Of a stretch of DNA of 64,000 bases, positions 1-64,000 are shown one piece after another. The number at the start of each line of letters is the position of its first letter. The first letter of the stretch is position 1. The stretch covers positions 64,001 to 128,000 of the IMG/VR virus record IMGVR_UViG_3300033120_000868; one strand, written 5' to 3'. This stretch comes from a virus (Duplodnaviria; Caudoviricetes). The notes below the pieces were generated by a model, which searched no databases, was not told where the DNA came from, and saw only the letters and a list, made by a program, of their open reading frames with translations. The position numbers and the translations under genes are program-made.

Positions 1-2
1 AT

Positions 3-3000
3 CAATATTTATACGATTCAAGTAATCTTATAATTGAAAGTTCTGATTTCTCAACATTACAATTAAGAGAGAAATTTGAAGACATATTTACAGAAGGTAA
101 TGTAGAAGGGGTATACCTATTAGGAGATAATACTGATTTAAGATGTAAAAATATCCGACATTTTAAAATGCCTGATAATGAAAAAGCCCCTTTCATATTA
201 ACCAACACATTATCTCCTTTAGCAGACAGTTTAATTTTTCCATTAGGTATAACAGTTGATGAGAGAGTTATTGTAGATTTTTTAAACATAGCTGAAAAAA
301 ATAATTTACTAAGCAAAAAAGATAGACAGAAAATAAAAAGTTATGAGATTGTAAGAGGTAACATGGGAGAGAACAGAAGTGTAATAGCTTCAGGACTTCT
401 TTATGATATGAGACAATATTTTGATGAAGATGCAAAAAGGACTTTACATTATTCTAACTATCCTTATAATTCTTATAGAAACGATATATTCAACTTAGAT
501 AGTAGTGGAAGCCCAATAACACATGAAGGTTGGGGAGACAGTAATACAAGATACACTTTCCACAGCCCTGAAACAGACTATAATAGACCTACAGTACCTT
601 CAGAGCTATCTGTACAAGGCTTCTTATATGGAAATGCAAAAATTAATTTTGACGAAGTAAAAGGACACTCTAAATGGACAATGCTTTCAGGGAAAGCTAA
701 AGATTTAGCAGGTATTTTAGCAGGACTTGAGGTAGGGGCAGAGATAGCTATTCAAGCTCTTCAAGCAACTTCTAATGCACAGGTTTGGACAATAGCTTAT
801 GGGGGAACATCAACAGGTTTTGGATTTAGTGCAGGAGCACCAGCTTTCACAGCAGGAACAGCTATATCTATAATTGGAGCAACAACAGCAGCTTTATTTA
901 AATGGGCTCAATATAGATATGAGTGGTTAACAACATTCAGAAATTTAGGAGCACCCCATAATTTTGCATATTACCAATTCTCTGAAGGTAAATACTCTAA
1001 TATAGGTTTTGGACAAACAGAGGGTCAAAAATTAAGGGGTTTAAATGTTGGAAAGTACTTAATGGAAGGTATGTACTCTAATACGAACCCAACAACAGGT
1101 GTCACTACACAAATAAATAATTTACATAGAGAGCGTTCTTTATATTTAGATTTAGGAAATCATCCTATAACTTATCCAACAACTTATAAAAATTATGATA
1201 AGTCTACAGGAAATAGCAGTCTAACTTATTTAGGAGAAAATGGGTTAAAACAAACAGGAAGAAGTAGTGATATTATAAGAAATATTGCATCTCCTTACTC
1301 CTATTTAAAAAACTATTTAAGCTCTCAACACGGTTCTATAAACTCAATAGTTTGGTTAAGTACAGGATATAGAGGAGATTTAGTAAATCCAAGCTCAGAT
1401 TGTTTGTCTATTTTTGGGGGTGATACATATATTACGCGTCATACTTTAAAAAGAAAGATGCCTCAGTTTTTATTAGATGCGGTAGATTTAGCAGATAAAA
1501 CTCCATTCAATTATTATCAATATAATAACATTGGTAAAAATCCTAAGTTTTATGTATCTTATAATTTAAATAAGGATGTTAACAGAAATGGAAGTTTATT
1601 GCCTGATATTGATGATGAGTATAACATGGACAACTTTGAAACAAGCGGTAACTACAGAACACCACCTTCTAAGTTTTACTTGTATCATTACGGAGTACCA
1701 AGTTTCTTATGTGAGAGCAGAATAAATTCTTCTTTGCGTTATGGAAAATTACAACCTGACCAAAATTTCTTCCCAAATGTAGGGGATATAGGAGATTGGA
1801 CACAAGAAAAAACTGTTAGTATAAGAAGACCTAATCAATTCTATTATCATTCAGTTTATTCAAGACCTATCAGCTCTTTAAGAGGAAAACTAACTCTTAA
1901 CCCTGATTATGACCCTGAAGTTTCAATAAAAAGAAATAATCAACAAAATGGTATATTAGCTTCAATGCCTGATAATAGCGAAAATGTTTTAGTAGACCCT
2001 TGGTTGATTTACAGACCTTTAGATTTATTTGAGTTCCCAACAGACTTTGGAAAGTTAAAAAGTATATCTCAATTAGAAAACGAAGCTATTTTAGTTAGAT
2101 TTGAGAATACTAATGTTGTTTACAATAAAGTAGATTATACTAATGATGATGGTCAAACACCATCTACAGCTTTTGTAGGAGGAGTAAACACATTTCAAAG
2201 AAGAAGCTCATCTTTTGTAAACGCTGAAATAGGTTTCGGAGGAACTCAAAATACAACCTCAGTTAGTTGCGAAGCAGGACATTTTCACGTAGACGCTAAA
2301 AGAGGTCAAGTTATTCAAGTTATGCCAGGAGGACAAGGTTCTGAAGAGATATCAGCTATTATTGGTGGAAAACCTTCAGGAATGAGAAATTGGTTCAAAC
2401 AGCACTTACCATTTAAAATTCAAAAATATTTTAAAGATATTGATATAGATAATAATTTCAATGGTGTTGGAATATCAATGGGATGGGATTCAAGATTTAG
2501 AAGGTTATTTATAACTAAAAAAGATTATATTCCATTAAACAGTAATATTGAATTAATAGATGGCTTGTTCTACTTAGGAGAAGTACAAATTGATATAACA
2601 AATAAACAATATTTTAAAGATGTTTCTTGGACAATAGCTTATTCACCTGTACTAGGAAGTTGGATGAGTTTCTATGATTTTAAACCTAATTATTACATTA
2701 ATCATCAGAACTACTTCCAAACAGGTGTAAATTCTATAAATGCAGATTTTGGATTATGGTCACATTTATTAACTAATAAATCTTACTTAGTTTTTTATGG
2801 TAAAAAGTACAGTTTTGATGTTGAATATGTAACTAAGTCAGAACAAATCACTAAGAAGTTTAATAATGTAGAATTATGGACAGAAGCTAAAAGGTATCAT
2901 AACGCGTATGATTTTGCATTCAGCCCTGAGATAACATTCAATAAAGTGATGATTCACAATAACACAACATGTTCAGGAGATTTAAATTTAATTCCGCAAA

Positions 3001-3323
3001 AAAATAACTTATTTAGAAACAGAGATTATCCTAAGACAAATGCTAACAACACTCAGGATATTCTAATAACTAATAAAGATAATTTTAAGTGGGCTTTTGA
3101 TTATTTCTTTAACCGCGTAAAATCAAATGTAACAAACCAACCTTTTATTCTAAATGATGAAAATCAAATAGAAAAAGAAGTTAATCCTCAAGCAGTATCT
3201 TTTAAAGGAAAACGTTTGTTAGATAGACTTGAAGGAGATTGGAATTTAGTTAGATTGAAGTATGATAAAGATTCAAGATATCACTTAAACTTTAAGTTTT
3301 CTTTGAACGAACAGAATATTTAA
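3..3323 (+). CDS. Large tail protein (tail nozzle/stabilisation/muzzle-like), 5'-truncated by window edge
   Basis: Frame is open from base 3 upstream of the listed ATG (…CKNIRHFKMPDN). The C-terminal beta-rich region (WTIAYSPVLGSWMSFYDFKPNY) resembles podovirus tail tubular B/crAss-like stabilisation proteins, and it precedes the cargo genes. Confidence 0.6.
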   Translation, partial: QYLYDSSNLIIESSDFSTLQLREKFEDIFTEGNVEGVYLLGDNTDLRCKNIRHFKMPDNEKAPFILTNTLSPLADSLIFPLGITVDERVIVDFLNIAEKNNLLSKKDRQKIKSYEIVRGNMGENRSVIASGLLYDMRQYFDEDAKRTLHYSNYPYNSYRNDIFNLDSSGSPITHEGWGDSNTRYTFHSPETDYNRPTVPSELSVQGFLYGNAKINFDEVKGHSKWTMLSGKAKDLAGILAGLEVGAEIAIQALQATSNAQVWTIAYGGTSTGFGFSAGAPAFTAGTAISIIGATTAALFKWAQYRYEWLTTFRNLGAPHNFAYYQFSEGKYSNIGFGQTEGQKLRGLNVGKYLMEGMYSNTNPTTGVTTQINNLHRERSLYLDLGNHPITYPTTYKNYDKSTGNSSLTYLGENGLKQTGRSSDIIRNIASPYSYLKNYLSSQHGSINSIVWLSTGYRGDLVNPSSDCLSIFGGDTYITRHTLKRKMPQFLLDAVDLADKTPFNYYQYNNIGKNPKFYVSYNLNKDVNRNGSLLPDIDDEYNMDNFETSGNYRTPPSKFYLYHYGVPSFLCESRINSSLRYGKLQPDQNFFPNVGDIGDWTQEKTVSIRRPNQFYYHSVYSRPISSLRGKLTLNPDYDPEVSIKRNNQQNGILASMPDNSENVLVDPWLIYRPLDLFEFPTDFGKLKSISQLENEAILVRFENTNVVYNKVDYTNDDGQTPSTAFVGGVNTFQRRSSSFVNAEIGFGGTQNTTSVSCEAGHFHVDAKRGQVIQVMPGGQGSEEISAIIGGKPSGMRNWFKQHLPFKIQKYFKDIDIDNNFNGVGISMGWDSRFRRLFITKKDYIPLNSNIELIDGLFYLGEVQIDITNKQYFKDVSWTIAYSPVLGSWMSFYDFKPNYYINHQNYFQTGVNSINADFGLWSHLLTNKSYLVFYGKKYSFDVEYVTKSEQITKKFNNVELWTEAKRYHNAYDFAFSPEITFNKVMIHNNTTCSGDLNLIPQKNNLFRNRDYPKTNANNTQDILITNKDNFKWAFDYFFNRVKSNVTNQPFILNDENQIEKEVNPQAVSFKGKRLLDRLEGDWNLVRLKYDKDSRYHLNFKFSLNEQNI

Positions 3324-3327
3324 CTAA

Positions 3328-3359
3328 TTTGTATAAATTAATATTTTTTTGTAATTTTG
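3328..3359 (+). promoter_or_regulatory. Bacteroidetes sigma-A promoter (-33 TTTG / -7 TAATTTTG)
   Basis: TTTG 3328-3331, 20-nt spacer, TAATTTTG 3352-3359. Confidence 0.65.
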
Positions 3360-3401
3360 CCCCTTAGATTAATACCCTTTGGGGCATTTTTTATTATACA
3401 A

Positions 3402-4355
3402 ATGGGAGAAATAAAAGATAAAATATCAAAAGTAGAAAGCGGTAATAACTATAAAGCTGTAAACAAAGCGAGTAATGCAAGTGGAAAATATCAGTTTGTA
3501 CGCAGTACTTGGGAAGGCTTAGGTTACGATTGGGATAAAAGGTTCGATGAAAAGTTGCAAGAAGAGGCTATGGCTAAACTAACTTCTTTGAATAAGAATG
3601 CTTTTATAAGCAAGTTTAAAACAGAACCTACAGACTCAGATTTATATGGAATGCACTTTTTAGGAACGGCAGGATATTCAAAAGTAAAACAAGCTAACCC
3701 TAACACTCCTATAAGCGAATTAATAAAAGGGCAAGCTTATAACTTAAATAAAAATGTATTTGAAAAAAATGGACGACCTATAACTGTATCAGAATTTAAT
3801 GGGTGGCTAACTAAAAAAATGGGAACAGGTGTTTCTCAAGTAAATAGCCAAACAACTTCACAAGAACAACCTCAAGTAGGATATGTAGGTATGTTACCAA
3901 ACGGACTACCTGAAGTTTATGGACAACCTTACGTCGCGGAAGAAAAGGTTAAAGAAGAAGAAACAGCAGAAGCCTCAAAAAGAACAGATAATGCTAATAA
4001 ATTAGGATTTGTAGCAGACTACGAAGAATTAGCAAAACAATATGAGCAACAACTACAAGCTCAACAAAAACCAATACTACAACAAGAAATAGTAGAAGGA
4101 GTACAATACCAACCTATTCAACAAGAGTTTCAAGAAGGAGGAGTAAAAATAGACCCACAAGGGTATTGGAATCCTGATAATGAAGGTAAGCCCGTAATTA
4201 TACCAAGCCCCTCAATAACAACTAAAGGAATTAGCTACCCGATTTATGGCAAATCACTAGAAACAGGCGAGGTAAAATTAATGACTCCAAATAATGAATA
4301 TTTTTTCGCAAACACAAAAAACGTATTAGAAACGCCAATTTATGAAAAAAAATAA
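3402..4355 (+). CDS. Virion-associated lytic transglycosylase/lysozyme-like protein
   Basis: ISKVESG..ASGKYQF..STW lysozyme-like motifs. ATG 3402 is preferred over the listed TTG 3357, which overlaps the promoter. Confidence 0.75.
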   Translation: MGEIKDKISKVESGNNYKAVNKASNASGKYQFVRSTWEGLGYDWDKRFDEKLQEEAMAKLTSLNKNAFISKFKTEPTDSDLYGMHFLGTAGYSKVKQANPNTPISELIKGQAYNLNKNVFEKNGRPITVSEFNGWLTKKMGTGVSQVNSQTTSQEQPQVGYVGMLPNGLPEVYGQPYVAEEKVKEEETAEASKRTDNANKLGFVADYEELAKQYEQQLQAQQKPILQQEIVEGVQYQPIQQEFQEGGVKIDPQGYWNPDNEGKPVIIPSPSITTKGISYPIYGKSLETGEVKLMTPNNEYFFANTKNVLETPIYEKK

Positions 4356-7300
4356 AAAACAAAGATTTATATCTGATAAAATTTCAGAATTAAAAAAACA
4401 AGGTAAAAATCAACAAGAAAGTATTGCGATAGCTTTGAGCATGGCTGAAAACATGTTACAAAAAGGTGGTACATCTACAAATATAAATGAAGTTATAACA
4501 GAGGCTAATAAGATTAACTCCTCATACAGACCTATTAAAAAAATACAAAGAGGTGTAACTAACAGTAAAGGACAAGAAGGAGTATACTACTACTATGAAA
4601 AAGTTCCAGGAGACCCAGGATTTGACCCAAGTATTCACAGAGATTTTGTAACAAATCAAAGTATGGCGGAGCAAACTTTTAAAACAATTGAGCCTGAACT
4701 TTATAACCCTGAATTAGAAAAATATAGACAATTAACATCTTTAAAAGAAGGAGGAGAGTTACCTAAATATCAAAATAGAGCTATTATACAACCCAACAGT
4801 AGTTTTTTTAAAGGGTATGATTTTAGTAACCCAATAAAATTAGAAAAACAGTATCCTACTACTACATATAATCCAGGAACTTTTAATTTTTCAGAACAAT
4901 CTCAGCAAAAATATTATGTACCAGGACAACTTAATTTAAATAGTAGTTGGGAACAACCAATACCAACAGCTGTTAACACACCTGTTGTTGAACAACCTAC
5001 CTATACAGATAAAAACATTCAACAAAGCAAGCCTTCTTACTATGTTAATTCAAATGAAGAAAATGAAGTAATTACACCTGTCCAAGATAAATACACCAAA
5101 ACAGAAGAGGATATTGTAAAATCAAATCTGCAAGTGACAGGAGATACTAATAATTATTCACAAGAAAATATTATTGAAACACCTCAATTTGAGAGACAAA
5201 CTCCACCAATTCAATTTGCAAATCCTTATGGAGGGGTGGATTTAAATACGGCTTCAGCTTTATTTGGACAGTCATTGCAACAAGGAGATACTTTAATGGG
5301 AGTAGCTAGCGGAGCTAAATTAGGTTTAGGATTAGCAAGAAACTTTATGTCAGGATATTCGGCAGGAGTTGACAGAAATAGAGTATTAAACGACTATAGC
5401 TCAAACATGCGTAATGCTATGACAGGAGCTGAGACACCTGTGCAATTTCAAGAAGGTGGTACAGCTAATGAGCAAGACCAATTATTACAACAAATAGCTA
5501 TGATGCTTCAGCAGGGAGCTCAGCCTGAGCAAATAATGCAAGAGCTTATAAATATGGGTATGCCTGAGCAAGAAGCTATACAAGCAATTCAAATGGTTAT
5601 GCAACAAGTTCAAGCTCCACAACAAGAGCAAATGATGCAAGACGGTGGGGTTGCAAGGCAAGAAGAAGTACCTGTTGAAATGGCAAATGCAGAGATTGAA
5701 GATGGAGAGTATGTTCAAGATACAGAAGGTGTAAAATATGCAGAAGGAGCTAAACACTCTGAAGGAGGTATTCCAACACAATTAGAAAACGGTGCAAGAG
5801 TTTTATCAGATTATAAAAAAGTAGGGAAAGATTTATCGAAACAATTTTCTGAGCAGTTAGGGTTTGAAGTAAAAGCTTCTGATACTTTTGCAACAGTTTT
5901 AGATAAGTTTAATAGAAAAGAGGAGTTTGATAAAAAATTAAAGCATTTAGATGAGTACGCAGATAAAATGGAGAAACAAGAAAAAATTGTAAAACATGAC
6001 GCTACTTTAGCTTTAAATAAGCAGATTTTAATAGAAGAGGCTCAAGAAGATACTCAAAAATTACAAGAACTTGTAAAACAACAAGAAGGTTTATTCAACA
6101 TGCTATTTGAAGCTCAAGAAGCTACAAAAGTAATGGAAGAGGGTGGAAATTATATGCAAAATGGAGGAACAGTAAATGACTTAATGGCTAAGTATAATAT
6201 CTCAGCAGAAGAAGCCACAAAGTTAATTCCTTCGATGCAAGATGCAGGTACTTTTAATATAGATAAATTTGGAAATTCTACAAACTTTCAAAATTTAACA
6301 GATGCTGCTACATTAGGAAAAATGTATGGTGAAGCTAGAAAATACACACCTGAAGAAAAAGAGGCAATTAAAAAATACTACCAAACAGTTGTAAAAGATG
6401 CAAACTCATTAAAAGTATTAAATGATAGGCTAGACAACGACACTTTAGTGTATAATGAAAATTTATTAAAAGAGGTTCAAACCAATAAAGATATACCTCT
6501 TCAGTATCAGTCAGAAACAGAAAAAAATCTATTTGGAGTACAAACAGACAGCAGATTAAAAGATTATTTATATGCAAGTGACTTTGAAAGAAAATTTGGA
6601 AGACCTTTTGGTTCATCTCCTGAAGATGAATCTTTAATTTATAAAGAAATTATCTCTGCATTAGAAAAAGAGGGTGTAAAATATCATGGCTCTCCTGTTA
6701 CTAATAAAGGTACAGAGTTATTTGGAGACGTAAATGCAGGGAAACCTAAATTTGTAAAAGAGATGTCTGCTAATAAAGAATACTCTTTGGACGCAGGACT
6801 ATATAAAAAAGCAACACCTGAAGAAAAAGAAGCTATTGCAAGAAGTTTAGGAGTAGACAAGGGTATCTTAGACCAGGAAGCTAATAAAATAACAACAGGT
6901 TTTATAAAATTTAAACCACAAGGCGAGACAGCACCATCAAGTACAGCAACAGTAGCAGAAACACCTATGGAAATACCTACTACACCTGTAGTAGACGTGG
7001 CACAAGATAAGAATAGAATGGCGTTTTTAAATCTACCTGACCAAACACCAATGTTACCATGGGCTATGCAAGCTCCTGCTATGACAAGACAGACTATTTA
7101 TGCTCCAAGATGGAATGAAATCTCACCTGAACAGCAATTAACAGATATTCAAAGAGGTAGAGTAGCAACAGCAGAACAGTTATCTTTTTTACCTGATTCT
7201 CAACAAGCCTCTTCTTTATTTGCTTTAGACGCTAATGCTACGTCGGCACAAAATAAAGTAAGGTCAGAGACAGAGCGTTACAACCAAATGGCAAGAGAAA

Positions 7301-7632
7301 GAACAGAAGCGGCAGAAGCAGACCAAAAAACAAGACAGTCAGCAGCAGATGTGGTAGCAGCTCAAACTTATCAGCAACAATTAGGAAATGAGTTAGAGAG
7401 TAATGAGGCTGATTGGCGCTCATGGTACAATCGTGTTCAAAGTAATCAGATGAATAATTATCTAACTACCAACGAGTATAATAGAAGTAACGCTTTTAAT
7501 CCTGATGTACAGTTCACAGGACAAGGATATGAAGTTATAAATACTCCAACCTACTCTGTAGATTCTGCAAAGATTCCTATGACACAAGAACCAACTAAAA
7601 AGAAAAAATCTACAAAAAGATTTGGAAAATAA
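4342..7632 (+). CDS. Putative internal virion/cargo protein (1096 aa)
   Basis: Long Cys-free ORF, Q-rich, with repeated hydrophobic-x-x-GG motifs and an EIEDGE..GAKHSEGG segment; lies in the structural module. Confidence 0.6.
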   Translation: MKKNKKQRFISDKISELKKQGKNQQESIAIALSMAENMLQKGGTSTNINEVITEANKINSSYRPIKKIQRGVTNSKGQEGVYYYYEKVPGDPGFDPSIHRDFVTNQSMAEQTFKTIEPELYNPELEKYRQLTSLKEGGELPKYQNRAIIQPNSSFFKGYDFSNPIKLEKQYPTTTYNPGTFNFSEQSQQKYYVPGQLNLNSSWEQPIPTAVNTPVVEQPTYTDKNIQQSKPSYYVNSNEENEVITPVQDKYTKTEEDIVKSNLQVTGDTNNYSQENIIETPQFERQTPPIQFANPYGGVDLNTASALFGQSLQQGDTLMGVASGAKLGLGLARNFMSGYSAGVDRNRVLNDYSSNMRNAMTGAETPVQFQEGGTANEQDQLLQQIAMMLQQGAQPEQIMQELINMGMPEQEAIQAIQMVMQQVQAPQQEQMMQDGGVARQEEVPVEMANAEIEDGEYVQDTEGVKYAEGAKHSEGGIPTQLENGARVLSDYKKVGKDLSKQFSEQLGFEVKASDTFATVLDKFNRKEEFDKKLKHLDEYADKMEKQEKIVKHDATLALNKQILIEEAQEDTQKLQELVKQQEGLFNMLFEAQEATKVMEEGGNYMQNGGTVNDLMAKYNISAEEATKLIPSMQDAGTFNIDKFGNSTNFQNLTDAATLGKMYGEARKYTPEEKEAIKKYYQTVVKDANSLKVLNDRLDNDTLVYNENLLKEVQTNKDIPLQYQSETEKNLFGVQTDSRLKDYLYASDFERKFGRPFGSSPEDESLIYKEIISALEKEGVKYHGSPVTNKGTELFGDVNAGKPKFVKEMSANKEYSLDAGLYKKATPEEKEAIARSLGVDKGILDQEANKITTGFIKFKPQGETAPSSTATVAETPMEIPTTPVVDVAQDKNRMAFLNLPDQTPMLPWAMQAPAMTRQTIYAPRWNEISPEQQLTDIQRGRVATAEQLSFLPDSQQASSLFALDANATSAQNKVRSETERYNQMARERTEAAEADQKTRQSAADVVAAQTYQQQLGNELESNEADWRSWYNRVQSNQMNNYLTTNEYNRSNAFNPDVQFTGQGYEVINTPTYSVDSAKIPMTQEPTKKKKSTKRFGK

Positions 7633-7652
7633 AAATAAAAGTAGTAACTTTG
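7621..7652 (+). promoter_or_regulatory. Bacteroidetes sigma-A promoter
   Basis: TTTG 7621-7624, 20 nt, TAACTTTG 7645-7652. Confidence 0.7.
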
Positions 7653-7668
7653 CAAAAAAGATATAATT

Positions 7669-10407
7669 ATGGCGTTTGGCGTTAACCCAATAAAACAAGA
7701 TTTCGGACAAACTATTTCTACAGTGGCGGATGCGCAAAGAAACACTCAGTTTCAAACAGCACTACAAGAAAGGTTTGACGTAAACTCAGCAAAAATAGAA
7801 GAAGCTATACAAAGAGTATCTGCTATACCATTGTTAAGAGATAAAGATAAAGAGTATTTACAAAAGAATATGTCAAATATTTTAAACACTGTAAATGCTA
7901 ATATTAAAGCAAGCGGGGGTAGAAGTTTATTAAACAACAATATGTCGGGTCAGCTAACTAAGTTAGTTGGCTCTTCTATTGATGACTATTTAGTAGAACA
8001 GATGTCTATTTCAGCTCAAAAACAACAGTTTGATACTCAAGTGGCGGAAGAAAGAAAAAAAGATGCAAATACATTTAATGCAGGTAATTATCAATACTCT
8101 TTAGATAAGGCAGGATGGAATGAATATATGGAAGGTAAAGAAGACTCTTTAAAAGGAGGATTACAATACATACCATATTCAGATTGGAGTGCCAATGCTA
8201 CTAAAAAAGCCGCGGAATTAGCTAAACTAAAAGGTAAGAGAACTATTGAAATTGTAGATGAAGCAACAGGAAGAAAAACTATAAAATCAATAGACGGATT
8301 AAGACCTGACGAAGTGGCGGAATACTTACCAAACCTATTATCTTCTCAAGATTTACAGCAGATGCGTATTGATGGGTATATAAAAGGTAAAACAGACCCT
8401 GAAGGAACAAAGATGGAGTATGATTTACTACTTGATTCACAAATTACAAAAGCAACCGCATATAAAAAAGCAGCAGAAGCAACTTACAATTCATCTACAG
8501 ATGCCACTATAAAAGCAAATGCTAAAAGACAGATGGACAATTATGACGCAGTTATAAAACAGTCTGAGCAAAAGAAATCAAATGGAGATTTTGAATCTAT
8601 GGGTTATGATTTAGTCTATTCAAAAGGCAGAAACATATTAGTAGACCAACTGTCCACAGAAGAGTCTATATCTTATGAAATGGACGATGTATTTAAGTTT
8701 AATGCTGAAATGGCTATGGCAAAAGCTAAGTTAGAAGTAGATGCAGAAGCAAATGCAATAGCAAGTGGGACTTCTTTGGCAGGAATGGATGTAACACCCC
8801 TTTCTCAGGACAAAGAGAATATGAAAGTGGAGGATAAATATTCCGCTGTTAAAAATGAGCATGACCAATCTTATAACAGAATTGTAGGTATGGGGTTAAA
8901 TGTTTTAGAGGACAATACAGTTTCGGAAGATGTCAAAGCTAAATTTGAGGGAGAGCTATTAAGAAACGGCTTTAAAGTTGTAGAGCAAGGTGATGGAAAA
9001 TATTCAATAGAAAAAGACCCTAATGATAAAAGAGCTATAAGTAAAGCAAATGCTATTTCAGAAGCTATAAAAGTATCAAAAGCTTTACCTAAAGCAGAAA
9101 TGATACAATTAGATGAGCTTGTAAAAAATAAAAATTATATATCGAAAGCGTTGCATGAAGCAAATAAAGAATTTGGTAAAGATGTAGATACAGATGAGTT
9201 GGTAGATGATTTAGTAAGTGCTAAAAACACTTTGACAACCACATTACCTTTTAGAATGTTTGATGTAGTAGAGGGTTTATCAGATTTACGGAATGCTGTT
9301 AGTAGTATACCAAACATGATTAGTGGAGAAGGAGAACCTATTGAAACAAGTAAACAGAAAAGGCTATCCACTGCTTCAAAAATAAATAAGTTGATAGAAA
9401 GTAAAGGAGGGATAGACGGATTAAAAAAAGAAATGAAAGTTAACCCTGCATTAGCTCAACAAGTTGTCAATTTATTAGACGAATCTTCAGATGCTGATAG
9501 TCAAATCTCAAGAATAGATTATAATGGAGGAAAAGTAACAAGAAATCTAAAAAAAGCAGGAGAAAAATTAGATAAAATGGGATGGTCTTCTTTCTTTAAA
9601 GATAAGTCAGCTATACAAATCACATCTGAAAAAGCTAAAGAAGAGGTAGTAAACTCTATTGACCAAAATTTAATTCAAGAAGGAAAAGGTTTTGATACTA
9701 AAAAAGGAGGTATTACAGCTACACCTTATTACAACTCAAGAGGTGTTGTAGAAGGTTTTGATATAGTGCAATACAACACAGAGAATAAAGATGGTCAAGT
9801 GTTTACTAAAGCAAGAGTAGCGGTTTCAACTTTAGCAGGTCAAAAACTTATGTCTAAATTAGCTCAAGGGGATGAAAAAGATGCAAGAAAAGTACCTAAC
9901 AGTATGGAAATAACTCCTATGTATAAAAAAATAGAAAACCCTTTTCCTACAGATGTAGCTTCAACAGAGAGAGAGTATGATGATTTTATTTCTTTAGGTT
10001 TAAACAATGACCCTATTTTTAATTCTATATCGGTATTTTTTAATTCAGGAAAAGATGGAACAACAACAGTTAAGGATAATGTATTAAACTACGCAAAGTC
10101 TCAATTGTATGGAAAATATTCAGAAGAAGAAATTGAAGAGAGTATAAACAAAGTATCTGAAGGGTTTAGAACAGGAGAATACACTGCAAGTTTAAAGACA
10201 AATAAATTACCTTCACAAGGTACAGCTAAATGGGTAGCTACATTTGAAAAAGACGGTAAACCTATAGTACAACCATATAATTTTGTAAATACACCCAATC
10301 TTCCAAAAAACGCAGAAAATTACTTTAGAGCTTACCCACAATACGTAGCTTTAAACCAAATAATTGAAGCCTTGAAAAAAGGAACAGTAAAACCAACAGA
10401 CTTATAA
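7669..10407 (+). CDS. Putative internal virion/cargo protein (912 aa)
   Basis: Long helical Cys-free ORF between cargo-like genes. Confidence 0.55.
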   Translation: MAFGVNPIKQDFGQTISTVADAQRNTQFQTALQERFDVNSAKIEEAIQRVSAIPLLRDKDKEYLQKNMSNILNTVNANIKASGGRSLLNNNMSGQLTKLVGSSIDDYLVEQMSISAQKQQFDTQVAEERKKDANTFNAGNYQYSLDKAGWNEYMEGKEDSLKGGLQYIPYSDWSANATKKAAELAKLKGKRTIEIVDEATGRKTIKSIDGLRPDEVAEYLPNLLSSQDLQQMRIDGYIKGKTDPEGTKMEYDLLLDSQITKATAYKKAAEATYNSSTDATIKANAKRQMDNYDAVIKQSEQKKSNGDFESMGYDLVYSKGRNILVDQLSTEESISYEMDDVFKFNAEMAMAKAKLEVDAEANAIASGTSLAGMDVTPLSQDKENMKVEDKYSAVKNEHDQSYNRIVGMGLNVLEDNTVSEDVKAKFEGELLRNGFKVVEQGDGKYSIEKDPNDKRAISKANAISEAIKVSKALPKAEMIQLDELVKNKNYISKALHEANKEFGKDVDTDELVDDLVSAKNTLTTTLPFRMFDVVEGLSDLRNAVSSIPNMISGEGEPIETSKQKRLSTASKINKLIESKGGIDGLKKEMKVNPALAQQVVNLLDESSDADSQISRIDYNGGKVTRNLKKAGEKLDKMGWSSFFKDKSAIQITSEKAKEEVVNSIDQNLIQEGKGFDTKKGGITATPYYNSRGVVEGFDIVQYNTENKDGQVFTKARVAVSTLAGQKLMSKLAQGDEKDARKVPNSMEITPMYKKIENPFPTDVASTEREYDDFISLGLNNDPIFNSISVFFNSGKDGTTTVKDNVLNYAKSQLYGKYSEEEIEESINKVSEGFRTGEYTASLKTNKLPSQGTAKWVATFEKDGKPIVQPYNFVNTPNLPKNAENYFRAYPQYVALNQIIEALKKGTVKPTDL

Positions 10408-10408
10408 T

Positions 10409-13400
10409 ATGGTAGATATAGAAGATTTCAAAAAACAATTAGATTTAGCTTTCCCAACAAAAACTCCACAACAAGAAAAAGTTTTTGCTGAAATGGATGT
10501 AGAATCTAAAAAACAAGAATATGCTAACAAACTAAAAATACCTTCTGCACCAAGTTCAGGAGGTTTTTTAGATACCACTAAAATTAAATCTGAGCCAGGG
10601 TTAAGATTAGAAACTCCTAATTTTAATGTAGACGAAATATTTAGTAAAACTAACTCAGGAGAGTATATTGCTAAGTTTGATACTTACACACCTGGAATTG
10701 ATAATTATGATAAATTTTCAAGAGAGCAAACTACAGGAGATAAATGGTTGAATGGGGCAACTCAATTCACACAAACGGTTGTAAATTCTATAGCAGGTTT
10801 AGGTAATCTTGTTTATGGTACAGGTGCTATGATTAAAGAAGGGGAATTATCTTCTTTTTATGATAACGACTACATGAATTGGTTGGACGATGTTTCTGAG
10901 AAAAGAAGACTTAACAATCCGATTTACAAAACTTATGAAGAGCAAGAGATGGGCTTTGGAGAAAGCTTAGGTACAGCTTCTTTTTGGGCAGATGACTTTT
11001 TACAAGGAGCTTCTTTTACAGCAGGAATGATTGCTTCTGAGCTTGTTTTAAGAGGATTAACAGGAGGTGTCGTTGGAGGAGTTGGTTTATCAAGAGCAGG
11101 TCTTTCAGCAACTACTCAAGGAGCTTCTAAAATGAACACATTTAAAAATGCAATGGGACTTGCAAGAACCGCAGCGGTAAAACCTATAACAACAGCTATG
11201 TCAAATGTCCTTCCTAAATTAGGAGGAGCTACATTTGGGGCTAACTTAGGTAAAGTAGCTAATATTGTTAGAACAGGAGTTACTTCAGCAGGATATGAAG
11301 CAGGATTTGAAGCTCGTCACTTTATGCGTGAAATGAGAGCAAATTTTGAAGAAGATTTTATTGAAGCTAATGGAGTAGCACCAACAGAAGAAGACAGAGC
11401 AGAGTTTGAATCAGCTTTAAAATCAAAAGCCAATGGTTTGTTTGCTTTCAACGTAGCAGTTGTAGGTGCAAGTAATATAGCACAATTTGGCTCGGCTTTA
11501 GGGTTAAAACTTCCTAAAGTTAAAGGTTTTTCTTCTAATCCTGATAGTTGGATAAATAGAAAAGTATTTGGAGTCGGTGTACAAGACGGAGCTATTGCTA
11601 CAGCAACAATGGGTAACAAATTAGCAAGAGTAGGATACACTTTTGGTAAGAATGCTTTTTTAGAAGGTTTTGTGGAAGAAGGTTTGCAAGGAGTAGGTTC
11701 TAAAACAGCAGAAAAAATGCTGAAAGATTCTTATAGCTTGAATAATGCAAATCAAACTATGGGATATGCTAATGCTTTCTATCAATCTATGTCTGAACAA
11801 TATGGAACAGAAGAGGGGCTAAAAGAAGTTTACTTAGGAATGCTTATTGGAGCTATGACAGGTAGTGCAACTAATTTAGTTACAGCAAGAAGTTTAGCGG
11901 ATGGTAATTTTAAAGTATTAGACCAAAGAGCTAAAGGAATTGAAAAACAACTATTAAAAGGTGGGAGTTATTCTGCGGATAATATGGCTACAAGACTTTT
12001 ATCAGCAAATAGAACAGTAGCGAATAAAAGAGACGAACAAAAAGCTATTCAAGAAGGAGATATTTCAGGAGTACAAACAGCAAGGCATTCTGAAATGTTC
12101 AATCAAACTTTAAGAGGTATTGAATTAAATTATTTAGACCAAATTAAAGAGCAAACTTTACAGCAGTTAGATGTATTATCTGACGCGGAGATTGCAGAAA
12201 TGGCGGGAGTAGAAGTATCAGAAGCTTCAAGAATTAGAGAGGAATTAAAGAACGAATACAAAGCAGAAACAAAAGTAATTGAAGACACTATTAATGCTTC
12301 TAAAGAATTAATAGCAGGCTCACTTAATAAAGGTGAATATAATTTTGCGATTGAGGAGTTTCAAAAAAGAGGGTATAGTAAAGAGATGGCTAATGCTACA
12401 GTGGCTGATATGCTACAGAAATCTTTAGCTTATGAAATGTACATTGGTAAAGTAGCTTATGAACAAGCTGATAATTTCTTAAACACTTTCTTAAACGAGG
12501 TTCAATCTTCAATTGGTTCAACAAGAGTAAAGAAAAGTTTTGGTATCAATGACACTTTAAATCGTTCAGGAAAAGCTGCGAGAAGGAATTTTAATAAAAC
12601 TAAGAAAGAGTTACAACAAACTGTATCTGAATTAGAGCAGTTAGAAAAAGATTATAGAAGAGTTGAAAACATTATTTCTCAAACAACAGCCGAAACAGGT
12701 AATAGACAACAGTTAGTAGGGCAACTAAATGATTTAGTAAATAAAAGAGAAGAGTTAAATAAAAGAAAACAGGAGTTAGAGGCTAATGCAAATGCTTTGC
12801 TATCTTCTGCTAAATTGGAAACCCCTTTTGGAGCTACAGTAGACGCTACAGAGATTACAGCAGATGAAATTTTATCTTTTGAAGAAGATATTACAAAAAC
12901 ACTTGAAGACCTAAGAAAGGTTTCTCCTGAAAAAGCTGAAAGACTTGGGGGTATGTTATATGAATATCAAAAGTCGGTTAATGCCTACAAGACATTAGAC
13001 AAAAGAGTGAAACAATTAACAGACCCTAATGTAGGACTAAGAACTAAAAAAGGATTATTACCTTCTTTGTTTGGAAGAAAAACTCCAAATGAACAGACTG
13101 CCGAAATGATTAGGGGGCTTATAAACACTCACTATCAATTAGACAGAAACACTCAAGAAGGAGTAGAGAAGGCTGTTACCAAAGCAGCGGAAGAGCAATT
13201 AGTTGAGGCAGGAGTGGATAAGAAAGAAATTTTAGACTATTTAAAAGACCAACCTTATTTATTTGAGCAGTATAATGAATCAACAGAGAATATCATACCA
13301 ACTGAAGCTGAGATTGAAGAATACTATGATTTTGCTCAGAGAAATATAGCAGGAGAAGAACCCTTAACAGACGAAGAAAAGGTAAGATTTGAAGAGCTTA

Positions 13401-15796
13401 ATACAAAGTTAGCAAATTGGTATTTAACTGAATCTACACCTTTAGCAGATATCTTAAAACAGCAAGCTTTAAGAGAGACAAAAGTTGAAGAAACAGTAGA
13501 AGATGTTTTAACAGATGAAGATGTTGATGGGATGCTTGAAAAAGATAGAAAAACAAGCAGACCTTTCAATTTTTTACAGACCGTGCAAGATGTTTATTTA
13601 CAGTTTTACAAAGATAGTAATACATACTATTTTTCTCACCTGTCACCAAGAGGATTTTTAAAATTTATTGGGGCGACAACAGATTTAAAAGTACAAAGAA
13701 AAGATAGTAAAAAAGTTGAACCTTTTTCTTTAGACGATGAATTAAAAACAGGGGATAGAGTATTCTTTGGAAACAACATGTCGTTTGCTTTAGAGGACGG
13801 AGCGAGAATAAAAATTGTAACATCAAAAGAGAACTTTAATTCTTTCGGTTTTAAAACAAGAATGACAGCAAGTGGATATAGTGTAGTTTACGATGGAGAT
13901 AAAGTTATGAAATCTGATTATGCAGATATAGACACTTACTCACCTCAAGAAATAATGAGGTTAGCTAATGGAGATGAAATATTTGCTTTTATAGATATGG
14001 AAGATAGTTATAATCAATCTCTAACAGAAGAAGAGTTTGAGCATAATGTTAAAATATCTTTCAGAGACGCTCAAGGTAATAAAATTGCAGATTTAAAAGC
14101 TTTACATTTAGCAGAGGCACAAGATACTTCAGAAATACCTGTTAAGTTTTTAGAAGCTCGTGCAAAAGCAAAAGAATTAGCTTGGGGTAAAACAGGAAGT
14201 ATTGAGTTAGGAAATGTAACAGTTGAAACAGTATTTTTAGGAGCTCCAAACGTAGTTTTAGAAAATGGAGTAGAGAAATGGCAACCTGTTGATGAAAATT
14301 TAATAGAAGACTCAGGAATGTGGAATGGAAGTAAATTAGTAACTAAGAATGGCACAAAAGGGATAAGAACAGATTTACTAAAAGGTATTGATAAGAAAGT
14401 TCCTGTTGTAATTGTAAAAGTTGGAAACACTTTAATTGCATATCCTGTTAGAGGAGGAAAAGTAGCTTCTAATATAGCAGAAACTTTCACTGAAAAAGGA
14501 GCTAAATTAGCATTAAAAATTAATGAAACTCTTATTAAAAATGGTAAAAAACCTGCTCAAATATATTATAATTCAGAGACAGACCAAAACATGTATTCAG
14601 AGGATGGAACGCCAACTCAAGAATTGCAAGATGCTTTAGACAGAGTTAACAGTATAACAACAGAATCAACAAATATAGCAGAAGCTGAAATAAACATTGA
14701 TTTAAATGGTATACCGTTCTTAGCTCCAAAGATGGCAATTAACTTGGACAGTTTCCAAACAGTTAATGTAGCACCTGTAGGGCAGGCAACCTCCCAAAGT
14801 AATATAACTAGTGAAACAAAAGTAGAAGAGGTTTTAACACAGGAGCAAAAGGATAATTTAGAAAAAGCTAAAAAAGGAGAGAAAGCTTCTCCTGCTAAGA
14901 CTATTTTTAATTCTGTACAAGATTTACTGAAACACTCAAAATCACTGTTAGGTAAAACTTTTAACGTAAAAGGATTAAATGTTCAATTCGTTGACTATAA
15001 AGGCGAGGTTTTAACAGGAGCTGGTCAAAGAGTTTTTGTAAAAGTTTTAATAAATGGAGTTCCTGTAACGTTTTATAGTTCGACAGGTTCAGGCAAGAAA
15101 GCTTTACAAGAAGGAGTTTTTTATCCAACATTAGGTATAGAGGCAGACGAGAGATTTAATGGAACTTGGATTAATAAGATAGACGGTGTTGAAATGGCTT
15201 CTTATTATGACTCTGCTTCATTAGCAGCAGTAGGAGCTTTTATAGATTCTCAATTTGGAAACACTAATGGTTTTGCAGGAAGTATAAATCAAAACACAAC
15301 TGACTTACAAAATCCTAACAAAGAAGCCTTAACTAAAGAAAAAGCTTTGGAGATTAGAAGAGAGTATAACAGTGAATATTTAAATAGCGGTAGAGAAACT
15401 TTTTCAAATAATCAAGCTAAAGAAGTTACACAAGCTTTTAAAGATTTAGTTAATGAGATAAGAGGAAAAGTTAATAATACTCAACCTGCTCAAAAACCTA
15501 AAAGCAGATTAGACTTACAAGATGATTATTTTACTTTAGATTTTAAAACGTATGCTTATTTTAGAGATACAAATGGTGATGTTTATACAAAAGAAGTTGG
15601 AGAAATAGCTAGAGCTAAAACAATGTCTAACATGGTAAAAACTCTACCAAAAGCAGAACAAGAAAGAGTAAAACAAGCATGGACAAAGCAACCAGCAGAT
15701 TACTTTGAAAGTGAAAATTTTGAGAAAGTTGTACCAAACGTAGGAACAAGTTCGCGAACAAAACAAGGTAAGAAAAATAAAGATAAAGAGTGTTAA
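10409..15796 (+). CDS. Giant putative ejection/cargo protein A (1795 aa) with G/A-rich hydrophobic N-terminal segments
   Basis: Hydrophobic helices at about aa 120-490, a coiled coil, and a single Cys as the last residue; crAss-like cargo position. Confidence 0.6.
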   Translation: MVDIEDFKKQLDLAFPTKTPQQEKVFAEMDVESKKQEYANKLKIPSAPSSGGFLDTTKIKSEPGLRLETPNFNVDEIFSKTNSGEYIAKFDTYTPGIDNYDKFSREQTTGDKWLNGATQFTQTVVNSIAGLGNLVYGTGAMIKEGELSSFYDNDYMNWLDDVSEKRRLNNPIYKTYEEQEMGFGESLGTASFWADDFLQGASFTAGMIASELVLRGLTGGVVGGVGLSRAGLSATTQGASKMNTFKNAMGLARTAAVKPITTAMSNVLPKLGGATFGANLGKVANIVRTGVTSAGYEAGFEARHFMREMRANFEEDFIEANGVAPTEEDRAEFESALKSKANGLFAFNVAVVGASNIAQFGSALGLKLPKVKGFSSNPDSWINRKVFGVGVQDGAIATATMGNKLARVGYTFGKNAFLEGFVEEGLQGVGSKTAEKMLKDSYSLNNANQTMGYANAFYQSMSEQYGTEEGLKEVYLGMLIGAMTGSATNLVTARSLADGNFKVLDQRAKGIEKQLLKGGSYSADNMATRLLSANRTVANKRDEQKAIQEGDISGVQTARHSEMFNQTLRGIELNYLDQIKEQTLQQLDVLSDAEIAEMAGVEVSEASRIREELKNEYKAETKVIEDTINASKELIAGSLNKGEYNFAIEEFQKRGYSKEMANATVADMLQKSLAYEMYIGKVAYEQADNFLNTFLNEVQSSIGSTRVKKSFGINDTLNRSGKAARRNFNKTKKELQQTVSELEQLEKDYRRVENIISQTTAETGNRQQLVGQLNDLVNKREELNKRKQELEANANALLSSAKLETPFGATVDATEITADEILSFEEDITKTLEDLRKVSPEKAERLGGMLYEYQKSVNAYKTLDKRVKQLTDPNVGLRTKKGLLPSLFGRKTPNEQTAEMIRGLINTHYQLDRNTQEGVEKAVTKAAEEQLVEAGVDKKEILDYLKDQPYLFEQYNESTENIIPTEAEIEEYYDFAQRNIAGEEPLTDEEKVRFEELNTKLANWYLTESTPLADILKQQALRETKVEETVEDVLTDEDVDGMLEKDRKTSRPFNFLQTVQDVYLQFYKDSNTYYFSHLSPRGFLKFIGATTDLKVQRKDSKKVEPFSLDDELKTGDRVFFGNNMSFALEDGARIKIVTSKENFNSFGFKTRMTASGYSVVYDGDKVMKSDYADIDTYSPQEIMRLANGDEIFAFIDMEDSYNQSLTEEEFEHNVKISFRDAQGNKIADLKALHLAEAQDTSEIPVKFLEARAKAKELAWGKTGSIELGNVTVETVFLGAPNVVLENGVEKWQPVDENLIEDSGMWNGSKLVTKNGTKGIRTDLLKGIDKKVPVVIVKVGNTLIAYPVRGGKVASNIAETFTEKGAKLALKINETLIKNGKKPAQIYYNSETDQNMYSEDGTPTQELQDALDRVNSITTESTNIAEAEINIDLNGIPFLAPKMAINLDSFQTVNVAPVGQATSQSNITSETKVEEVLTQEQKDNLEKAKKGEKASPAKTIFNSVQDLLKHSKSLLGKTFNVKGLNVQFVDYKGEVLTGAGQRVFVKVLINGVPVTFYSSTGSGKKALQEGVFYPTLGIEADERFNGTWINKIDGVEMASYYDSASLAAVGAFIDSQFGNTNGFAGSINQNTTDLQNPNKEALTKEKALEIRREYNSEYLNSGRETFSNNQAKEVTQAFKDLVNEIRGKVNNTQPAQKPKSRLDLQDDYFTLDFKTYAYFRDTNGDVYTKEVGEIARAKTMSNMVKTLPKAEQERVKQAWTKQPADYFESENFEKVVPNVGTSSRTKQGKKNKDKEC

Positions 15797-15803
15797 AGAG
15801 AGA

Positions 15804-15828
15804 GGAGTTCAGAAATGAGCTCCTTTTT
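15804..15828 (+). terminator. Rho-independent terminator
   Basis: GGAGTTC-AGAAAT-GAGCTCC stem followed by TTTTT, just after the stop codon. Confidence 0.7.
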
Positions 15829-15858
15829 AACTTATTTTAATATTTAATTTTTTTGTTG

Positions 15859-15894
15859 TATATTTGCGTATCAAAAAATAAAATTGTATATTTG
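15859..15894 (+). promoter_or_regulatory. Tandem Bacteroidetes promoter elements
   Basis: TATATTTG at 15859-15866 and 15887-15894; the first TTTG lies 20 nt before the second -7 box. Confidence 0.7.
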
Positions 15895-15910
15895 CATAAA
15901 ATTAAGATAA

Positions 15911-18900
15911 ATGAACTGTAGAATAATTTACAAAGATAGTAAAATAGACCACGTACAAGCTGAAAATGGAGAAAGAAGTATTCTTTTTGATTCTCTTAAA
16001 GATATTTTTGGCGCGGAAAAAGCTTTAGAATTGTATGCTTTAACTGAAGAAGACGGCTACAAACAAAAAATACAAGAAAAAGTAAGAAGTTTTGTAGGAG
16101 TTACAGAAAAACAAATAGATAAACTATCTGAAGCAATTGATGCACAAGAAACATTAAATAAACTTGTAGAAACAGGTTTAGCTGATAACGTATATCAAAT
16201 GACTTCTGAAGAGATAGAAGCTAAGTTAGTTGAACTTGGAGTGGAAGCTGATGTGGCTAAACAGGTAGCTCAGTCAGGAGGATATTATTCTAACGCTAAT
16301 ACTGCATTTGCAAATTTAAAAGACAAAAATGTTAAAAATGTACAAGGTTGGATGAAAGCCCTAACTGACGTACAAAAAAATGGCGGAATAAAAAATGTAA
16401 ATCAAGAACTTGAATGGATAGGTCTTGAAGATTATTTAAATAACTACGTAAAAGAAAACAACCCAAAAGCAGGTAACATCCCTTCTTCTGTGGTTGAAGA
16501 TTATATTAAGTCAAATCAGATTGAGATTGTTGATGTTACTAAGGGAAACAATATTGTACAACAAGAGATTGAAGATAACAGTAAAAGATTAGATTTCATC
16601 ATTAACGAGTTAGATAATAAATATCTTTTTGATGAAAGCGGTAATAGAGTTCACTATATTAAAGATGAGAATCTACCAAAAGAAGCTGTAGCTTTAATAA
16701 TTGAGAGAGAAGAACTTAAAAAAAGAAACAGAGAACTTTTAAAATTAAATCAGAAAGACACAAAATACTCAGGATACCAACTAAAAGGAGCAGAAAACTA
16801 CAGAGAGGTATTGTTAACAGTTCCAAAAATAGGGCAAGAAAAAAACAGACAAAACCAAATAGATTTTGTAGATTCATTAAAGAAAAAATATAATGTTAAT
16901 ACTGTTATAGATTTAGATAAAGTTGTAAATGATGAGGAAAGAACTAAATGGGAAGAATTAACGACCAAAGCAAATATATCTCCTGAAAAGGATAATAAAT
17001 ATTTTAGTAGTCATTGGGAGGAAGCTAATATTTTAGCTCACGTAAGGTTAAATGAAAAAACTTTACCTGATGGACGTAAAGTGTTGATTGTTAATGAAAT
17101 TCAATCAGATTGGGCACAACAGGGGAGAAAGGAAGGATTTAAAAGAACAAAACAAGCTCAAAATGAACTTATAGCAGAGCATAGAAAAGTATTACAAGAT
17201 TTAGAAGAATTAGACGTACAAATAATCGATGCAGTAGATAATAAAAAACCTAATATTTTAGAACTAGGAGAAAAGAAAGCGGAATTAATTAAAAAATCAG
17301 ATGAATTAAGAAGTGATATTTTTAAACCTCGTGCTCCTCAAATGCCTTATAAAAACACAGACCAATGGACTGGAATTGTTGTAAGAAGAGTGATGCAAAT
17401 GGCTTCACAAGAAGGTTATGATGGAATTGCTTTTGCTACAGGTCAACAGTCTGCTGATATGTATAGTTTATCTAATCAAGTTGAAGTTCTGTATTACAAA
17501 AAGAATGAAGATGGAACTTATGAAGTAGATGCTGATTTAAAAAATGGAGATAATAGAAACATTGGCGAATCTGTAACAGAAGATAAACTTGCAGACTATG
17601 TAGGTAAAGAGGTTGCAAACAAAATTATTGCAGGAGAAGGTACAAACTCCCCATCTCGAATGGATGAAGGTTATAAGTTTTTAAAAGGTTTAGAACTTGA
17701 AGTCGGAGGAGAAGGTATGAAAACTTTCTATGATAAGATTGTACCTAAAGTAGTTCAAAAAGAAGCTCAAAGATTTGATAAAAACGCTAAGTTAGAGACT
17801 GTCGATTTTAGTGATAATTTTACTTTTAGTAAGAAAGAGTTAGATGATTACACGAATTATTTACTAAACAAATATAATTTAGATAAGACAGGGAGGTATA
17901 GAATATTAATAGGGAAAAATGCAACAACAGAAGAAGTAGCTAAATATAAAAACTTATTAGAGAATTTTAGAAAAGATAATGATAGTAAGACATCTCAAGG
18001 TGATAAACTATCTTTAGGAGTACAACCATACTTACCACTAACACAAGCTATAAAAGATTCAGTTAATCAAGGTATACCTCAATTCCAAAAATCAGGAATA
18101 ACTCCAATTACAAACGGGTTTATTTATAAGAATGATGTATATTTAAATAAGAATGCAGATGAATCTACAATGGTACATGAGTTTAACCATTTATACAACA
18201 ATTGGTTAAAACAAAACCGTCCTGAAGTTTATAAGAAAGGTTTAGATTTAATTAAGGAGGAGTTAAAAAAGAAGAACAGTGAAATCCAAGACATAATCAA
18301 TTTTGTAAAAACTAATCAACCAAAATTAGAAGGAGATGCACTTTTAGAAGAGATTATTACCGAAATGGTCGGAAGGAAAGGGCTTGAATTATTAAATGAG
18401 CAAAAAGATAAAGTAAAAAGCTCAGGAATAATTGACTATTTAAAACAAGTTTGGCAAGAAATTAAAAATATGTTAGGATTATCATCTTACACAGATGAAC
18501 AAATCCTAAACATGAATTTACAAGATTTTGCCAACGCTTCTGCTGTAGATTTATTGAGTGGAGAAAACATAGGAAGATTCTCAACAGATAGTAATGACAT
18601 TAGGTTTAGTCAAACTATACCAACATTTAAAGGAAATGCTGATATAGAGAGAATAAAAAAACTTAATAAAAAAGGAAACGAAGATGGAGCAACATTTAAT
18701 TTAGATGGAAGTACTTATGATAAGGGAGGTTTAATTATACCTGTAATTAGTTTAAATACTACTCAAAAGGAGTTATCGAAAGAGCTTATAGAAAAGTTTA
18801 TTCAGGAAAATTCAAGTAAGATTGGAGCTGATAATATTAAAGTAGGTATTTTTAAGTTTGAAGATTCTAATGAAGTATCTATAGATTTAAATGTAGTAGT

Positions 18901-21637
18901 AGATGCTAAGTATAGAGACATAGGTTTAACTTTTGGAAAGTATGCAGGACAAGAATCTTTATTTGATTTAAGTACTTTTTTACCTGCAAAAACAGGTGCA
19001 GATGGTAAGAACCCTAAAAATTTCACAGATGAGGAGTTTAGGGATATTGCTAATAGCTTATCAGAAGGTAAGTTACCTAGCTTTTTAAATTTATCTCCGC
19101 AAACTTCTACAAATTATGCAAATTTAACAGAAGATGGAGAAGGAAACTTTGTATTTTACCATGTAGGAGGTAAAGGATATGATGTAATAAAAAGAGGTAC
19201 AGGACAAAACACAGCAACAAGCAGAGAAGAAGCAACAGCTATAAACAGAGTAGGTGGAGTAGCAATGTATTATCCTGCTGAAAATGTTCAAGAGTCTATG
19301 TTTTCAGGAGAAGCTAAGTATTTAGTAAAAGTTCCTCAAGAGAAAGTTTACGACTTTAATAGAGACACTTTAAATTTATTAGACGAAGCTGAGCAAATGT
19401 TTAGAAAGCAGTTTCCTAATCAAGCTTTTGATAAAAACTCTAAGTTAGCTTTTGTAACTAAAATCGCTAATGAAAAAGGATTTGATGCAGTTGTAGCTAA
19501 TTGGGATAATACAACAAGAGTTCAAACAACTAAAGAGTTGAAACCTTTAGATGAGCAAATTACAGAAGGTAATAAAATTGTTAAAGATTTTTCCGCCGAA
19601 AATAAATTTAAATCAAATAAAGATAAAGGTTGGCAAGTTGTCCCAACAGTTATGCAAAGCAAGCTATTAAAAGACGTATATGATAAAATAGATACTTTAG
19701 TAGGAAACGACTTTTCAAATCCTTTGTATAGAGTTAGAGAAATGGCAGGGTATACTTTTGAAGACAGATTTGCACCATTTAAATCTCAAGATGAGATAAC
19801 GGATGTAGTAGAAAAATCAGACCTTCCTCAAGAAGTGAAAGATGAGTACAATCAAGCAGTTAACTCCAAAGACAAGCTAGGATATTCAAAATTGACTAAA
19901 AAACCTTCTTTAAAGATAGACATAAGAGAAGTTAACGGAAGATTAGTTGTTGAAACTTTAGTAAATGAGACTAAAGCAGGTGCGTTGAGAATGTTGCCTT
20001 ATGAAGATGGTTATAAAGTAGAGTCAGTTATAGTGTACGATAAGTATCAAAATAGACGTTTGGGGACACGATTGTATCAAGAAGCTATAAAGTTTCTATT
20101 GAAGAGTCAAACTCCTTTATACTCTCTTAAAGTACGTAGTGAAAATGCTAAAAAGATTTGGGACAAGTTTGTAGAAATAGGTGTGGCTCAAAAAGTAGGT
20201 GAAGATTATATTGCACCAAATAAAGGAGGATTGGATAAGAACAATGAGGCAAATCCTTCTGATGTAATGCAATATGCAAACACAACAGATGAAAAACTGT
20301 CAAAAGAAGAAACAGCAGAAGCTATCGACTTAACAGTTTCTTTAGGAGTTGAATCAAGCCAAGAAGCTGTAGCTATTTTAAAGGATACGTTCTTAGAAAA
20401 CAACTCTTTTGTGTTTGATAAAAAGAAAATGAAAAAATCAGGGTTTAATGATTATGAAATTACAAAGATATTAGTTGATGTAAATTTACAGAATCAAATT
20501 AAGAACAACTTGGCAAAATTAGAGAACATGGATTTTTCTGTACCTCTAATGGACGTTCAAACAACACCTGAAATTGGAATTTTTGGAAAACAAAAAGTAA
20601 AACCGAAAGTTAAAACTGTAAATGTAAAAACAGTAAACGAACAAGGAGAAGTAATAGATAAAGTTTCAGATACAAAAGAGTTATTAAGAAAAACTTATCC
20701 TGATACTTTACCAACAGAAATTCCACAAATAATAAGTAGTCTTTTAAAAGCTTCTGAAAGTGTAGTTAATAAGTATAATGATTTATTTTATAATACTTTA
20801 GATGATTTAAAAGATGTTGCTTTAGATTTAGGTGTAGATTTAAAAGATATTGAGAATAGAGTGTTTCCTTTAGAAAACTTTAAATCTTTTGTAAACTCTT
20901 TAATGAATTATTATACAAATCCAAGTGATGCTTTTGCTGAAGTTTATGATGAGTTTTTTGAGAATTATGGCGTGGAAAAAGCTACTAAACCAACAATATC
21001 AACTCCATATACAGAATATGAGTTATTTGATAAATTCAATTTAGTAAGAAACGGAGACGAATATGTTAAAGTTGAAGATGTAGAAATCGAACCGTCTGCT
21101 GAAAGACAAGCTAAAATTCCACAATTAGAAGTAGAAGATTTTGCTGTTGATTTTGATAAATTAGAGAAATTAGTTTATCATAAAGAGCAGTTAGGAGTTG
21201 AAATGAAAACTTTACAGAAGCCTTTAGTTGAAGAGATTAATCTTAGAGAAGTTAAGAAAAATCCTTACTTAAAAGCAACTTCTGAAGGTGTAAAATTAGT
21301 AAGCGAAGACCCTCTAACAGCTCAAAAAGCAGAGTTATATGGGTACGAGCCAAAAGTGGCGGAAAAACAACCTAAAAAGATAGAAACAGATTATTCTTTA
21401 ATCCAAGATGTATTAGTAACACAACTAACTTCCGAAAATAAAGTAAGAACACCAAAAGGTAACTTTACTAAATTTATGGACGACAATAATAAATCAGTGT
21501 TTTTATTAGACGGTTCAAAACAAAGTACAGTAGATTTAGAAGGATATTTATCTAAAGCGGACAACACACCAAAAATCGAGGCTAAAAAATTATACTCAAA
21601 AGAAGAATATGAAAATAATTTTGGATGTTTAAATTAA
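15911..21637 (+). CDS. Giant polyvalent virion protein B (1908 aa): LPD-type domain, zincin HExxH, ART-like, GNAT
   Basis: NYREVLL..SHW..LAHVR..EIQSDW..GMKTFYD block; HEFNH; FYH..YY..GFDAV; VIVYDKYQNRRLGTRLY..SENAKKIW. Confidence 0.65.
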   Translation: MNCRIIYKDSKIDHVQAENGERSILFDSLKDIFGAEKALELYALTEEDGYKQKIQEKVRSFVGVTEKQIDKLSEAIDAQETLNKLVETGLADNVYQMTSEEIEAKLVELGVEADVAKQVAQSGGYYSNANTAFANLKDKNVKNVQGWMKALTDVQKNGGIKNVNQELEWIGLEDYLNNYVKENNPKAGNIPSSVVEDYIKSNQIEIVDVTKGNNIVQQEIEDNSKRLDFIINELDNKYLFDESGNRVHYIKDENLPKEAVALIIEREELKKRNRELLKLNQKDTKYSGYQLKGAENYREVLLTVPKIGQEKNRQNQIDFVDSLKKKYNVNTVIDLDKVVNDEERTKWEELTTKANISPEKDNKYFSSHWEEANILAHVRLNEKTLPDGRKVLIVNEIQSDWAQQGRKEGFKRTKQAQNELIAEHRKVLQDLEELDVQIIDAVDNKKPNILELGEKKAELIKKSDELRSDIFKPRAPQMPYKNTDQWTGIVVRRVMQMASQEGYDGIAFATGQQSADMYSLSNQVEVLYYKKNEDGTYEVDADLKNGDNRNIGESVTEDKLADYVGKEVANKIIAGEGTNSPSRMDEGYKFLKGLELEVGGEGMKTFYDKIVPKVVQKEAQRFDKNAKLETVDFSDNFTFSKKELDDYTNYLLNKYNLDKTGRYRILIGKNATTEEVAKYKNLLENFRKDNDSKTSQGDKLSLGVQPYLPLTQAIKDSVNQGIPQFQKSGITPITNGFIYKNDVYLNKNADESTMVHEFNHLYNNWLKQNRPEVYKKGLDLIKEELKKKNSEIQDIINFVKTNQPKLEGDALLEEIITEMVGRKGLELLNEQKDKVKSSGIIDYLKQVWQEIKNMLGLSSYTDEQILNMNLQDFANASAVDLLSGENIGRFSTDSNDIRFSQTIPTFKGNADIERIKKLNKKGNEDGATFNLDGSTYDKGGLIIPVISLNTTQKELSKELIEKFIQENSSKIGADNIKVGIFKFEDSNEVSIDLNVVVDAKYRDIGLTFGKYAGQESLFDLSTFLPAKTGADGKNPKNFTDEEFRDIANSLSEGKLPSFLNLSPQTSTNYANLTEDGEGNFVFYHVGGKGYDVIKRGTGQNTATSREEATAINRVGGVAMYYPAENVQESMFSGEAKYLVKVPQEKVYDFNRDTLNLLDEAEQMFRKQFPNQAFDKNSKLAFVTKIANEKGFDAVVANWDNTTRVQTTKELKPLDEQITEGNKIVKDFSAENKFKSNKDKGWQVVPTVMQSKLLKDVYDKIDTLVGNDFSNPLYRVREMAGYTFEDRFAPFKSQDEITDVVEKSDLPQEVKDEYNQAVNSKDKLGYSKLTKKPSLKIDIREVNGRLVVETLVNETKAGALRMLPYEDGYKVESVIVYDKYQNRRLGTRLYQEAIKFLLKSQTPLYSLKVRSENAKKIWDKFVEIGVAQKVGEDYIAPNKGGLDKNNEANPSDVMQYANTTDEKLSKEETAEAIDLTVSLGVESSQEAVAILKDTFLENNSFVFDKKKMKKSGFNDYEITKILVDVNLQNQIKNNLAKLENMDFSVPLMDVQTTPEIGIFGKQKVKPKVKTVNVKTVNEQGEVIDKVSDTKELLRKTYPDTLPTEIPQIISSLLKASESVVNKYNDLFYNTLDDLKDVALDLGVDLKDIENRVFPLENFKSFVNSLMNYYTNPSDAFAEVYDEFFENYGVEKATKPTISTPYTEYELFDKFNLVRNGDEYVKVEDVEIEPSAERQAKIPQLEVEDFAVDFDKLEKLVYHKEQLGVEMKTLQKPLVEEINLREVKKNPYLKATSEGVKLVSEDPLTAQKAELYGYEPKVAEKQPKKIETDYSLIQDVLVTQLTSENKVRTPKGNFTKFMDDNNKSVFLLDGSKQSTVDLEGYLSKADNTPKIEAKKLYSKEEYENNFGCLN

Positions 21638-21651
21638 TTTTCATATCTTTG
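21620..21651 (+). promoter_or_regulatory. Bacteroidetes sigma-A promoter
   Basis: TTTG 21620-21623, 20 nt, TATCTTTG 21644-21651. Confidence 0.7.
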
Positions 21652-21678
21652 CAAAATAAAATAACAAAAATAATATAA

Positions 21679-24600
21679 ATGGCTTGTAAATTAGTATACA
21701 ACAATGAAGGACAATTTGTGAAGGCTCTAACTCCTGATGGGAGAGAGTCTTCCTTATTTAAACAAATTTTAAGTATTCCGCACATTAGAAGTGTAAAGGA
21801 AGCTTCTGAACTATATGCAAATATTTTCTCTAAGAAAATGTATTCTATTATGGGAGAAAAAGGAGCTCAAAACTTAGATAAAGCTCAAGAAGTTACATTC
21901 CGTATGGATAATCTTCGTATTGCTAAAGAAATGGAGAAAGAAAATAAATCTCCAAAAGAAATAAAATTAGCAACGGGGTGGGAAAGAAGTGAAGTAGATA
22001 ATAAATTCAGGTATGAGATTTTAGACGGAAGTTTTTCTAATTTAAATTATGAAAGAAATCAACCTCATGGTACTTTTACAAACGGAGTAGGTGTCTTACC
22101 TTTATCTGAAATATATCAAAATAAGGAACTATTTGACGCTTATCCAAATATAGAAAATAGTTCTGTAGTCATATACTCAACAGATAACCCTGTATTTGAC
22201 CAAGCTACTATGTTTAATTTTCAAAATACTATATTTATAAATGAAAGAAAATCAATTACCACAAATACCGAAGGACTTCATACCCTCACCAACCAGGGGA
22301 GAAGAGTATTATTACACGAATTATCCCACTCTGTTCAAAATATTGAAGGATTTGGAAGAGGAGATAATCCTGCAACAATGGCAACAAGAATTAAAGATGC
22401 CCTTAATGAATTTAAAAGCGAGAATAAGACAGTTGATGAAATAAAGCCAAATACTATTTTAAACACTTTAAAAAATATAGGTGTTGACTTTTCTTTTGGA
22501 TTAGATGATTTTTCTATAGACTATATAGCACAGAATTATTCTGAAGACTTATACGAAAGAGTTTCAGGAGAAGTTGAAGCAAATAACGTATCAAAAAGAT
22601 TTGGAATGAGTTTAGAAGAAAGAAGAAATTCCCTTTTTTCAGAGACACAAGACGTATCTACAGAAGACCAAATATTTTTAGAAAATAATTTAGGAGTGAG
22701 TTCAAAAGTAGAACCACAACTAAACTTCCAATCAGATAAAGGAAATACATTCAAAACTTTCAAAGAAGCTTTAAAAGATTCTACAGGAGGTGATATGAAC
22801 GTGTTATTTGATGACCAAGTAGTTGGAGTAATTAACAGTGAGCAAAATTTAGATACTTTTGGAGGAACAGTAAACCATTTAATTGCAAGTAATATTTTAT
22901 CAGAAAACACTATTGTAGAAAACGGTAAAGTTTATTTAAAAGCAGAAGGTTTTGACCCTCTAAAACAACTTATTAATGAAGACTACTTAAAAGAATATTT
23001 CCCACTATCAAAAATTACAAGAGACGGTAAAGTGGAAGTATTAGAAAGAGTAGAACCTTCTGTTATTAGAGATGTATTTAGGACTTTCTCGCCAAGTGAA
23101 GGACAACTTTCGGAAGAAACATTAAAAGACAGAATGTTAAATTTCTTAAAAGAGGTTGGCATCACTGTAACTTCTATTGATAATTATGTAAAAGCTTATA
23201 AGATTAGAAATGGTGTTGCACCAGGAGCTGAAGCTATTGCAGACTTTGCTAATCAAGTAATTGCGTTTAAAGATGGAGAAATAGAAATTGACAAACTTTC
23301 AGAAGAAACAGCTCACTTTATTATTGAGAATTGGGATGAAGCTGAGATTAGAAATCTTACACGTAATATTCACAAAACTCAAACTTTTGCTGAGTTCTAT
23401 CAACAATATTATGAGATTTATCAAAGAGAGAATCCTGAAATGTCTGCCGAAGAATTAGATTTTTTCACAAGAAAAGAAATTTTAGGAAAAGAGTTAGCAA
23501 AAAGTTTACAAGATAGATTTGATGCTACAAATAAAGAGCCTAACATTCTTAAAAGAATTTATGAACTTTTTGCTAAATTTATCAGTAGTTTAACAACTCA
23601 AGGTAATTATAAAGCTCAGTTAGAAGATTTAACTGAGAAGGTTGATGATTTATTATTAAGAAAAGATGCAGGAGCTGTTTTTCAATTGAAAAATAAAAAG
23701 TTTAGAATGTACTCATTGCCTCAAACTAATGTAGTTAAGGCGGTAGCGGAACAAGAAAAACTTTTAGCAAGAACAGGGCAAGGCTCTAATAAAACAGCAA
23801 AAGAGGTTTTGGATAGCGTTTCAAAAGCCGCGGAAAAAGCTACAACGGATAGTGTAGTTACTTTAGCTAAAAGACAGGTAAAATATGTTAAAGAAGCCGT
23901 AGATGCAGCCGTTAGAAGAGGAAGACCTCTTTCAACAGAAGAGTCATTAGTTTTAAACAACTTAACTCATGCGGTTAGACCTGCTTTAGAAGGATTACAA
24001 GCTTTTATAAAGAATAAGTCGGAATATAAAAAACAAGCAGACGTAGTTGAAAAAACTTTATCTGAGATTTCTATGATTTCAGGCTCTTATAATAACGCGG
24101 AAAACAATTTAGTAGACCAATTATTAGACAGAATTATTGAAAGAAATCCTGGATTAGAAAGTAAAAGAGACCAATTAAAAGCAGAAATAGAAACAGTACA
24201 AAGGGATACTAATTACATGTATTCTTACTTTGGACAGGTTTCTCACGCTTCTGACCCAATTCTACAAATGTTAGCTGTTGTAGGTAGTGATATTTACAAT
24301 GAAGCGAGGATAAACTATAACGAGCGTCAAATGGCGTTTAATAGAAAAATAAAAGAACTAGGATTTGTAGAAAGAGATGTGAACAAGTTAGTTGGCAGTG
24401 ATGGTCATATTATCTCTAAGTGGGATTTTGAAGAATTTGCAGAATTTGAAAGATATGCAAGAGGTAAAGCTTATTTAGATAATGTTGATGCTATTATAGC
24501 AGATTTAGAATCAAGACCTGTAGAAAACCAAGATAATTTAGAAGAGCATAAAGCTTATAAAGCAATGTCTCAAGAAGAGTTTTTAGAAAAATTTGAATAT

Positions 24601-27600
24601 TTCCCTGCAATTACAAATAAAGTTTTGGCAGCAAGAACTTCAGCTCAAGCAACAGAGATTATAAATCAAGGAGAAGAAACTACTTTATCAGACGAAGAAG
24701 TACAAAAGAGAATTACAAACAATGCAAATTTAAGTGATGTAACTAAAGCTACAATAAGAGGCTTTATGGAGACAAGAGCTATGATTCGTAAAAACATGAA
24801 AACTTCTTCTTCAGGCACTAAAATTTATACGTTACAGAACAGACACGATATGGAGTATTTGAATATGGAGCGTAGAAAAGCTATGTCAATTTATAAGACA
24901 GAAAACGCTAAGGAAGTTAAGCAAGGACTATCCACTTCAACTGCCAAAATTGGGCAAGAAAATTTATTTTTAGAAATTGAAAATCAGTATTTAAATTTAG
25001 ATAGAGCTAACGCGTCGGATGAAGCAATTATAGCTTTTGAAATGCTAAGACAGCAGAAAGAGTTCATGTCTAAAAACACTTCAAGACTTTCAGGAGTTAC
25101 AGAAAAATTCATGCAGGATTTAGAAGATATGGAAAAAGACCCTGAAGTGACAAGAGAAGATTTAATAGATTTTATTAAACTTAACACTTCTGTAGGGTTT
25201 TCTGATTCATTTTTTGAAGGGGAATTTACTTCTGTTTTTGATACAATAGAGAATGATGTAAATACACCTGATGAGTTACAAGACACTTTAATTTTATATA
25301 AGGAAGCTTTAAAAGAAAGAAAAGCTATTTTAGCTAGGTATAGAGACCCAAACAATGCAACAAATGTTTTGACCCATAACATGAATGATTTAGATTTGTA
25401 TAACCTTGAACAACTTACAATAGAGTTAGAGGGACAAACTAAAACATTACTGGACTATGCTAAAAAACAAGGATTAACTTCAGAGCAAGCAGAAAAAAGA
25501 ACAGTAAAAGCTCCAAATGAGTCTTATTATGAGGAATTGAAAACTCAAAATTTAGAAGATTTTGAAGATATATACAGTTTTACTATAAAACACATGACTC
25601 CAAAAGCTAAAATGGCTGTAGGGGCGTATAAATTAGCAATTGAATCAGGGAATATTCCTGAAAGAATGGAGTCTTTAGTTGTAGAATATGGGGCTAATGA
25701 AGAAGGTATTTTAAAATATGCTCAATCTAAAATGCTACCATATTACAGTTCAAATTCTCCTATAGGATTAGTAGAGTTTTATGACAATTTAAGAAATTCT
25801 CAAACAGCAGTTTCTGACCTTGTAAAAGGGTTAGATGCAGACCCTGATGTAAGACTTTCAGTTTCTTATGATTATTCTGATAGTACTTCTGATGAAGCTT
25901 TAAATAAATTTAAAGACCCTGATTTTAGAGCCAACACAAGAGAGCCGTCTTTAAGAAAACCTGCTCCTACAGTATTTGGAAAAACATTCGATTTTAATAA
26001 TAAGGAGTATAGTAAATTAACTCCTCAATTATTAGAATTGCAAAAAGCTTACTTAGACTTTCAAGAAGAAAATTTAAAAGGTTATGGTGTAGAAGCAAAT
26101 TATAATATATATAAACTACCTCAAGTAGAAAGAGCAAATTTAGATAAGCTTAAAGGGTTTGGTAAAGACACAAAAGCTACTTTTAAGGAGTATGTGGAAA
26201 GGATAACAACTCATAGAGTAGATGAGCAGGATTTTGGAGCAGATAGAGAAATGTTTAATGCGGGTATAAAAACAATACCTAAAAAATATTTAAGTAAATT
26301 AAACAAAGAAGAAGTATCGACAGATTTATTATATTCTTCAGCTTTACTTGCACAACAAGTAGAATTATATAAAGCAAGAGTTAAATATTTTGGAGAAATT
26401 TCAGCTTTAGAGAAGAAGTTACAGTCAAGACAGTTTATTGGAGGAAAACCTGTACAATCTTCAAATACTTATGCTATGTTTAAGTCGGCTGTAGACAATA
26501 TGATGTTTGGAATACAAGAGACTCAACAGATGAGAGTTAGCGTTCCAATTTTAAATAAGGAGGTAGACTTATCTAAGGTTTTAAGAACCTTGCAAAGATA
26601 CGTATCTAATCTGAGTTTAGCATTTAATCCTATTGTACCAGCAACTTCCATGCTAACAGCTATGTCAGCTTATGTAGCTGAACCATTTATAAAACAGTAT
26701 ATAGACCCTGAAAGTTACAAGAAAGGGTCTATGACAGCTAAAAAATGGATGGGAGCAAGTATGAAGGATACAGGAAGTATTGATGTAAAATCGGATGCTG
26801 TAGCTGTAGGAAATCATTTTGGTATTTTTGATTTAGCTCAAAGGTATAAGAATGCAAATTATGAAAAGTTTGTGAGAACAGCAGTTGGTAACGCTTCTTA
26901 TGGATTACACACAGTAGGTAATTTTATACCGCTAACTCAAGCTGTCGCAGTAACGCTTACAGCGCATAGATTTAGTAATAATAAATTAATTACAAGAAAA
27001 GAGTTTGCAGGAACAGATGTTGAATGGGGCAGATTAAAAAGTGTAGCTGATTACATAGAAAATAGTAATGGGGAGATGACTTACAACTCAGAAATGTTAA
27101 GAGAAAACGGCATAACACCTGAACAGTGGAAAAACATTGAGTTAGGGCTTATGTCAAGAGTTGGTAAGATTGTTGAACGAATTGATGGGCAGATTAAAAC
27201 TCAAGATAGAACAGTAGCGCAAAGAAATTTCTTACTGTCTTGGAGTATGCTTCATAAGGGGTGGTTAGCAATCGGTACAGCTAATGCTTTTAAAGGAAAG
27301 CAGATTAATATGTTAACAGGTCAAGTTGAGCAAGGAAAATATACAGGAGCATTAAGTTGGGCGATGAAATCAGCAGGTCAAAAATTTAATATTAAGAATA
27401 TTAAAGATAAGTACGGAGAAGTAGATGAGGCTGATAAAGTTTCAGCAAGAAGAGTTTTAGTAGAGTCAGGGGTTTTAATGATATTAACTATTTTAGGATT
27501 TTTTATAGCGGCAGGTGCTGACGACGATGAAGAAAGTACAACAAAACAGCTTGCAAATTATTTAGCTTTAAGAACTAAAAATGAAACAATTTCTTCTCAA

Positions 27601-27918
27601 GCAGGTATTATTGGGGAGATATACAAATCTTTAGCATCCCCTTTAGTAGGACTTTCAAGAGTTAAAAATATTGCTACTTTTTGGCACGTATTTGATTCAG
27701 ACGAAGTAAAGACAGGCAGATATGCAGGATTAACAGGTACTGAACAATATATAATTCAAGCTATTCCTGGTTTAAAAGCTGCTTATGATGTAGCTTCACC
27801 TAAGAATATTAAAACACAAGCGAACACTTATGACCATTTTAATAAAGAAAACGAGGTATTTAACATATTCAGTGTTATGTTAAACGAAATTGAAGAAGAA
27901 GACGAGAATGAAGAGTAA
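21679..27918 (+). CDS. Giant polyvalent virion protein C (2079 aa): LPD23-like + zincin, helical body, C-terminal hydrophobic segment
   Basis: ATGWER..DNKFRYEI, ELFDAYP, LLHELSHSVQNIEGFGRG, GEVEANNV; degenerate EETAH; TM-like VLMILTILGFFIAAGA. Confidence 0.65.
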   Translation: MACKLVYNNEGQFVKALTPDGRESSLFKQILSIPHIRSVKEASELYANIFSKKMYSIMGEKGAQNLDKAQEVTFRMDNLRIAKEMEKENKSPKEIKLATGWERSEVDNKFRYEILDGSFSNLNYERNQPHGTFTNGVGVLPLSEIYQNKELFDAYPNIENSSVVIYSTDNPVFDQATMFNFQNTIFINERKSITTNTEGLHTLTNQGRRVLLHELSHSVQNIEGFGRGDNPATMATRIKDALNEFKSENKTVDEIKPNTILNTLKNIGVDFSFGLDDFSIDYIAQNYSEDLYERVSGEVEANNVSKRFGMSLEERRNSLFSETQDVSTEDQIFLENNLGVSSKVEPQLNFQSDKGNTFKTFKEALKDSTGGDMNVLFDDQVVGVINSEQNLDTFGGTVNHLIASNILSENTIVENGKVYLKAEGFDPLKQLINEDYLKEYFPLSKITRDGKVEVLERVEPSVIRDVFRTFSPSEGQLSEETLKDRMLNFLKEVGITVTSIDNYVKAYKIRNGVAPGAEAIADFANQVIAFKDGEIEIDKLSEETAHFIIENWDEAEIRNLTRNIHKTQTFAEFYQQYYEIYQRENPEMSAEELDFFTRKEILGKELAKSLQDRFDATNKEPNILKRIYELFAKFISSLTTQGNYKAQLEDLTEKVDDLLLRKDAGAVFQLKNKKFRMYSLPQTNVVKAVAEQEKLLARTGQGSNKTAKEVLDSVSKAAEKATTDSVVTLAKRQVKYVKEAVDAAVRRGRPLSTEESLVLNNLTHAVRPALEGLQAFIKNKSEYKKQADVVEKTLSEISMISGSYNNAENNLVDQLLDRIIERNPGLESKRDQLKAEIETVQRDTNYMYSYFGQVSHASDPILQMLAVVGSDIYNEARINYNERQMAFNRKIKELGFVERDVNKLVGSDGHIISKWDFEEFAEFERYARGKAYLDNVDAIIADLESRPVENQDNLEEHKAYKAMSQEEFLEKFEYFPAITNKVLAARTSAQATEIINQGEETTLSDEEVQKRITNNANLSDVTKATIRGFMETRAMIRKNMKTSSSGTKIYTLQNRHDMEYLNMERRKAMSIYKTENAKEVKQGLSTSTAKIGQENLFLEIENQYLNLDRANASDEAIIAFEMLRQQKEFMSKNTSRLSGVTEKFMQDLEDMEKDPEVTREDLIDFIKLNTSVGFSDSFFEGEFTSVFDTIENDVNTPDELQDTLILYKEALKERKAILARYRDPNNATNVLTHNMNDLDLYNLEQLTIELEGQTKTLLDYAKKQGLTSEQAEKRTVKAPNESYYEELKTQNLEDFEDIYSFTIKHMTPKAKMAVGAYKLAIESGNIPERMESLVVEYGANEEGILKYAQSKMLPYYSSNSPIGLVEFYDNLRNSQTAVSDLVKGLDADPDVRLSVSYDYSDSTSDEALNKFKDPDFRANTREPSLRKPAPTVFGKTFDFNNKEYSKLTPQLLELQKAYLDFQEENLKGYGVEANYNIYKLPQVERANLDKLKGFGKDTKATFKEYVERITTHRVDEQDFGADREMFNAGIKTIPKKYLSKLNKEEVSTDLLYSSALLAQQVELYKARVKYFGEISALEKKLQSRQFIGGKPVQSSNTYAMFKSAVDNMMFGIQETQQMRVSVPILNKEVDLSKVLRTLQRYVSNLSLAFNPIVPATSMLTAMSAYVAEPFIKQYIDPESYKKGSMTAKKWMGASMKDTGSIDVKSDAVAVGNHFGIFDLAQRYKNANYEKFVRTAVGNASYGLHTVGNFIPLTQAVAVTLTAHRFSNNKLITRKEFAGTDVEWGRLKSVADYIENSNGEMTYNSEMLRENGITPEQWKNIELGLMSRVGKIVERIDGQIKTQDRTVAQRNFLLSWSMLHKGWLAIGTANAFKGKQINMLTGQVEQGKYTGALSWAMKSAGQKFNIKNIKDKYGEVDEADKVSARRVLVESGVLMILTILGFFIAAGADDDEESTTKQLANYLALRTKNETISSQAGIIGEIYKSLASPLVGLSRVKNIATFWHVFDSDEVKTGRYAGLTGTEQYIIQAIPGLKAAYDVASPKNIKTQANTYDHFNKENEVFNIFSVMLNEIEEEDENEE

Positions 27919-27925
27919 GATTAAG

Positions 27926-27951
27926 GAGAGGCTAACAACCTCTCTTTTTTT
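27926..27951 (+). terminator. Rho-independent terminator ending the late module
   Basis: GAGAGG-CTAACAA-CCTCTC followed by T7. Confidence 0.75.
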
Positions 27952-27982
27952 ATGAACTAAATGGAAAATTTTTGCTGTTTTA

Positions 27983-28014
27983 TTTGCATATATGAAAACT
28001 TTTTTGTATCTTTG
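27983..28014 (+). promoter_or_regulatory. Bacteroidetes sigma-A promoter
   Basis: TTTG 27983-27986, 20 nt, TATCTTTG 28007-28014. Confidence 0.75.
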
Positions 28015-28033
28015 CGTTTTAAATAATTAAAGT

Positions 28034-28309
28034 ATGACAGTAGAAAAACAAATAGACGAATTAACTAAAGAAACCTTTAGATTTTGGATAAATGGTAATA
28101 TAATTGTATTGGATGCTTATTACCTTTTTTCGCGCGAAAATAAAAGAAAAAGAAATTATAATTTTGTAAAAAGATATGAAAGACTATCAGATAGAAACTC
28201 TTTCACACCTTTACAAGAAGTACCTCTTACAGAAGAAATAAAAACAGAAGTTTTACAAGAGTATTTTAAAACTTTAAAAGTGATGACTTGGGAAGAATAT
28301 AAAAAATAA
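28034..28309 (+). CDS. Hypothetical protein
   Basis: First ORF after a promoter, A-rich start context. Confidence 0.6.
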   Translation: MTVEKQIDELTKETFRFWINGNIIVLDAYYLFSRENKRKRNYNFVKRYERLSDRNSFTPLQEVPLTEEIKTEVLQEYFKTLKVMTWEEYKK

Positions 28310-28313
28310 AATT

Positions 28314-28877
28314 ATGGAAATACAAAAAGCATATAAGTTAGTAGTAGACAACTTATTATTAGATGAGCCTTATCACTATGAAGCCCCAATTGTTTATGCA
28401 AAAACAGCAGGGGAAGCTAAATCTAAAGGTATCAAATATTTTTACGATTACAGAGTAGAAGATATGTATGACTACGGAAGATATAATGAAAGAGAGATAA
28501 CTTTCACAGATATAAAGGCTAAGAGGGATAAGAACAGTGATAAATTCTTATATAAAGACCAATGGGAAACAAGAGAAAGAATCTCTCAACTTGAATGGGA
28601 AGATAAAAGAGATGAAGAAGCAAAACAAATTTGGTTAGATAATCCTGATGGAATTGCTGTTGTATGGGCAGGATGTTATAACAGTTATTGGGGTGCAAAT
28701 CATGCAGGATATTATTCAAATATAATTAATGCTGGAAAATACTCAACAAAAGAAGCTTATGATATTGTTAGAGGTTCAGATTACTCTCGCCAAGAAAAAG
28801 TAGTTTTACTTAATAAAGAAGAGTATAATAATAAAATAATGGAAAAAGCGCATCAACTTTTAAATAGTATGGTATAA
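28314..28877 (+). CDS. Hypothetical protein
   Basis: 187 aa, tightly packed in operon. Confidence 0.65.
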   Translation: MEIQKAYKLVVDNLLLDEPYHYEAPIVYAKTAGEAKSKGIKYFYDYRVEDMYDYGRYNEREITFTDIKAKRDKNSDKFLYKDQWETRERISQLEWEDKRDEEAKQIWLDNPDGIAVVWAGCYNSYWGANHAGYYSNIINAGKYSTKEAYDIVRGSDYSRQEKVVLLNKEEYNNKIMEKAHQLLNSMV

Positions 28878-29101
28878 TGAAAAAAGAAGACATCAGAAAA
28901 GCTTTTGAAGAAGTGTTTAACAACTCTAAAACACAAACAGAAAGAGAGTTTAAAGGTGTAAGAGGTTGTATAACTTATAGATATAAAGACATTATGGATT
29001 TTAGTCATTGTGGAAATGAAGAGTGTCCAAGTTGTAGTTTAGTTACGAAAGCTTTTAGAGAAGAAGTAGAACGACAAATATTTAAACCTTATGAAAAATA
29101 A
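28877..29101 (+). CDS. Hypothetical small Cys-containing protein
   Basis: TAATG coupling; HCGNEECPSC. Confidence 0.55.
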   Translation: MKKEDIRKAFEEVFNNSKTQTEREFKGVRGCITYRYKDIMDFSHCGNEECPSCSLVTKAFREEVERQIFKPYEK

Positions 29102-29187
29102 ACCGCAAGATAAAAACAGAACTCCTTACTACAAATGGGATAAGAAAAGAGGATTCACAATAGCAGGTTATATAACAGAAGGCAAAG

Positions 29188-29574
29188 ATGGAAAAACCAA
29201 CAGTTAGAGTAGGAATAGTTGGTTCACGCTCAATTACATCTTCAGAATATGTTTTTTCTGTTCTTGATTTTTATTTGTCGCGACTTTTAGAAGAAAATGA
29301 AGTTGTTATAGTGTCAGGAGACCAAAAGAAAGGTGTTGATGGATATGCTAAAACTTACGCAGAAAAACGTGGTTTAAAATATATAGGGTTTCCCCCAAGA
29401 TACGATTTATATCACGTAAAAAGAGCACCTCTTGAAAGAAATACAGAAATAGTAAATGAAAGTGATTACCTAATCGCGATACAAGAAAATAATTCACGAG
29501 GAACTCAAGATTCTATAGATAAAGCTAAAAAGAAAGGAATACCAATTAAAATTATTCAGTATGAGAACAGGTAA
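29188..29574 (+). CDS. SLOG-superfamily (DprA/DUF2493-like) nucleotide-binding protein
   Basis: VGIVGSR, IVSG..GVD..A, RNTEIV..SD.LIA, SRGT..I..AKK.G motifs. Confidence 0.75.
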   Translation: MEKPTVRVGIVGSRSITSSEYVFSVLDFYLSRLLEENEVVIVSGDQKKGVDGYAKTYAEKRGLKYIGFPPRYDLYHVKRAPLERNTEIVNESDYLIAIQENNSRGTQDSIDKAKKKGIPIKIIQYENR

Positions 29575-29821
29575 AACACACGTACAAATATCAATGTTAG
29601 CTAAATCTTTAAATGAAGATAAATTAGTTTTTGTAGCGGGAATGAAAGACCCAAAAGACTATACAGAAAGATTCTTCAGAGATTTTGGAATAGCAGTGAT
29701 AACAGAACCACACTACATAACAAAAGATACGGAATTAGTTTTAGAAGATGTTCCTCCTTATAGAGCGTGGGAAACAAAATATGAACCTCAATTAACAGGA
29801 TATGAATTTAAGAAGATATGA
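29561..29821 (+). CDS. Hypothetical protein
   Basis: Overlapping operon ORF. Confidence 0.55.
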   Translation: MRTGKTHVQISMLAKSLNEDKLVFVAGMKDPKDYTERFFRDFGIAVITEPHYITKDTELVLEDVPPYRAWETKYEPQLTGYEFKKI

Positions 29822-30285
29822 AAAGTAAAACAGCACAAAGAATATTAGAAGAAACGCCTGAAGAAACCAAAGATAGGGTAAGAACTTTAACGAATAGAGA
29901 ACTTGAACTTTTACAGATAGGGTTCAGATATAATGAACATCAGTTGGAATATACACTTTCAAAGTATGATGTTTTATACAGAGTAGAAATTTGGAAGCTT
30001 TCAGACTATGATGACCATAAATGGAGTATTCTTATGGAAGATATCTGTTATGACCTACAAATGGTTAAAAAGCAGTACTATGATGATTTAAAACGCCATT
30101 CGGCTTATACTTTCGCGCAAAAAGAAATAAAACAGCAAATTTTAGACTTAAAAAACAAATACAAATCTCACCTACAAGAAGAAACAAACTGTAAGATAGG
30201 AAAGAATACAAACTTTGTAAAAGAAACAGAACTAAAAGTTAAAATAAGTACTTTAATCGAGTTAGAAAATAAATTAGGATTATAA
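29818..30285 (+). CDS. Hypothetical protein
   Basis: ATGA coupling; ends at the terminator. Confidence 0.6.
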   Translation: MKSKTAQRILEETPEETKDRVRTLTNRELELLQIGFRYNEHQLEYTLSKYDVLYRVEIWKLSDYDDHKWSILMEDICYDLQMVKKQYYDDLKRHSAYTFAQKEIKQQILDLKNKYKSHLQEETNCKIGKNTNFVKETELKVKISTLIELENKLGL

Positions 30286-30292
30286 AAACAAG

Positions 30293-30324
30293 AAAGCCCA
30301 AGGATAATTCTCCAAGGGCTTTTT
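30293..30324. terminator. Bidirectional terminator between convergent arms
   Basis: AAAGCCC…GGGCTTTTT inverted repeat between convergent stop codons. Confidence 0.7.
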
Positions 30325-30588
30325 CTATTTCAACTCTTTTACATTAATATTACCTAAACTAAATATATCCTTTAAGTGAGAATACTCTAAGAATTGCGGG
30401 AAAGAAAATAATAAATCATCTCCACGTTTCATAACTTCATTATCAAAAAATCTTAACCTAACGTTATATCCATCTGTTTCAATATACATTAACGTATCGT
30501 TATTCTTAATAGTTATTAATTTCTGCAAGAAACTCATTTTGTTAAACCTTTCCGATAGAGTTCTGTATTGTTCAACTGTGTAAGTCAT
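30325..30588 (-). CDS. Hypothetical protein
   Basis: Packed minus-strand ORF. Confidence 0.55.
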   Translation of the reverse strand: MTYTVEQYRTLSERFNKMSFLQKLITIKNNDTLMYIETDGYNVRLRFFDNEVMKRGDDLLFSFPQFLEYSHLKDIFSLGNINVKELK

Positions 30589-30772
30589 CTCTTAAATTTA
30601 TTAGTAAATCATATCGTTCTAATTTAATCATTTCTCTTTCTAAATCTTCTTTATATTGTATTTTCGAGGAAAAATTACCAAAACAGTCAATATATTTCCA
30701 ATAGTTAAACTCATCCAAAGACATCTCTTCAAGAACTTTATCTTTTATTTGTAGGTATTGAATTTCAAGCAT
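30572..30772 (-). CDS. Hypothetical protein
   Basis: Packed ORF; C-terminus weakly UVR-like (ERYDLL..LRD). Confidence 0.5.
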   Translation of the reverse strand: MLEIQYLQIKDKVLEEMSLDEFNYWKYIDCFGNFSSKIQYKEDLEREMIKLERYDLLINLRDDLHS

Positions 30773-30775
30773 AAT

Positions 30776-31099
30776 TTAATAAGCTGTTGTAGCCACCATA
30801 TCTGTATATTTAGCTGTTTTTAAATAATCCGCAAAAGATTCAATAATTAAATAACCACTACAAAAATCATCTTCTGTTAAATTGCCATAGTACTCATCCC
30901 AATCAGGTTCTGATACATCTAAATCTAAAATATAACTATTTTCTAACTCCTTCTTAGTTAAGGCTTTTACAAGAGTATCTTCAAAAGAATTAATACCTGT
31001 TTCAGAAGAGTAAAAGTCTCTTGCTTTTTTAATGTTAGGAGCACAAACCCAATCAGTGTCTCCTCCTTTTACATTATGTTCAAATTCATAAATTTTCAT
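30776..31099 (-). CDS. Hypothetical acidic protein
   Basis: Packed ORF. Confidence 0.6.
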   Translation of the reverse strand: MKIYEFEHNVKGGDTDWVCAPNIKKARDFYSSETGINSFEDTLVKALTKKELENSYILDLDVSEPDWDEYYGNLTEDDFCSGYLIIESFADYLKTAKYTDMVATTAY

Positions 31100-31439
31100 A
31101 ATCTTTCATATATTTTTTAATTTTCACTAATTCACTCATCCTATAATCATATTGAGAGCTCAAATCAATCTCCATATTTAAGTCCTCTTCCATTTTTTCT
31201 TTGCTTAAATTATTTTCGCGCAAAAAAGATAAAACAGAAAGACAAAATTTAGAAGACTCTTTACTCCAATATCTATTACGCTTTCTTTCATTAGCTTTTT
31301 CCAACCATCCTGAGTCCTTTATAGCCACTCTTTTAATCCAATCAACATTAGACTCATCTGACCTTCTTTTATACCATCCAGGAGGCTTTAATTCAGCTAA
31401 GAAATCATTCCAACTTATGTTATCCTTCAGTTCTATCAT
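31086..31439 (-). CDS. Hypothetical protein, possible degenerate HTH C-terminus
   Basis: LRENNLSKEKMEEDL resembles the start of an XRE-HTH. Confidence 0.5.
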   Translation of the reverse strand: MIELKDNISWNDFLAELKPPGWYKRRSDESNVDWIKRVAIKDSGWLEKANERKRNRYWSKESSKFCLSVLSFLRENNLSKEKMEEDLNMEIDLSSQYDYRMSELVKIKKYMKDYENL

Positions 31440-31641
31440 CTCTTAACCTTTTACCTTTATTTTTATTATAATCTGTATTAATAAATATTAAATCTTTAAC
31501 ATCAGTCCAAAAATCTTTTTTAGAAGCTCTCGTTTTCAATCTTGCTTTATCTCCTTTTACTTCTATCAATACAAACCTCATTGCTGGATGTGATTGCCAA
31601 GTAGTGTGGTAGTTACAACCAATTATTAGTTCATTTTCCAT
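31420..31641 (-). CDS. Hypothetical protein
   Basis: Packed ORF. Confidence 0.55.
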   Translation of the reverse strand: MENELIIGCNYHTTWQSHPAMRFVLIEVKGDKARLKTRASKKDFWTDVKDLIFINTDYNKNKGKRLRDDRTEG

Positions 31642-31644
31642 ATA

Positions 31645-31836
31645 CTAAATCACTTCCTTTAAATACTCAATTATATCTTTCAAACATTTCTGCTCACCAT
31701 ATTGCCTACTCTCAGAAAAAGAGTTCATAGCAAAAGGTTCTTTAATACACTTTTCTAATTCCGTTATTAACTCATCTCTAAAATCATAGGCTGATGTATC
31801 AACACCTCCGCCTAATTCTACTCCTAATACTTTCAT
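31645..31836 (-). CDS. Hypothetical protein
   Basis: Packed ORF. Confidence 0.5.
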   Translation of the reverse strand: MKVLGVELGGGVDTSAYDFRDELITELEKCIKEPFAMNSFSESRQYGEQKCLKDIIEYLKEVI

Positions 31837-31839
31837 AGT

Positions 31840-32025
31840 CTATAATTGTTCATTATGTTTATAAGCTAACTCTCTTAATTCTTCTGCTTTTTTATTAAAA
31901 TCGTCTTCTCTATATGGAATATCTCCACCTATTAATTCAAAGTGTTTGTTTTCAGCTTTTCCACCTTCTATTTCAGCCTGTACAGCAAGTACTAAAGCTA
32001 ATCTTTTAACATCGTATTCGTTCAT
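31840..32025 (-). CDS. Hypothetical protein
   Basis: Packed ORF. Confidence 0.5.
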   Translation of the reverse strand: MNEYDVKRLALVLAVQAEIEGGKAENKHFELIGGDIPYREDDFNKKAEELRELAYKHNEQL

Positions 32026-32044
32026 AATTTATTTATTTTTATAA

Positions 32045-32329
32045 TTACCACATTCTTTTAAGTTCTTTTTTAATGTCTCTATATGTATTTTTATTAAATC
32101 CGCCGATAAAAAAGGCTAAAGGAATAAGAAACAGCAAAACAAAATAACTAAAAGGATTAAACTTAACTAACTTAATATTATAGTTATAATCATTATTATT
32201 GTTCCAAGCTTTCTTATCAATAATTTCAAATTTTAAAACCTTTATTCTATGTAATATCCTTAACATAAAAGGTTGTTCTTTAAGTATAAACTCTTTATAT
32301 TGTTTTTCTGTGAATTTAGTGTTTTTCAT
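32045..32329 (-). CDS. Hypothetical membrane protein
   Basis: One hydrophobic segment (YFVLLFLIPLAFFIGG). Confidence 0.5.
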   Translation of the reverse strand: MKNTKFTEKQYKEFILKEQPFMLRILHRIKVLKFEIIDKKAWNNNNDYNYNIKLVKFNPFSYFVLLFLIPLAFFIGGFNKNTYRDIKKELKRMW

Positions 32330-32504
32330 ATTTCTCTTCTAAATAATATTCAACTAATTTATCAACACAATTAACGCCATAAAATTCTATATCAATGGCT
32401 CTTTGATTCATCATCCAAATTGCAAAATCTTTTAATTTTTCTCTTTCCATGTATTCCTATTTTTAAGTTTTGGTAATTTTCTTTATTTACTGCCGAAGGT
32501 TAAT

Positions 32505-32903
32505 TTACACTTTACTTAGTGAGTGAAAACAACCTTGTCCGCAATAAGACTCTATTTGATAACCTTTCCAAGTATACATTCCTGTTGTGAACATATTATA
32601 TCTTTTATTTTTAGATTTTTTACCCAACTTTTTCATAGCTCTAAATAGAGGGTTATACAAAGAAGTTTCTCCATCATAATGTTGCTTCCAAAGAATATCT
32701 CTTCTTTTTTCGGCGTGTTTTTCAAATTTATGAAATAACTCCTCTAAACTTTCATCTGTTTTATCTTTTAGAAAGTTCTTAACTCTGTTCTTCCATCTCT
32801 TATTGAAGTCATCTTCTTTTGCCCACTTTTCAGCCATTTCATCCATAGCTTTTTGACCCTCTTCTGAGTCTAAATAGTTTTTAAATTTTTCAAAATCAAT
32901 CAT
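32505..32903 (-). CDS. Hypothetical protein
   Basis: 132 aa ORF, C-terminal CGQG. Confidence 0.6.
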   Translation of the reverse strand: MIDFEKFKNYLDSEEGQKAMDEMAEKWAKEDDFNKRWKNRVKNFLKDKTDESLEELFHKFEKHAEKRRDILWKQHYDGETSLYNPLFRAMKKLGKKSKNKRYNMFTTGMYTWKGYQIESYCGQGCFHSLSKV

Positions 32904-32965
32904 AATATTTATATTTCATAGTTAAATTGTCAGGTTAAACCTCACAAGAGTGATATAAATGATAA

Positions 32966-33238
32966 TTAATCAGTTCTATCTGTCCAAAATTCAATCTTAT
33001 CATTTAATTTGTTTATAAGCATCACTTTAGCTGTATTATAATCTTCAGTTACTCCTGATTTGAAAATGTCTTCTAAAGTTTTTCTATAAATTCTGATAGG
33101 GTCTTCATTTTTATTTATAAAGATAAAGTAATTTTCGTTTTTTGGATGTACACACAAGTAGCTCATCCATTGAATATTAAGATTTTCAATATAATAAATC
33201 TTAACTCCTTGTTTTAATAAATTTTCAATTTTTTCCAT
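32966..33238 (-). CDS. Hypothetical protein
   Basis: First ORF after the promoter at 33292. Confidence 0.6.
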   Translation of the reverse strand: MEKIENLLKQGVKIYYIENLNIQWMSYLCVHPKNENYFIFINKNEDPIRIYRKTLEDIFKSGVTEDYNTAKVMLINKLNDKIEFWTDRTD

Positions 33239-33291
33239 AATTTTAATTTTCGCGTAAAAAGTTAAAAGAAACAGATTTTCTATTTCTCAAG

Positions 33292-33323
33292 CAAAGATAC
33301 AAAAACAAATCCAATAAAACAAA
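33292..33323 (-). promoter_or_regulatory. Bacteroidetes sigma-A promoter
   Basis: Minus strand TTTG (33320-33323), 20 nt, TATCTTTG (33292-33299). Confidence 0.7.
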
Positions 33324-33324
33324 C

Positions 33325-33356
33325 AAAGCTCAAGAAAAATTAATCTCCTGAGCTTT
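33325..33356 (-). terminator. Probable terminator after the 533-aa gene
   Basis: AAAGCTCA…TGAGCTTT inverted repeat. Confidence 0.5.
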
Positions 33357-33369
33357 ATTTATATTTAGT

Positions 33370-34971
33370 CTAAATTAGTCCTGATAAAGTGTAATCATCA
33401 TCAAAGACTAAAAGTTGATTCTTACCATTATTATGAATTACTGAATGTGCATAAGCCCAACTACTTAAACCCTTTCTATTGTACCACTGATTTATGTTAC
33501 ATGTAGTCCCCACACAGGTGACATTATTATGTAACATTGGAGAATGAGTATGTGCGTGAATTAGCTTTAAATTCAACCTACTAAAACTTTTTGTACCACC
33601 CTTCGCCCCATTGCTCGAAAAATCTCCGTGTGCAGAACACTGATAATCAGCTATATACATAGATTCACCCATTTTCATATACTTAACAGAATCTCCAAAA
33701 CGTTCCCAAATTAAATACCCTAAAATATTCCCATGTTCACGTAAATCGACTGTCTGTTGTATATAAGCATACTTTAAATACGCAGGAGAATTATGTAAAT
33801 CTTTTTTCCAATTTTCATTGTCAATATGTCTTTGTAAAAATAAATCGTGATTTGACTCTGAAATATAAACTTCACCACAACAACCTTTAATTTCGTCTAT
33901 TAAATCTAAGCATTCATTTATTTCATCTTCTAATAAATGTTTACCTTGTGTTATTTTAAGACGTTTTAAGAACATATCTTTAGCTTCGTGAACATTGATA
34001 GTACTTCCATCAAAAATATCGTGTAAAACACTTTTCTGAGGATTTAATTTTGCAACCAATTCTTTAGATACGTTTAGAAAATCTCTATTGATTTCTCGTG
34101 CATGAATATCGCCCCAAACAAAACCTAAAGAGGAATTAATAATAGAAACTTCTTTTTTATCCACAGAGTAAATCAAATCACAAAAACTTCCATCTGATTT
34201 AACCTTTACATTTCTAGGAATATAACAAGTATCTTTATCTTTTAATTCAACTACAACAAAGCCATAAGAGTGTAATAATGCTCCTGTTTCTCCCGCTTTA
34301 GACCTAGAATAATTTTTAGTTGTTATGTAACCTGTTGTACAAATAGTTTTTAAACTATCTCCTCTGAAACGAGGTAAAGTTCTAAAATGATTTTTACTAT
34401 GTCCTAAAACAACGTGCCCATTCTCAGCTAATATTTCATATCCTTCTGTAGGATTTTTTGCAGTAGGGGAGATGTGAGAGTCACAACTAATTAAGGTATT
34501 TCCTAAATTAACTTTTCCATAAAATAAATACTCATCTAATTCTGTTTCCCACCAATCAGAAGCTTTGTTTTTTTCATCTTCTATGTTATTTGTTGGATTT
34601 CTGTATTTAGAAGGTATCACTACAATCTCTGTTTCTTTACCTAATTGATTAGTAATATAATCTTTGTAAGCTACTAAGTTGTTTAAGAAATCTTTATTTA
34701 CTGCTGTCTTATTTTGAGCTGTTGTAACTAAAAGAACTTTTGTATTTTTATTCAAAGTTCTATCTTGAGCCTTTTGTAATTGAGGTGAAAGGTTTGTTGC
34801 TAATCTGTTTAAATCTAATTTTTGCCACCAACCTCTAATAGTTCTCTCAGCAACATTAAATTTTTTAGATAAGATTTCCATTTTTTCCACATGTAACATT
34901 TCCTGATAGTATACATGTTTTATGTATTCTATATTTTCAGGTGTTAAATCTTTAAATGTTGTTTTCTGCAT
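33370..34971 (-). CDS. HTH + calcineurin-like metallophosphoesterase, T5 A1-like putative nuclease
   Basis: N-terminal HTH (FNVAERTIRGW); LLVTTAQN; GDIH, HDIFDG, SNHD, HGD and HAHTH metal-binding motifs. Confidence 0.65.
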   Translation of the reverse strand: MQKTTFKDLTPENIEYIKHVYYQEMLHVEKMEILSKKFNVAERTIRGWWQKLDLNRLATNLSPQLQKAQDRTLNKNTKVLLVTTAQNKTAVNKDFLNNLVAYKDYITNQLGKETEIVVIPSKYRNPTNNIEDEKNKASDWWETELDEYLFYGKVNLGNTLISCDSHISPTAKNPTEGYEILAENGHVVLGHSKNHFRTLPRFRGDSLKTICTTGYITTKNYSRSKAGETGALLHSYGFVVVELKDKDTCYIPRNVKVKSDGSFCDLIYSVDKKEVSIINSSLGFVWGDIHAREINRDFLNVSKELVAKLNPQKSVLHDIFDGSTINVHEAKDMFLKRLKITQGKHLLEDEINECLDLIDEIKGCCGEVYISESNHDLFLQRHIDNENWKKDLHNSPAYLKYAYIQQTVDLREHGNILGYLIWERFGDSVKYMKMGESMYIADYQCSAHGDFSSNGAKGGTKSFSRLNLKLIHAHTHSPMLHNNVTCVGTTCNINQWYNRKGLSSWAYAHSVIHNNGKNQLLVFDDDYTLSGLI

Positions 34972-34982
34972 TTATTACTTAT

Positions 34983-35465
34983 TTAGTTAATATACTTTTC
35001 TTTTATTACTACATCCCAATAATCTGTTGTTGTTTTTTCTCCGTTGTAATGAGATGTCCAAGTGCAAGGATGTTTTTCAATAGCTTCTTTTAATCTTTCT
35101 TTCCGCGATTTTAACTTATCTGTATCATATTCATACGCGAGCCAACATTCCCAATAGTGTATATCATGTTTAGGTACAAAAATTAAAGCAATTTGATAGC
35201 CAAAAACTACAAAACTCCATACAGGATTATACTCGTGTCTAAAGTCATCATATTTAGTCTTCCAACCCATTCCACAAAAACTAAAACCTAGTTTCTTTTC
35301 ACTAAATTCATAATATCTCGTTTCTTTATTAAGCTTCATGTTACGTGGTAGGAAAAAAGGAACACCAATAGCTGTTCTACCAATATAAAATTTCGGTAAA
35401 AAGGATTTAAACGGAGAAAAATACACTTTCATCCATTCAAATTTATATCCTAATTTTAGTTTCAT
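34983..35465 (-). CDS. Hypothetical protein
   Basis: 160 aa aromatic-rich ORF. Confidence 0.6.
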   Translation of the reverse strand: MKLKLGYKFEWMKVYFSPFKSFLPKFYIGRTAIGVPFFLPRNMKLNKETRYYEFSEKKLGFSFCGMGWKTKYDDFRHEYNPVWSFVVFGYQIALIFVPKHDIHYWECWLAYEYDTDKLKSRKERLKEAIEKHPCTWTSHYNGEKTTTDYWDVVIKEKYIN

Positions 35466-35466
35466 A

Positions 35467-35676
35467 TTACTTTATATTTTCTAATGGATAAGCGGTTAAA
35501 ATAGATTCTTCATCTATTCCTGCATAACCGTCTCCATATCCGTCTGTTGTTGCTTTTTCACTCGCTTGTTTTAAAGCTTCTTCTACGTGCATTTTAGCAA
35601 ACGTGATTAACTTTTCATCTAATGAGTATGTAACATATCTTATGTCATTACAAAATTCTTCTGCTGTTGGTATCAT
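35467..35676 (-). CDS. Hypothetical phage protein
   Basis: FAKMHVEEALKQASE..SILTAYPLENIK, a pattern recalled from Bacteroidota phages. Confidence 0.6.
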   Translation of the reverse strand: MIPTAEEFCNDIRYVTYSLDEKLITFAKMHVEEALKQASEKATTDGYGDGYAGIDEESILTAYPLENIK

Positions 35677-36161
35677 CTTGTTCCTCTAATTTGGTTAATA
35701 TATAAATCTCTTTGTTGCATTGTCATATTCTCAAACAATTCCATCCACTGATGAACCATAGCTTGAGAGACAATATCTTTATAACTGTCTTTAACTTCTA
35801 AAACTTGGTATCCGTGGTCTTCAACAATTTCAATATGTTCTTCCAAAGATAATTTTTCTGAAAAGTCGTAGTTTAAATCATATAGAGCATCTACTAAATC
35901 TCCTTCATCTGTAGCTGAAACTAAATTAAATTCTTCAGTAGCATAATTTTCAATTTCATAAGAAGATAGTAAACTTAATAGTTTTTCTGTTTCATCATTG
36001 ACTAAATGTTCTATTTTATCTATTTCTTTTTTATCCCCCGCCTGAAAAAAGTCAAGAACAGATTCTAATACATCATACTCTTGTAGAGATAATTTCCACT
36101 TAGACTTTATAAATTCTAAAATATCCTCTGTATCTTTTGGTTTTCTATTTTCCATTACCAA
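35673..36161 (-). CDS. Hypothetical acidic protein
   Basis: Packed ORF. Confidence 0.55.
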   Translation of the reverse strand: MVMENRKPKDTEDILEFIKSKWKLSLQEYDVLESVLDFFQAGDKKEIDKIEHLVNDETEKLLSLLSSYEIENYATEEFNLVSATDEGDLVDALYDLNYDFSEKLSLEEHIEIVEDHGYQVLEVKDSYKDIVSQAMVHQWMELFENMTMQQRDLYINQIRGTR

Positions 36162-36472
36162 TCATTTAAAAATTTATCTAACTCTTCTTTTGTTACAATC
36201 TTAGCTGTAGGTGTTCTGTAAGCATCAACTGTTGTTACAGAATATAAATCTACATCATCATAGTCTAATCTGTGCCAATAAGCTACAGCATCTTCATATT
36301 TATTAAGTTTTCTACTTTCCATAATTAATAACTTGGTAAAATTATAGTTTCTTCTAAAATGTGTACGCTATTATCATAAGCTTCTTCAATAGTCTCAAAT
36401 GTACCTACATGTTCAAAACAAGTTGTTGATAAATTATCATCAATAAACTTTTCTAATTTAAATAAACTAAAT

Positions 36473-36715
36473 TTATGTTCCATACCCTTCTAAAAATTTA
36501 TCTAGTAATTCTTCTGTTGTTTTAAATCTAGGTTTTAATGTTTTTTCCCGCCAAATTCCTTCTCTATAATTTAAAGTATTTTCGGCACAAAAAACTGAAA
36601 AAGAAACAGCAAAATCAACAGCTACACTATAAGCATTATCAATATCTTCTTTTGTTCTCTCGTCACTCAACTGACCTAACATTCTAAGTCTAAGTTGTTC
36701 TTTAAGTTTATTCAT
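36473..36715 (-). CDS. Hypothetical protein
   Basis: Packed ORF. Confidence 0.55.
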   Translation of the reverse strand: MNKLKEQLRLRMLGQLSDERTKEDIDNAYSVAVDFAVSFSVFCAENTLNYREGIWREKTLKPRFKTTEELLDKFLEGYGT

Positions 36716-36923
36716 TTTTTAAAGTATAAATTGTGCAATATTTAGTAGTCTCTTTATTTAAATACCCATCTTTCACAAGCTTATCTAATTCATAGTTTAT
36801 CTTTGCAGTATTATAGCTAAATTTATCTTCTAAATCCAATCTTACATGCCAAGATATAGCTCTATTATACTTATCATTACTTATATAGTTTGTTATGTAT
36901 TCTTTCCACTCTTGCTTGCTCAT
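36708..36923 (-). CDS. Small winged-HTH-like protein
   Basis: Start moved to MSKQ because the listed start lies in the promoter; ELDKLVKDGYL..Y.L wHTH-like. Confidence 0.5.
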   Translation of the reverse strand: MSKQEWKEYITNYISNDKYNRAISWHVRLDLEDKFSYNTAKINYELDKLVKDGYLNKETTKYCTIYTLKNE

Positions 36924-36950
36924 AGTTCTTCGATTTTTATTATTCGTTTG

Positions 36951-36982
36951 CAAATATACTGATTATCTTTTAATTGTGCAAA
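36951..36982 (-). promoter_or_regulatory. Bacteroidetes sigma-A promoter
   Basis: TTTG (36979-36982), 20 nt, TATATTTG (36951-36958). Confidence 0.7.
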
Positions 36983-36999
36983 CTTTTGAACAAGTTTTT

Positions 37000-38238
37000 C
37001 TACTCTGAATTCTTTTTCTCAACATACTCCCACCTATCTTCCCAAAATGTTACCATTAATTCTAAATTTGTACACGGATAAACTTTAGCATTTTTACTTA
37101 TGTTTTCTGTATCCAACATCGGTTGTAAGTTGCTGTTATGAGAAATTAAGTACATGTCTTCTTCATTTTTAGCCCATGAATAAGGTATTATATGGTCTAA
37201 ATGCCAAGCTTTATTACAATCTTGTTTTTTACACGAACCTTGGTTTTCCCAAGACATACCTTTTATAAATTGTTTCTCTATATAATACATTGCGTTTTCA
37301 AACGTAGTACCTAATAATTTCTCCGTTTTACCTCCTTTTCTCCAACTACTATATCTATAAGCATCATTTATTCTACTTCTTAAATTTGTTTCAAGTCTAA
37401 ATAAGGGGTCATTTAAATACTTCTCTTTTCTTAACATTTTTCTCCTATGTAACCTTTCCTCTCTTGTTAGAGGAGGTATGTTTTTAGGAGGGTTGCGTCT
37501 TTTAGCTTCTTCACAAGCACATGATTTACACCAATATGATAATTTATCCTTACTTCTCTTAACTTTACCAAAAAAACTAGTTTCTTTAACTTTTTTGCAA
37601 CGAGTACAATATTTAAAACCATCTTCAACAATAGGTCTTTCTTCTAAATCAGGGACATCTTTATTTTGAGATGTATAATAATCTTCTCGTAAACATTTTT
37701 TACATCTACTTAAAGGTTTATCCTTGTTCTTTCCATAGTCATTGAAAGGTTTTTCTATCTTACACTTAGAGCATATCTTATGCCCATCTAAAACCACAAT
37801 AATTTCTTCAAAAACTCTATCTTTTACACATTTTTTACACTTAGGATTCTTCCCGTCTTTTTTACAACTCATATTTGTAAAGTCTGAAAAGTCTTTTTCT
37901 ATTTTACAAACTTTGCAAACTTTACTGCCTGTCAGTATTTCTTTACCTACAGGTTCTGTTTTATTTTTTATACACTCTTTACACCTTGATTTATATCCTG
38001 ATTTACTTCTTGTAGATATTGAAAAATCTGCTTCTGTTTTCATTAGTCCGCAACATTTACAAAACTTAGGAGTGTTGTATCTGATACTTTCTATATGCCT
38101 TGAGCTAATCCTTTCTTTACAACAAACTTTACATTTGGTCTCCCTGCCGTTTTTTGCTGTACTCTTTTTTGTGAATTCATTTAATTCTTTTTCAATACCG
38201 CAGGCACTACATATCCTTGTAATTTCTTCATTTTCCAT
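37000..38238 (-). CDS. HNH homing endonuclease with five tandem CxxC…CxxC zinc-finger repeats
   Basis: Repeats of K.C..C..EK...F…C..C; C-terminal WHLDHIIP..HNSNLQPM..EN.SK. Confidence 0.75.
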   Translation of the reverse strand: MENEEITRICSACGIEKELNEFTKKSTAKNGRETKCKVCCKERISSRHIESIRYNTPKFCKCCGLMKTEADFSISTRSKSGYKSRCKECIKNKTEPVGKEILTGSKVCKVCKIEKDFSDFTNMSCKKDGKNPKCKKCVKDRVFEEIIVVLDGHKICSKCKIEKPFNDYGKNKDKPLSRCKKCLREDYYTSQNKDVPDLEERPIVEDGFKYCTRCKKVKETSFFGKVKRSKDKLSYWCKSCACEEAKRRNPPKNIPPLTREERLHRRKMLRKEKYLNDPLFRLETNLRSRINDAYRYSSWRKGGKTEKLLGTTFENAMYYIEKQFIKGMSWENQGSCKKQDCNKAWHLDHIIPYSWAKNEEDMYLISHNSNLQPMLDTENISKNAKVYPCTNLELMVTFWEDRWEYVEKKNSE

Positions 38239-38257
38239 ATATCTATAAAATAATAAT

Positions 38258-38348
38258 GCCTCGCAAATTTCACTGTATCAGGTTCGGACGAATACAGTTA
38301 CTCTTTTTGAGGCTAATATTTTGTACAACTTGCGTCCGAATTCAAGTT
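38258..38348 (-). ncRNA. Structured 5' leader RNA (two hairpins, kissing loops, loop-E motif)
   Basis: AACUUG/CAAGUU hairpin with loop UUCGGACG; GCCUC/GAGGC + CUGUAU/AUACAG hairpin with loop CGUCCGAA; AGUA/GAA internal loop. Confidence 0.55.
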
Positions 38349-38355
38349 TAAGCCA

Positions 38356-38387
38356 CAAATATAAAGTATTATTTTGATATATGCAAA
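38356..38387 (-). promoter_or_regulatory. Bacteroidetes sigma-A promoter for the HNH gene
   Basis: TTTG (38384-38387), 20 nt, TATATTTG (38356-38363). Confidence 0.7.
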
Positions 38388-38403
38388 TTAGTTAAATTGG
38401 TTG

Positions 38404-39390
38404 TTATTCTTCTCCATACCCTTCAGTTATTAATTTTCTAAAAGCTAAAGATAAGTCACCCTCGCATTCTAGCTCCACAAAAACATCAGTCGGAGAATAT
38501 CCCCTACCTACATCAAAACTTGTGCTTGTTGAAAAACAATTAAAAACCCTTGTGTCTGTATCAAATAAAGCACTACTACCTGATTTAGGATTACCTGCTC
38601 TTTTTAAACGAATAGATTTTCCTCTACTACCTTTACATTCTTCCCAACCACTATCTAAAAGTAAAGAGATGACATCCCCTCTCTCGTTATAATCTTCAAA
38701 AGGGCTTAATTTCCACTCTTTATACTTCTCTAGTCTTACATCCTTTCTTTCCTCTATTACATCATTAAATGAACGAGCTGTTTCTAAGATTAAGTTATAC
38801 TCCTCAATAGAAATATGGTTTATTTTTCCATAAACAAATTCATATCCTGGGCTAGGTGACATAACAACATACCCTCCTGAAACAGTAGTAGAGCCACCAC
38901 GAGTCTCAAGTAATACTCTAACCTTATCATTAGATGCTATTTTTAAAGCTTTTGAGCGAGTTTTAGCATCGTTGAATGCTTCCATATAGGTTGAATGTTT
39001 TTCGTACTCTGTAGTATATCTTGAAGCTAACTTTTGATTAGGTTCTACAACATCAGAAGAAAATATGAAATGGTAGCCTTTATTCTTAGTAGTTTGTACA
39101 AACATTTTTCTGAGAAGTTCTTCAGGTAATGCTTTTTTATACCTATCAAATAAATCTCCACTTAAATCATATTTCAAATCGAAGTCAATTGCTGTTGTCT
39201 TTTTATTTCCACCCATTAGTAAAGCAATACCCCAACAATTAATAAAATACTGCTCACATTCTTTTTCTGTCATAGGACGAGTTTGAAATTGACTCCAATC
39301 TCTAATTGCAGGAATCTTTTCGCTTGTAACAGGAATAACGGAGTAACCTGCTTTGCTATATTGTTTTGCTAATTCTACATAATTACTCAT
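38404..39390 (-). CDS. Bifunctional DNA primase/polymerase (Prim-Pol)
   Basis: GYSVIPV..K.P..W..FQ, AIDFD, TTKNKGYH, ETRG..GGYVV.SPS. Confidence 0.85.
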   Translation of the reverse strand: MSNYVELAKQYSKAGYSVIPVTSEKIPAIRDWSQFQTRPMTEKECEQYFINCWGIALLMGGNKKTTAIDFDLKYDLSGDLFDRYKKALPEELLRKMFVQTTKNKGYHFIFSSDVVEPNQKLASRYTTEYEKHSTYMEAFNDAKTRSKALKIASNDKVRVLLETRGGSTTVSGGYVVMSPSPGYEFVYGKINHISIEEYNLILETARSFNDVIEERKDVRLEKYKEWKLSPFEDYNERGDVISLLLDSGWEECKGSRGKSIRLKRAGNPKSGSSALFDTDTRVFNCFSTSTSFDVGRGYSPTDVFVELECEGDLSLAFRKLITEGYGEE

Positions 39391-39491
39391 CTTTATCTAA
39401 AATATAAATATTATCAAAAGCTATATATTTATTATCTACTTTCTCACAAAATTTTTTAGCCAAAAATTCAACAATAAAAAACGGCAATATT

Positions 39492-39713
39492 TTATAAAAA
39501 TTCCTCATACTTTGCGTATAAACCTAATTCAAAACTTTTTAAATCGACATTATCAGGAGGGTATGTTATATAAACTTGTCTATAATCACCCATTAAACCT
39601 GCGTCTTCATACTCCCAATAAGCATAACAAGGGTACTTTTTAGGATACTCTTTAATATATTTCTTATCGTAAGGATAGAACTTTTCAAATTCCTCGTTGT
39701 TATTAATTTTCAT
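39492..39713 (-). CDS. Hypothetical protein
   Basis: Packed ORF. Confidence 0.55.
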   Translation of the reverse strand: MKINNNEEFEKFYPYDKKYIKEYPKKYPCYAYWEYEDAGLMGDYRQVYITYPPDNVDLKSFELGLYAKYEEFL

Positions 39714-39727
39714 TTTTGATTGTTATT

Positions 39728-39997
39728 TTACACATTTTTACTAACACTTGAAGGTAAACTACCCAAATAAAGACTAACACGGATAGCATTTTTCTTTAAC
39801 TTAGTTAGCCTTTTACCTTTTAACATTTCTTCAATTATTTCATCTTGTCTTTCTTGTGGCATATAATAATTATAAAACCACCCATCACGTTTTGTGACAC
39901 CTTTTTCAATAAGCTCATCTAAATCGACACCTATTTCGGAATAAATTCTTCTGTAGATGTCCATCATAAGTTGCTCTTCTTTTTTAGTAGCTCTCAT
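39728..39997 (-). CDS. Hypothetical protein
   Basis: Packed ORF. Confidence 0.6.
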   Translation of the reverse strand: MRATKKEEQLMMDIYRRIYSEIGVDLDELIEKGVTKRDGWFYNYYMPQERQDEIIEEMLKGKRLTKLKKNAIRVSLYLGSLPSSVSKNV

Positions 39998-40364
39998 AAT
40001 AATCAGGTTTCATTTTCTTCCAAAAAGTTTCAAAGAAATCTTCAATATCTTTTAATGTTGTTACAGGTCTCCACTCATTAGGAAGTACATCTCCCCAATA
40101 TTCAATATTGCACGTATTATCTTTACCTTCATTATCAAACCTAAACTGAGTGTCAGCAGTGTAAGAATCACCTTTCGGTAGATTTTCTAAACCTAACTGC
40201 TCAGAATGATTATAGTGCCAAATAGTAATAAAATACTTTACACCCTTTTTATCTGTAAACTTTTTTTGAAATCCTCTCAAAGAGTTGTTAAATGAAGACT
40301 TGAATATTTTATACCCCTTGTCAATCATTTCTTGTTCAAAATTGTTTCTTATTGTCGTATCCAT
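39984..40364 (-). CDS. Hypothetical protein
   Basis: Packed ORF. Confidence 0.6.
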   Translation of the reverse strand: MDTTIRNNFEQEMIDKGYKIFKSSFNNSLRGFQKKFTDKKGVKYFITIWHYNHSEQLGLENLPKGDSYTADTQFRFDNEGKDNTCNIEYWGDVLPNEWRPVTTLKDIEDFFETFWKKMKPDYYESY

Positions 40365-40504
40365 AAATATTCACAAGTTTCTTTTTCTTTATTATAAGGG
40401 GTTTCAGTAAAATAAGATTGTCTAAATTCATTAGCTTTTGCTGTAAATCTATAACAAGTTTCTTTTAGTGGACAACCTCTTCCTTCACATTTTGCTCCGT
40501 CCAT
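40349..40504 (-). CDS. Small Cys-rich protein (51 aa, not in ORF track)
   Basis: Hand-translated MDGAKCEGRGCPLKETCYRF…CEYLWIRQ; TAATG-coupled; fills the gap. Confidence 0.55.
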   Translation of the reverse strand: MDGAKCEGRGCPLKETCYRFTAKANEFRQSYFTETPYNKEKETCEYLWIRQ

Positions 40505-40911
40505 TACTTAATAATTAAATATCCACTTAATAATAAACTACCATATAATAACAACTTATTTCCAAAGTTTTTACGTTTCTGTTTCTTAACTTCTTCGGCG
40601 TAAATCTCTATCTGTTGTTCTTTTGATTGAACTAAATCTTTGTACAGTAAGAGTTGATTTTCTTGAGTAGAAATAATAGTATCTTGAACTACAGATTTTT
40701 GTTCTAAATGAAATACAATTTTTCTCTGTATTTCCAATTCATTTTTAAAATAATCACAATCAACTTTAAAATAATTTAATTTCTTAATTAAAGATAAGTC
40801 AATTACAAATTCATTGTCACTTATTTGTTTTGGATAAGGCGTTAGACCATTCTGAGAAAAACTTTGCGTGCTCATCAGCAGTAAAGTTATTAAGGCTATC
40901 AATTTTTTCAT
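40504..40911 (-). CDS. Spanin-like protein (signal peptide, coiled coil, C-terminal hydrophobic segment)
   Basis: MKKLIALITLLLMSTQSFSQ signal; coiled coil; LLLYGSLLLSGYLII; overlaps the upstream gene. Confidence 0.5.
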   Translation of the reverse strand: MKKLIALITLLLMSTQSFSQNGLTPYPKQISDNEFVIDLSLIKKLNYFKVDCDYFKNELEIQRKIVFHLEQKSVVQDTIISTQENQLLLYKDLVQSKEQQIEIYAEEVKKQKRKNFGNKLLLYGSLLLSGYLIIK

Positions 40912-41176
40912 CTCTTTTTACTTTATTATTATTTGATTCTACTTTTAAACCATCTATTTTTGTTTGTAAACTATCTCTTTGTTTTAAGAGAACTGTTTTA
41001 AATTTTTCCAGGTTTTTAATTTCTTCTTCTGTTTTTTTATCTTTTTCGCGAAAAGTTTCAAGCTCATTTTTTATTTGACTTTTCTCACAACTCTGAATAA
41101 AAATGATTGTAATTAGTACAGCTACTAAAATAAACAACCATCTATTTTTTAAAAATTCTAATATTTTATTTTGCAT
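40817..41176 (-). CDS. Spanin-like membrane/lipoprotein with coiled coil
   Basis: N-terminal TM ending IFIQSC, followed by a coiled coil. Confidence 0.5.
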   Translation of the reverse strand: MQNKILEFLKNRWLFILVAVLITIIFIQSCEKSQIKNELETFREKDKKTEEEIKNLEKFKTVLLKQRDSLQTKIDGLKVESNNNKVKRDEKIDSLNNFTADEHAKFFSEWSNALSKTNK

Positions 41177-41519
41177 CTCTAAAGTAAATTTCTTCTGTGT
41201 GTTTTTTATCTCTTTTTAAATCTTCAATTTTAGCATCTATATAATCAATAGTTAGTTTTCCAATATCTTCTGATGTTAAATCACCTGAGTAAAAATCTCC
41301 TCTAAAAACACCTTGTACATTGAAAGTTTTATCTGTGTGGATATACAAATGTTCTAAATGCTCGCCTTCACAAAAAATTAAATAAGCTTCATTTCCTGGC
41401 ATTTTACCAACAAATCTTAGTTTTCTATAATGCACACCTTGAAACTTATAAACTGTATCTCCATAAGATAAGTTTTGTAATTGTTCTGCTGTTAGTTTTT
41501 TATTTTGTAAGTTCATCAT
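41166..41519 (-). CDS. Hypothetical protein
   Basis: Packed ORF. Confidence 0.55.
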   Translation of the reverse strand: MMNLQNKKLTAEQLQNLSYGDTVYKFQGVHYRKLRFVGKMPGNEAYLIFCEGEHLEHLYIHTDKTFNVQGVFRGDFYSGDLTSEDIGKLTIDYIDAKIEDLKRDKKHTEEIYFRDAK

Positions 41520-41742
41520 CTAAAATTTTAATTAATAATTTTAAAGCTTCAATATCTGCTGTTCTTGTTTTGTCGATTACTTCTAAAATAGTTTCTATTT
41601 CATATTTTTTCGCGCCAAAAAAAGATAAATCAGAATTAAAACTAATTAAATCTTCTACTTCTTCTACTAAGTCAATAACTAACTGACTATAATTCTCCAT
41701 CTCATAAAATGTGGAGTAACTTAATTCTTCTAATGTTTTCAT
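41500..41742 (-). CDS. Hypothetical acidic protein
   Basis: Packed ORF. Confidence 0.5.
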   Translation of the reverse strand: MKTLEELSYSTFYEMENYSQLVIDLVEEVEDLISFNSDLSFFGAKKYEIETILEVIDKTRTADIEALKLLIKILDDELTK

Positions 41743-41752
41743 AATTTATTTT

Positions 41753-42352
41753 TTAACAGGAATAGCTGATTTTTAAGTATTTTCCATCTTTTAAAGGATA
41801 TAATGAGTATCCTGAATAATCATCTCCCATCATACCAACTGTTTGCCAATTAAAAACTCCCTTACCTCTATAATCTGTGTAAGTGTTACCTTCTCCTTTT
41901 ATTTTTGCGCAAATAGATTTAGGATAACCCTCTTTACTCTTACCTGTCAGTTCTATTTCAACAATATCTTCAATCCCCCAAGAATCATAATCTTCTTCCA
42001 TTTCTCTCCAAAACTTTTTGACTTTAATCAAGCCTTTTAGTTTTTCTTTCCAAGAGTCTCTTTCTTTGAGCCGTCTATTCTCTTCTTCGGCAACTTCTGC
42101 CCACATTTTTTTATAGAACTCTTGCTCTTCTCTTTCTTTATTTATTAACTCGTCTTCAACAGCTAATTTAGCTTCTTCTAAAGTTGGCGGAAAAAGAATA
42201 AAAGAAACAGAATTACCATCTTCCCAATCACCCATCATCCTATATTGTTCAATAACAGACTTACCTTCAAAATCTAATTTATACCTAACTGTCCAATTAG
42301 CATCATAATAATACCAAAAACCTTTTTCTAATTCCCAATAATTTTCTTCCAT
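41753..42352 (-). CDS. Hypothetical protein
   Basis: 199 aa ORF, GDDYSG motif. Confidence 0.6.
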   Translation of the reverse strand: MEENYWELEKGFWYYYDANWTVRYKLDFEGKSVIEQYRMMGDWEDGNSVSFILFPPTLEEAKLAVEDELINKEREEQEFYKKMWAEVAEEENRRLKERDSWKEKLKGLIKVKKFWREMEEDYDSWGIEDIVEIELTGKSKEGYPKSICAKIKGEGNTYTDYRGKGVFNWQTVGMMGDDYSGYSLYPLKDGKYLKISYSC

Positions 42353-42564
42353 ATTATAATAAATCTAATATTTGTTCTTTTGTTATCATATTTTTAGTTC
42401 TTATAATCATTGTCTAATTTAATTGCCCATGCAAACATCATTATTATAAGTGGTATAAAGCCAGTAAACCAAGCTTCTCCATAATTCACTTGTAAAAATG
42501 TAACTCCGATAGTAAAGCCTACTAATATTAGTATGACTAAGATATTTATAAAATGTTTCATAAT

Positions 42565-42798
42565 TTAATCTTCTATTTGTTCAATAACTTTTTCTAATAT
42601 AACCTCTAAATCGTCGGGAGAAAAAAATTCAAAAATATCAATCTCTGAATCTTCTACATAAACCTCATCTACATTAAACGATGAAGGGCTTCCTGGATAC
42701 CCTGACATATCATTATAATACATAACAGCTTCTTCACCTGCTTCATATTCTCCTACTACTCTAATAGGAATACCTTTAAATACAACACTAATTTCCAT
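42565..42798 (-). CDS. Small very acidic protein
   Basis: 77 aa, D/E-rich; similar to 58712-58915. Confidence 0.6.
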   Translation of the reverse strand: MEISVVFKGIPIRVVGEYEAGEEAVMYYNDMSGYPGSPSSFNVDEVYVEDSEIDIFEFFSPDDLEVILEKVIEQIED

Positions 42799-43048
42799 TT
42801 TTTAATAAGTTTTTAAGTTCGTTAATTCTTGCTATTAATCCCGTTGCACTATAAATTGAATCTGTATTATCAAATTCTTTTTCTAATTCTTCAATTCGCC
42901 GTAAAATAAAAACTGAAGAAATAAATTCTAAATCACTATCAAAAACTCTATCCTTACTCCAAGTAACCTCAGACAAAGTATTAAAGTCTAAATCTTCTTC
43001 ATCTGTTCCTATATTTAGGAAGATTTTATTTGGTGTGTTATAAGCCAT
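42788..43048 (-). CDS. Hypothetical protein
   Basis: PNKIFL..EVTW..DRVFDSD.E pattern. Confidence 0.6.
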   Translation of the reverse strand: MAYNTPNKIFLNIGTDEEDLDFNTLSEVTWSKDRVFDSDLEFISSVFILRRIEELEKEFDNTDSIYSATGLIARINELKNLLKNGN

Positions 43049-43166
43049 AAATTAGTTTTGTAATAAACATTCCTATCAAAGCTCCAAAACAAATACAAAT
43101 TATAGTCCATAAAATGTATTTAATCCAATCAATATCTTTTTTCATAATTATTTTAATTTTATTCGA

Positions 43167-43198
43167 CAAAGATATAACAAAAAATTTGTTCTACCAAA
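43167..43198 (-). promoter_or_regulatory. Bacteroidetes sigma-A promoter
   Basis: TTTG (43195-43198), 20 nt, TATCTTTG (43167-43174). Confidence 0.7.
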
Positions 43199-43227
43199 TA
43201 TTTATCGTTATTTATATTGATTCTAAA

Positions 43228-43638
43228 TTACAAACTATTTAAAAATTCTTTCAACTCTTCACTTTGGTCGGCAAGAAAAACAGAAGATAAATTCCAATTG
43301 TAAGTTTTTATACCGTTGTCCGAATATCTATCAATTTGAATAAAAACACCACCACAATTAAAACTAATATCTTGATACTTATTATTTAAATTGATATACT
43401 CTAAAACATCATTAAGTTTAATTGGATGACCAATACTCCAATCACTATCTAACTTAAAATATCTTTGTTCCACATTATCTTGGAAAAATTTTCCAAATCT
43501 ATACTCAGTTTCATCAAATTCATCTTTTTCATATTTCTGTGAAAATACATTAAAATGAGGTTTGTAAATAATAGCACCGTCAGTTAACTCTTTTAACCTT
43601 GGTAAAGCTTCTCTAATTTTATTTTCTAATTCTTTCAT
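43228..43638 (-). CDS. Hypothetical protein
   Basis: IGHPIKLNDVL..WNL..L.DQSEE pattern. Confidence 0.6.
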   Translation of the reverse strand: MKELENKIREALPRLKELTDGAIIYKPHFNVFSQKYEKDEFDETEYRFGKFFQDNVEQRYFKLDSDWSIGHPIKLNDVLEYINLNNKYQDISFNCGGVFIQIDRYSDNGIKTYNWNLSSVFLADQSEELKEFLNSL

Positions 43639-43859
43639 AATTGTATAAGTATTTCAAATTCACTAAGTAAAACATAAAAACCTTTTGATAACTCTTCTAA
43701 ACTTTCTAAAGTCAAATCCACCCAAGTTTCTTGAAAATAGTATTCAAAAAATTCTTTTCTTTGCGTGAAAGAGTTTTTAAGTTGTGGTAGAATTTCTGTT
43801 AGTAATAGCATATCAGAACCTTCTATAACACTATCATTTATTCTTACTAATCTTCTCAT
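43635..43859 (-). CDS. Hypothetical protein
   Basis: ATGA-coupled ORF. Confidence 0.5.
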   Translation of the reverse strand: MRRLVRINDSVIEGSDMLLLTEILPQLKNSFTQRKEFFEYYFQETWVDLTLESLEELSKGFYVLLSEFEILIQL

Positions 43860-44119
43860 AATTTGTCTTTTATTTTATAATATTTATCTGAATTTAATTG
43901 TGACATATTTAATTTCAGTTCTTTTATCTTTTTTACTCCGCCGTTAAAAGAAATAGGACAAGAGAATAAAAACCGCAAAAAAGATAAAAACAGAAGAAAA
44001 TATTTCTCTAAAAAAGAACACTCTCCATGTCTAATCCTAAAATTATCATCCCAACTAATATATCCTAATTTAATCTTTTGATTAGGAGTTAGTTTAAAGT
44101 AGTTAAGGAGTGACAACAT
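43856..44119 (-). CDS. Hypothetical protein
   Basis: ATGA-coupled ORF. Confidence 0.45.
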   Translation of the reverse strand: MLSLLNYFKLTPNQKIKLGYISWDDNFRIRHGECSFLEKYFLLFLSFLRFLFSCPISFNGGVKKIKELKLNMSQLNSDKYYKIKDKL

Positions 44120-44295
44120 CTATATAATGTGTTATATCATTATTATTACTAGCCCAACTCGTGCCATTCCACACTTCTTGATGCCATTTATTACACTTTT
44201 GTCTGTAAACCAAATACCTTCCTGCTCTTGGAGGATGTGTTTTACCAAATTCGTATTTTATCCAAAGATTTTTCATATTATTTAATTTTACGCAA

Positions 44296-44327
44296 CAAAG
44301 ATAAAAAGAGAAAAGAGAATAAACAAA
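44296..44327 (-). promoter_or_regulatory. Bacteroidetes sigma-A promoter
   Basis: TTTG (44324-44327), 20 nt, TATCTTTG (44296-44303). Confidence 0.65.
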
Positions 44328-44351
44328 TATCCCCTCTAATTTAAAATCAAT

Positions 44352-44966
44352 CTAAATAAGATAAAGATTAGTTGGATTATCTTTATGAATTTCTAAATCA
44401 ATATAACTCATACCATAGACTCTCAACTCATCAGCAAAATTATCTTTAAATTGTTGAATATTAAAAGGAGATGTAATCAAATGGATTCCTGATTTACTTG
44501 GAATTTGAGTTAATATTTTATCACCTGAAGGTTCACAAGGTTGAATAGAATTTATAATCTGCTCTAACCAAATAACTTCATCCTTGTCTATATCTACAAT
44601 CCATCTTTTTACTTTTTCATTATTTAAAAGTCCGCAAGCTCTGTCATAAGATTTCATTAGGTGTTTATATTCCCTATTCTGCATTGTGTTTGCCACATTT
44701 TCAAGAGATTTAAAACCAACTTTCTCAAAAGAACGTTTATTTAATCTAATAGAAGCACGAGCATTAAATACGTTACAAAGAGTTTTTATTTCCTCATATC
44801 TATCTAATAAATGTTGTTGTGAACGAATATAGTAGTTCTTAATTACTCTTGAATTACTACCAAGTTCAGGATTCTCCTTCTTTCTTTGAAGGATTTGAAG
44901 ATAATAGAAATCATCTTCTGAATCAAATTGTAAAAATGGTAATACTTTTTCTAAATTGTCTATCAT
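44352..44966 (-). CDS. Conserved phage protein, possible AEP (primase-like) fold
   Basis: WIVDID and PSKSGIHLI resemble AEP motifs I/II; promoter TATCTTTG at 44995-45002. Confidence 0.5.
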   Translation of the reverse strand: MIDNLEKVLPFLQFDSEDDFYYLQILQRKKENPELGSNSRVIKNYYIRSQQHLLDRYEEIKTLCNVFNARASIRLNKRSFEKVGFKSLENVANTMQNREYKHLMKSYDRACGLLNNEKVKRWIVDIDKDEVIWLEQIINSIQPCEPSGDKILTQIPSKSGIHLITSPFNIQQFKDNFADELRVYGMSYIDLEIHKDNPTNLYLI

Positions 44967-45128
44967 AAATTTCGCCGTTTAAAAAATTAGAAAGCAAAGA
45001 TACGGAATAAAAAACAAAAAGACAAGAAAAACTTAATCTTCTTGTCTAATTTATAATGATTATAAATAATATAGTTATAAATACAACATTAATTTTAAAT
45101 ATCCAAATTAGTTAAATTATTTGTTATT

Positions 45129-47540
45129 TTAGTGGCAATCATACCATGTTCTACCTAACATATATTCAAAACCCATCGGTACATTAATTTTTAAGTTGCT
45201 CTCTAATAATCTCATGCTTTCAGTTGTCGCTTTTGATATTACATTTGGCAGACATATATAGTAACCTTTACTGCTATGCCCTATCGCACTTAGTTGTTCT
45301 CCTTGCCAATTATTTACAAAATCTTCCGCTTTTTCTTTAGTCTCGAATACCTCAAATTTAAAAAGTTTTGGGTCTGCATATAAGTCCTCCTCGTCGTGGT
45401 ATTCTATCATGCTACATACATCAGGTTTAGCTATGAAAGGGTCTATGTTTAGTTTATGTTCTTTTTCTAATCTTTCCATCAACATCACAGCTATATATTT
45501 TGCATAGATTACGGCAGCAGATTGGAACAAGGCATTCAAAATACTGTGAGGAGAACGAACATTCACTTTTCTTCCATCTATTGCAGGTACAAACTTCTTA
45601 TCTGTGGATTCCCAATATTTCAAGGCTTTATCTTTAAATTCTCTTAAAGCTACAGCAGTGTTCCAAAACCCATCTACAATTCTTTTAGACTCTTCGTCAC
45701 TTTTTCCTGTCATTTTTTGAATTTTCTTCCAAGACGCACCGTAAATAATCCCATAGTTGATACTTTTTGCTTCCGAGCGAGGTACACCCATAACCTCTGC
45801 CATTTTAGTGTGTAAATCGTTTGGTTTTTCTGCTACAAAAGTTTTACCTAACTCTTCTCCGTCCGTATAGTTAAATACATAGTGTGCCATAATTCTTGCC
45901 TCAATACTAGCATAATCGAATCCATAAAAAACAGCATTTTCTCCACACCCAAAAAGGCTTCTAAGTTCTTTACCATACACAGATGTTGGTCTTGCTATGT
46001 TGCAGACTCCAATATGTCTATATCTCGACGTGTTTGCCCCAATTTCAATAGCAGGAGTAGGTACTCTTCCATCTTCTTCTCTATACATTGAAAGAAATCC
46101 TGAATTTGGAATTTCTTCATCAAAATCCATGTCTTCGATTTCACCACCCGCAATAGAGGATTTTCTATGTTTATAAGTTAAATACAATGCAAAGTCATTA
46201 GCAAAAGAAACCTGCTCCCCTAACTTTACTAGGTTTGGACAAAGTTCTTTCTCAACACCAACACGTACTTTTGGACTTGTAGGAAGTCTTACAGGAAAAT
46301 CTTCGTGTAATCTTTTTAGTACTTTTTCTTTAAAAGCTTCTACAGATTTAACTTTAAAATTTTCAAACCCTATCTGTAATCTCAGTTTTTTATATTTGCC
46401 TTCTTCGGTTTCTTTTAACCACCTTTCAAAAGCTATGACTCTTTTTTTGTATGAGAGACTTTGTTTTTTACTATCTTTTGTGAAATCTCTTTCCGCCCAT
46501 TCTTGTGGAATCCAACCATATACATCTGTTAATGTCATCTTAACATGGTCAAGATTTGCAATATCAGCTTCTACGTGAGTTTTTAATGGTAAGTTGAACG
46601 GAAGTTCATAATGATTACCTTCAAATTCTATAAAGTATTTTTCTTCTTCATTTTCTACTATTTTTCCGCCGATTCTTTCAGCAAACTTAATAATATGCGT
46701 AGAAGGTTTCCCACTTTTTAAAAATTGTGTGGTTGGCGGTGTGAAATTACTTAACTCCGTTTTAGTCATCGGCTTAGGAGGTAGAATAGGATTTACTTTA
46801 TTTCTAAGTTCGTCCATTTTCTGAGTTAAATCCTCAACACATTTAATAGCTAAATCTTTATCAAACCAAAACCCTAATGATTCTCTTCTAATTGCAAGGT
46901 CAGCTAATTTATGCTCCATTTTTATAGCCTTATCCCAACCATTATATTCTGATTTTTCTCTCATTAAAGCAAAGAACGTTCTCTTACCAACTTCTGTGTC
47001 CAAAATACAGTATTCTGTCATTAGTGGTGTGTAGTTTTTAAACTCAAAACCTTTAGGGGAATCTTTTGGAATAATACCTCTCTTAATAAGTTCACCTCTG
47101 AAATCCATTTTTGCGCATCCCGTTCTTTGACCCCACTCAGATAAAGAATGCCCCCCGAAACGGTCAGGATTAAATAAACGAGATAAAATAAGAGTATCAA
47201 TTATTTTAACTTCTTCACCAAATAAAGTATCAGGTTCATCTAAATAACCTACAGAGTAATCTAAAACACCAAATAATTTAAGCGTTATTAAATCGAACTT
47301 CACTCCGTTATGCTGTACAAGGTATTTACAGCCATTTAGAGACTCTTTCATCCACTCTTTAGTAATCTTATCTCCCTCAGCTACAAATAACTCGTCTGTG
47401 TAAGCGTCACGTATTACTATGACATGTAACTTAGCTTCAGGTTTTAACTTATATGGGAAAGACGAGTGGTCTAACATTTCTTCAAGTAATGATGAAGTTT
47501 CAATGTCAATAACTTTTACTAAACCTTTATTATCTTCCAT
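45129..47540 (-). CDS. polA: Family A DNA polymerase with 3'-5' exonuclease
   Basis: DIET, HNGVKFD, YCILD exonuclease motifs; DYASIEAR, RSEAKSINYGIIYG, HDE. Start set at MEDNK, downstream of the promoter at 47564-47595. Confidence 0.92.
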   Translation of the reverse strand: MEDNKGLVKVIDIETSSLLEEMLDHSSFPYKLKPEAKLHVIVIRDAYTDELFVAEGDKITKEWMKESLNGCKYLVQHNGVKFDLITLKLFGVLDYSVGYLDEPDTLFGEEVKIIDTLILSRLFNPDRFGGHSLSEWGQRTGCAKMDFRGELIKRGIIPKDSPKGFEFKNYTPLMTEYCILDTEVGKRTFFALMREKSEYNGWDKAIKMEHKLADLAIRRESLGFWFDKDLAIKCVEDLTQKMDELRNKVNPILPPKPMTKTELSNFTPPTTQFLKSGKPSTHIIKFAERIGGKIVENEEEKYFIEFEGNHYELPFNLPLKTHVEADIANLDHVKMTLTDVYGWIPQEWAERDFTKDSKKQSLSYKKRVIAFERWLKETEEGKYKKLRLQIGFENFKVKSVEAFKEKVLKRLHEDFPVRLPTSPKVRVGVEKELCPNLVKLGEQVSFANDFALYLTYKHRKSSIAGGEIEDMDFDEEIPNSGFLSMYREEDGRVPTPAIEIGANTSRYRHIGVCNIARPTSVYGKELRSLFGCGENAVFYGFDYASIEARIMAHYVFNYTDGEELGKTFVAEKPNDLHTKMAEVMGVPRSEAKSINYGIIYGASWKKIQKMTGKSDEESKRIVDGFWNTAVALREFKDKALKYWESTDKKFVPAIDGRKVNVRSPHSILNALFQSAAVIYAKYIAVMLMERLEKEHKLNIDPFIAKPDVCSMIEYHDEEDLYADPKLFKFEVFETKEKAEDFVNNWQGEQLSAIGHSSKGYYICLPNVISKATTESMRLLESNLKINVPMGFEYMLGRTWYDCH

Positions 47541-47563
47541 ACTCTCTTTATTTTTTTTTTTTA

Positions 47564-47595
47564 CAAATATATGGCTTTTATCATATAAATCCAAA
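47564..47595 (-). promoter_or_regulatory. Bacteroidetes sigma-A promoter for polA
   Basis: TTTG (47592-47595), 20 nt, TATATTTG (47564-47571). Confidence 0.7.
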
Positions 47596-47774
47596 TATAT
47601 GCTGTTTTTTATTTCTTTTCCGCAAAATTTTAAATTAACCCCCACTTTTTTAATAAACTGAAGTGGAGGTAATCAATTATTATGTCTTCATCTTCTTCTC
47701 CATAAAGAACATATAATTTAGCCTCTATAACATCTCTAAAAGATATTCCTTGTGGTCTTTTGTAAAATATACCT

Positions 47775-47996
47775 TTATTCATTAATATATTCAACATAAT
47801 TAGGGTTAAAAATTTTAACGTAGTTGCCATTTTCAAAATGCACAGTGTAGTTAGGTAGAGCTTCAAAGAATAACTCTTCTATTTCTATTACTCCTCCAAC
47901 ACCTATTTCGTATTTATCATAGTTTTCTCCTGCTCCGTCTCTATCTTGTACAGAACCTACTTGTCTCCAATTAAAATGTATTTGTTTTATTTTCAT
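47775..47996 (-). CDS. Hypothetical protein
   Basis: Packed ORF. Confidence 0.55.
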   Translation of the reverse strand: MKIKQIHFNWRQVGSVQDRDGAGENYDKYEIGVGGVIEIEELFFEALPNYTVHFENGNYVKIFNPNYVEYINE

Positions 47997-48002
47997 CTGT
48001 TT

Positions 48003-48185
48003 TTATTTCTTTTCCGCCGAAAATTTATCCTCAAATTCAGACTCAAAACGGCAAAATTTTAAATTACTATTCAACTCTTTGTAAATCACTGCGTTCTGCC
48101 ACTCTCCAAAATGGTCTTGTAACAAACACATATCTACTATTACGTAATCACCTTCTTTTTTCTTATAATGTTTATATATTGTCAT
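48003..48185 (-). CDS. DUF1653-like small protein
   Basis: YKHYK..Y..VIYK..R..EF..KF. Confidence 0.6.
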   Translation of the reverse strand: MTIYKHYKKKEGDYVIVDMCLLQDHFGEWQNAVIYKELNSNLKFCRFESEFEDKFSAEKK

Positions 48186-48409
48186 TATCTTGCGTATTTT
48201 AAATCATATAAAAACTCAGCGTATTCTTCACTCACTATATGATACTCATTTGCTACCGTGTGTAATTCATCAAAAGTATTTCCATACCTTAGTATGAATC
48301 CATACTTACTGTCTTCTACGTAACCTACGTAAATTTCACTACCACTTGCCATATAATCCCCTACTTTTATAGGAATTAATTCACTATCTACATATCCTGT
48401 ATAAATCAT
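48185..48409 (-). CDS. YopX-like small protein
   Basis: YTGYVD..IKVGD pattern. Confidence 0.45.
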   Translation of the reverse strand: MIYTGYVDSELIPIKVGDYMASGSEIYVGYVEDSKYGFILRYGNTFDELHTVANEYHIVSEEYAEFLYDLKYAR

Positions 48410-48578
48410 TTTTATTCTTTTTTCGGCGAAATTGGAGGAGCTATGATTGTATGAGCTTTACTTTTATCTAAGTAGTTTAAAGTTTCCACCCACTCATCTA
48501 ATTCTTCTGATTGTAGTTTTGATACACAGAATAGTTCTCTTAGTCTTTCTACATCTCCTTCTGTTATAATGTATGTTT

Positions 48579-48791
48579 TCATTTTTCTTCTGTTTTGTTT
48601 TTTACGCCCGCCAAAAAATCTATGAATACAAGTAAAGGTACTAATAACAGAAGTATATTAGGTATTATAAGAGCACTAAGCATTAAACAATTTAAAGCAT
48701 TTGCATCCTGACTTGTCGTAAGTCTTCTCCACAAAACAGCCCCAACTATCGTTTGTACAACCCACAAACTAATCCATATCCATGTTTCCAT
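48579..48791 (-). CDS. Small two-TM membrane protein
   Basis: Two hydrophobic segments. Confidence 0.55.
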   Translation of the reverse strand: METWIWISLWVVQTIVGAVLWRRLTTSQDANALNCLMLSALIIPNILLLLVPLLVFIDFLAGVKNKTEEK

Positions 48792-48793
48792 AA

Positions 48794-49219
48794 TTAAACT
48801 GATTTATTATTATCAATTAAACAAACTTTTAAAAACTCTGCAACTTTAGAAAAGCTTTCAAAACTTGATTCTCCAATACCTTTCCATTCCCCAGGATTTA
48901 TAAAGTCTTCATGTTTAAAACTAACTAATGTTTTAATAGACAGTTCTTTACCATATTCTTTTAAAGTTAGATTATAATCACCACTAAAAAACTGAAAAAC
49001 TAAACCTACTACTTCATACTTAGAAACTTCAACTACATAAATAAATCCTGCTCCTTTCATATTATGAAAAGTTTTATGTAATAGTCTTTCTCTTTGATTT
49101 TTTAAATAAGTATCTTCATTATATTTTTTAAGCGGTTTTTCTAATTCCTCCATTTTTCTTTTAAGGTCTAAAATATCCCACCTAACTTGGTCTGCTTCTT
49201 GCTGTGTTTTAATTTCCAT
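48794..49219 (-). CDS. Hypothetical protein
   Basis: Packed ORF. Confidence 0.55.
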   Translation of the reverse strand: MEIKTQQEADQVRWDILDLKRKMEELEKPLKKYNEDTYLKNQRERLLHKTFHNMKGAGFIYVVEVSKYEVVGLVFQFFSGDYNLTLKEYGKELSIKTLVSFKHEDFINPGEWKGIGESSFESFSKVAEFLKVCLIDNNKSV

Positions 49220-49222
49220 AAT

Positions 49223-49648
49223 CTATTCAGGTTTTGTATTATAAATTGAATCAATATAGTCTTTTTTACTTTCTCTTTCGGCGACAAAATTAATGAAAAA
49301 TTCTTTATCTTGCAACCATTTACCTGATAAATTTGGAAAAAATTCCCAAAACATACCTGATTCTATAAGTTTGTAATGTTCATCCAAAGCTAATTCTTGA
49401 AAATATTTCTTAATTAAGTTCTTTTTAACTGTTTTACTAAATGCGTATAAAGCGTTTTCAAAACCAAAAATAAAATCATCAGAATCGCTGTACATATATC
49501 TCATTTGGTCGTTAGCCATTTGCCTTCCATACATAGAAACATAATCTTTTTCAATAAACATGTATTTTAGTTTAGTAGGAACTAACTCGTACTTTTTAAA
49601 CATAGGTTGTACGTAATCTTCTTGCCAAATTTCTTTATCTGTTCTCAT
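49223..49648 (-). CDS. Hypothetical protein
   Basis: SGMFWEFFP.LSG.W..DK motif. Confidence 0.6.
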   Translation of the reverse strand: MRTDKEIWQEDYVQPMFKKYELVPTKLKYMFIEKDYVSMYGRQMANDQMRYMYSDSDDFIFGFENALYAFSKTVKKNLIKKYFQELALDEHYKLIESGMFWEFFPNLSGKWLQDKEFFINFVAERESKKDYIDSIYNTKPE

Positions 49649-50252
49649 TCTCTAAATATTCAATTAATGTTGTACCAAAACAGCCTAACTTCTTTACTAT
49701 TTCTTTTATATCGTTTACACTGTATTTCTTTTTATTTTCTTTTAAATATTTTTCCGCCAATTCCTCAGTAGAAAAGAAGACAGCATCTGATGACCAAGCA
49801 GTGTCTTCATCTAAAGGTCTAACAATCGCTTTATAAATCTTATTCACTTCTTGTCCATGTGCAGGCTTATTCAACCAAATAAAATAGTAAACATCTTGGT
49901 CAAATAATTCTACTTTATCATAAGTAACTAAAACAGGTTCTTTATTAAAATCCTCAATAAAATCTAATGCTTTTTGTTTTGATGCAAACCTTTTAGTTTC
50001 ACTATTATATACAATAGCAGATACTGCTATAATAGAAATGAATCCATCATATTTTTTATCTTTTCTTTGAGGAACATAATAAACGCCTCCTTCAAACATT
50101 TCTACACCATCTTCTGTTATAAATAAAACTTCATTCCAAAACTCACTTGAAGGTTCTACTCCAATTTCTACTGCAAAATTATTTTGTTTAAAGACTCCAT
50201 CTTTGTAATAAGCTATTTGCCCTGTCTTTTTATGTTTATATACTTTTTCCAT
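49635..50252 (-). CDS. Hypothetical protein with internal duplication
   Basis: LFITEDGVEMF..YY..FASKQKA repeated as LVTYDKVELF..YY..FSTEELA. Confidence 0.6.
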   Translation of the reverse strand: MEKVYKHKKTGQIAYYKDGVFKQNNFAVEIGVEPSSEFWNEVLFITEDGVEMFEGGVYYVPQRKDKKYDGFISIIAVSAIVYNSETKRFASKQKALDFIEDFNKEPVLVTYDKVELFDQDVYYFIWLNKPAHGQEVNKIYKAIVRPLDEDTAWSSDAVFFSTEELAEKYLKENKKKYSVNDIKEIVKKLGCFGTTLIEYLENENR

Positions 50253-50638
50253 TATAAATTTTCTATTTGATACTTTAAGTTTTCAATTTCTTCTTTTAAA
50301 TCTTCTATCTGTTTATCTTTCTCTCTCGCCTCGTCTTCCCAAAATTCAGAAAGTCTTTTATATTCGTCACGCTCTTCCACAATTTCTTCGACAACTTTTT
50401 CAACTTCATCTCTCATAGTGGAGTTACAATCTCTGACATTTTCAAAATAAGTTTCCGCCGAAGAGTAAATAGAGTCTTCCAAATCTTTCAAGAAGTGTGT
50501 AGAATCAACTGAAGAATAAAATAAAGGATTTAATTCTTTTACAGCACCATCTAATATATTTGACAACTCTGATTGAAAATATCTAATATTCTTATCTATC
50601 TCAGGACAGGTAAAAGAATAACTGAAATGTTTTCCCAT
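50252..50638 (-). CDS. Hypothetical coiled-coil protein
   Basis: TCPEID..ENVR..N..MR. Confidence 0.6.
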   Translation of the reverse strand: MGKHFSYSFTCPEIDKNIRYFQSELSNILDGAVKELNPLFYSSVDSTHFLKDLEDSIYSSAETYFENVRDCNSTMRDEVEKVVEEIVEERDEYKRLSEFWEDEAREKDKQIEDLKEEIENLKYQIENL

Positions 50639-50681
50639 ATTAAAATATAAATTTTATTTGTTTTTTATATTATAGTGTATA

Positions 50682-50885
50682 TTATCTTGTTTTTTCAATT
50701 GAACCTACGCCCATTAAAACTACCCCCACTATTGCAATATAAAAATTTTTAATAGCTTCTTCTTGTTCTACTTCTGTTAACTGCTTACCTAAACTCGGCA
50801 ATAAAATAAAAACAGAATATATTAAAACACTAATACCTATTAAAAATATTAATGTTGTTATAAAGTTAAAATTATTTTTCTTCAT
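50682..50885 (-). CDS. Small two-TM membrane protein
   Basis: Two hydrophobic segments. Confidence 0.5.
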   Translation of the reverse strand: MKKNNFNFITTLIFLIGISVLIYSVFILLPSLGKQLTEVEQEEAIKNFYIAIVGVVLMGVGSIEKTR

Positions 50886-51105
50886 TTACAATACTCCATT
50901 TAATTAATTCTTGACCCAACCCATCAAGGTCAGTATAACTTACAGTCTTAACTTCAAAACTAACTTCTCTACCTTCCACTAATTCTACATTAGATTCTGT
51001 TAGAGATAGTGGGTAGTATTCTAATTCTATTTCGTCTAATTCTTTTCCCGCCGAAATCGCTCTTACATAAAAAACATTATTCTTTTTTACAATCTTACCT
51101 TTCAT
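50872..51105 (-). CDS. Hypothetical protein
   Basis: Packed ORF. Confidence 0.5.
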   Translation of the reverse strand: MKGKIVKKNNVFYVRAISAGKELDEIELEYYPLSLTESNVELVEGREVSFEVKTVSYTDLDGLGQELIKWSIVNEEK

Positions 51106-51109
51106 AATT

Positions 51110-51547
51110 CTAATAAATTTTACTTAAATAAACATAACTTCTATGATATTTTTCCATTCTATCAAAGTCTTTTTTACTCAGTCCTTTTAAACGACTTATA
51201 TCAGAATTATCTTTTAAATCTGCCAATTTTACTTTTGTAGCATCTGCATTAAAAGAGATTGCTTTAATATAATCATCATAAGGAGTTTCTTTTCTATGAG
51301 TTAATAAATCAAGTGCTTTTATAACTCTCTCAGAAAAACCTAAAAGACGCAATTCTCTCAAAACAACTTCAGCTCCTCTTGGGTCATCTTCAGGTACGTC
51401 ATGTAAAATTGCTATACATTTTAACTCTTCATCATTTGTATGAAGATTATTCATAACTCTTAAACAATGAAGAATATAAGGTTGACCTCCTCTATCTGTT
51501 ATAGGTTCAAACACTGTACTTGCTATTTTTATTGCTTTTCCTAACAT
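51110..51547 (-). CDS. HD-domain hydrolase, RelA/SpoT hydrolase (Mesh1/SAH)-like
   Basis: DRGGQPYILH..RV, AILHDVPED, LLTH, VKLADL.DN. Confidence 0.8.
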   Translation of the reverse strand: MLGKAIKIASTVFEPITDRGGQPYILHCLRVMNNLHTNDEELKCIAILHDVPEDDPRGAEVVLRELRLLGFSERVIKALDLLTHRKETPYDDYIKAISFNADATKVKLADLKDNSDISRLKGLSKKDFDRMEKYHRSYVYLSKIY

Positions 51548-51550
51548 AAT

Positions 51551-52072
51551 TTATAATTCTAATAAATTTTTAAACATTTTAATTAATTCTTGCTTACATT
51601 CTAAATTCCACTCAAAAACAAGATTTGTTATTTTAGAAGTTGAGTTAGAAGTTATTTCTCTTTCAATAAGTTGTTCTGTTAATCTTTCAACTTGATATGT
51701 AATATAGTCAAAACAAAGTCTATCAAAAACCTCTTTTGTAAACTCAATACTTTTAGTTGTATCAAATAAACTTTTATTATGAAAATCTAATTGTTCAAAA
51801 GGTTCTACCAAAGCATAATTCCAACCCTCTTTACTGAAATAAACATCTTTCCCAATGTTATGCATCCATTTATGTAAATAATCAGCTCTTGCTTTTAAAT
51901 CTTTTGCTAAACTATTATTCTTATAAACTTCTTCAAGATTTCTATACTCATTCCATTTAATTGAATCTTCTCCACTTCTTTCGTGAAAGTGTATATAACT
52001 TTCTAATGTTTCTTGAATTTTATTGTATTCCATATTATTTAATTTTAAAAATTCTACTTTCTTTTTGTTCAT
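51551..52072 (-). CDS. Hypothetical protein
   Basis: Packed ORF; true start possibly at the internal Met (about 52033). Confidence 0.55.
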   Translation of the reverse strand: MNKKKVEFLKLNNMEYNKIQETLESYIHFHERSGEDSIKWNEYRNLEEVYKNNSLAKDLKARADYLHKWMHNIGKDVYFSKEGWNYALVEPFEQLDFHNKSLFDTTKSIEFTKEVFDRLCFDYITYQVERLTEQLIEREITSNSTSKITNLVFEWNLECKQELIKMFKNLLEL

Positions 52073-52406
52073 ACATTTTAGTTATTTCATCTTGTCGTCC
52101 GTCATCAAAAAACGCCTTATAAACTAAATTTTCAACCTTCTTACGAAACTTTTCTTTTATAGATATAGGAGCTGTTTCAACGGGAATAAAAACTAACTGT
52201 TCAATTTCATACTTATCAAATGACAGTTTTAGTTTAACAGACCTTGTATATTTTTCTAAAACTTCTATCTGTACTTCCTGATAAACAACAAACCCTAATT
52301 TAACCCACATTACACCTTCTTTATAAGGTTTTGGTAATTGTACTTTTATATTATTACCTATGAAATTATCTAAGATAAAATCAATATACTTTTCTGTTAT
52401 ACTCAT
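52035..52406 (-). CDS. Hypothetical protein
   Basis: Follows the -7 box TATATTTG at 52426-52433. Confidence 0.55.
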   Translation of the reverse strand: MSITEKYIDFILDNFIGNNIKVQLPKPYKEGVMWVKLGFVVYQEVQIEVLEKYTRSVKLKLSFDKYEIEQLVFIPVETAPISIKEKFRKKVENLVYKAFFDDGRQDEITKMYEQKESRIFKIK

Positions 52407-52460
52407 ATCTATTAGTTTTACTTTGCAAATATATAACTTTTTTCGCGGATAAAAAAATAA

Positions 52461-52489
52461 AAAAGCCCCAAATTTTACTCCGAGGCTTT
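52461..52489 (-). terminator. Probable terminator after the helicase
   Basis: AAAGCC…GGCTTT followed by a long U-tract on the minus strand. Confidence 0.55.
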
Positions 52490-52507
52490 ATTTATATTCA
52501 TTCTAAA

Positions 52508-53638
52508 TTAAAATGGAGAATCTTCTCCTTGTAAATCTTTAAAACTTGGTTCAAAAGCATTTAAATTTATTGGAGCTTCTTTCTCAAACACAGGTGTAGA
52601 GTTGAATATAGGTGTTGAGAATGTAGGAATATCTGTTTTTACTTCTACACTTTGCTTCATCTTTTCAAATTGCTCCGCTGTAAGTTCCATTTTCTTTATA
52701 AAAAGATTTTTATACGGGTGGTCAGATTCACGAGTTTTAAGTACAAATTTAAACATATTGCTTAAAGTGTTGAACGAAACTTTACCGTTCTTATCCTCAT
52801 CTTGCATTTCATCTTTTAACCACTCATATCGGTCGGGGTTAACCTTTAAATAGCTATTTACTCCAAGTCTAAAAGGGTCAACTAAAACAACAATATAAGA
52901 ACATAAAAATTCAAAATGTGAACTTCCATAAATCATAGCTGTTGTAGGTATCATAGAATTATCTCTGTCTTTAATGTTTACTAAGCTACCACGATTCATC
53001 TGTGAAAGAAGTAAAAAATAAACATTCTTAAATTCTTTTCTTAATTGATTAATATAACTTGTTAAAGCTTCTAAAGGGTCTTGAAAAGCATCATCTTTTT
53101 TAAGTAATAAGCAATGGTCAATACAAATAACTAAAGCAGAAGAGTCTTTATTTAATTCACAAAAAGTTTTAGTCATTTCATAAAACTCTTTAACTGTTAC
53201 AGACTCTTCACAAATATATCGCCTATCATCTTGTAAACTTTCATAGTATTTTTTTACTACTTCTTTTTCTTCTTCTGTAAACTCATTAGTTAAAATTTCA
53301 CTCTTTTTCTTAGAAGTAAGTTTATTTGTGTCACGTAAAATCCTATTCAGGAACTTCATCTCCAACTGAAATTCTAATGTTTTTATATTTTTTGCATCAG
53401 GATTTACTTTTTCATCTAGTATTTGGTCAAGAGTGTCGTAAAGCATCTTGGTTTTACCTACACCTGAATTAGCAGCATACAAAACACAATCAGAAGGTAG
53501 TAAACCTGTGATATGACAGTCTATTGCCTCATCACCTGTGCGGAGTAATTGCTTATCTCCCTGCTGTAGCTTATTTAAGTATGTGAAAGCTTCTGTAGCT
53601 AATTGTCCTGCCCTTTTTATTCTACTGTCTAATTGCAT
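52508..53638 (-). CDS. dnaB: DnaB-like replicative helicase
   Basis: Walker A AANSGVGKT, LEM, IDH, LLSQMNR. Confidence 0.8.
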   Translation of the reverse strand: MQLDSRIKRAGQLATEAFTYLNKLQQGDKQLLRTGDEAIDCHITGLLPSDCVLYAANSGVGKTKMLYDTLDQILDEKVNPDAKNIKTLEFQLEMKFLNRILRDTNKLTSKKKSEILTNEFTEEEKEVVKKYYESLQDDRRYICEESVTVKEFYEMTKTFCELNKDSSALVICIDHCLLLKKDDAFQDPLEALTSYINQLRKEFKNVYFLLLSQMNRGSLVNIKDRDNSMIPTTAMIYGSSHFEFLCSYIVVLVDPFRLGVNSYLKVNPDRYEWLKDEMQDEDKNGKVSFNTLSNMFKFVLKTRESDHPYKNLFIKKMELTAEQFEKMKQSVEVKTDIPTFSTPIFNSTPVFEKEAPINLNAFEPSFKDLQGEDSPF

Positions 53639-54220
53639 TTATTGAAATTCTTGAAATTTGTTGTCGAAATAGTTTTGATTCTTTAAATAATATTGGTACA
53701 AACGACTACTATGTAAGTCAAACTTTATATTGAATACAGATTCACCCTTAAAGAAAAGGTATTGTAAAACTTTAGACCACTCAAACTGAGATTCATCATT
53801 GATAAAGCTTTGTATTAAAAATGCTAATGCGTTACGTTGGATACCACTCTCTGCTGAAAATTGGGCAATAAACATCTTTGTCTTTTTTTGATTTCCTAAA
53901 TCCTTTCCTGCGGAAATATAGATTTGCTTAATCCACTCAAAAATACGTAACGAATCTTCTGTTACTTCAGGAGTTTCTATGGCATCAAGCACTTCACGTC
54001 CTTTCTTACTTAATCTTAGACGTTTGTAGACACTTTCTTGTTTATTCTTAGCTTTGACTTCAGATAAAAAACCTTTATGGTGTAAAACATCTAAATCTCC
54101 ATTATAACTTTCTAGTAATTCTGAAACATCTTCGTTTTTAGCTTGATGTAAAATTTGTAGAAGTGCCACTTGTTGTAAGTTTAAGTTGTGATGTTTTAGT
54201 ATGTTTATATTTACGTACAT
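53639..54220 (-). CDS. Putative replication initiator/helicase-associated wHTH protein
   Basis: LHHKGFL..LRLSKKG wHTH-like; abuts the helicase gene. Confidence 0.45.
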   Translation of the reverse strand: MYVNINILKHHNLNLQQVALLQILHQAKNEDVSELLESYNGDLDVLHHKGFLSEVKAKNKQESVYKRLRLSKKGREVLDAIETPEVTEDSLRIFEWIKQIYISAGKDLGNQKKTKMFIAQFSAESGIQRNALAFLIQSFINDESQFEWSKVLQYLFFKGESVFNIKFDLHSSRLYQYYLKNQNYFDNKFQEFQ

Positions 54221-54307
54221 AATTCAAATATTTTTATCATTAACCAAATTTCCACAAAAAGAATTAAAAGAAACAGGAGAAAATACCAATATACTATTAG
54301 ATTATTC

Positions 54308-54604
54308 TTAATGTGTTTCAAACTTATCTTTTAATTTATTGTAAATACTTTTAGCTTCTTCAAACCTTACTTTCTCTACCAATTCTCTTGTTTCTGTTTC
54401 TCTTTTTAGGCGATTTTCATATTCTTCATCTGTTTCTTCTTTTTCGGCATAAAATGAAACTGTATTGTATTCAATTTCGCAATATGTCGCTTCTGATTCT
54501 TCAAAAATTTTAAGAATACTTTCAATATTCTCTTTTTTAAATTGTCCTGTTGGTGAAGCTGTATATTCTTTGTATGATAACCAACGTGTTTTTACTTGTT
54601 TCAT
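54308..54604 (-). CDS. Hypothetical protein
   Basis: Start set at MKQVK, just after the dut stop; ETDEEY..RL. Confidence 0.55.
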   Translation of the reverse strand: MKQVKTRWLSYKEYTASPTGQFKKENIESILKIFEESEATYCEIEYNTVSFYAEKEETDEEYENRLKRETETRELVEKVRFEEAKSIYNKLKDKFETH

Positions 54605-54605
54605 A

Positions 54606-55103
54606 TTATTTACCTGAACTTCCATAACCACCTTCACCTCTTTCTGTTTCTGATAATTCATTTACTTCTAAAAACTTAATTTCAGGATAAGGTAAAATTA
54701 AAATTTGTCCAATTCTATCTCCTATTTTATATTCTTCACCAATACAATTTTTAACTGTTAAAGTATTAATCAATCCTAAATCGCTTAATATTAATTTTAA
54801 TGTGCCAAAATAAGGAACTCTTACACTCTTTTTATATTTAAACATAACCTCTCCTCTGTAACCACTATCTAAAACACCAACAGAATTACTTAATAATAAA
54901 TCTTTTTTTGCATTACTTGAGCGTGGAAATAATAAGCCTACATAACCTTTAGGAATTTCAAAAGCTAATCCTGTACCATAAACTGTATTACCATCTCCAT
55001 CGTATTCTTTACTTATAGCTACTAAATCCATTCCCGCATCACCTTCTTTTGCATATTTAGGTATTACAGCGTCTTTTGATAATTTTTTAATTTTAATTTC
55101 CAT
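54606..55103 (-). CDS. dut: dUTP diphosphatase
   Basis: AGMDL, PRSS, GVLDSGYRGE, GDRIGQ, RGEGGYGSSG. Confidence 0.95.
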   Translation of the reverse strand: MEIKIKKLSKDAVIPKYAKEGDAGMDLVAISKEYDGDGNTVYGTGLAFEIPKGYVGLLFPRSSNAKKDLLLSNSVGVLDSGYRGEVMFKYKKSVRVPYFGTLKLILSDLGLINTLTVKNCIGEEYKIGDRIGQILILPYPEIKFLEVNELSETERGEGGYGSSGK

Positions 55104-55483
55104 TACAAATATTCTTGTTTAGTTTCTAATACACCTTTTACAATATTAAGTTGAGAATAATGACCTTGATTACCTGCTTTCTCTCTTAAATTATTATATT
55201 CTTTTATAGCTTTTGTTAGTTCTGTTTTTGTTTTCACTTTTTTAGCGGAATAATATAGTTCGTCAATTTCTTTGAAAATTCTGCTTGACCTCTCGCCTTG
55301 ATAAAACATCATCCATGAAACAAAAAACATGATTGTAGATAGGAAACCTACAAGTTTTAAATAGGCTACTAAATCAAATTGAAGGTCTGAATAATAAGAA
55401 AATAACATTCCAATAACAAAGCAATTGATTCCTGTGATAAAACCTAAAGTTAAAGGTTTTTGTTTATTTATCCATTTTATCAT
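55103..55483 (-). CDS. Two-TM membrane protein
   Basis: Two hydrophobic helices followed by a charged tail. Confidence 0.55.
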   Translation of the reverse strand: MIKWINKQKPLTLGFITGINCFVIGMLFSYYSDLQFDLVAYLKLVGFLSTIMFFVSWMMFYQGERSSRIFKEIDELYYSAKKVKTKTELTKAIKEYNNLREKAGNQGHYSQLNIVKGVLETKQEYL

Positions 55484-55634
55484 AATATCTTTCTAAGTTT
55501 TTCACCCAACTCTAAGTCATTTGGTGTTTCTTTAATAACTTGTTTAATGTATTTTAACTTTTTTAATAAATATATATTTTCTGTTAAACTGACTAAGTGA
55601 ATACACTCTTCTAAAATACTATTTTTCATCTTTT

Positions 55635-55865
55635 TTATCCATTATTCTTACACTTAATCATCTCAGCTAATTCTATAATAAGCTTTTCTGCATCTTTACT
55701 CAATTTATCAGAAACATAAGCTAATTGTGTTCCAAACTCGTGGTTAGTATAAGTCTTAAATCCTTTACCTAAACCATTGAATAAATTTGCTTGAGTGTGG
55801 TCATCTGAATGAGCAATGTCAAAACCTATGTTTTCTGCTATTAATTCAATACTTGATTTAATCAT
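55635..55865 (-). CDS. Hypothetical protein
   Basis: Packed ORF. Confidence 0.55.
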   Translation of the reverse strand: MIKSSIELIAENIGFDIAHSDDHTQANLFNGLGKGFKTYTNHEFGTQLAYVSDKLSKDAEKLIIELAEMIKCKNNG

Positions 55866-56332
55866 ACCTGCTGTTTTTTAGTTCGCATTAAGTCAACAAA
55901 ATCATAAATATTGGAAGTAAAATCAGCAGCTAAACTTTCAAATTTTACAAGAGCTTGTTCAGAATAGTCTGTTTCTTGGATACTCTTAACTACTTTATCT
56001 TTTATCAACTGTTGATTCTCTTTTACCGTTTGTTCTATCAGTTTTGCGCCAAAAGATGTAGGAGCATTTGTAGAATAATGATAATTGAAAACATGAAAAC
56101 TCAAATCTTTACTTTTAATAAGTTCTGCAACTTTATTAATTAACTCCTCTTCATAATTAGGTACAATTTTGTCTACTTCATCTCTTACAATCGCATAAGC
56201 TAAATTACTTAATAACCTTTGAGTATTTTCTTCACTACCTGAAAAGAATTTTCTAATTTGATTTCTTAATTCATCTTGAACAATTTCTTTTATTTCTTGT
56301 TGGTCTAAGTAATCTTCTATTTTAATTTCCAT
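55862..56332 (-). CDS. Hypothetical protein
   Basis: Follows the -7 box TATATTTG at 56352-56359. Confidence 0.6.
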   Translation of the reverse strand: MEIKIEDYLDQQEIKEIVQDELRNQIRKFFSGSEENTQRLLSNLAYAIVRDEVDKIVPNYEEELINKVAELIKSKDLSFHVFNYHYSTNAPTSFGAKLIEQTVKENQQLIKDKVVKSIQETDYSEQALVKFESLAADFTSNIYDFVDLMRTKKQQV

Positions 56333-56738
56333 AATTATTTATTTTGTTTTGCAAATATAGTGAATGTTTTTGAATTGTGCAAGTTTATTCTTCTAAACTT
56401 TCATTTATACCTTCAATTTTGTCTCTTAACTCTTGACCATAGCTATAATCAATATTTGAAATCTGATATTTAGAAGTTGTTGAGTATTTGCCTATTTCTC
56501 TATGTAAAAACTCAATATAAGCTTCCTGAATTTCCACTAAATTTTGTAATTTCTTTTTCATCTTAAAATATACTTTCTTCTTGTATTAAACGCTTAACTA
56601 AAGCTTTATCATTGTAAGATAATAAACGAAACAGTTCTCTTATGTTTATTACATCTTGACTATATTTTTCTTCTGTTTTTCTCTCTTTTTCGCCGAAACT
56701 GTCATCTAAATAAAATTTTTGTACACTATCGCTCATGA

Positions 56739-57668
56739 TTAAACTGCTATTTCTAATTTACTATTAATTTTTTCAATTCCCTCCAACCCACTAAAATTAA
56801 AGTCTTCTATTGTATGACTATAAAAATCTTTAGATTCACAAATTAACTCTATTTTAGGTTGTTTACCTGTCGGTTTTTTATCTAATAACTCATTCACAGC
56901 ATCCATGTGACGCAAATAAACGTGGCAGTTTTGGACAATATGTAAAAGTTTACCAACTTCATGTTTAATTCCTGTCTTAAATGTTAAATGATTACAAACC
57001 ATCATAGCTAACATTGTATATTGACTTGAATTTATGGAGCTTGTAACTGCAAAGTCCTGACTACGTTGCACTAATGTAATATCAATAAAGCGTTTATGAA
57101 CTTCAAATTTATCATATTCTCTAACGCTCCAAAGTGTCTCATAAGCACAAGGAGTAAGAGCTTTAGGGTCATCAATCATCTGCTGTTCTTGCCACATAGA
57201 AATAATATGTCTTCTGCCAAACGGGTTTTCTTCTAAACCTTTTAAAAGTTTGTTCACTAAATTGTAACGCTTAACAGTATGTCCATAAGTTTTCCCTAAA
57301 ATACGTATAGTTTTATACGTAAGATTACTTGAGTTATCTATAAAAGAAATACCCCCATTTAATAACATATCATATCTACAAAAATCTTTCCACCAACTAT
57401 GAATACTCTTATGCATCTCTTCTAAAACATTTGTTTGTTTTAGATAAATAGCTTCAATATCATAAAAAGCACCTTTTAAAGCTGTAGGTCTCAAAGTTGT
57501 GATAGGAAATTCTCCTTTAGAAATATCATATTGGAAAACTTTTTGTGTTATAAACTTAGAATGTGCAGGACTACCATCTTCCCACTTAGGTCTTGGTTTT
57601 TTATCTACTTGACCACCTTCTAAAATTTCAAGTAATGTTTCGCGTAAATAAATATCCGCTTTATTCAT
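56739..57668 (-). CDS. thyA: Thymidylate synthase
   Basis: FPITTLR, GRRHI, LTPC, QRSQD..N..QY, H..NCHVY. Confidence 0.88.
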   Translation of the reverse strand: MNKADIYLRETLLEILEGGQVDKKPRPKWEDGSPAHSKFITQKVFQYDISKGEFPITTLRPTALKGAFYDIEAIYLKQTNVLEEMHKSIHSWWKDFCRYDMLLNGGISFIDNSSNLTYKTIRILGKTYGHTVKRYNLVNKLLKGLEENPFGRRHIISMWQEQQMIDDPKALTPCAYETLWSVREYDKFEVHKRFIDITLVQRSQDFAVTSSINSSQYTMLAMMVCNHLTFKTGIKHEVGKLLHIVQNCHVYLRHMDAVNELLDKKPTGKQPKIELICESKDFYSHTIEDFNFSGLEGIEKINSKLEIAV

Positions 57669-57669
57669 A

Positions 57670-58053
57670 TTAAAACTCCTTAGTTAAATCCACAACTGAC
57701 TTTAAAATACCTTCTTTTGCTATAACATAAATTACATTATTCGGAACGTCAAAAATTAAATTAACATTTTCTAAAAAATCTTGCATATCTTTCATCTTAA
57801 AAGCATAAGTGTCTCCATCTTTAAACTTCTCTGTGATTTCATAATATTTATTAAATCCATTAACATTAATAATTACAACAGAATTATGTTTATCCCAAGT
57901 GATAATTACATTAGCCATTTCTGTAGGAGTGCAAGTATCTTCTAATTTTTGAATGGAGCATTGCTTCGTAGATACGAAGGCTACATAGTTTGTTTCTTGA
58001 GCTTGAATTGTAAAACTTAAAAGTAGTACAATTATTAATAATAGTTTTTTCAT
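57670..58053 (-). CDS. Secreted/periplasmic beta-rich protein
   Basis: Signal peptide MKKLLLIIVLLLSFTIQAQ. Confidence 0.6.
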   Translation of the reverse strand: MKKLLLIIVLLLSFTIQAQETNYVAFVSTKQCSIQKLEDTCTPTEMANVIITWDKHNSVVIINVNGFNKYYEITEKFKDGDTYAFKMKDMQDFLENVNLIFDVPNNVIYVIAKEGILKSVVDLTKEF

Positions 58054-58057
58054 AATT

Positions 58058-58675
58058 TTATTTTAGTAAAAAATTTACAGGGTAGTGATACTTAAATCCT
58101 GCATAAGCTTCCATAGTTTTATTCCAATTTCCATGCCTTTCGTACAAGTAATTAAGATAATCTAAAACCACGGTTACTTGTTTTTGTTCATTAAACCTAC
58201 CGTCAATACTATAACCTTTCATTTTACACATCTCATTCCAAGTTCCATCTAACATTTGTCCAAGACCTTTTGCTGTGGAATATTTATTTTCAGCTTTTAC
58301 ATTAAATCTACTTTCTTTGTAGAAAACCCAAAATACTAATGTTGCAGGAACTTTAGCTTCCTCTATTTGATTTCTATATTTTAAAGCTAAAAATGAGAAC
58401 CTTTCAAACTCATCTTCTGTTAGTTTAAATCCTATAGCTTTATAAAGGTCTTCTACGTAATATTCTTCTCTTAAAGGAGAGTTTATTTGTTTGATTCTGT
58501 TTTCTTTTTCTCTTATTATTTTTTCTTTTTCGCCGATTTCAGACTTAAACTGAACTGCTGAAACTAAAGTCGCGCCAAAAGAAATAAAGAGAACAGCAAC
58601 AATAACTCTGTATTTCAATATTTTATTAGTCTTCCTATAGACTAAGTTCTCGCTGTCATATTTAAATAATGTCAT
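58058..58675 (-). CDS. Membrane-anchored lytic transglycosylase (SLT)
   Basis: N-terminal TM; KESRFN..STAKGLGQM..TW..YL..LY..GNW..AY. Confidence 0.8.
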   Translation of the reverse strand: MTLFKYDSENLVYRKTNKILKYRVIVAVLFISFGATLVSAVQFKSEIGEKEKIIREKENRIKQINSPLREEYYVEDLYKAIGFKLTEDEFERFSFLALKYRNQIEEAKVPATLVFWVFYKESRFNVKAENKYSTAKGLGQMLDGTWNEMCKMKGYSIDGRFNEQKQVTVVLDYLNYLYERHGNWNKTMEAYAGFKYHYPVNFLLK

Positions 58676-58691
58676 AATTTCTAATTTTTTA

Positions 58692-58723
58692 CAAAGATAC
58701 TAAATTACTTTTCAATATCCAAA
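58692..58723 (-). promoter_or_regulatory. Bacteroidetes sigma-A promoter
   Basis: TTTG (58720-58723), 20 nt, TATCTTTG (58692-58699). Confidence 0.7.
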
Positions 58724-58915
58724 TTTTTCGTAAACTAATTCATAAATACGTTCTAAATCAAACTCCAACAATTCTAAAACATCAACGTCTTTATAATAAA
58801 TTGCTGTTATTTCTACTTCAGGGTATTCAGCAGGAGTTTCTAAAGTTGCAGGATAATAATCTCCACTAACTTCATACTCAATTTCTATCTCAGTGCCGTT
58901 GTAATTAATATACAT
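58712..58915 (-). CDS. Small very acidic protein
   Basis: 67 aa, E/D/Y-rich; similar to 42565-42798. Confidence 0.55.
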   Translation of the reverse strand: MYINYNGTEIEIEYEVSGDYYPATLETPAEYPEVEITAIYYKDVDVLELLEFDLERIYELVYEKFGY

Positions 58916-59157
58916 AATATTCCTATTAAAGTTAATACTATAGTTAAATCTCTCTTTACTTGTTTTCTTTTTTCTTCTTGTTTTAAACCGTCTTTTGCTT
59001 TTATGGCTAAAAACACACTTTTAAAAGGTTTATTATCATTATAATGAAACATATAGGAAAAATTAAATCCTAAAATGTAAAACATCTCTAAGACTACGTA
59101 TTCCTCTCTGTTCTCTGTCAATTGCATGACGCTAAATTTCTTTTGTGTTATTTTCAT
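58885..59157 (-). CDS. Hypothetical membrane protein
   Basis: C-terminal hydrophobic segment. Confidence 0.5.
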   Translation of the reverse strand: MKITQKKFSVMQLTENREEYVVLEMFYILGFNFSYMFHYNDNKPFKSVFLAIKAKDGLKQEEKRKQVKRDLTIVLTLIGILCILITTALR

Positions 59158-59159
59158 AG

Positions 59160-59930
59160 TTATTGTTTTTTATTTTTGTCAAACCACTTCATAGTAATGT
59201 AATCGTTTTCATCTGTAAAAGTATCCACTAAAGAATTTTTCATAGAATATAATAAATTTAGTTGTTCTAAAACTTCTTCCTCACTATACATTCTCTCAGC
59301 TTGCCACTTAGCACCAAATTTAACAGCTTCTATTACAGCTTTATTAATTTGTTCATTATATTCTGAATAATTTTTAGCAACTTCTTCAAGTTCTAATTCT
59401 TCTTTAAATATCTCTCCTAAAGCTTCTTCCACTTGTTTAGCTATTTCAGGATTACCATTCTTTTCTAACCATTGGTCTATGATATTTTCTTCTGTTTTTG
59501 AACTCTGTTCTCTATTTTCTTTTGGCGAAAAATTTAAAGAATATGAATATGTATAGTCAACGCATATATTATAATCTGTTTCGTTAAGTTCCTTTATAAC
59601 CTCCACATAATCAGGAGTATTTTCGGCGTAAAAAGATAAGAAAGAACTGTTAACTTGTTGAACACCATCTTCTATAAGAGTGGGGTCATTAGTGAGAACT
59701 ACTTTTTTACGTCCTAGTAAACTACAATCATCTTTCCATTTCCAAACTTTATAACCATCTGTTATGTAATCGTCAAATTTAATCTCCTCATTATTAGTAA
59801 TATAGATAAATTTATTTACAACCCAACCTCCCATAGATAAAACATTCTTACTATGACCATAAACATTAGCGTGTGTATTATAGTATAATTCACTTTCTTG
59901 GTCTGTTTCTTTTAAAAATATGTTCTTCAT
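59160..59930 (-). CDS. Hypothetical phage protein
   Basis: IYITNNEEIK, LIEDGVQ, GAKWQAERMYSEEEV; -7 box TACATTTG at 59958-59965. Confidence 0.6.
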   Translation of the reverse strand: MKNIFLKETDQESELYYNTHANVYGHSKNVLSMGGWVVNKFIYITNNEEIKFDDYITDGYKVWKWKDDCSLLGRKKVVLTNDPTLIEDGVQQVNSSFLSFYAENTPDYVEVIKELNETDYNICVDYTYSYSLNFSPKENREQSSKTEENIIDQWLEKNGNPEIAKQVEEALGEIFKEELELEEVAKNYSEYNEQINKAVIEAVKFGAKWQAERMYSEEEVLEQLNLLYSMKNSLVDTFTDENDYITMKWFDKNKKQ

Positions 59931-60040
59931 AAACTACTCTTTTAATGATTTCTTTTGCAAATGTACGGAAAAATATTTTACTGTGCAAGAAAAAACTATT
60001 TTATTTTTTATTTCGCGCGAAAAAAGTTAGAAACGGAAAT

Positions 60041-60068
60041 AAAAAAGCCGACTAAAAAGTCAGCTCTT
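60041..60068 (-). terminator. Probable terminator
   Basis: AGCTGACT/AGTCGGCT stem followed by a U-tract on the minus strand. Confidence 0.6.
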
Positions 60069-60075
60069 CTGTTTA

Positions 60076-60246
60076 TCAATCTTCTTTATAAGGACAATGC
60101 CTACAATTGTTATTACAACAACTTCCTCTTCTTTTATGATAAGATTCTGTAAAAATCATATTACCTTGCTCCCAATAGAAATCTGTAGGTAACAGTTTAT
60201 TTTTACTTTGTTCTTTTACATATTGACTAAAAATCCAATCTTTCAT
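60076..60246 (-). CDS. DUF5522-like small Cys-rich protein
   Basis: FTESYH..RGSCC.N.CRHCPY; start at MKDW just after the RNR stop. Confidence 0.7.
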   Translation of the reverse strand: MKDWIFSQYVKEQSKNKLLPTDFYWEQGNMIFTESYHKRRGSCCNNNCRHCPYKED

Positions 60247-60250
60247 ACCT

Positions 60251-62434
60251 TTAAATAAATGTAATTTCACAACCTCCCGAGCTACATGCAACAGCACCTA
60301 AAGTGTCTACAGCTACAAAAGTAGGTTTAAAATCAATCTCTGTAAAATCAATCTTCTTATAATCTCTTGTAATTATAGACCATTTGTGAAACAAATGCAC
60401 ATCTTTTAAACAACTGACCGCTGTATTTAAGTCATTTTTAAAATAACTTTTTGCAAACTTTTTAATTCGTCTAACAACATCTTTCTTTAATAGTAATTTA
60501 TATCTATCCCCTGATAACTCAAAATTTCTATCAACTACAGCTTGACATGTATCCCACAAATCATTATCAAATGCGTGTAAAGAATCTACAATTAATCCTG
60601 AAGCAAATAAACTTCCTGTACCATAATTAGAAACAATTTCTTCAAATGATAAGACTTTTGTAAAAGGACTTTGTTTATAGACTTTATCTCCTAAACTTGG
60701 CATAAAAGATAATCCACAGAAAAATTCTTTATTATCAAAAATATGGTCAAATAGTCCTTCCCAATCTTGTACAGTGATTGTATTAGATACATTATGTGTA
60801 ACTCTATTTGAATAACCTCTGTCTTTATGATTACCTACTAATACCCAATTCTGATATACCGTTTCTACTGCTTTTACAAAATCAATATCTGATAAATCAT
60901 CTTTAAACAAAGACCCCTCATTTTCTTCAATTGGTAAATAAACTGCATAATCATTTCCTGAAGCACTCCAAACAGAGTTTTCTAACAAAACAGAGTTTGT
61001 ATCAGCCAATACTTTTGCAACTTCTGTTTGTTTGTTCATCTGCATAATTCTAAAATATCTTCTTGAGTGTGCAGGGTGTATTCCTGATGATGTTCCTAAA
61101 ATTACAGAGGCGTTTCCGCTTGGCTTAACTGTTGTTGTACGTGCAGCAGGATTAATACCTATAATTTTAGCAACTTCTTCGTTGACTTGATTAACAATTT
61201 CAGCCCCTTTTCTTAAAACTTCAGGGGATAGTAATACTTTAGGATTATCCATAATCCCTGTAATTGAAACTCCAATTAAAGCTTCCTCGTTAATAAGCTC
61301 TTCTGTATCAATACCTAAAAACGGCATATTTGTATAAGATGCTTGTAATGTACCTAAAATTGACGCGTTTCTACAAGCCTCGTAAAATTTAGCAGGTGTA
61401 TTACATAACCCACCATTAATTTCATTTAAGTTACAGAAAGAAATACATGAATTACCTGTTTTTGGGTTTACAGGGATAAAACCAATTTCTGCACAAGGGT
61501 TTGTACAAAAATCAATGTCATCAACTAACACAATACCTGGCTCACCAAACTGTTTAATACTCTCTTTATAATTATCAAACTCCTCTTTTGTTAAATCAGT
61601 TTTTAATAGTTTAATAGAGTTGTTTGCTCTACCTCTTTGTGCATTATCATAAAACCAATTCCCTGTTTTACATTTTAGCATTAAATCGTCGTCTTTGTCA
61701 AACAAACAAATTAAAGCTGAGCGTCTAATTCCTCCACTTAAAACTGCATCTGCAATATGGCAAACAATATCGTGTGCATCTAAAGTAGAAAGTTTTTCTT
61801 GACCACTGTTAACTCTACTATTTACTAAACTCTCAATTAATTCTAAAGACCTTCTTAGAGGTTGGAAGCCAGGAGCTTTGAAACCGCCTGAAATATAAGC
61901 TCCCTCAGGTCTAATTAAAGAGCCATCAAATCTAATTTGTTCACTCCCATTAAAAAATGACATCATTAAAGCATCAACTGCTAAAGCCCATCCTTCTACA
62001 CTGTCCTCAATAGTATAAGTAACTGTTTCTTCTTTTCTTTTTTTTATAGTTGGTAATTTCTCAACAAATCTTTTTTCTACAGAGTACCCCGCACCACATC
62101 CGTTCAATAAAATGTACATAATTTGCTTGAACACTTCAGGTCTGTCAATATAAGTTGAGCTACAATTAAACAGCTTTACATTATGCTTATTAATACTATC
62201 TCCTCTAAATTGTAAGTTTCTTTGGGACGCTAAAATTTGCTTGTTTTTATAAGCTTGAGTAGCAGAATCTAAATATGAAGTAAGCTCAGGTAAATGTTTA
62301 AACTTACCATAATGCATCTCCATAACGCTATCTACAGATTCTTCCCACGTTTCTTTTCTCCCTAAATCTTCTCTGTATTTTGAGTAAGATTCATAAAATT
62401 TTAAATTACTTAATAGTTCTTTTCCTTTATTCAT
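60251..62434 (-). CDS. nrdJ: Class II (adenosylcobalamin-dependent) ribonucleotide reductase, RTPR-type
   Basis: FNCS, GGIRRSA, TNPCAEI, CNL.EIN, TTVKPSG, C-terminal ACSSGGCE; no beta subunit nearby. Confidence 0.85.
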   Translation of the reverse strand: MNKGKELLSNLKFYESYSKYREDLGRKETWEESVDSVMEMHYGKFKHLPELTSYLDSATQAYKNKQILASQRNLQFRGDSINKHNVKLFNCSSTYIDRPEVFKQIMYILLNGCGAGYSVEKRFVEKLPTIKKRKEETVTYTIEDSVEGWALAVDALMMSFFNGSEQIRFDGSLIRPEGAYISGGFKAPGFQPLRRSLELIESLVNSRVNSGQEKLSTLDAHDIVCHIADAVLSGGIRRSALICLFDKDDDLMLKCKTGNWFYDNAQRGRANNSIKLLKTDLTKEEFDNYKESIKQFGEPGIVLVDDIDFCTNPCAEIGFIPVNPKTGNSCISFCNLNEINGGLCNTPAKFYEACRNASILGTLQASYTNMPFLGIDTEELINEEALIGVSITGIMDNPKVLLSPEVLRKGAEIVNQVNEEVAKIIGINPAARTTTVKPSGNASVILGTSSGIHPAHSRRYFRIMQMNKQTEVAKVLADTNSVLLENSVWSASGNDYAVYLPIEENEGSLFKDDLSDIDFVKAVETVYQNWVLVGNHKDRGYSNRVTHNVSNTITVQDWEGLFDHIFDNKEFFCGLSFMPSLGDKVYKQSPFTKVLSFEEIVSNYGTGSLFASGLIVDSLHAFDNDLWDTCQAVVDRNFELSGDRYKLLLKKDVVRRIKKFAKSYFKNDLNTAVSCLKDVHLFHKWSIITRDYKKIDFTEIDFKPTFVAVDTLGAVACSSGGCEITFI

Positions 62435-62485
62435 CGTTTTTAAATTCCTGTTTTTGTTTTCATGTTACTGTTGTTTATTAAGGAC

Positions 62486-62518
62486 AAAAAACCCTGCCAC
62501 TTTAAATTTCGACAGGGT
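62486..62518 (-). terminator. Terminator/attenuator hairpin in the nrdJ leader
   Basis: ACCCTG…CAGGGT followed by a U-tract, between the promoter (62620) and the nrdJ start. Confidence 0.6.
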
Positions 62519-62532
62519 ATAGTTTTATATGT

Positions 62533-62552
62533 AAAGCACTCGTGCCTCGTAT
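62533..62552 (+). repeat. Inverted-repeat copy 1 (AAAGCACTCGTGCCTCGTAT)
   Basis: 19/20 match to the reverse complement of 63550-63569. Confidence 0.8.
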
Positions 62553-62619
62553 GAGCCAAGCCTTCTTAAACAAAGCTACTTTCTCATTAGCTATCTCGGA
62601 CAGCTCTAAATTTCTTTTG

Positions 62620-62651
62620 CAAATATAGTAATAGTTTTTCTAATTACCAAA
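62620..62651 (-). promoter_or_regulatory. Bacteroidetes sigma-A promoter
   Basis: TTTG (62648-62651), 20 nt, TATATTTG (62620-62627). Confidence 0.7.
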
Positions 62652-62700
62652 TTTGTTAACTGAAATGTTTTTCTTTTAGCTAATTTTTTTGCGCGAAAAA

Positions 62701-63009
62701 TTAATCCCAATTTTTATATAATTCCTTAAATTCTTTTAAAATACTCAAAGTCTCTTGTTGAATTTTTAACATCTCACTTACTTCAGGTAAGATAATCTGT
62801 TTTAAAGATGTAAACTTCTCTAATGCTTGAGAAACTGTTGGATAATAAAACCTTTCTTCTGCTGTGTAGTCTACTGTTTCTCCGTTTTTATTAGTTCTTT
62901 TGGCGGGAAAATGCTCTACTAAAACTACACCTTTAAATTGGTCTGACTCTAGGTAATAGTGTTCACTTAAATCTATTCTGTCTTTGTGTTTGAAAATGTT
63001 ATTGTTCAT
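62701..63009 (-). CDS. Hypothetical protein
   Basis: 102 aa ORF. Confidence 0.6.
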   Translation of the reverse strand: MNNNIFKHKDRIDLSEHYYLESDQFKGVVLVEHFPAKRTNKNGETVDYTAEERFYYPTVSQALEKFTSLKQIILPEVSEMLKIQQETLSILKEFKELYKNWD

Positions 63010-63012
63010 ATC

Positions 63013-63228
63013 TTATTTATTTAATATTTTAATTCTTTTCTTAGCCAACTTTTTATCAAAAAATGGCATATCTCCAAGCTCTCCATAAGTATTATCAATT
63101 TTATAATCACCAATAATTTTAGAGGATTTAATAAAACCAAATCTTACAGTTTCTTTTCTAATCCAAAACGTTTTTGGAGCTTCTTTGTCGTATAGAGGGG
63201 TTTCTATTATTGTGTATTTTACTTTCAT
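63013..63228 (-). CDS. Hypothetical protein
   Basis: 71 aa ORF. Confidence 0.55.
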   Translation of the reverse strand: MKVKYTIIETPLYDKEAPKTFWIRKETVRFGFIKSSKIIGDYKIDNTYGELGDMPFFDKKLAKKRIKILNK

Positions 63229-63549
63229 CTTGTTTAGTATAAATCTGAACCTATTTCTGCTAATTCTTTTGTCAATTCTTCATCGTCAAAAGCACACCAT
63301 GTTTCTTCTTTCATTTTTATTATTTTTTTTTAGTTTTTCGCCGTTAAAAATAAAGAAACAGAAGTAATTTACTTTCACTTGCTATTTTAATACCCACAAG
63401 ATTACGAGTAACTTCTGAATCTTTAAATACCCTTGTTATTGCATTGGTCAGGATTGTACCGCACTTATCTTACTATATGTAGCGGACAAGTTCTAATTAC
63501 TACACAAGGAGAGTTCTATGTATTTTACTCACAATTAACATACTCACCA

Positions 63550-63569
63550 ATACGAGGCATGAGTGCTTT
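63550..63569 (-). repeat. Inverted-repeat copy 2
   Basis: Minus strand reads AAAGCACTCATGCCTCGTAT. Confidence 0.8.
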
Positions 63570-63606
63570 TAAGGGCTTTTCTCAGTATGTAGAACCTATC
63601 GCTCTG

Positions 63607-63676
63607 TGGTCTCGGTAACAATCGAGGTTACAACTTCTGTAGACTAACAGTGTTTTGCCACTTAAACTACAAGACC
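63607..63676 (-). tRNA. tRNA-like element/pseudo-tRNA with shortened anticodon arm
   Basis: GGTCTTG/CGAGACC acceptor stem, GTTT-AAGTGGCA-AAAC D arm, CTGT-TAGTCT-ACAG anticodon arm, GTAAC-CTCGATT-GTTAC T arm. Confidence 0.6.
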
Positions 63677-63815
63677 GCTTGATAGCTTACCTATCAGCAC
63701 CCGTTAGATTATGCTTGCTAGACTATGTGGGTTAGCCTTTTTAACCTGTAGCATGTAGGCTCATCTGCAACTTAACATAAACCTGTGATGAGTTTTCCTT
63801 AATGTTTATGCCTTG

Positions 63816-63998
63816 CTAACTCTTTATTTCTGTAAAACTTCTATACCAATCACTTAAAAATCTACTCCAAATTTTACCATTCTTACCTTTATATACTACT
63901 GTAATTGGATATTTTTCCGTATTTGTTTCATTTGCTATTGCAATAATTTTATACTTGATTCCATTAGTATGCCTCCATTTAGATTTTATTGTTGGAAT
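63816..63998 (-). CDS. DUF1653-like protein, 5'-truncated by window edge
   Basis: Hand-translated ..KWRHTNGIKYKIIAIAN..PITVVY..GKIWSR..W..SF*. Confidence 0.55.
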   Translation of the reverse strand: MPTIKSKWRHTNGIKYKIIAIANETNTEKYPITVVYKGKNGKIWSRFLSDWYRSFTEIKS

Positions 63999-64000
63999 TT

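Follow-up and report, generated by a model that had tools for sequence, protein, structure and literature searches.

Cysteines confined to the facing ends of three giant phage proteins suggest an end-to-end tether

Three giant proteins encoded one after the other, here called A, B and C, carry cysteine only at the ends that face the neighbouring protein. This rule is conserved among distant relatives, and the cysteine pair is lost where two of the proteins are fused into one. Together, the conserved rule and its loss on fusion suggest that the proteins are tethered end to end in a way not described so far, probably by a disulfide. A, B and C are probably packed in the virion and injected by a marine, phi4:1-like, crAss-related podophage. 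The window analysed is a stretch of 64,000 nucleotides from its 143-kb genome, and the proteins with their C-terminal Cys codons are placed in it as follows.

10409..15796, + strand: protein A, first member of the putative chain, gp47/g067 family, 1795 aa, sole Cys the last residue
15791..15793, + strand: codon of Cys1795, which ends A and is the only invariant column across 17 aligned A tails
15911..21637, + strand: protein B, middle member, putative polyvalent effector carrier, 1908 aa, with Cys3 and Cys1906
21626..21628, + strand: codon of Cys1906 of B, in the C-terminal motif NF[GSN]C; motif and Cys found in 11/11 family members
21679..27918, + strand: protein C, last member, gp49/g065 family with a polyvalent addition at the N-terminus, 2079 aa, sole Cys Cys3

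The original prediction held that the cysteines of these proteins lie only at the junction ends, and for all three the residue numbers and codons were reproduced, including the Cys3 codons of B (15917-15919) and C (21685-21687) and the GCLN* end of B. A, B and C together contain 4 Cys in 5782 residues, against about 76 expected from the 1.31% Cys of the other ORFs of the window (Poisson probability of at most four, about 2e-27), and the chance of the four landing one each on the four junction-facing termini is about 2e-12. At 0.049% Cys, the cargo block is depleted in the manner of ejection proteins. Counted over the entire 143-kb genome, residues 2-6 or the last three include a Cys in only about 4% of the remaining ORFs. 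Three virion proteins encoded upstream, which are not members of the chain, had also been reported as Cys-free, and they are.

3357..4355, + strand: 332-aa transglycosylase-like virion protein (PHROG 4067, transglycosylase, E 1.7e-16; Pfam Transglycosylas match slightly under the cut-off)
4342..7632, + strand: 1096-aa virion protein, phi4:1 gp040-like (PHROG 36695, virion structural protein, E 4.5e-38)
7669..10407, + strand: 912-aa virion protein, phi4:1 gp039-like (PHROG 32131, E 1.7e-27)

The same arrangement was found in the protein families, counted over representatives of clusters that are at most 50% identical. For A, 128 of the 133 family representatives have a Cys within the last nine residues (70 at the last residue, 32 at -1 and 19 at -2) and 124 have no other, the internal Cys totalling 8 in 243,553 residues; a few members carry an extra internal Cys, or a Cys 9-16 residues from the end. 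The C family mirrors this, with a Cys at position 2-5 in 64/66, no other Cys in 61/66 and a C-terminal Cys in none of the 66. B-family proteins vary in length between 1052 and 1969 aa while their ends stay constant, and both end cysteines are kept in 10 of the 11. The rule is kept in hundreds of proteins at 25-50% identity, whether the genes overlap, are spaced or lie on opposite strands, and with varying Cys offsets. A proposed test was whether a terminal Cys co-occurs with a Cys module at the N-terminus of the following protein. It does so in all split relatives examined; an N-terminal Cys never occurs in the first member, nor a C-terminal one in the last. Moreover, chains of two, three or four members have exactly the matching number of Cys pairs.

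Cultured phages illustrate the rule. In phi4:1, gp038 ends in Cys, gp037 has Cys4 and Cys516 of 517 residues, and gp035 has Cys3. In phi14:2, the last residue of g067 is Cys, g066 has only Cys3 and Cys2179, and g065 only Cys3. In crAss001, the only Cys of gp47 is Cys2339 of 2341 and that of gp49 is Cys5, while gp50 has Cys5 and Cys2404 of 2412 plus one internal Cys, 1334. As gp47 of crAss001 lies on the other strand, it is the order of the proteins, not the adjacency of the genes, that the rule follows. The earlier remark that A has no upstream partner refers to gene order and is corrected accordingly.

Fusions provide a natural experiment. Where the first two members form a single protein (4636 and 5131 aa, with DFDxD inside), the internal junction has no Cys and the other junction keeps its pair. 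At the fusion point of cr118_1, the tail and N-terminal module, about 250 aa when split, are reduced to about 87 aa, and a search of the fused giants with the profile of this module found no significant junction remnant (best E 3.7, residues 1757-1787 of the 4636-aa protein). Fused polyprotein forms in crAss relatives are known (bioRxiv 10.1101/2020.03.07.982082).

The closest cultured relatives are phi4:1 and phi17:2 (Lightbulbvirus), at about 26% identity, where the cargo proteins are gp038-gp037-gp035. Synteny extends to the Cys-free gp039-gp041 and the Cys rule is the same, but the middle protein has 517 aa instead of 1908 and the middle and last genes are separated by gp036, which is small and unrelated. 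By their record annotation, gp037 in the B slot and the homologues of A and C in phi4:1 are virion proteins detected by MS. The likeness extends to the crAss-type cargo block (phi14:2 g067-g066-g065; crAss001 gp47-gp50-gp49), whose Cys-poor giants are packaged in the virion, come in the same order and obey the identical terminal-Cys rule. By BLASTP, A is homologous to crAss001 gp47 (E 4e-11) and phi14:2 g067 (E 3e-8), and it matches PHROG 32390. C is homologous to the gp49/g065 members: it matches crAss001 gp49 (E 1.5e-5), cr118_1 gp13829 (E 6e-19) and cr106_1 gp13305, an RNAP-associated subunit (E 1e-10), through its residues of about 1450-2030, gives no direct BLAST match to phi14:2 g065, and matches PHROG 37651 (E 7e-130).

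The difference lies in the middle, where B is a polyvalent effector and g066/gp50 is a DFDxD RNA polymerase, g066 being the virion RNA polymerase of phi14:2 (PDB 6VR4). The D[FY..]DxD motif is absent from A, B and C, whereas g066, gp50 and the fused giants have it. No g066 homologue was found in the 143-kb genome, which is a weak negative; PDB sequence searches with B, with C and with a profile of C and its homologues (A2) gave no matches, and 6VR4 was matched neither by B nor by the A2 profile. What is new here is a lineage apparently without the crAss DFDxD RNA polymerase. The original prediction knew of no description of such a system; likewise, we found in the searchable literature neither a mention of terminal cysteines in the crAss cargo block nor a description of a terminal-Cys chain.

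B and C share with polyvalent proteins (Iyer et al. 2017, PMC5512222) a multi-domain injected architecture with LPD23 and GNAT domains (ART-PolyVal in relatives), unrelated effector or LPD domains being found in giant proteins that adjoin virion genes. The GNAT domain lies at aa 1341-1414 of B (Pfam, 23.4 bits, cut-off 20.7), and homologues of B bear ART-PolyVal. C carries the following segments.

21895..22029, + strand: LPD23 (large polyvalent protein associated domain 23), aa 73-117 of C (PF18838, 32.4 bits, cut-off 27)
27454..27510, + strand: strongly hydrophobic, transmembrane-like segment, aa 1926-1944 of C (Kyte-Doolittle 19-residue mean 2.36)

A weaker hydrophobic segment occurs at the equivalent place in crAss001 gp49 and phi14:2 g065. 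Judged by its sequences, the middle slot in the lineage of this phage is a swappable polyvalent effector with constant linking ends. For polyvalent proteins, domain release by metallopeptidase autoproteolysis has been proposed, and the main text of that study does not use the word cysteine (PMC5512222). The ejected proteins of Schitoviridae (N4 gp50, DEV gp71-gp73) are also giant, host-ejected and purged of cysteine (PMC11445570), but they have no conserved terminal Cys and no chain, and are the functional counterpart of the fully fused form.

B and C begin with a related module, as had been proposed.

15911..16090, + strand: N-terminal Cys module of B, about 60 aa (profile match E 9e-18)
21679..21861, + strand: N-terminal Cys module of C (profile match E 2e-22)

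The profile was built from 26 such N-termini; A gave no significant match to it. Both modules start at the first start codon of their open frame, and the Cys is the only invariant column among the 26 aligned N-termini, for which Pfam scans found no recurrent family. The complete 143-kb genome contains exactly two modules, in B and C, which equals the number of giants with a chain-ending, sole C-terminal Cys (A and B). An AlphaFold2 model of the B module (residues 1-70, pLDDT >90) predicts a beta-hairpin (4-8, 11-16) followed by three helices. Foldseek found nothing at E <= 0.001 in PDB or BFVD, and the best match of a wide VIA-align search (Z 5.8) was under the noise level of about Z 7-8. RRE/PqqD-like leader-peptide-binding domains have a winged-helix fold of three strands and three helices and bind the peptide by strand addition. 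Such domains were among the VIA-align matches, all of them below the same noise level: TbiB1 (5v1u, Z 4.8, 69 aligned, rmsd 3.4), lasso B1 (6jx3, Z 4.1), CteB (5wgg, Z 4.2) and MadB (9g04, Z 4.2). We take this likeness of the modelled module as a lead only.

The DNA at the two junctions carries putative transcription signals.

15799..15828, + strand: terminator-like hairpin directly 3' of the A stop (13-pair stem, then a T run; 0 expected in shuffles)
15859..15896, + strand: two promoter-like copies of TATnTTTGCR, 15-52 nt upstream of the B start (motif enrichment)
21644..21653, + strand: promoter-like motif TATCTTTGCA, 26 nt upstream of the C start (motif enrichment)

The TATnTTTGCR-type motif has 11 sites in the window against 2.0 expected; the generic Bacteroidetes -33/-7 promoter pattern was not enriched, with 5 matches against 2.5 expected. 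Synthesis of a polyprotein by readthrough or frameshift was rejected on the hairpin and promoter-like motifs between A and B, stops in all frames and the opposite strand of crAss001 gp47. Split inteins have an N-intein of about 100 aa that starts with Cys, and a C-intein that ends in Asn-Cys at the start of the next protein. A split intein or trans-splicing was discarded, as the Cys of A is the very last residue, its tail is hypervariable and Pfam scans found no HINT/intein family. In bacterial lipoproteins, the lipobox Cys of the signal peptide is found near position 15-25; here the Cys, at 3-5, directly precedes the beta-hairpin with no hydrophobic leader, and this reading was rejected too. 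A CaaX-type reading was ruled out from sequence.

We favour, at slightly better than even chances, a head-to-tail disulfide tether that would make A-B-C a virtual polyprotein for ordered ejection. The proteins would be injected into the host ahead of the DNA or with it. Cysteine would have been purged as in other ejected proteins, with one kept per terminus facing the next protein, and bonds, probably disulfides, would link A to B (C-terminal Cys to Cys3) and B to C (Cys1906 to Cys3). Given that each Cys lies within a few residues of the chain end, the product would be an almost linear thread. Such a virtual polyprotein might be packaged in fixed stoichiometry, be drawn through the narrow tail N-to-C, protein after protein, and come apart in the reducing cytoplasm with no need for a protease. 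The junction hardware would consist of the ~60-aa N-module of B and C and of the variable, lysine- and glutamate-rich tail that precedes the C-terminal Cys. What the data establish is the Cys rule with its conservation and its disappearance in fused forms, together with the modelled fold of the module; we infer the bonding of the Cys pairs, its disulfide nature, the docking of the tail by the module and the role in ejection. Specific docking is made less certain by the A tail, which is hypervariable upstream of its Cys (alignment of 17 tails) and whose model is of low confidence (mean pLDDT 47, the final 36 residues having no predicted structure); nor does the sequence hold anything that dictates A-B over A-C pairing. 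A more tentative extension, which we put somewhat below an even chance, is that the N-module acts as a peptide clamp that catches the Cys-ended tail and is locked by the disulfide. The result would be a redox-cleavable polyprotein whose ends serve as a generic adaptor for any payload, RNA polymerase in crassviruses and swappable anti-host effectors here. B would then be a carrier whose payload (GNAT, ART and LPD modules) is exchanged among relatives while its two linking ends stay constant.

Assembly takes place in the host cytoplasm, which is reducing. No thioredoxin, glutaredoxin or Erv1-type oxidase was detectable in the genome, the Erv1 search being silent in all control genomes too and hence uninformative. 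Any disulfide would have to form spontaneously in the particle. Disulfide chemistry is plausible for the crAss group because intermolecular disulfides are visible by cryo-EM in crAss001 virions, for which ejection of partly unfolded cargo, N-to-C, has been proposed (PMC10172136). A non-disulfide junction, in which thiolates, perhaps from several copies, share a metal ion in a zinc-hook-like clasp or form another thiol-dependent link, would explain the terminal complementarity equally and would need no oxidant, which fits the reducing cytoplasm, strictly anaerobic hosts and the lack of a detected phage thiol oxidase. However, each terminus offers a single Cys with no conserved His, Asp or second Cys near it, a stable site would require four termini, and crAss001 virions show disulfides instead, so we regard such a clasp as quite unlikely.

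That structural proteins of crAss001 use intermolecular disulfides, and that a virion is believed to hold several copies of each cargo protein, would also suit terminal cysteines that anchor each protein to another virion component (portal, capsid interior or tail) or that form homodimers (A-A, C-C). This is unlikely: it predicts neither the absence of Cys at the outer ends of the end members, nor balanced Cys numbers, nor the loss of both Cys at fused junctions, and an anchor to the particle would impede ejection. A role only after ejection, for instance in sensing or being activated by redox state, in brief capture by oxidoreductases of the periplasm, or as an acylation site for membrane association, could draw on the hydrophobic segment near the C-terminus of C and its gp49/g065 relatives, and on the proposal that ejected proteins are Cys-depleted because they pass periplasmic disulfide catalysts (PMC11445570). 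We consider it improbable, as it leaves head-to-tail complementarity and loss on fusion without a reason, and the Cys at 3-5 stands immediately before a folded module, with no lipobox or signal peptide. Chance, a gene-calling artefact or a side effect of nucleotide signals where genes start and stop is effectively refuted. Some N-terminal Cys positions do move with start codon choice (759-aa variants, L008), but the probabilities are of order 1e-12 in the window alone, and hundreds of proteins conserve the rule across overlapping, spaced and opposite-strand genes with variable offsets.

To conclude, crassviruses are the most abundant human gut phages, and they pass about 5 MDa of protein cargo, an RNA polymerase among it, through a narrow tail. 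A conserved tether, if true, would account for the ordered ejection and fixed stoichiometry of three giant proteins, as well as for the free fusion and splitting of cargo genes in some lineages. The window adds that the tether would be independent of RNA polymerase, the middle position behaving as an adaptor-flanked slot for exchangeable effectors. Such an effector slot would be relevant to phage counter-defence, and possibly to the use of phage particles as protein-delivery vehicles.

On translation, the giant virion proteins A, B and C of the window have cysteines only at or close to the termini that face a neighbour in the chain:

10409-15796, plus strand: A, 1795 aa; its single cysteine is the final residue
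15911-21637, plus strand: B, 1908 aa; Cys3 and Cys1906
21679-27918, plus strand: C, 2079 aa; Cys3 alone

No cysteine was found in the translations of the three proteins encoded 5' of A (332, 1096 and 912 aa), and all of these observations match exactly the original prediction, which had read them as the sign of a linked chain. Cysteine accounts for 1.31% of residues in the window's other ORFs, so that about 76 would be expected in A, B and C together; the probability of four or fewer is about 2e-27, and that of every one of the four junction-facing termini (C-terminus of A, both termini of B, N-terminus of C) having one is about 2e-12. Moreover, in the genome as a whole (143,493 bp, a complete virus record), a cysteine within residues 2-6 or among the final three occurs in just about 4% of the other ORFs.

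The three genes belong to a plus-strand block of virion genes carrying the PHROG label virion structural protein. The closest cultured phages are the Cellulophaga phages phi4:1 and phi17:2 (Lightbulbvirus, 145 kb), which show about 26% identity and the same gene order. A is a member of the family of crAss001 gp47 and phi14:2 g067, and C, through its C-terminal third, is a member of the crAss001 gp49 family; thus, the block corresponds to the cargo block described as 'RNA-polymerase-associated' in crAss-like phages. B occupies the slot of the DFDxD virion RNA polymerase of crassviruses. The DFDxD motif is present in the polymerases g066 (phi14:2) and gp50 (crAss001) and in fused giant proteins, and is absent from A, B and C. 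No large ORF bearing it was found in the complete genome, the middle-slot protein had no match in the PDB, and a search for a g066 homologue elsewhere in the genome was negative, which is weak evidence. Judged by its sequence, B is not a DFDxD virion RNA polymerase. Given a GNAT domain in B, an LPD23 domain in C and ART-PolyVal in relatives of B, B and C are rather polyvalent proteins as Iyer et al. 2017 (PMC5512222) use the term.

The original prediction had proposed a comparative check, namely whether a terminal cysteine co-occurs with an N-terminal cysteine in the next protein, and the pattern held at every split locus among 80 viral contigs encoding A homologues. At these loci the first member has a cysteine at its C-terminal end, middle members have one at position 3-9 and a second 0 to -2 from the end, and the last member has the N-terminal cysteine alone. 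Most loci have three members, three have two (L004, L006, L007), and one has four (L008), with one extra cysteine pair. In phi4:1, the single cysteine of gp038 (A homologue, 1957 aa) is the final residue, gp037 (517 aa) has Cys4 and Cys516, and gp035 (C homologue) has only Cys3. The rule is also kept in Crassvirales proper. The single cysteine of phi14:2 g067 is its final residue, g066 (PDB 6VR4) has Cys3 and Cys2179 of 2180 residues and no others, and g065 has only Cys3; in crAss001, gp47 has only Cys2339 of 2341, gp50 has Cys5, Cys1334 and Cys2404 of 2412, and gp49 has only Cys5. Phages cr106_1 and cr118_1 conform as well. Both crAss001 and cr106_1 have the gene for the first member on the opposite strand, and in csAssE-like phages the chain members are 10 kb apart, so the rule tracks protein order and not gene adjacency. 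In csAssE-Sib (OR575929), the annotation divides the last member into two overlapping genes, 33086-33931 (281-aa 'hypothetical protein' with a Cys5 N-terminal module) and 33831-39488 (1885-aa 'structural protein'), probably a frameshift, sequencing or annotation split; the corresponding frame of another relative (L038) is open for at least 498 aa.

Larger samples gave the same picture. A search with A residues 1-1000 against 1.84 billion cluster representatives yielded 133 A-family proteins of at least 1450 aa and at most 50% mutual identity. A cysteine lies within the last nine residues in 128 of them (last residue in 70, penultimate in 32, -2 in 19), and 124 have no other, internal cysteines numbering 8 in 243,553 residues. 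In the C family, position 2-5 holds a cysteine in 64 of 66 proteins, a C-terminal one is absent from all 66, and 61 lack any further cysteine; the two without the N-terminal cysteine appear truncated at that end. Both end cysteines are kept in 10 of 11 B-family proteins, whose length ranges from 1052 to 1969 aa. When 17 A tails, or 26 N-termini, are aligned, no column other than the cysteine is invariant, and the stretch preceding the C-terminal cysteine is Lys- and Glu-rich and hypervariable.

Fusions are particularly informative. Two contigs have the first and second members joined in one ORF (4636 aa in one contig, 5131 aa in the other) with DFDxD inside; each fused protein has one cysteine, at the penultimate position, and the next gene begins Met-Ala-Cys. 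The cysteine pair is therefore absent exactly at the peptide-bonded junction and kept at the remaining one. In the fused protein of cr118_1 (4946 aa), homology to the gp47 tail stops near residue 1784 and homology to g066 restarts at residue 1871 (g066 residue 113), indicating that the tail and N-terminal module were cut from about 250 residues in split forms to about 87.

The original prediction of an N-terminal segment common to B and C and absent from A was borne out by a profile (E 9e-18 for B, 2e-22 for C, no match to A). This module of about 60 aa begins at the cysteine and has only two copies in the complete genome, in B and C, matching in number the two giants (A and B) whose chain ends with a sole C-terminal cysteine. 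Its AlphaFold2 model, from 26 sequences, has pLDDT above 90 over residues 1-70 and shows three helices after a beta-hairpin (4-8, 11-16) and a short strand; the cysteine immediately precedes the first strand. Foldseek found no relative of the model, and VIA-align of B residues 1-85 gave only sub-noise matches, among which RiPP leader-peptide-binding RRE/PqqD-like domains recurred (5v1u, 6jx3, 5wgg, 9g04; Z 4.1-4.8). Pfam gave no support for an RRE-type reading, and a role of the modelled module as a peptide clamp is a lead, not evidence. The A-tail model was poor (mean pLDDT 47), the last 36 residues having no predicted structure.

We lean slightly towards an A-B-C chain joined head to tail by disulfides. 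A head-to-tail link is supported by the complementarity of the members (first with the C-terminal cysteine only, middle with both, last with the N-terminal only), by the balanced cysteine numbers, by their position at most a few residues from a chain end and by the loss of the pair on fusion. None of these four features is predicted if the terminal cysteines serve as anchors to other virion parts, in homodimerisation or in a purely post-ejection role, and such other uses, taken together, seem unlikely to us. A disulfide would be the simplest chemistry, given single facing cysteines and no other conserved ligand, and a head-to-tail link of another kind appears quite improbable. Three points temper our confidence in the disulfide chain: phage assembly takes place in the reducing cytoplasm, no thiol oxidase encoded by the phage was detectable, and nothing yet accounts for A-B over A-C specificity. 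If disulfides do join the extreme termini, the near-linear chain could be threaded like one polypeptide, and its parts would separate in the reducing cytoplasm with no protease needed.

Other features of the block concern its expression and the end of the chain:

15799-15828: terminator-like hairpin and T run, directly 3' of the A stop codon
15859-15868, 15887-15896, 21644-21653, 28007-16 and seven others: TATnTTTGCR sites
27454-27510: strongly hydrophobic, transmembrane-like segment of C (residues 1926-1944, about 135 residues from the C-terminus)

The hairpin argues against A-B translational coupling or readthrough. TATnTTTGCR occurs 11 times in the window against 2.0 expected, with copies 15-52 nt 5' of the B and C starts and also directly after C. 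The motif probably serves as the -7 element in the Bacteroidota-type promoters of this phage, in which case B and C have transcripts of their own. The hydrophobic segment has weaker counterparts at the equivalent position of crAss001 gp49 and phi14:2 g065, and the protein that ends the chain may become inserted in a membrane. A few kb from the phi4:1 cargo block, gp026 (L001:5984-6412) is annotated 'cysteine dioxygenase'.

Close relatives of the window have the same ends and differing payloads. In L093, C is 90% identical and B (1115 aa, 6273-9620) is without residues about 102-890; in L094, B (1422 aa, 5684-9952) has an ART domain. Throughout the B family (P0217-P0227, L093, L094) the ends, that is the N-terminal module and the last ~470 aa ending NF[GSN]C, are near-identical, and the middles are swapped or deleted (ART-PolyVal, LPD23, GNAT, DUF3293). 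From sequence comparison, this looks like cassette exchange within a constant carrier.

Known examples of ejected proteins depleted of cysteine are N4 gp50 and DEV gp71-73 (PMC11445570), and the three crAss proteins are known virion proteins, fused in some phages (bioRxiv 10.1101/2020.03.07.982082). Terminal cysteines are not mentioned in the latter study, the crAss001 atlas or the polyvalent-protein paper (PMC5512222), and no description of the rule was found in the full-text literature, an absence that is not proof since many subscription papers lay outside its scope. New here are the large-scale counts for the A, B and C families and a confidently predicted fold for the N-terminal module. 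Our work also extends the cysteine rule to the phi4:1-like lineage, which is without the crAss polymerase, and identifies the middle member as a modular effector carrier whose linking ends stay constant.

Follow-up and report, generated by a model that had tools for sequence, protein, structure and literature searches.

The stretch of DNA analyzed here (the window, 64,000 nucleotides, genome 64001-128000) belongs to a phage of flavobacteria that is related to Cellulophaga phage phi4:1. Its early/replication genes lie on the minus strand in an 83-kb early arm (genome 94.3-143.5 kb and 1-34.1 kb), and a 59-kb late arm makes up the rest. Throughout the early arm, a T-tract, a core of C and G and an A-tract recur in this order. 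The recurrence, pointed out in a preliminary description, is pronounced: 36 early-arm copies of TTT-[C/G]4-7-AAA were counted, against 2.7 ± 1.7 (maximum 8) in 200 dinucleotide shuffles. The overall form is (CYGTTTyTTwAtC)-T4-7-[S4-7 containing CG, preferably GCGG]-A3-7, the part in parentheses being a tail and the core varying from 4 to 7 nt.

Distribution of the sites

The motif is real and limited to one arm. Runs of S (C or G) in the early arm are flanked by T..A in 72 cases and by A..T in 18; in the late arm, the counts are 11 and 10, hence no excess. About 60 copies are in excess, all among early/replication genes, and the motif is thus arm-specific and not the genome-wide signal first supposed. 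The sites in the window are listed below. Class A stands for sense-oriented and class B for antisense-oriented sites; lines without a strand refer to the central motif.

16005..16021, central-motif look-alike within a late virion gene, probably chance
19588..19602, central-motif look-alike within a late virion gene, probably chance
28125..28140, central motif alone, TTTTTTCGCGCGAAAA, within the small + strand ORF 28034-28309
30111..30135, minus, full site TTTCGCGCAAAAAGAAATAAAACAG within the + strand ORF 29818-30285, at the convergent arm boundary
31213..31237, minus, class A, within ORF 31086-31439
33247..33274, minus, class A, intergenic; order: host-type -7 box, 17 nt, motif, 12 nt, ATG at 33238
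36541..36555, central motif alone, within ORF 36473-36715
36579..36609, minus, degenerate class A with interrupted core
40576..40604, plus, class B, within ORF 40504-40911
41027..41054, plus, class B, CTGTTTTTTTATCTTTTTCGCGAAAA
41605..41637, minus, class A variant with tail CTGAT, within ORF 41500-41742
41902..41913, central motif alone, within ORF 41753-42352
42184..42214, minus, class A, within ORF 41753-42352
44970..44986, central motif after an intrinsic terminator, preceded by a host-type -7 box at 17 nt (sense direction) and followed by an ATG
47599..47628, plus, class B, upstream of the DNA polymerase gene; two -7 boxes follow in the sense direction
47995..48024, plus, class B at a gene junction, with ..AAACAG on the sense strand and ATG immediately after it
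48409..48432, plus, junction site with an ATG 14 nt further on
51043..51056, central motif alone, within an ORF
52438..52457, central motif flanked by an intrinsic terminator and a -7 box, at the -33 position of the latter's promoter
54428..54456, plus, site with tails flanking both sides
55232..55252, plus, class B, within ORF 55103-55483
56026..56054, plus, class B, within ORF 55862-56332
56671..56698, plus, class B
59501..59532, plus, class B, within ORF 59160-59930; inverted pair with 59619..59646, ~100 nt apart
59619..59646, minus, class A variant, within ORF 59160-59930
60009..60040, minus, class A, immediately after an intrinsic terminator and ~50 nt ahead of a host-type promoter
62682..62700, central motif alone, intergenic
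62881..62911, plus, class B, within ORF 62701-63009
63334..63365, minus, class A, intergenic, with an ATG 24 nt further on

All 21 positions given in the preliminary description hold the sequences reported for them, but those at 43973 and 58570 have no T-tract, and at 36579 the core is interrupted. The two sparser copies at 16005 and 19588 are from the late arm, which has no surplus of the motif, and are probably due to chance.

The motif is shared with four closer uncultured relatives (G001, G002, G006 and G007). It is absent from phi4:1 and from relatives with a DNA polymerase identity of 53% or less, a pattern that a co-evolving, lineage-specific partner would give. Several individual sites have counterparts. 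G006 and G001 retain the site at 30111..30135 in the same alignment column, and G006 has a site at the same junction as 33247..33274. Furthermore, an antisense-oriented site is likewise found upstream of the polymerase genes of G001 and G002. Among the few comparable pairs of upstream sites at orthologous genes, 0 were shared and 4 unshared, which speaks against an operator.

Selection, tail and polarity

Coding copies are spread over all three reading frames, so the similar peptides that they encode are a consequence of the DNA, as had been proposed. When codons were shuffled synonymously and intergenic DNA was left unchanged, 21 TTT[CG]4-7AAA copies persisted in the early arm, which leaves ~15 coding copies above the codon-usage expectation. 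At orthologous coding sites, the motif is either identical nucleotide for nucleotide or keeps its character despite amino-acid change. For example, the site at 31213..31237 is identical to its G001 orthologue over 27/27 nt, in proteins with an identity of 48%. Among orthologues of the 29818-30285 gene, CGCGC is replaced by CCGCCG in the core and FAQ by SAE in the peptide, and the motif is retained; a DnaB-like gene carries a site at the same column in G001 and G006, with differing cores. Synonymous positions are conserved in orthologous copies, codons being identical in 19/21 cases within the sites versus 84/132 outside (Fisher p = 0.01). Retention of the motif while amino acids change, together with the use of all frames, shows that selection acts at the nucleic-acid level and not on the peptides.

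An asymmetric tail, CYGTTTyTTwAtC, lies 16-23 nt ahead of the core (SD about 2) and is recognizable in ~40-45% of the sites. The preliminary description had noticed it on the plus strand. The tail is real, being present in the sense orientation at 17/59 sites (p = 2e-12), but it is not confined to one strand, as 10/59 sites carry it in the antisense orientation (p = 1e-3). Across the five genomes, 30 oriented sites are sense and 22 antisense (42%). Conserved copies in both orientations are accounted for by a site in duplex DNA; neither a class of promoters nor a single-stranded RNA element would account for them. More than half of the oriented sites (28/52) lie within ORFs, and the antisense copies do so in particular (15/22). 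The orientation switches by region: antisense and sense sites number 9 and 1 at genome 104-127 kb and 1 and 16 elsewhere (p = 2e-5), because antisense copies favor ORFs, where a purine-rich reading suits K/E-rich coding.

The core is itself asymmetric and its polarity tracks the tail, GCGG, GGCG and CGCGG being far commoner than their complements, which fits a one-sided recognition. Direct reading of the sequence places a Y-G step at each boundary between T-run and core. Core length and tail-to-core distance vary without mutual compensation (r = -0.16), and the lengths of T-run and A-run show no positive covariation (r = -0.22). For a sequence-specific protein, a core of 4-7 nt and a tail distance of 16-23 nt are a loose geometry, which counts against an operator, as do the ~60% of sites in which no tail can be recognized.

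Position relative to genes, promoters and terminators

Intergenic DNA makes up 11% of the sequence and holds 26/59 sites, a roughly fivefold enrichment. Sense-oriented tailed sites are mostly intergenic, and in 10/17 of these the core lies 12-27 nt before a gene start, versus 19% of random intergenic positions (p = 3.5e-4). They stand either between a host-type -7 box and the start codon or in the gap separating two cistrons; these are operator-type positions. Among the options offered at the outset, a regulator site fits best, given the restriction to one transcription arm, the intergenic enrichment and the proximity to gene starts and host-type promoters. The constant short distance to the start codon is not needed by an operator and would suit a promoter or an mRNA leader element equally well.

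Promoters of the host Bacteroidota sigma-A type (-33 TTTG / -7 TAnnTTTG, the TTTG ~19-21 nt upstream) are abundant in both arms, with ~35 for ~190 genes. The motif is not such a promoter, as it contains no TAnnTTTG box and is located upstream of, over or downstream of promoters. Nor is it an intrinsic terminator: the T-run precedes the GC block, folding gives mean z values of -0.4 (sense) and -0.2 (antisense), and canonical intrinsic terminators exist apart from the motif, adjoining some sites. An RNA hairpin was also rejected, as folding reveals no stable structure, and Rfam 15 gave 0 matches at the gathering score within the window.

Candidate explanations

The best explanation, which we favor only tentatively, is that the sites are dispersed, asymmetric, operator-like DNA sites for a lineage-specific factor controlling transcription of the early arm. 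The putative factor would be specific to the phi4:1-like flavobacterial sub-lineage and would read the motif in double-stranded form. That a protein binds the motif, that transcription is affected and that the effect is negative are inferences. A likely use would be to repress or block the host RNA polymerase close to promoters and between cistrons, e.g., in an early-to-late switch.

A close precedent is formed by the stoperators of cluster A mycobacteriophages, bound by L5 gp71 or Bxb1 gp69 (PMC9283540, PMC6550527). Both systems comprise tens of asymmetric, scattered, lineage-specific sites near promoters, many of them in short intergenic gaps, and action on the host RNA polymerase, known for stoperators, is proposed for the motif. 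Stoperators, however, are fixed-length 13-bp words in a single orientation relative to transcription, found in both arms of temperate phages and read by a known monomeric repressor (PMC9283540, PMC6550527). The motif, on the contrary, has blocks of variable length without a fixed word, occurs in one arm only with 42% of its oriented copies antisense, and has no repressor gene recognized among the 55 window ORFs. PHROGs and Pfam scans of these ORFs (including 7 late-arm virion genes) revealed no regulator or candidate binding protein.

In phage phi29, the small regulator p4 switches between early and late promoters at a few sites, CTTTTT-N15-AAAATG, located at specific promoters. These share the inverted T-tract/A-tract arrangement with the motif and are read largely via DNA shape; bending or a readout of shape is conceivable for the motif too. 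They differ in having a 15-bp spacer in place of the 4-7 bp CG core, and they lack the one-sided tail.

A phage-specific promoter class, such as middle promoters of the MotA-dependent T4 type, is possible but rather unlikely. A phage factor would then redirect the host RNA polymerase to CYGTT and the T-rich block, with melting at the T-run, the 4-7 nt GC core as discriminator and a start in the A-run. Sense-oriented intergenic sites are indeed as far from start codons as the host-type -7 boxes are; in long intergenic regions the site adjoins the downstream gene, and in G001 and G006 it is the sole signal from an intrinsic terminator to the next ATG. Blocks of composition with variable length and restriction to one arm and one lineage are, moreover, usual for phage promoters. 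In T4, middle promoters combine a MotA box (TGCTT) with a sigma-70 -10 element and number dozens in early/middle regions. The motif resembles them in copy number, in its frequent location past early promoters or within upstream genes, and in the upstream T/G/C word (TGCTT versus CYGTT). In contrast to them, it lacks a host -10/-7 element, is spaced more widely and less regularly, and includes many antisense copies; MotA/AsiA-like genes were not recognized. That 42% of the oriented sites face against genes, some of them conserved, argues against promoters, as do the sites that begin 10-17 nt past a host -7 box and the retention of the A-run within ORFs, where no leader is needed. Neither is a dedicated polymerase partner apparent. 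The sigma factors PF04542 and PF08281 were not found in the genome, with positive controls, and the early arm has no ORF of T7-like polymerase size; a PF00940 profile search did not detect its own controls and is hence uninformative. The giant virion proteins contain no DFDxD motif and have no PDB relatives. Divergent factors may nonetheless be present.

A broader, still less probable reading is a signal coded by composition and without a hairpin (T-tract, CG clamp, A-tract and polar pyrimidine tail), acting on the Bacteroidota RNA polymerase, directly or via one small phage factor. It would label the entire arm as early and serve to shut it down or attenuate it en bloc, with copies written into coding sequence where intergenic space is absent. 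If true, phages wholly dependent on the host polymerase would thereby have a global temporal switch of a new kind.

An mRNA leader or intercistronic element is quite unlikely. It could be a pyrimidine-rich translation enhancer binding S1 in an organism not using Shine-Dalgarno pairing, a RegA-like repressor target, a target of a RegB-like endoribonuclease that silences early messages, or an antitermination site of the boxA type. The limitation to early-arm transcripts, the location of sense-oriented sites in 5' UTRs right after -7 boxes at a short fixed distance from start codons, and the unstructured sequence, like RegA and RegB targets, would all agree with it. But tails are conserved on antisense-oriented copies, conserved copies lie deep within ORFs without a following start codon, core polarity tracks the tail in both orientations, and Rfam gave no match.

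Improbable is a hairpin-independent pausing, attenuation or termination signal that the host RNA polymerase would read on its own, or perhaps together with NusG. The rU:dA hybrid formed over the T-run would be weak and would be followed by a GC-rich downstream duplex, and the tail would lengthen the U-rich stretch in one direction. The compositional, variable blocks, the constant Y-G step, the lack of excess in late operons and a copy just past the last early-arm gene, within the convergent gene, retained in three genomes, are consistent with this. Strong stops at most junctions would, however, break operons served by so few host-type promoters, so that only a weak or conditional effect would be tolerable; such a model gives no role to the conserved A-run, and a signal of this kind is not known for Bacteroidota RNA polymerase. 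The class II pause/termination signal of T7 RNA polymerase, ATCTGTT followed by a U-run, requires a T7-type polymerase, and no such enzyme was found here. That signal shares with the motif the word (A/T)TCTGTT, a subsequent T-run and the lack of a hairpin; the motif differs in its CG core and A-run and in a T-run beginning 5-9 bases after the word.

Very improbable is a junction repeat aiding gene-module exchange, as proposed for T4 PeSL elements, or a selfish REP/MITE-type repeat. Sites flank poorly conserved small genes, one lies at the edge of a 2.4-kb small-gene indel in both G000 and G006, G007 has about one site per gene, and inverted pairs are found. Homology breakpoints near sites are nevertheless expected regardless, because sites flank genes, and the hairpin-bounded cassette region of this genome contains no copy of the motif. 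A REP/MITE-type repeat was rejected, as there is no stable fold and no positive covariation of T-run and A-run, and synonymous-site conservation accompanies the copies kept within conserved genes. In T4-type phages, a PeSL element consists of a sigma-70 early promoter and a stem-loop; like the motif, it is a repeated regulatory unit bordering variable small early genes, but the motif has neither component.

Least probable is a structural, packaging, translocation or self-marking signal, as first suggested alongside a regulator site: T-tract/GC/A-tract DNA is expected to bend and to have an unusual groove geometry, but the motif has no tie to genome ends, no excess in the late arm, nearly half of the genome, and no uniform polarity along it, and its sites associate with gene starts and promoters.

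The motif and its confinement to the early arm

The window belongs to a single IMG/VR virus contig of 143,493 bp, the last 20 bases of which are repeated near position 875 (genome 1-875 vs. the contig end). With this terminal overlap the genome looks complete, and the record probably represents a complete, circularly permuted genome. According to crude gene calls, it is laid out in two arms. The plus-strand late arm (genome 35.0-94.3 kb) carries the structural genes, including those of giant virion proteins of 1795, 1908 and 2079 aa. The minus-strand early arm covers genome 94.3-143.5 kb plus 1-34.1 kb and contains, within the window:

Prim-pol, minus strand
HNH/endonuclease VII protein, minus strand
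Family A DNA polymerase, minus strand
DnaB-like helicase, minus strand
dUTPase, minus strand
Thymidylate synthase, minus strand
Ribonucleotide reductase, minus strand
Many small ORFs without assigned function, minus strand

The early arm is marked by a dispersed DNA motif, a strongly selected, lineage-specific cis element that is partly overprinted on coding sequence. The pattern TTT[CG]4-7AAA occurs there 36 times, vs. 2.7 ± 1.7 (maximum 8) in 200 dinucleotide-preserving shuffles. When synonymous codons were shuffled within genes and intergenic DNA was left unchanged, 21 copies remained; about 15 coding copies thus exceed what codon usage predicts. Runs of 4-8 C/G in the early arm are flanked T..A in 72 cases and mirror-flanked A..T in 18, while the corresponding numbers in the late arm are 11 and 10. 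The motif is therefore real and restricted to the early arm. The preliminary description, in which each listed copy has the sequence given for it, had considered the signal genome-wide; the late arm has no excess, and the copies placed there at 16005 and 19588 are probably due to chance. A narrow pattern with a fixed 4-nt core gave 4 matches in the window vs. 1.2 expected, a definition too narrow for use.

The center of the motif consists of a T-run (mean 4.7), a core of 4-7 nt built of C and G only, almost always containing CGC or GCG, and an A-run (mean 4.5). At ~45% of the sites, a one-sided tail, CYGTTTyTTwAtC, is present, a pyrimidine tract starting 16-23 nt before the core. This tail had been noticed before, but on the plus strand only. 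It does exist, and in both orientations: relative to the minus-strand genes, it is sense-oriented at 17 of 59 sites, far above chance (p = 2e-12), and antisense at 10 of 59 (p = 1e-3). The core is asymmetric, and its polarity follows that of the tail, GCGG, GGCG and CGCGG after the T-run being far commoner than their complements. The distance from tail to core varies with an SD of ~2 nt; a constant total length, with this spacing offsetting core length, was not significant (r = -0.16). At window 59501-59646, two inverted copies lie ~100 nt apart, tails outward, within one 256-aa ORF.

The genome has a G+C content of 30%, and its CG observed/expected ratio is 0.4-0.65 over most of its length. 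The depletion spares the contig ends, and the motif cores contain 103 of the 1200 early-arm CG dinucleotides.

Selection on the nucleic acid and distribution among relatives

Coding copies of the motif occupy all three frames, so the recurring peptides (VLSFLREN, LSFFGAKK, FLSFYAEN, etc.) follow from the DNA, and a peptide motif was rejected. This matters for annotation, since SF(F/L/Y)(A/G/R)(E/K) peptides should not be taken for a protein motif. Selection on the DNA, as first suggested from these peptides, is also visible in uncultured relatives. The sense-oriented site inside ORF 31086-31439 has 27 nt identical in the orthologue of relative G001, in proteins that are 48% identical. Inside the plus-strand ORF 29818-30285, a site occupies the same alignment column in this genome, in G001 and in a second relative, G006. 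In G001, CCGCCG replaces CGCGC as the core and SAE replaces FAQ in the peptide; despite this change, the site keeps its T-run, its C/G core, its A-run and its tail. Pooled over the orthologues of these two sites, identical residues have identical codons in 19/21 cases inside the site vs. 84/132 outside (Fisher p = 0.01). This is a clear case of protein sequences constrained by selection at the nucleic-acid level.

In G001 and G006, the DnaB-like helicase gene contains a site that falls in one alignment column but differs in core between the two; the present genome has no site there. The DNA transfer protein gene is followed by a site in both this genome and G006, although the genes that come next differ. 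No upstream site is shared at orthologous genes, among the few comparable pairs, which suggests that the sites also turn over. A stretch of ~2.4 kb of small genes (window 30600-33300) is missing from G006 (contig L041, 1983-2393), and a site is found at the conserved edge in both.

The DNA polymerase of this phage is 52% identical to those of the Cellulophaga phages phi4:1 and phi17:2 (genus Lightbulbvirus), with which it has the two-arm layout in common. This kinship and layout point to a host that is probably a member of the Flavobacteriia. A crAss-like affiliation was ruled out by the position of the polymerase near that of phi4:1. Megablast of 12 kb of the genome against GenBank phages gave no matches.

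The motif is present in G001 (polymerase identity 85%), in G002 (64%) and in G006, whose DNA transfer protein is 89% identical. The last was recovered, together with G007 (contig L039), in a pattern scan of IMG/VR that otherwise returned mostly single chance matches. G007 has the highest density seen, with 12 sites in a 6.4-kb contig, about one per gene and in both orientations. Some of them form facing pairs within one intergenic gap. The G007 contig has genes in common with phi4:1 and none detectable in common with the present genome. The cultured reference phi4:1 lacks the motif and any other dispersed word, and three IMG/VR relatives with polymerases 50-53% identical also lack it. As judged from these genomes, the motif belongs to one sub-lineage. 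Among the matches listed in a scan of bacterial genomes, the full pattern gave only scattered single ones in unrelated taxa.

Placement of the sites and possible functions

In this genome, 26 of the 59 sites are intergenic, vs. 11% of the sequence. Over five genomes, 10/17 sense intergenic sites have a core that precedes a called gene start by 12-27 nt, vs. 19% of random intergenic positions (p = 3.5e-4), and 15/22 antisense sites are inside ORFs. In the replication module of this genome (genome 104-127 kb, window 40-63 kb), nine sites are antisense and one is sense; elsewhere in the early arm, 16 are sense and one is antisense (Fisher p = 2e-5). Coding compatibility is the simplest account of this pattern. 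K/E-rich coding sequence easily encodes the purine-rich reading (..AAAAGAAATAAAAACAG) but not the pyrimidine-rich one, and the replication genes are tightly packed, with scant intergenic room. Primase or replication-fork polarity was rejected as an explanation because the late arm is without sites.

Copies are conserved in both orientations, with core polarity and tail inverted together, which argues that duplex DNA, and not a single strand of RNA, is what is recognized. Confinement to the early arm, intergenic enrichment and a place between promoters and start codons argue for transcription control. Taken together, these favor, tentatively, dispersed operator-like sites: read by a lineage-specific factor, they would control early-arm transcription. 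No regulator was recognized among 55 ORFs of the window. The main weakness of an operator is the loose geometry, which keeps alive both a promoter class and a signal intrinsic to the polymerase. Among described systems, the stoperators of cluster A mycobacteriophages (PMC9283540, PMC6550527) come closest, but as an analogy in function and not as a class to which the motif belongs: two features that define stoperators, a word of fixed length and one orientation only, are both missing here. It may be classed with dispersed phage regulatory sites, an already known kind.

A phage-specific promoter class is the less likely explanation. The distance to start codons would fit, as would two cases in relatives where a site is the sole signal from a terminator to the gene that follows. 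The conservation of copies in both orientations, with tail and core polarity inverted together, speaks against a conventional promoter class. Searches for ECF-type or phage sigma factors gave no sigma domains, and a T7-like or crAss-like virion polymerase found no support, no crAss-type polymerase motif being detected. The sequences do not fit a host sigma-A promoter or a sigma-54-like geometry. Both arms are rich in Bacteroidota sigma-A promoters (TTTG ... TAnnTTTG); the motif lies upstream of these, over their -33 position or 10-37 nt downstream of their -7 box, and is therefore a separate signal.

An mRNA leader element is improbable: it would account for the sense-oriented intergenic sites but leaves the conserved antisense and intragenic ones unexplained. 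An RNA hairpin or thermometer was rejected. Folding of 60-nt stretches gave a mean z of -0.4 (19 sense sites) and -0.2 (10 antisense sites) relative to shuffles, T-run and A-run lengths do not covary positively (r = -0.22, slightly negative), and an Rfam search of the window returned no matches. A pause or stop signal intrinsic to the polymerase, allowed by the loose geometry, is slightly less probable still. An intrinsic terminator was rejected, as the sites have no RNA structure and canonical terminators exist apart from them; three of these within the window adjoin sites. Recombination junctions or selfish repeats fit poorly and are quite unlikely, and packaging or self-marking signals, also a poor fit, are the least credible of all.

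To our knowledge, there is hardly any work on how phages of marine Flavobacteriia regulate their genes; for the phi4:1 group, a literature search turned up no publication that deals with promoter or regulatory motifs. A ~30-nt signal with ~60 copies in one arm, partly over coding sequence, offers a handle on early and replication gene timing in a phage without a recognizable polymerase or sigma factor of its own. If its partner factor is found, it could become an orthogonal regulatory part for Bacteroidota.

Promoters of the two arms and further observations

Late-arm promoters have a host-type -7 box (TAATTTTG or TATATTTG) after an extended conserved block, TTTTTAACTAATTTTG:

Window 3352, plus strand, late-arm promoter
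Window 15859-15894, plus strand, late-arm promoter
Window 21644, plus strand, late-arm promoter
Window 28007, plus strand, late-arm promoter
Genome 39872, late-arm promoter
Genome 42753-42787, late-arm promoter
Genome 45686, late-arm promoter
Genome 59290, late-arm promoter

The extended block may be a late-specific recognition element. Early-arm promoters, unlike these, read TTTGCAcaAT ... TATATTTGCA, and no 8-mer is more over-represented in the early arm than TATATTTG.

The three giant virion proteins are encoded consecutively (window 10409-27918). Their domain matches are LPD23 and a weak GNAT only; no sequence relatives in the PDB and no DFDxD polymerase motif were found. A 412-aa protein (window 37000-38238, minus strand) combines HNH endonuclease, Lar-like restriction-alleviation and endonuclease VII similarity (PHROGs). 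Finally, a motif site is followed by one and the same 21-nt stretch, AGTTTTTTCTTGCACAGTAAA, both in this genome (window ~59960-59990, minus strand) and in contig L013 (~4555-4580); in the former, the stretch provides a host-type promoter with its -33 region.

Follow-up and report, generated by a model that had tools for sequence, protein, structure and literature searches.

Locus and mobile cassette

The window, a stretch of 64,000 nt (64 kb), comes from a virus record that is complete at 143 kb and has a G+C content of 30%, and its source is a marine Flavobacteriia-type phage. On the minus strand, 165 nt lie between the end of a prim-pol gene at position 38404 and the start of a gene for a zinc-ribbon HNH endonuclease at position 38238, and they contain, in this order, a promoter, a first hairpin (H1), a linker, a second hairpin (H2) and a tail leading to the ATG (Table 1). 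The promoter spans positions 38394-38356, with a spacing of 21 nt between its TAACTAATTT box and its -7 box. Exact matches to TAACTAATTT-N21-TAnnTTTG occur twice in the window, where none would be expected, and the promoter block of the leader recurs at two other sites in the genome. The transcript start would be located at approximately 38352-38349. The loops of the two hairpins are perfectly complementary to each other over 8 nt (38340-38333 pairing with 38290-38283). The ATG is located 19 nt downstream of H2, and neither the start codon nor the intervening 19 nt belong to the conserved fold. A Shine-Dalgarno sequence is lacking before this ATG, and no complementarity of either kissing loop to the start region was found, so that sequestration of the start region by either loop was rejected. 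Pairings of the linker with the tail and of the tail with the ORF are low-complexity A-U matches and were not taken as evidence. The first-pass annotation had described both hairpins, the AGUA and GAA words in H2, a start of the fold right after a promoter and an end of H2 about 20 nt before the ATG. The sequence, the minimum-energy fold and the covariation presented below agree with the hairpins, their coordinates and both words exactly as claimed, and a promoter of the class given above is indeed found directly upstream of H1.

Table 1. Positions of the leader elements, of the surrounding cassette and of related features (window coordinates unless a locus or the genome is named).
Feature	Position	Strand	Basis or remark
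Prim-pol gene, upstream flank	38404..39390	-	PF09250
Inserted cassette (promoter, leader and HNH gene)	37000..38403	-	comparison with cassette-free L109
Upstream promoter box TAACTAATTT	38385..38394	-	-33 TTTG (38387-38384) overlaps 3' end of box
-7 box TATATTTG, Bacteroidota type	38356..38363	-	ends 7 nt before H1
Hairpin 1 (H1)	38327..38348	-	6-bp stem 38348-38343/38332-38327, 10-nt loop; minimum-energy fold
Kissing segment 1	38333..38340	-	within H1 loop
A-rich single-stranded linker, 13 nt	38314..38326	-	leader comparison
Hairpin 2 (H2)	38258..38313	-	minimum-energy fold, pair counting, RNAalifold
H2 outer stem	38313-38309/38262-38258	-	5 bp, G+C-rich base; invariant in aligned leaders
H2 3-bp A-U helix	38306-38304/38267-38265	-	covaries at one pair
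H2 internal loop, 5' strand G-AGUA	38299..38303	-	AGUA 38302-38299; invariant in 7 subfamily leaders
H2 inner stem and 11-nt loop	38298-38291/38279-38272	-	3 of 8 pairs compensatory
Kissing segment 2	38283..38290	-	within H2 loop; 8 pairs, 4 changed on both sides, 100% paired
H2 internal loop, partner strand GAA-A	38271-38268	-	GAA 38271-38269
U-rich tail, 19 nt, H2 to ATG	38239..38257	-	8 U among first 12 nt
Zinc-ribbon HNH (endonuclease VII-like) gene, 412 aa	37000..38238	-	phrog_1035, 3.7e-35
Resident promoter of next gene, downstream of cassette	36951..36982	-	TTTG 36982-36979, 20 nt, TATATTTG 36958-36951
Second leader, own genome	G000:C1:34095-34217 = L137:1596-1718	-	11-nt kiss, nearly continuous 29-bp H2, no U-run
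vB_FspP_elemoA_10-9C leader	L171:1138-1213 = MT497080.1, about 15573-15648	-	8-nt kiss, ninth pair type
Canonical terminators, examples	116462-116489, 124043-124068, 109020-109047	-	own genome

In the cassette-free relative L109, the sequence 3' of the prim-pol stop is collinear with, and approximately 90% identical to, the window sequence 3' of the HNH stop, and the shared stretch includes the resident promoter and the beginning of the next gene. This collinearity identifies 37000-38403 as the insert, in keeping with the earlier claim that the leader travels with the mobile nuclease. The next gene is more likely to start at an ATG (36923) than at the mechanically listed TTG (36953). The D-H...N...N columns and the CxxC pairs of the HNH protein are invariant. 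All five closest HNH homologues are encoded directly after prim-pol, while the gene is absent from this position in all of the 41 relatives that were fetched through prim-pol. With its presence or absence between conserved flanks and its catalytic motifs, the insert has the appearance of a free-standing homing endonuclease cassette. The identity between the window and L133 is 98.9% for the leader and 97.5% for the first 80 nt of the HNH gene, compared to 91.7% for the adjoining prim-pol sequence, which would fit a recent spread of the cassette. Other occupants of the prim-pol-adjacent site are GIY-YIG genes (L098 and L129) and another nuclease-like ORF (L122), making this position a hot spot for selfish nucleases. 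A distant HNH gene is located just upstream of prim-pol in L094 and L109. No terminator was seen after prim-pol in a simple terminator scan.

Two relatives carry the nuclease ORF without the fold. The HNH protein of L007 is intact (412 aa, 95% identical), and H1 and the 5' half of H2 have been lost between short direct repeats (L007:230-300). There is no leader in L010, where an HNH ORF without its first approximately 48 residues starts inside the last prim-pol codons (L010:2990-3100). Judging from these two loci, the fold would be dispensable in the short term. A split primase or a group I intron, an idea prompted by a PHROG profile of which prim-pol matches the first 332 out of 865 positions, was rejected on account of 369 stand-alone relatives of about 328 aa, the lack of a match to an intron model and the unrelated downstream ORF.

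Homologous leaders and covariation

The 8-nt kissing word occurs at only these two places in the 64 kb, where 0.19 would be expected. The minimum-energy fold contains both hairpins, and its energy is by itself unremarkable (z = -1.34). When both strands of the 143-kb genome were searched with a strict descriptor (minimum stem lengths of 5, 6 and 5 bp, and a kiss of 8 nt or more that includes three or more G/C), only the window leader, its mirror image and one other leader were obtained, and nothing was found in three shuffled genomes. A loose descriptor consisting of two hairpins and a kiss finds approximately 0.37 matches per kb per strand in A+T-rich DNA, and the decisive support therefore has to come from conservation with covariation in homologous leaders.

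Leaders were gathered starting from the closest HNH proteins, from close prim-pol proteins, from a profile scan of viral contigs, from two DNA-pattern scans anchored on conserved flanks, and from a cultured Flavobacterium phage. This resulted in 16 leaders with a common order of parts and nine different loop-loop sequence pairs. Loop 1 and loop 2 of the same leader match over 8-11 nt, whereas the match with foreign partners is 3.1 nt on average and 6 nt at most (15 leaders, 184 cross comparisons), and a shuffled loop 2 does as well as the real one in no more than 0.18% of trials. Since MAFFT misplaced the stems of distant leader types, these were compared by a length-based parse, and pairs were counted only for the 7 alignable leaders. 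Among these 7, standard pairs fill 97.9% of the pair cells, compared to 33-44% in the slid controls, and both sides are altered in 10 of the pairs. Of the 8 pairs in the kissing helix, 4 are compensatory and no cell is broken (100% paired), and L157, whose leader is otherwise near-identical, shows a clean swap from C-G to A-U in this helix. Three of the six pairs of the H1 stem change on both sides with all cells paired, and RNAalifold independently predicts the same nested helices, H1 included. The loop-loop covariation, proposed as a check by the first-pass annotation, is thus clearly present, and its perfect 8-nt complement is matched by full pairing in the aligned leaders. Taken at the level of sequence comparison, the leader is a real, conserved folded RNA and not the product of chance. 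The aligned leaders contain 11 G.U cells against 3 A.C cells, which points to the RNA of the coding strand, and it is on this strand that the leader sits between promoter and ATG. The linkers measure 9-14 nt and are mostly A-rich in 13 out of 15 leaders, the distance from the end of the fold to the ATG is 11-23 nt, and the -7 box, in the collected leaders where it is recognisable, ends 0-10 nt before H1.

A covariance model of the leader recovered only close relatives and one terminator-like hairpin. A DNA search of cultured phages gave nothing, and single-protein scans of viral contigs gave little. The closest cultured prim-pol relatives are those of the Cellulophaga phages phi4:1 and phi17:2 (47% identity), and no leader was detected by descriptor in phi4:1. 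The cultured Flavobacterium phage vB_FspP_elemoA_10-9C does carry the promoter-leader design, before a putative HNH endonuclease gene and with an 11-nt U-run ending at the ATG. In L151, L158 and L016, the arms of H1 resemble those of the H2 inner stem, so that a strand-swapped alternative pairing is possible; this resemblance is not seen in the leader type of the window.

In the subfamily represented in the window, H2 is an almost continuous stack of outer stem, 3-bp A-U helix, G-AGUA/GAA-A loop and inner stem. Between the 3-bp helix and the inner stem, only the G-AGUA/GAA-A loop (alignment columns 47-51 and 81-84) is left unpaired, and this loop is invariant in the 7 leaders of the subfamily while the surrounding helices change. 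Its size and sequence make a sarcin-ricin-like module plausible for this subfamily. Tandem G.A loops are found at the same place in L135/L165, L008/L009 and L096, and nearly plain helices in L011, L023 and L137. The assignment of AGUA/GAA to the sarcin-ricin/loop-E motif is consequently plausible for the seven leaders in which it is invariant and framed by covarying helices, but it does not carry over to the other subfamilies, from which the motif is missing. By this comparison AGUA/GAA is a subfamily trait and not a defining feature of the family, whereas all leaders in general have some irregularity, or hinge, beneath the inner stem.

Leaders of this design are found before genes of four endonuclease families and before two genes that do not code for nucleases. 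The nucleases are the zinc-ribbon HNH enzyme, an HNH enzyme of another family in L135, a third endonuclease family represented in L158, L165 and, as a remnant, L136, and a GIY-YIG enzyme in L096. The other two genes are an 81-aa ORF in L153 and a 308-aa ORF resembling HTH_36-type DNA-binding proteins, which starts 11 nt after the second leader of the genome (L137). Leaders have been swapped onto different ORFs right at the ATG. A tRNA gene is located approximately 210 nt upstream of the L137 leader. The diversity of downstream proteins argues against an RNA partner or an autoregulatory site of one nuclease, and the lack of a core conserved across subfamilies against a ribozyme. These suggestions of the first-pass annotation are not upheld, as the leader also precedes unrelated nucleases and non-nuclease genes and no nucleotides are conserved outside one subfamily.

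A U-rich run directly 3' of H2 is present in 14 of the 16 leaders, covering 8 of the 9 loop-pair types, and is absent from the second leader of this genome (L137). Only 4% of the genes of this genome have at least 8 U at positions -19 to -8, the normal start regions being A-rich there (6.1 A and 3.8 U out of 12). When compared to terminators, H2 has a G+C-rich 5-bp base and 8 U in 12 nt, but its loop is of 11 nt, its stem is irregular and its U-run is interrupted by A, and a consensus scan does not call it. The canonical terminators of this phage have stems of 9-11 bp and loops of 4-10 nt, with an A-tract before and a U-run after, and the A-rich linker before H2 resembles this A-tract.

Relation to known systems

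At the gathering score, the window gave 0 matches to Rfam 15, which assigns the leader to no known family. For the region 37900-38700, a search with E values of up to 10 returned no ribozyme and nothing beyond two chance matches to eukaryotic families, and eight related loci gave only a tRNA. No description of this kissing-loop design was found in the literature on homing-endonuclease leaders. The kissing-loop leader itself is thus absent from Rfam, and it combines elements of known kinds, namely promoter-proximal attenuators, kissing-loop regulators and the leader hairpins of nuclease genes.

A close architectural parallel is the guanidine-IV riboswitch (mepA motif), whose first hairpin kisses the terminator hairpin and thereby controls termination; read-through depends on whether the kiss or the full terminator stem prevails (PMC11611296). 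Both RNAs have two hairpins, a loop-loop pairing and a U-run after the second hairpin, and both are found just downstream of a promoter. The guanidine-IV loops are conserved and bind guanidine, whereas the loops of the leader vary freely, with nine unrelated pair types, and kiss through 8-11 Watson-Crick pairs without a ligand pocket. The genes concerned also differ, being guanidine exporters in the one case and phage nucleases and an HTH protein in the other.

Leader hairpins are also known from the nuclease genes I-TevI, I-TevII, I-TevIII, segB, Aeh1 mobE and seg43(25) of the T4 family, the seg43(25) hairpin being located upstream of the start region without covering it (PMC2988022). As in the window, a stable RNA hairpin is found directly before a selfish nuclease ORF and is thought to hold its expression down. 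The T4 hairpins sequester the Shine-Dalgarno sequence, while the leader has none, its fold ends 19 nt before the ATG and only weak A-U pairing is predicted for its tail. The T4 hairpins moreover contain a late or middle promoter, from which shorter transcripts escape, while the promoter of the leader is upstream of the whole fold; an embedded promoter of this kind was rejected for the window, since the -7-like word inside H2 is not conserved in its subfamily. The leader also differs by having two kissing hairpins followed by a U-run. A perfect TAnnTTTG is present in the 3' half of H2 in L135 (L135:3625-3645) and L165, where it might serve as a T4-like embedded promoter, and is not found inside H2 in other leader types.

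In the lambdoid PR'-6S RNA-tR' unit, a strong promoter is followed approximately 100-200 nt later by a terminator, and the short leader RNA is the default product. Lambda needs the protein Q for read-through, and the unit controls the whole late operon. If the leader acts as an attenuator, it would likewise be a promoter-proximal terminator unit, but as a small, portable part of a cassette, with a kissing loop and no antiterminator known. The sarcin-ricin/loop E (bulged-G) module serves in rRNA and viroids as a tertiary or protein-docking module. The leader loop resembles it in sequence, having AGUA opposite GAA in an asymmetric internal loop with Watson-Crick helices on both sides, and differs in being confined to one leader subfamily. 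The HEARO/IscB omega-RNA is also a structured RNA next to an HNH nuclease gene. It is a nuclease-bound guide RNA, whereas the leader is a short 5' leader common to unrelated proteins and has no Rfam match.

Possible functions of the leader

Selfish nucleases need enough expression to spread, yet too little to harm the phage. To our knowledge, almost nothing is known about the control of their expression outside the T4 family, and the Bacteroidota do not have the Shine-Dalgarno logic used by the T4 examples. The leader most likely keeps the output of a risky nuclease gene low. As to how, we tentatively favour, at somewhat short of an even chance, a promoter-proximal attenuator gated by the kissing loop, which would keep the nuclease mRNA scarce through termination that we infer to occur at H2. 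Transcripts from the cassette promoter and those reading through from prim-pol would largely stop at H2 and its U-run, the ease of terminator formation would depend on the loop-loop helix, and little nuclease mRNA would be made. The kiss could either speed the folding of the terminator or sterically oppose its outer stem. The resident downstream gene would be served by its own promoter, and because of this promoter a terminator at this position costs the phage nothing. A start region outside the fold and without a Shine-Dalgarno sequence speaks for control of elongation rather than masking of the start site, as does the G+C-rich base of H2 with its immediate U-run, which is atypical for this genome. 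Further points in favour of an attenuator are the A-rich linker, the use of hairpins with U-runs as terminators in this genome, the L023 hairpin with a leader-like tail described below, and the guanidine-IV riboswitch, where a terminator hairpin is likewise kissed by a first hairpin.

Several observations count against it. H2 is a non-canonical terminator, with a basal stem of 5 bp below an internal loop, and is not called by the scan. L137 has no U-run, and L007 and L010 keep the nuclease ORF (intact in L007) without the fold. A promoter directly before a terminator needs leakiness or an antitermination signal, and the U-run could merely weaken translation initiation.

A further generalisation, which we consider rather doubtful, is that ligand-independent kissing-loop attenuators form a portable 'expression governor' for the selfish cassettes of Bacteroidota phages. 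The freely evolving loop pair would then be a private address guarding co-expressed leaders against cross-pairing, and read-through would be set by transcription speed, Mg2+, temperature or a phage factor. If true, such a governor would be a new class of RNA control, being neither a riboswitch nor protein-dependent antitermination. The kissing loop of the leader tolerates any sequence provided that its partner matches, and the leader is carried by cassettes with different nucleases. Ligand-free gating of termination would add a new design to the few kissing-loop regulators, and would provide a small, programmable and orthogonal control part for the Bacteroidota, where genetic tools are scarce. 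The copy of the leader in a cultured Flavobacterium phage makes the question directly testable.

Post-transcriptional control is an alternative that we hold to be somewhat unlikely. The compact 5' fold would protect the end of the mRNA and insulate the start region from the context in which the cassette lands, while the U-rich start throttles the loading of ribosomes, with no termination involved. It is in line with H1 being within a few nt of the presumed transcript start in every leader with a recognisable promoter, with the 11-23 nt between fold and ATG, and with start regions that do not have the A-rich pattern of normal genes. The leader and the last bases before the ATG are reused as one module before different ORFs, several leaders show a weak predicted pairing of the U-run with A-rich first codons, and leader hairpins control nuclease genes in the T4 family (PMC2988022). 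However, the fold of the window leader stops 19 nt short of the start codon, there is no Shine-Dalgarno sequence to sequester, and the predicted pairing of tail and ORF is low-complexity A-U. It also leaves unexplained why the G+C-rich base of H2 abuts a U-run in 8 of the 9 loop-pair types. A plain translational switch, one of the roles first suggested for this RNA, is possible, but the fold does not take in the start region, and the most conspicuous feature is a U-run like that of a terminator.

The remaining explanations are much less probable. H2 could be a processing site for RNase III or a similar enzyme, uncoupling the nuclease mRNA from the prim-pol transcript in the way of the T7 early-gene hairpins. 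With approximately 20 bp equivalents and an internal loop, H2 does resemble the T7 RNase III sites, its helix would be extended by the kiss, and read-through from prim-pol is likely since no terminator was seen after that gene. We nevertheless find this very unlikely, as the internal loop ranges from a sarcin-ricin-like module to none at all, and as a cassette with its own promoter needs no cut for its 5' end. Slightly less credible still is a protein-binding site, where the nuclease itself (for autoregulation or with the RNA as cofactor) or another phage or host protein would recognise the conserved internal loop. Modules of the sarcin-ricin/loop E kind are common protein platforms, G-AGUA/GAA-A is invariant in seven leaders amid changing helices, and I-TevI represses its own expression, though by binding to DNA (PMC2988022). 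The loop motif is nevertheless absent from the other subfamilies, and the downstream protein cannot be the common binding partner, since it may be a zinc-ribbon HNH enzyme, a member of two other HNH/endonuclease families, a GIY-YIG enzyme, an HTH protein or the product of an 81-aa ORF.

Pairing of the loops between molecules, leading to dimers or chains of leaders, is similarly improbable. It would suit L023, whose H2 is a nearly continuous helix of 25-29 bp with a short linker, so that an intramolecular kiss would, by an estimate of the geometry, need a sharp bend; most leaders, however, have an internal loop or hinge and a linker of 9-14 nt, which permit an intramolecular kiss. Least likely of all is a self-cleaving ribozyme or a role of the structure in DNA, be it as a cruciform, as a single-stranded recombination site or as a homing site. 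Inverted repeats can form hairpins on either strand, and the strict descriptor also accepts the mirror image. However, the preference for G.U cells speaks for the coding strand, the leader has a fixed place between -7 box and ATG, and other leaders do not share the AAC...GTT appearance of H1. A ribozyme has against it the lack of a core conserved across subfamilies and the Rfam results given above.

Two minor observations concern terminators. Some of the canonical terminators of this phage are closely followed by the TAACTAATTT promoter class. In L023 (L023:4115-4170), a 7-bp G+C-rich hairpin followed by a tail of the leader type is found right after a stop codon, and it looks, from its sequence, like a terminator that uses this tail.
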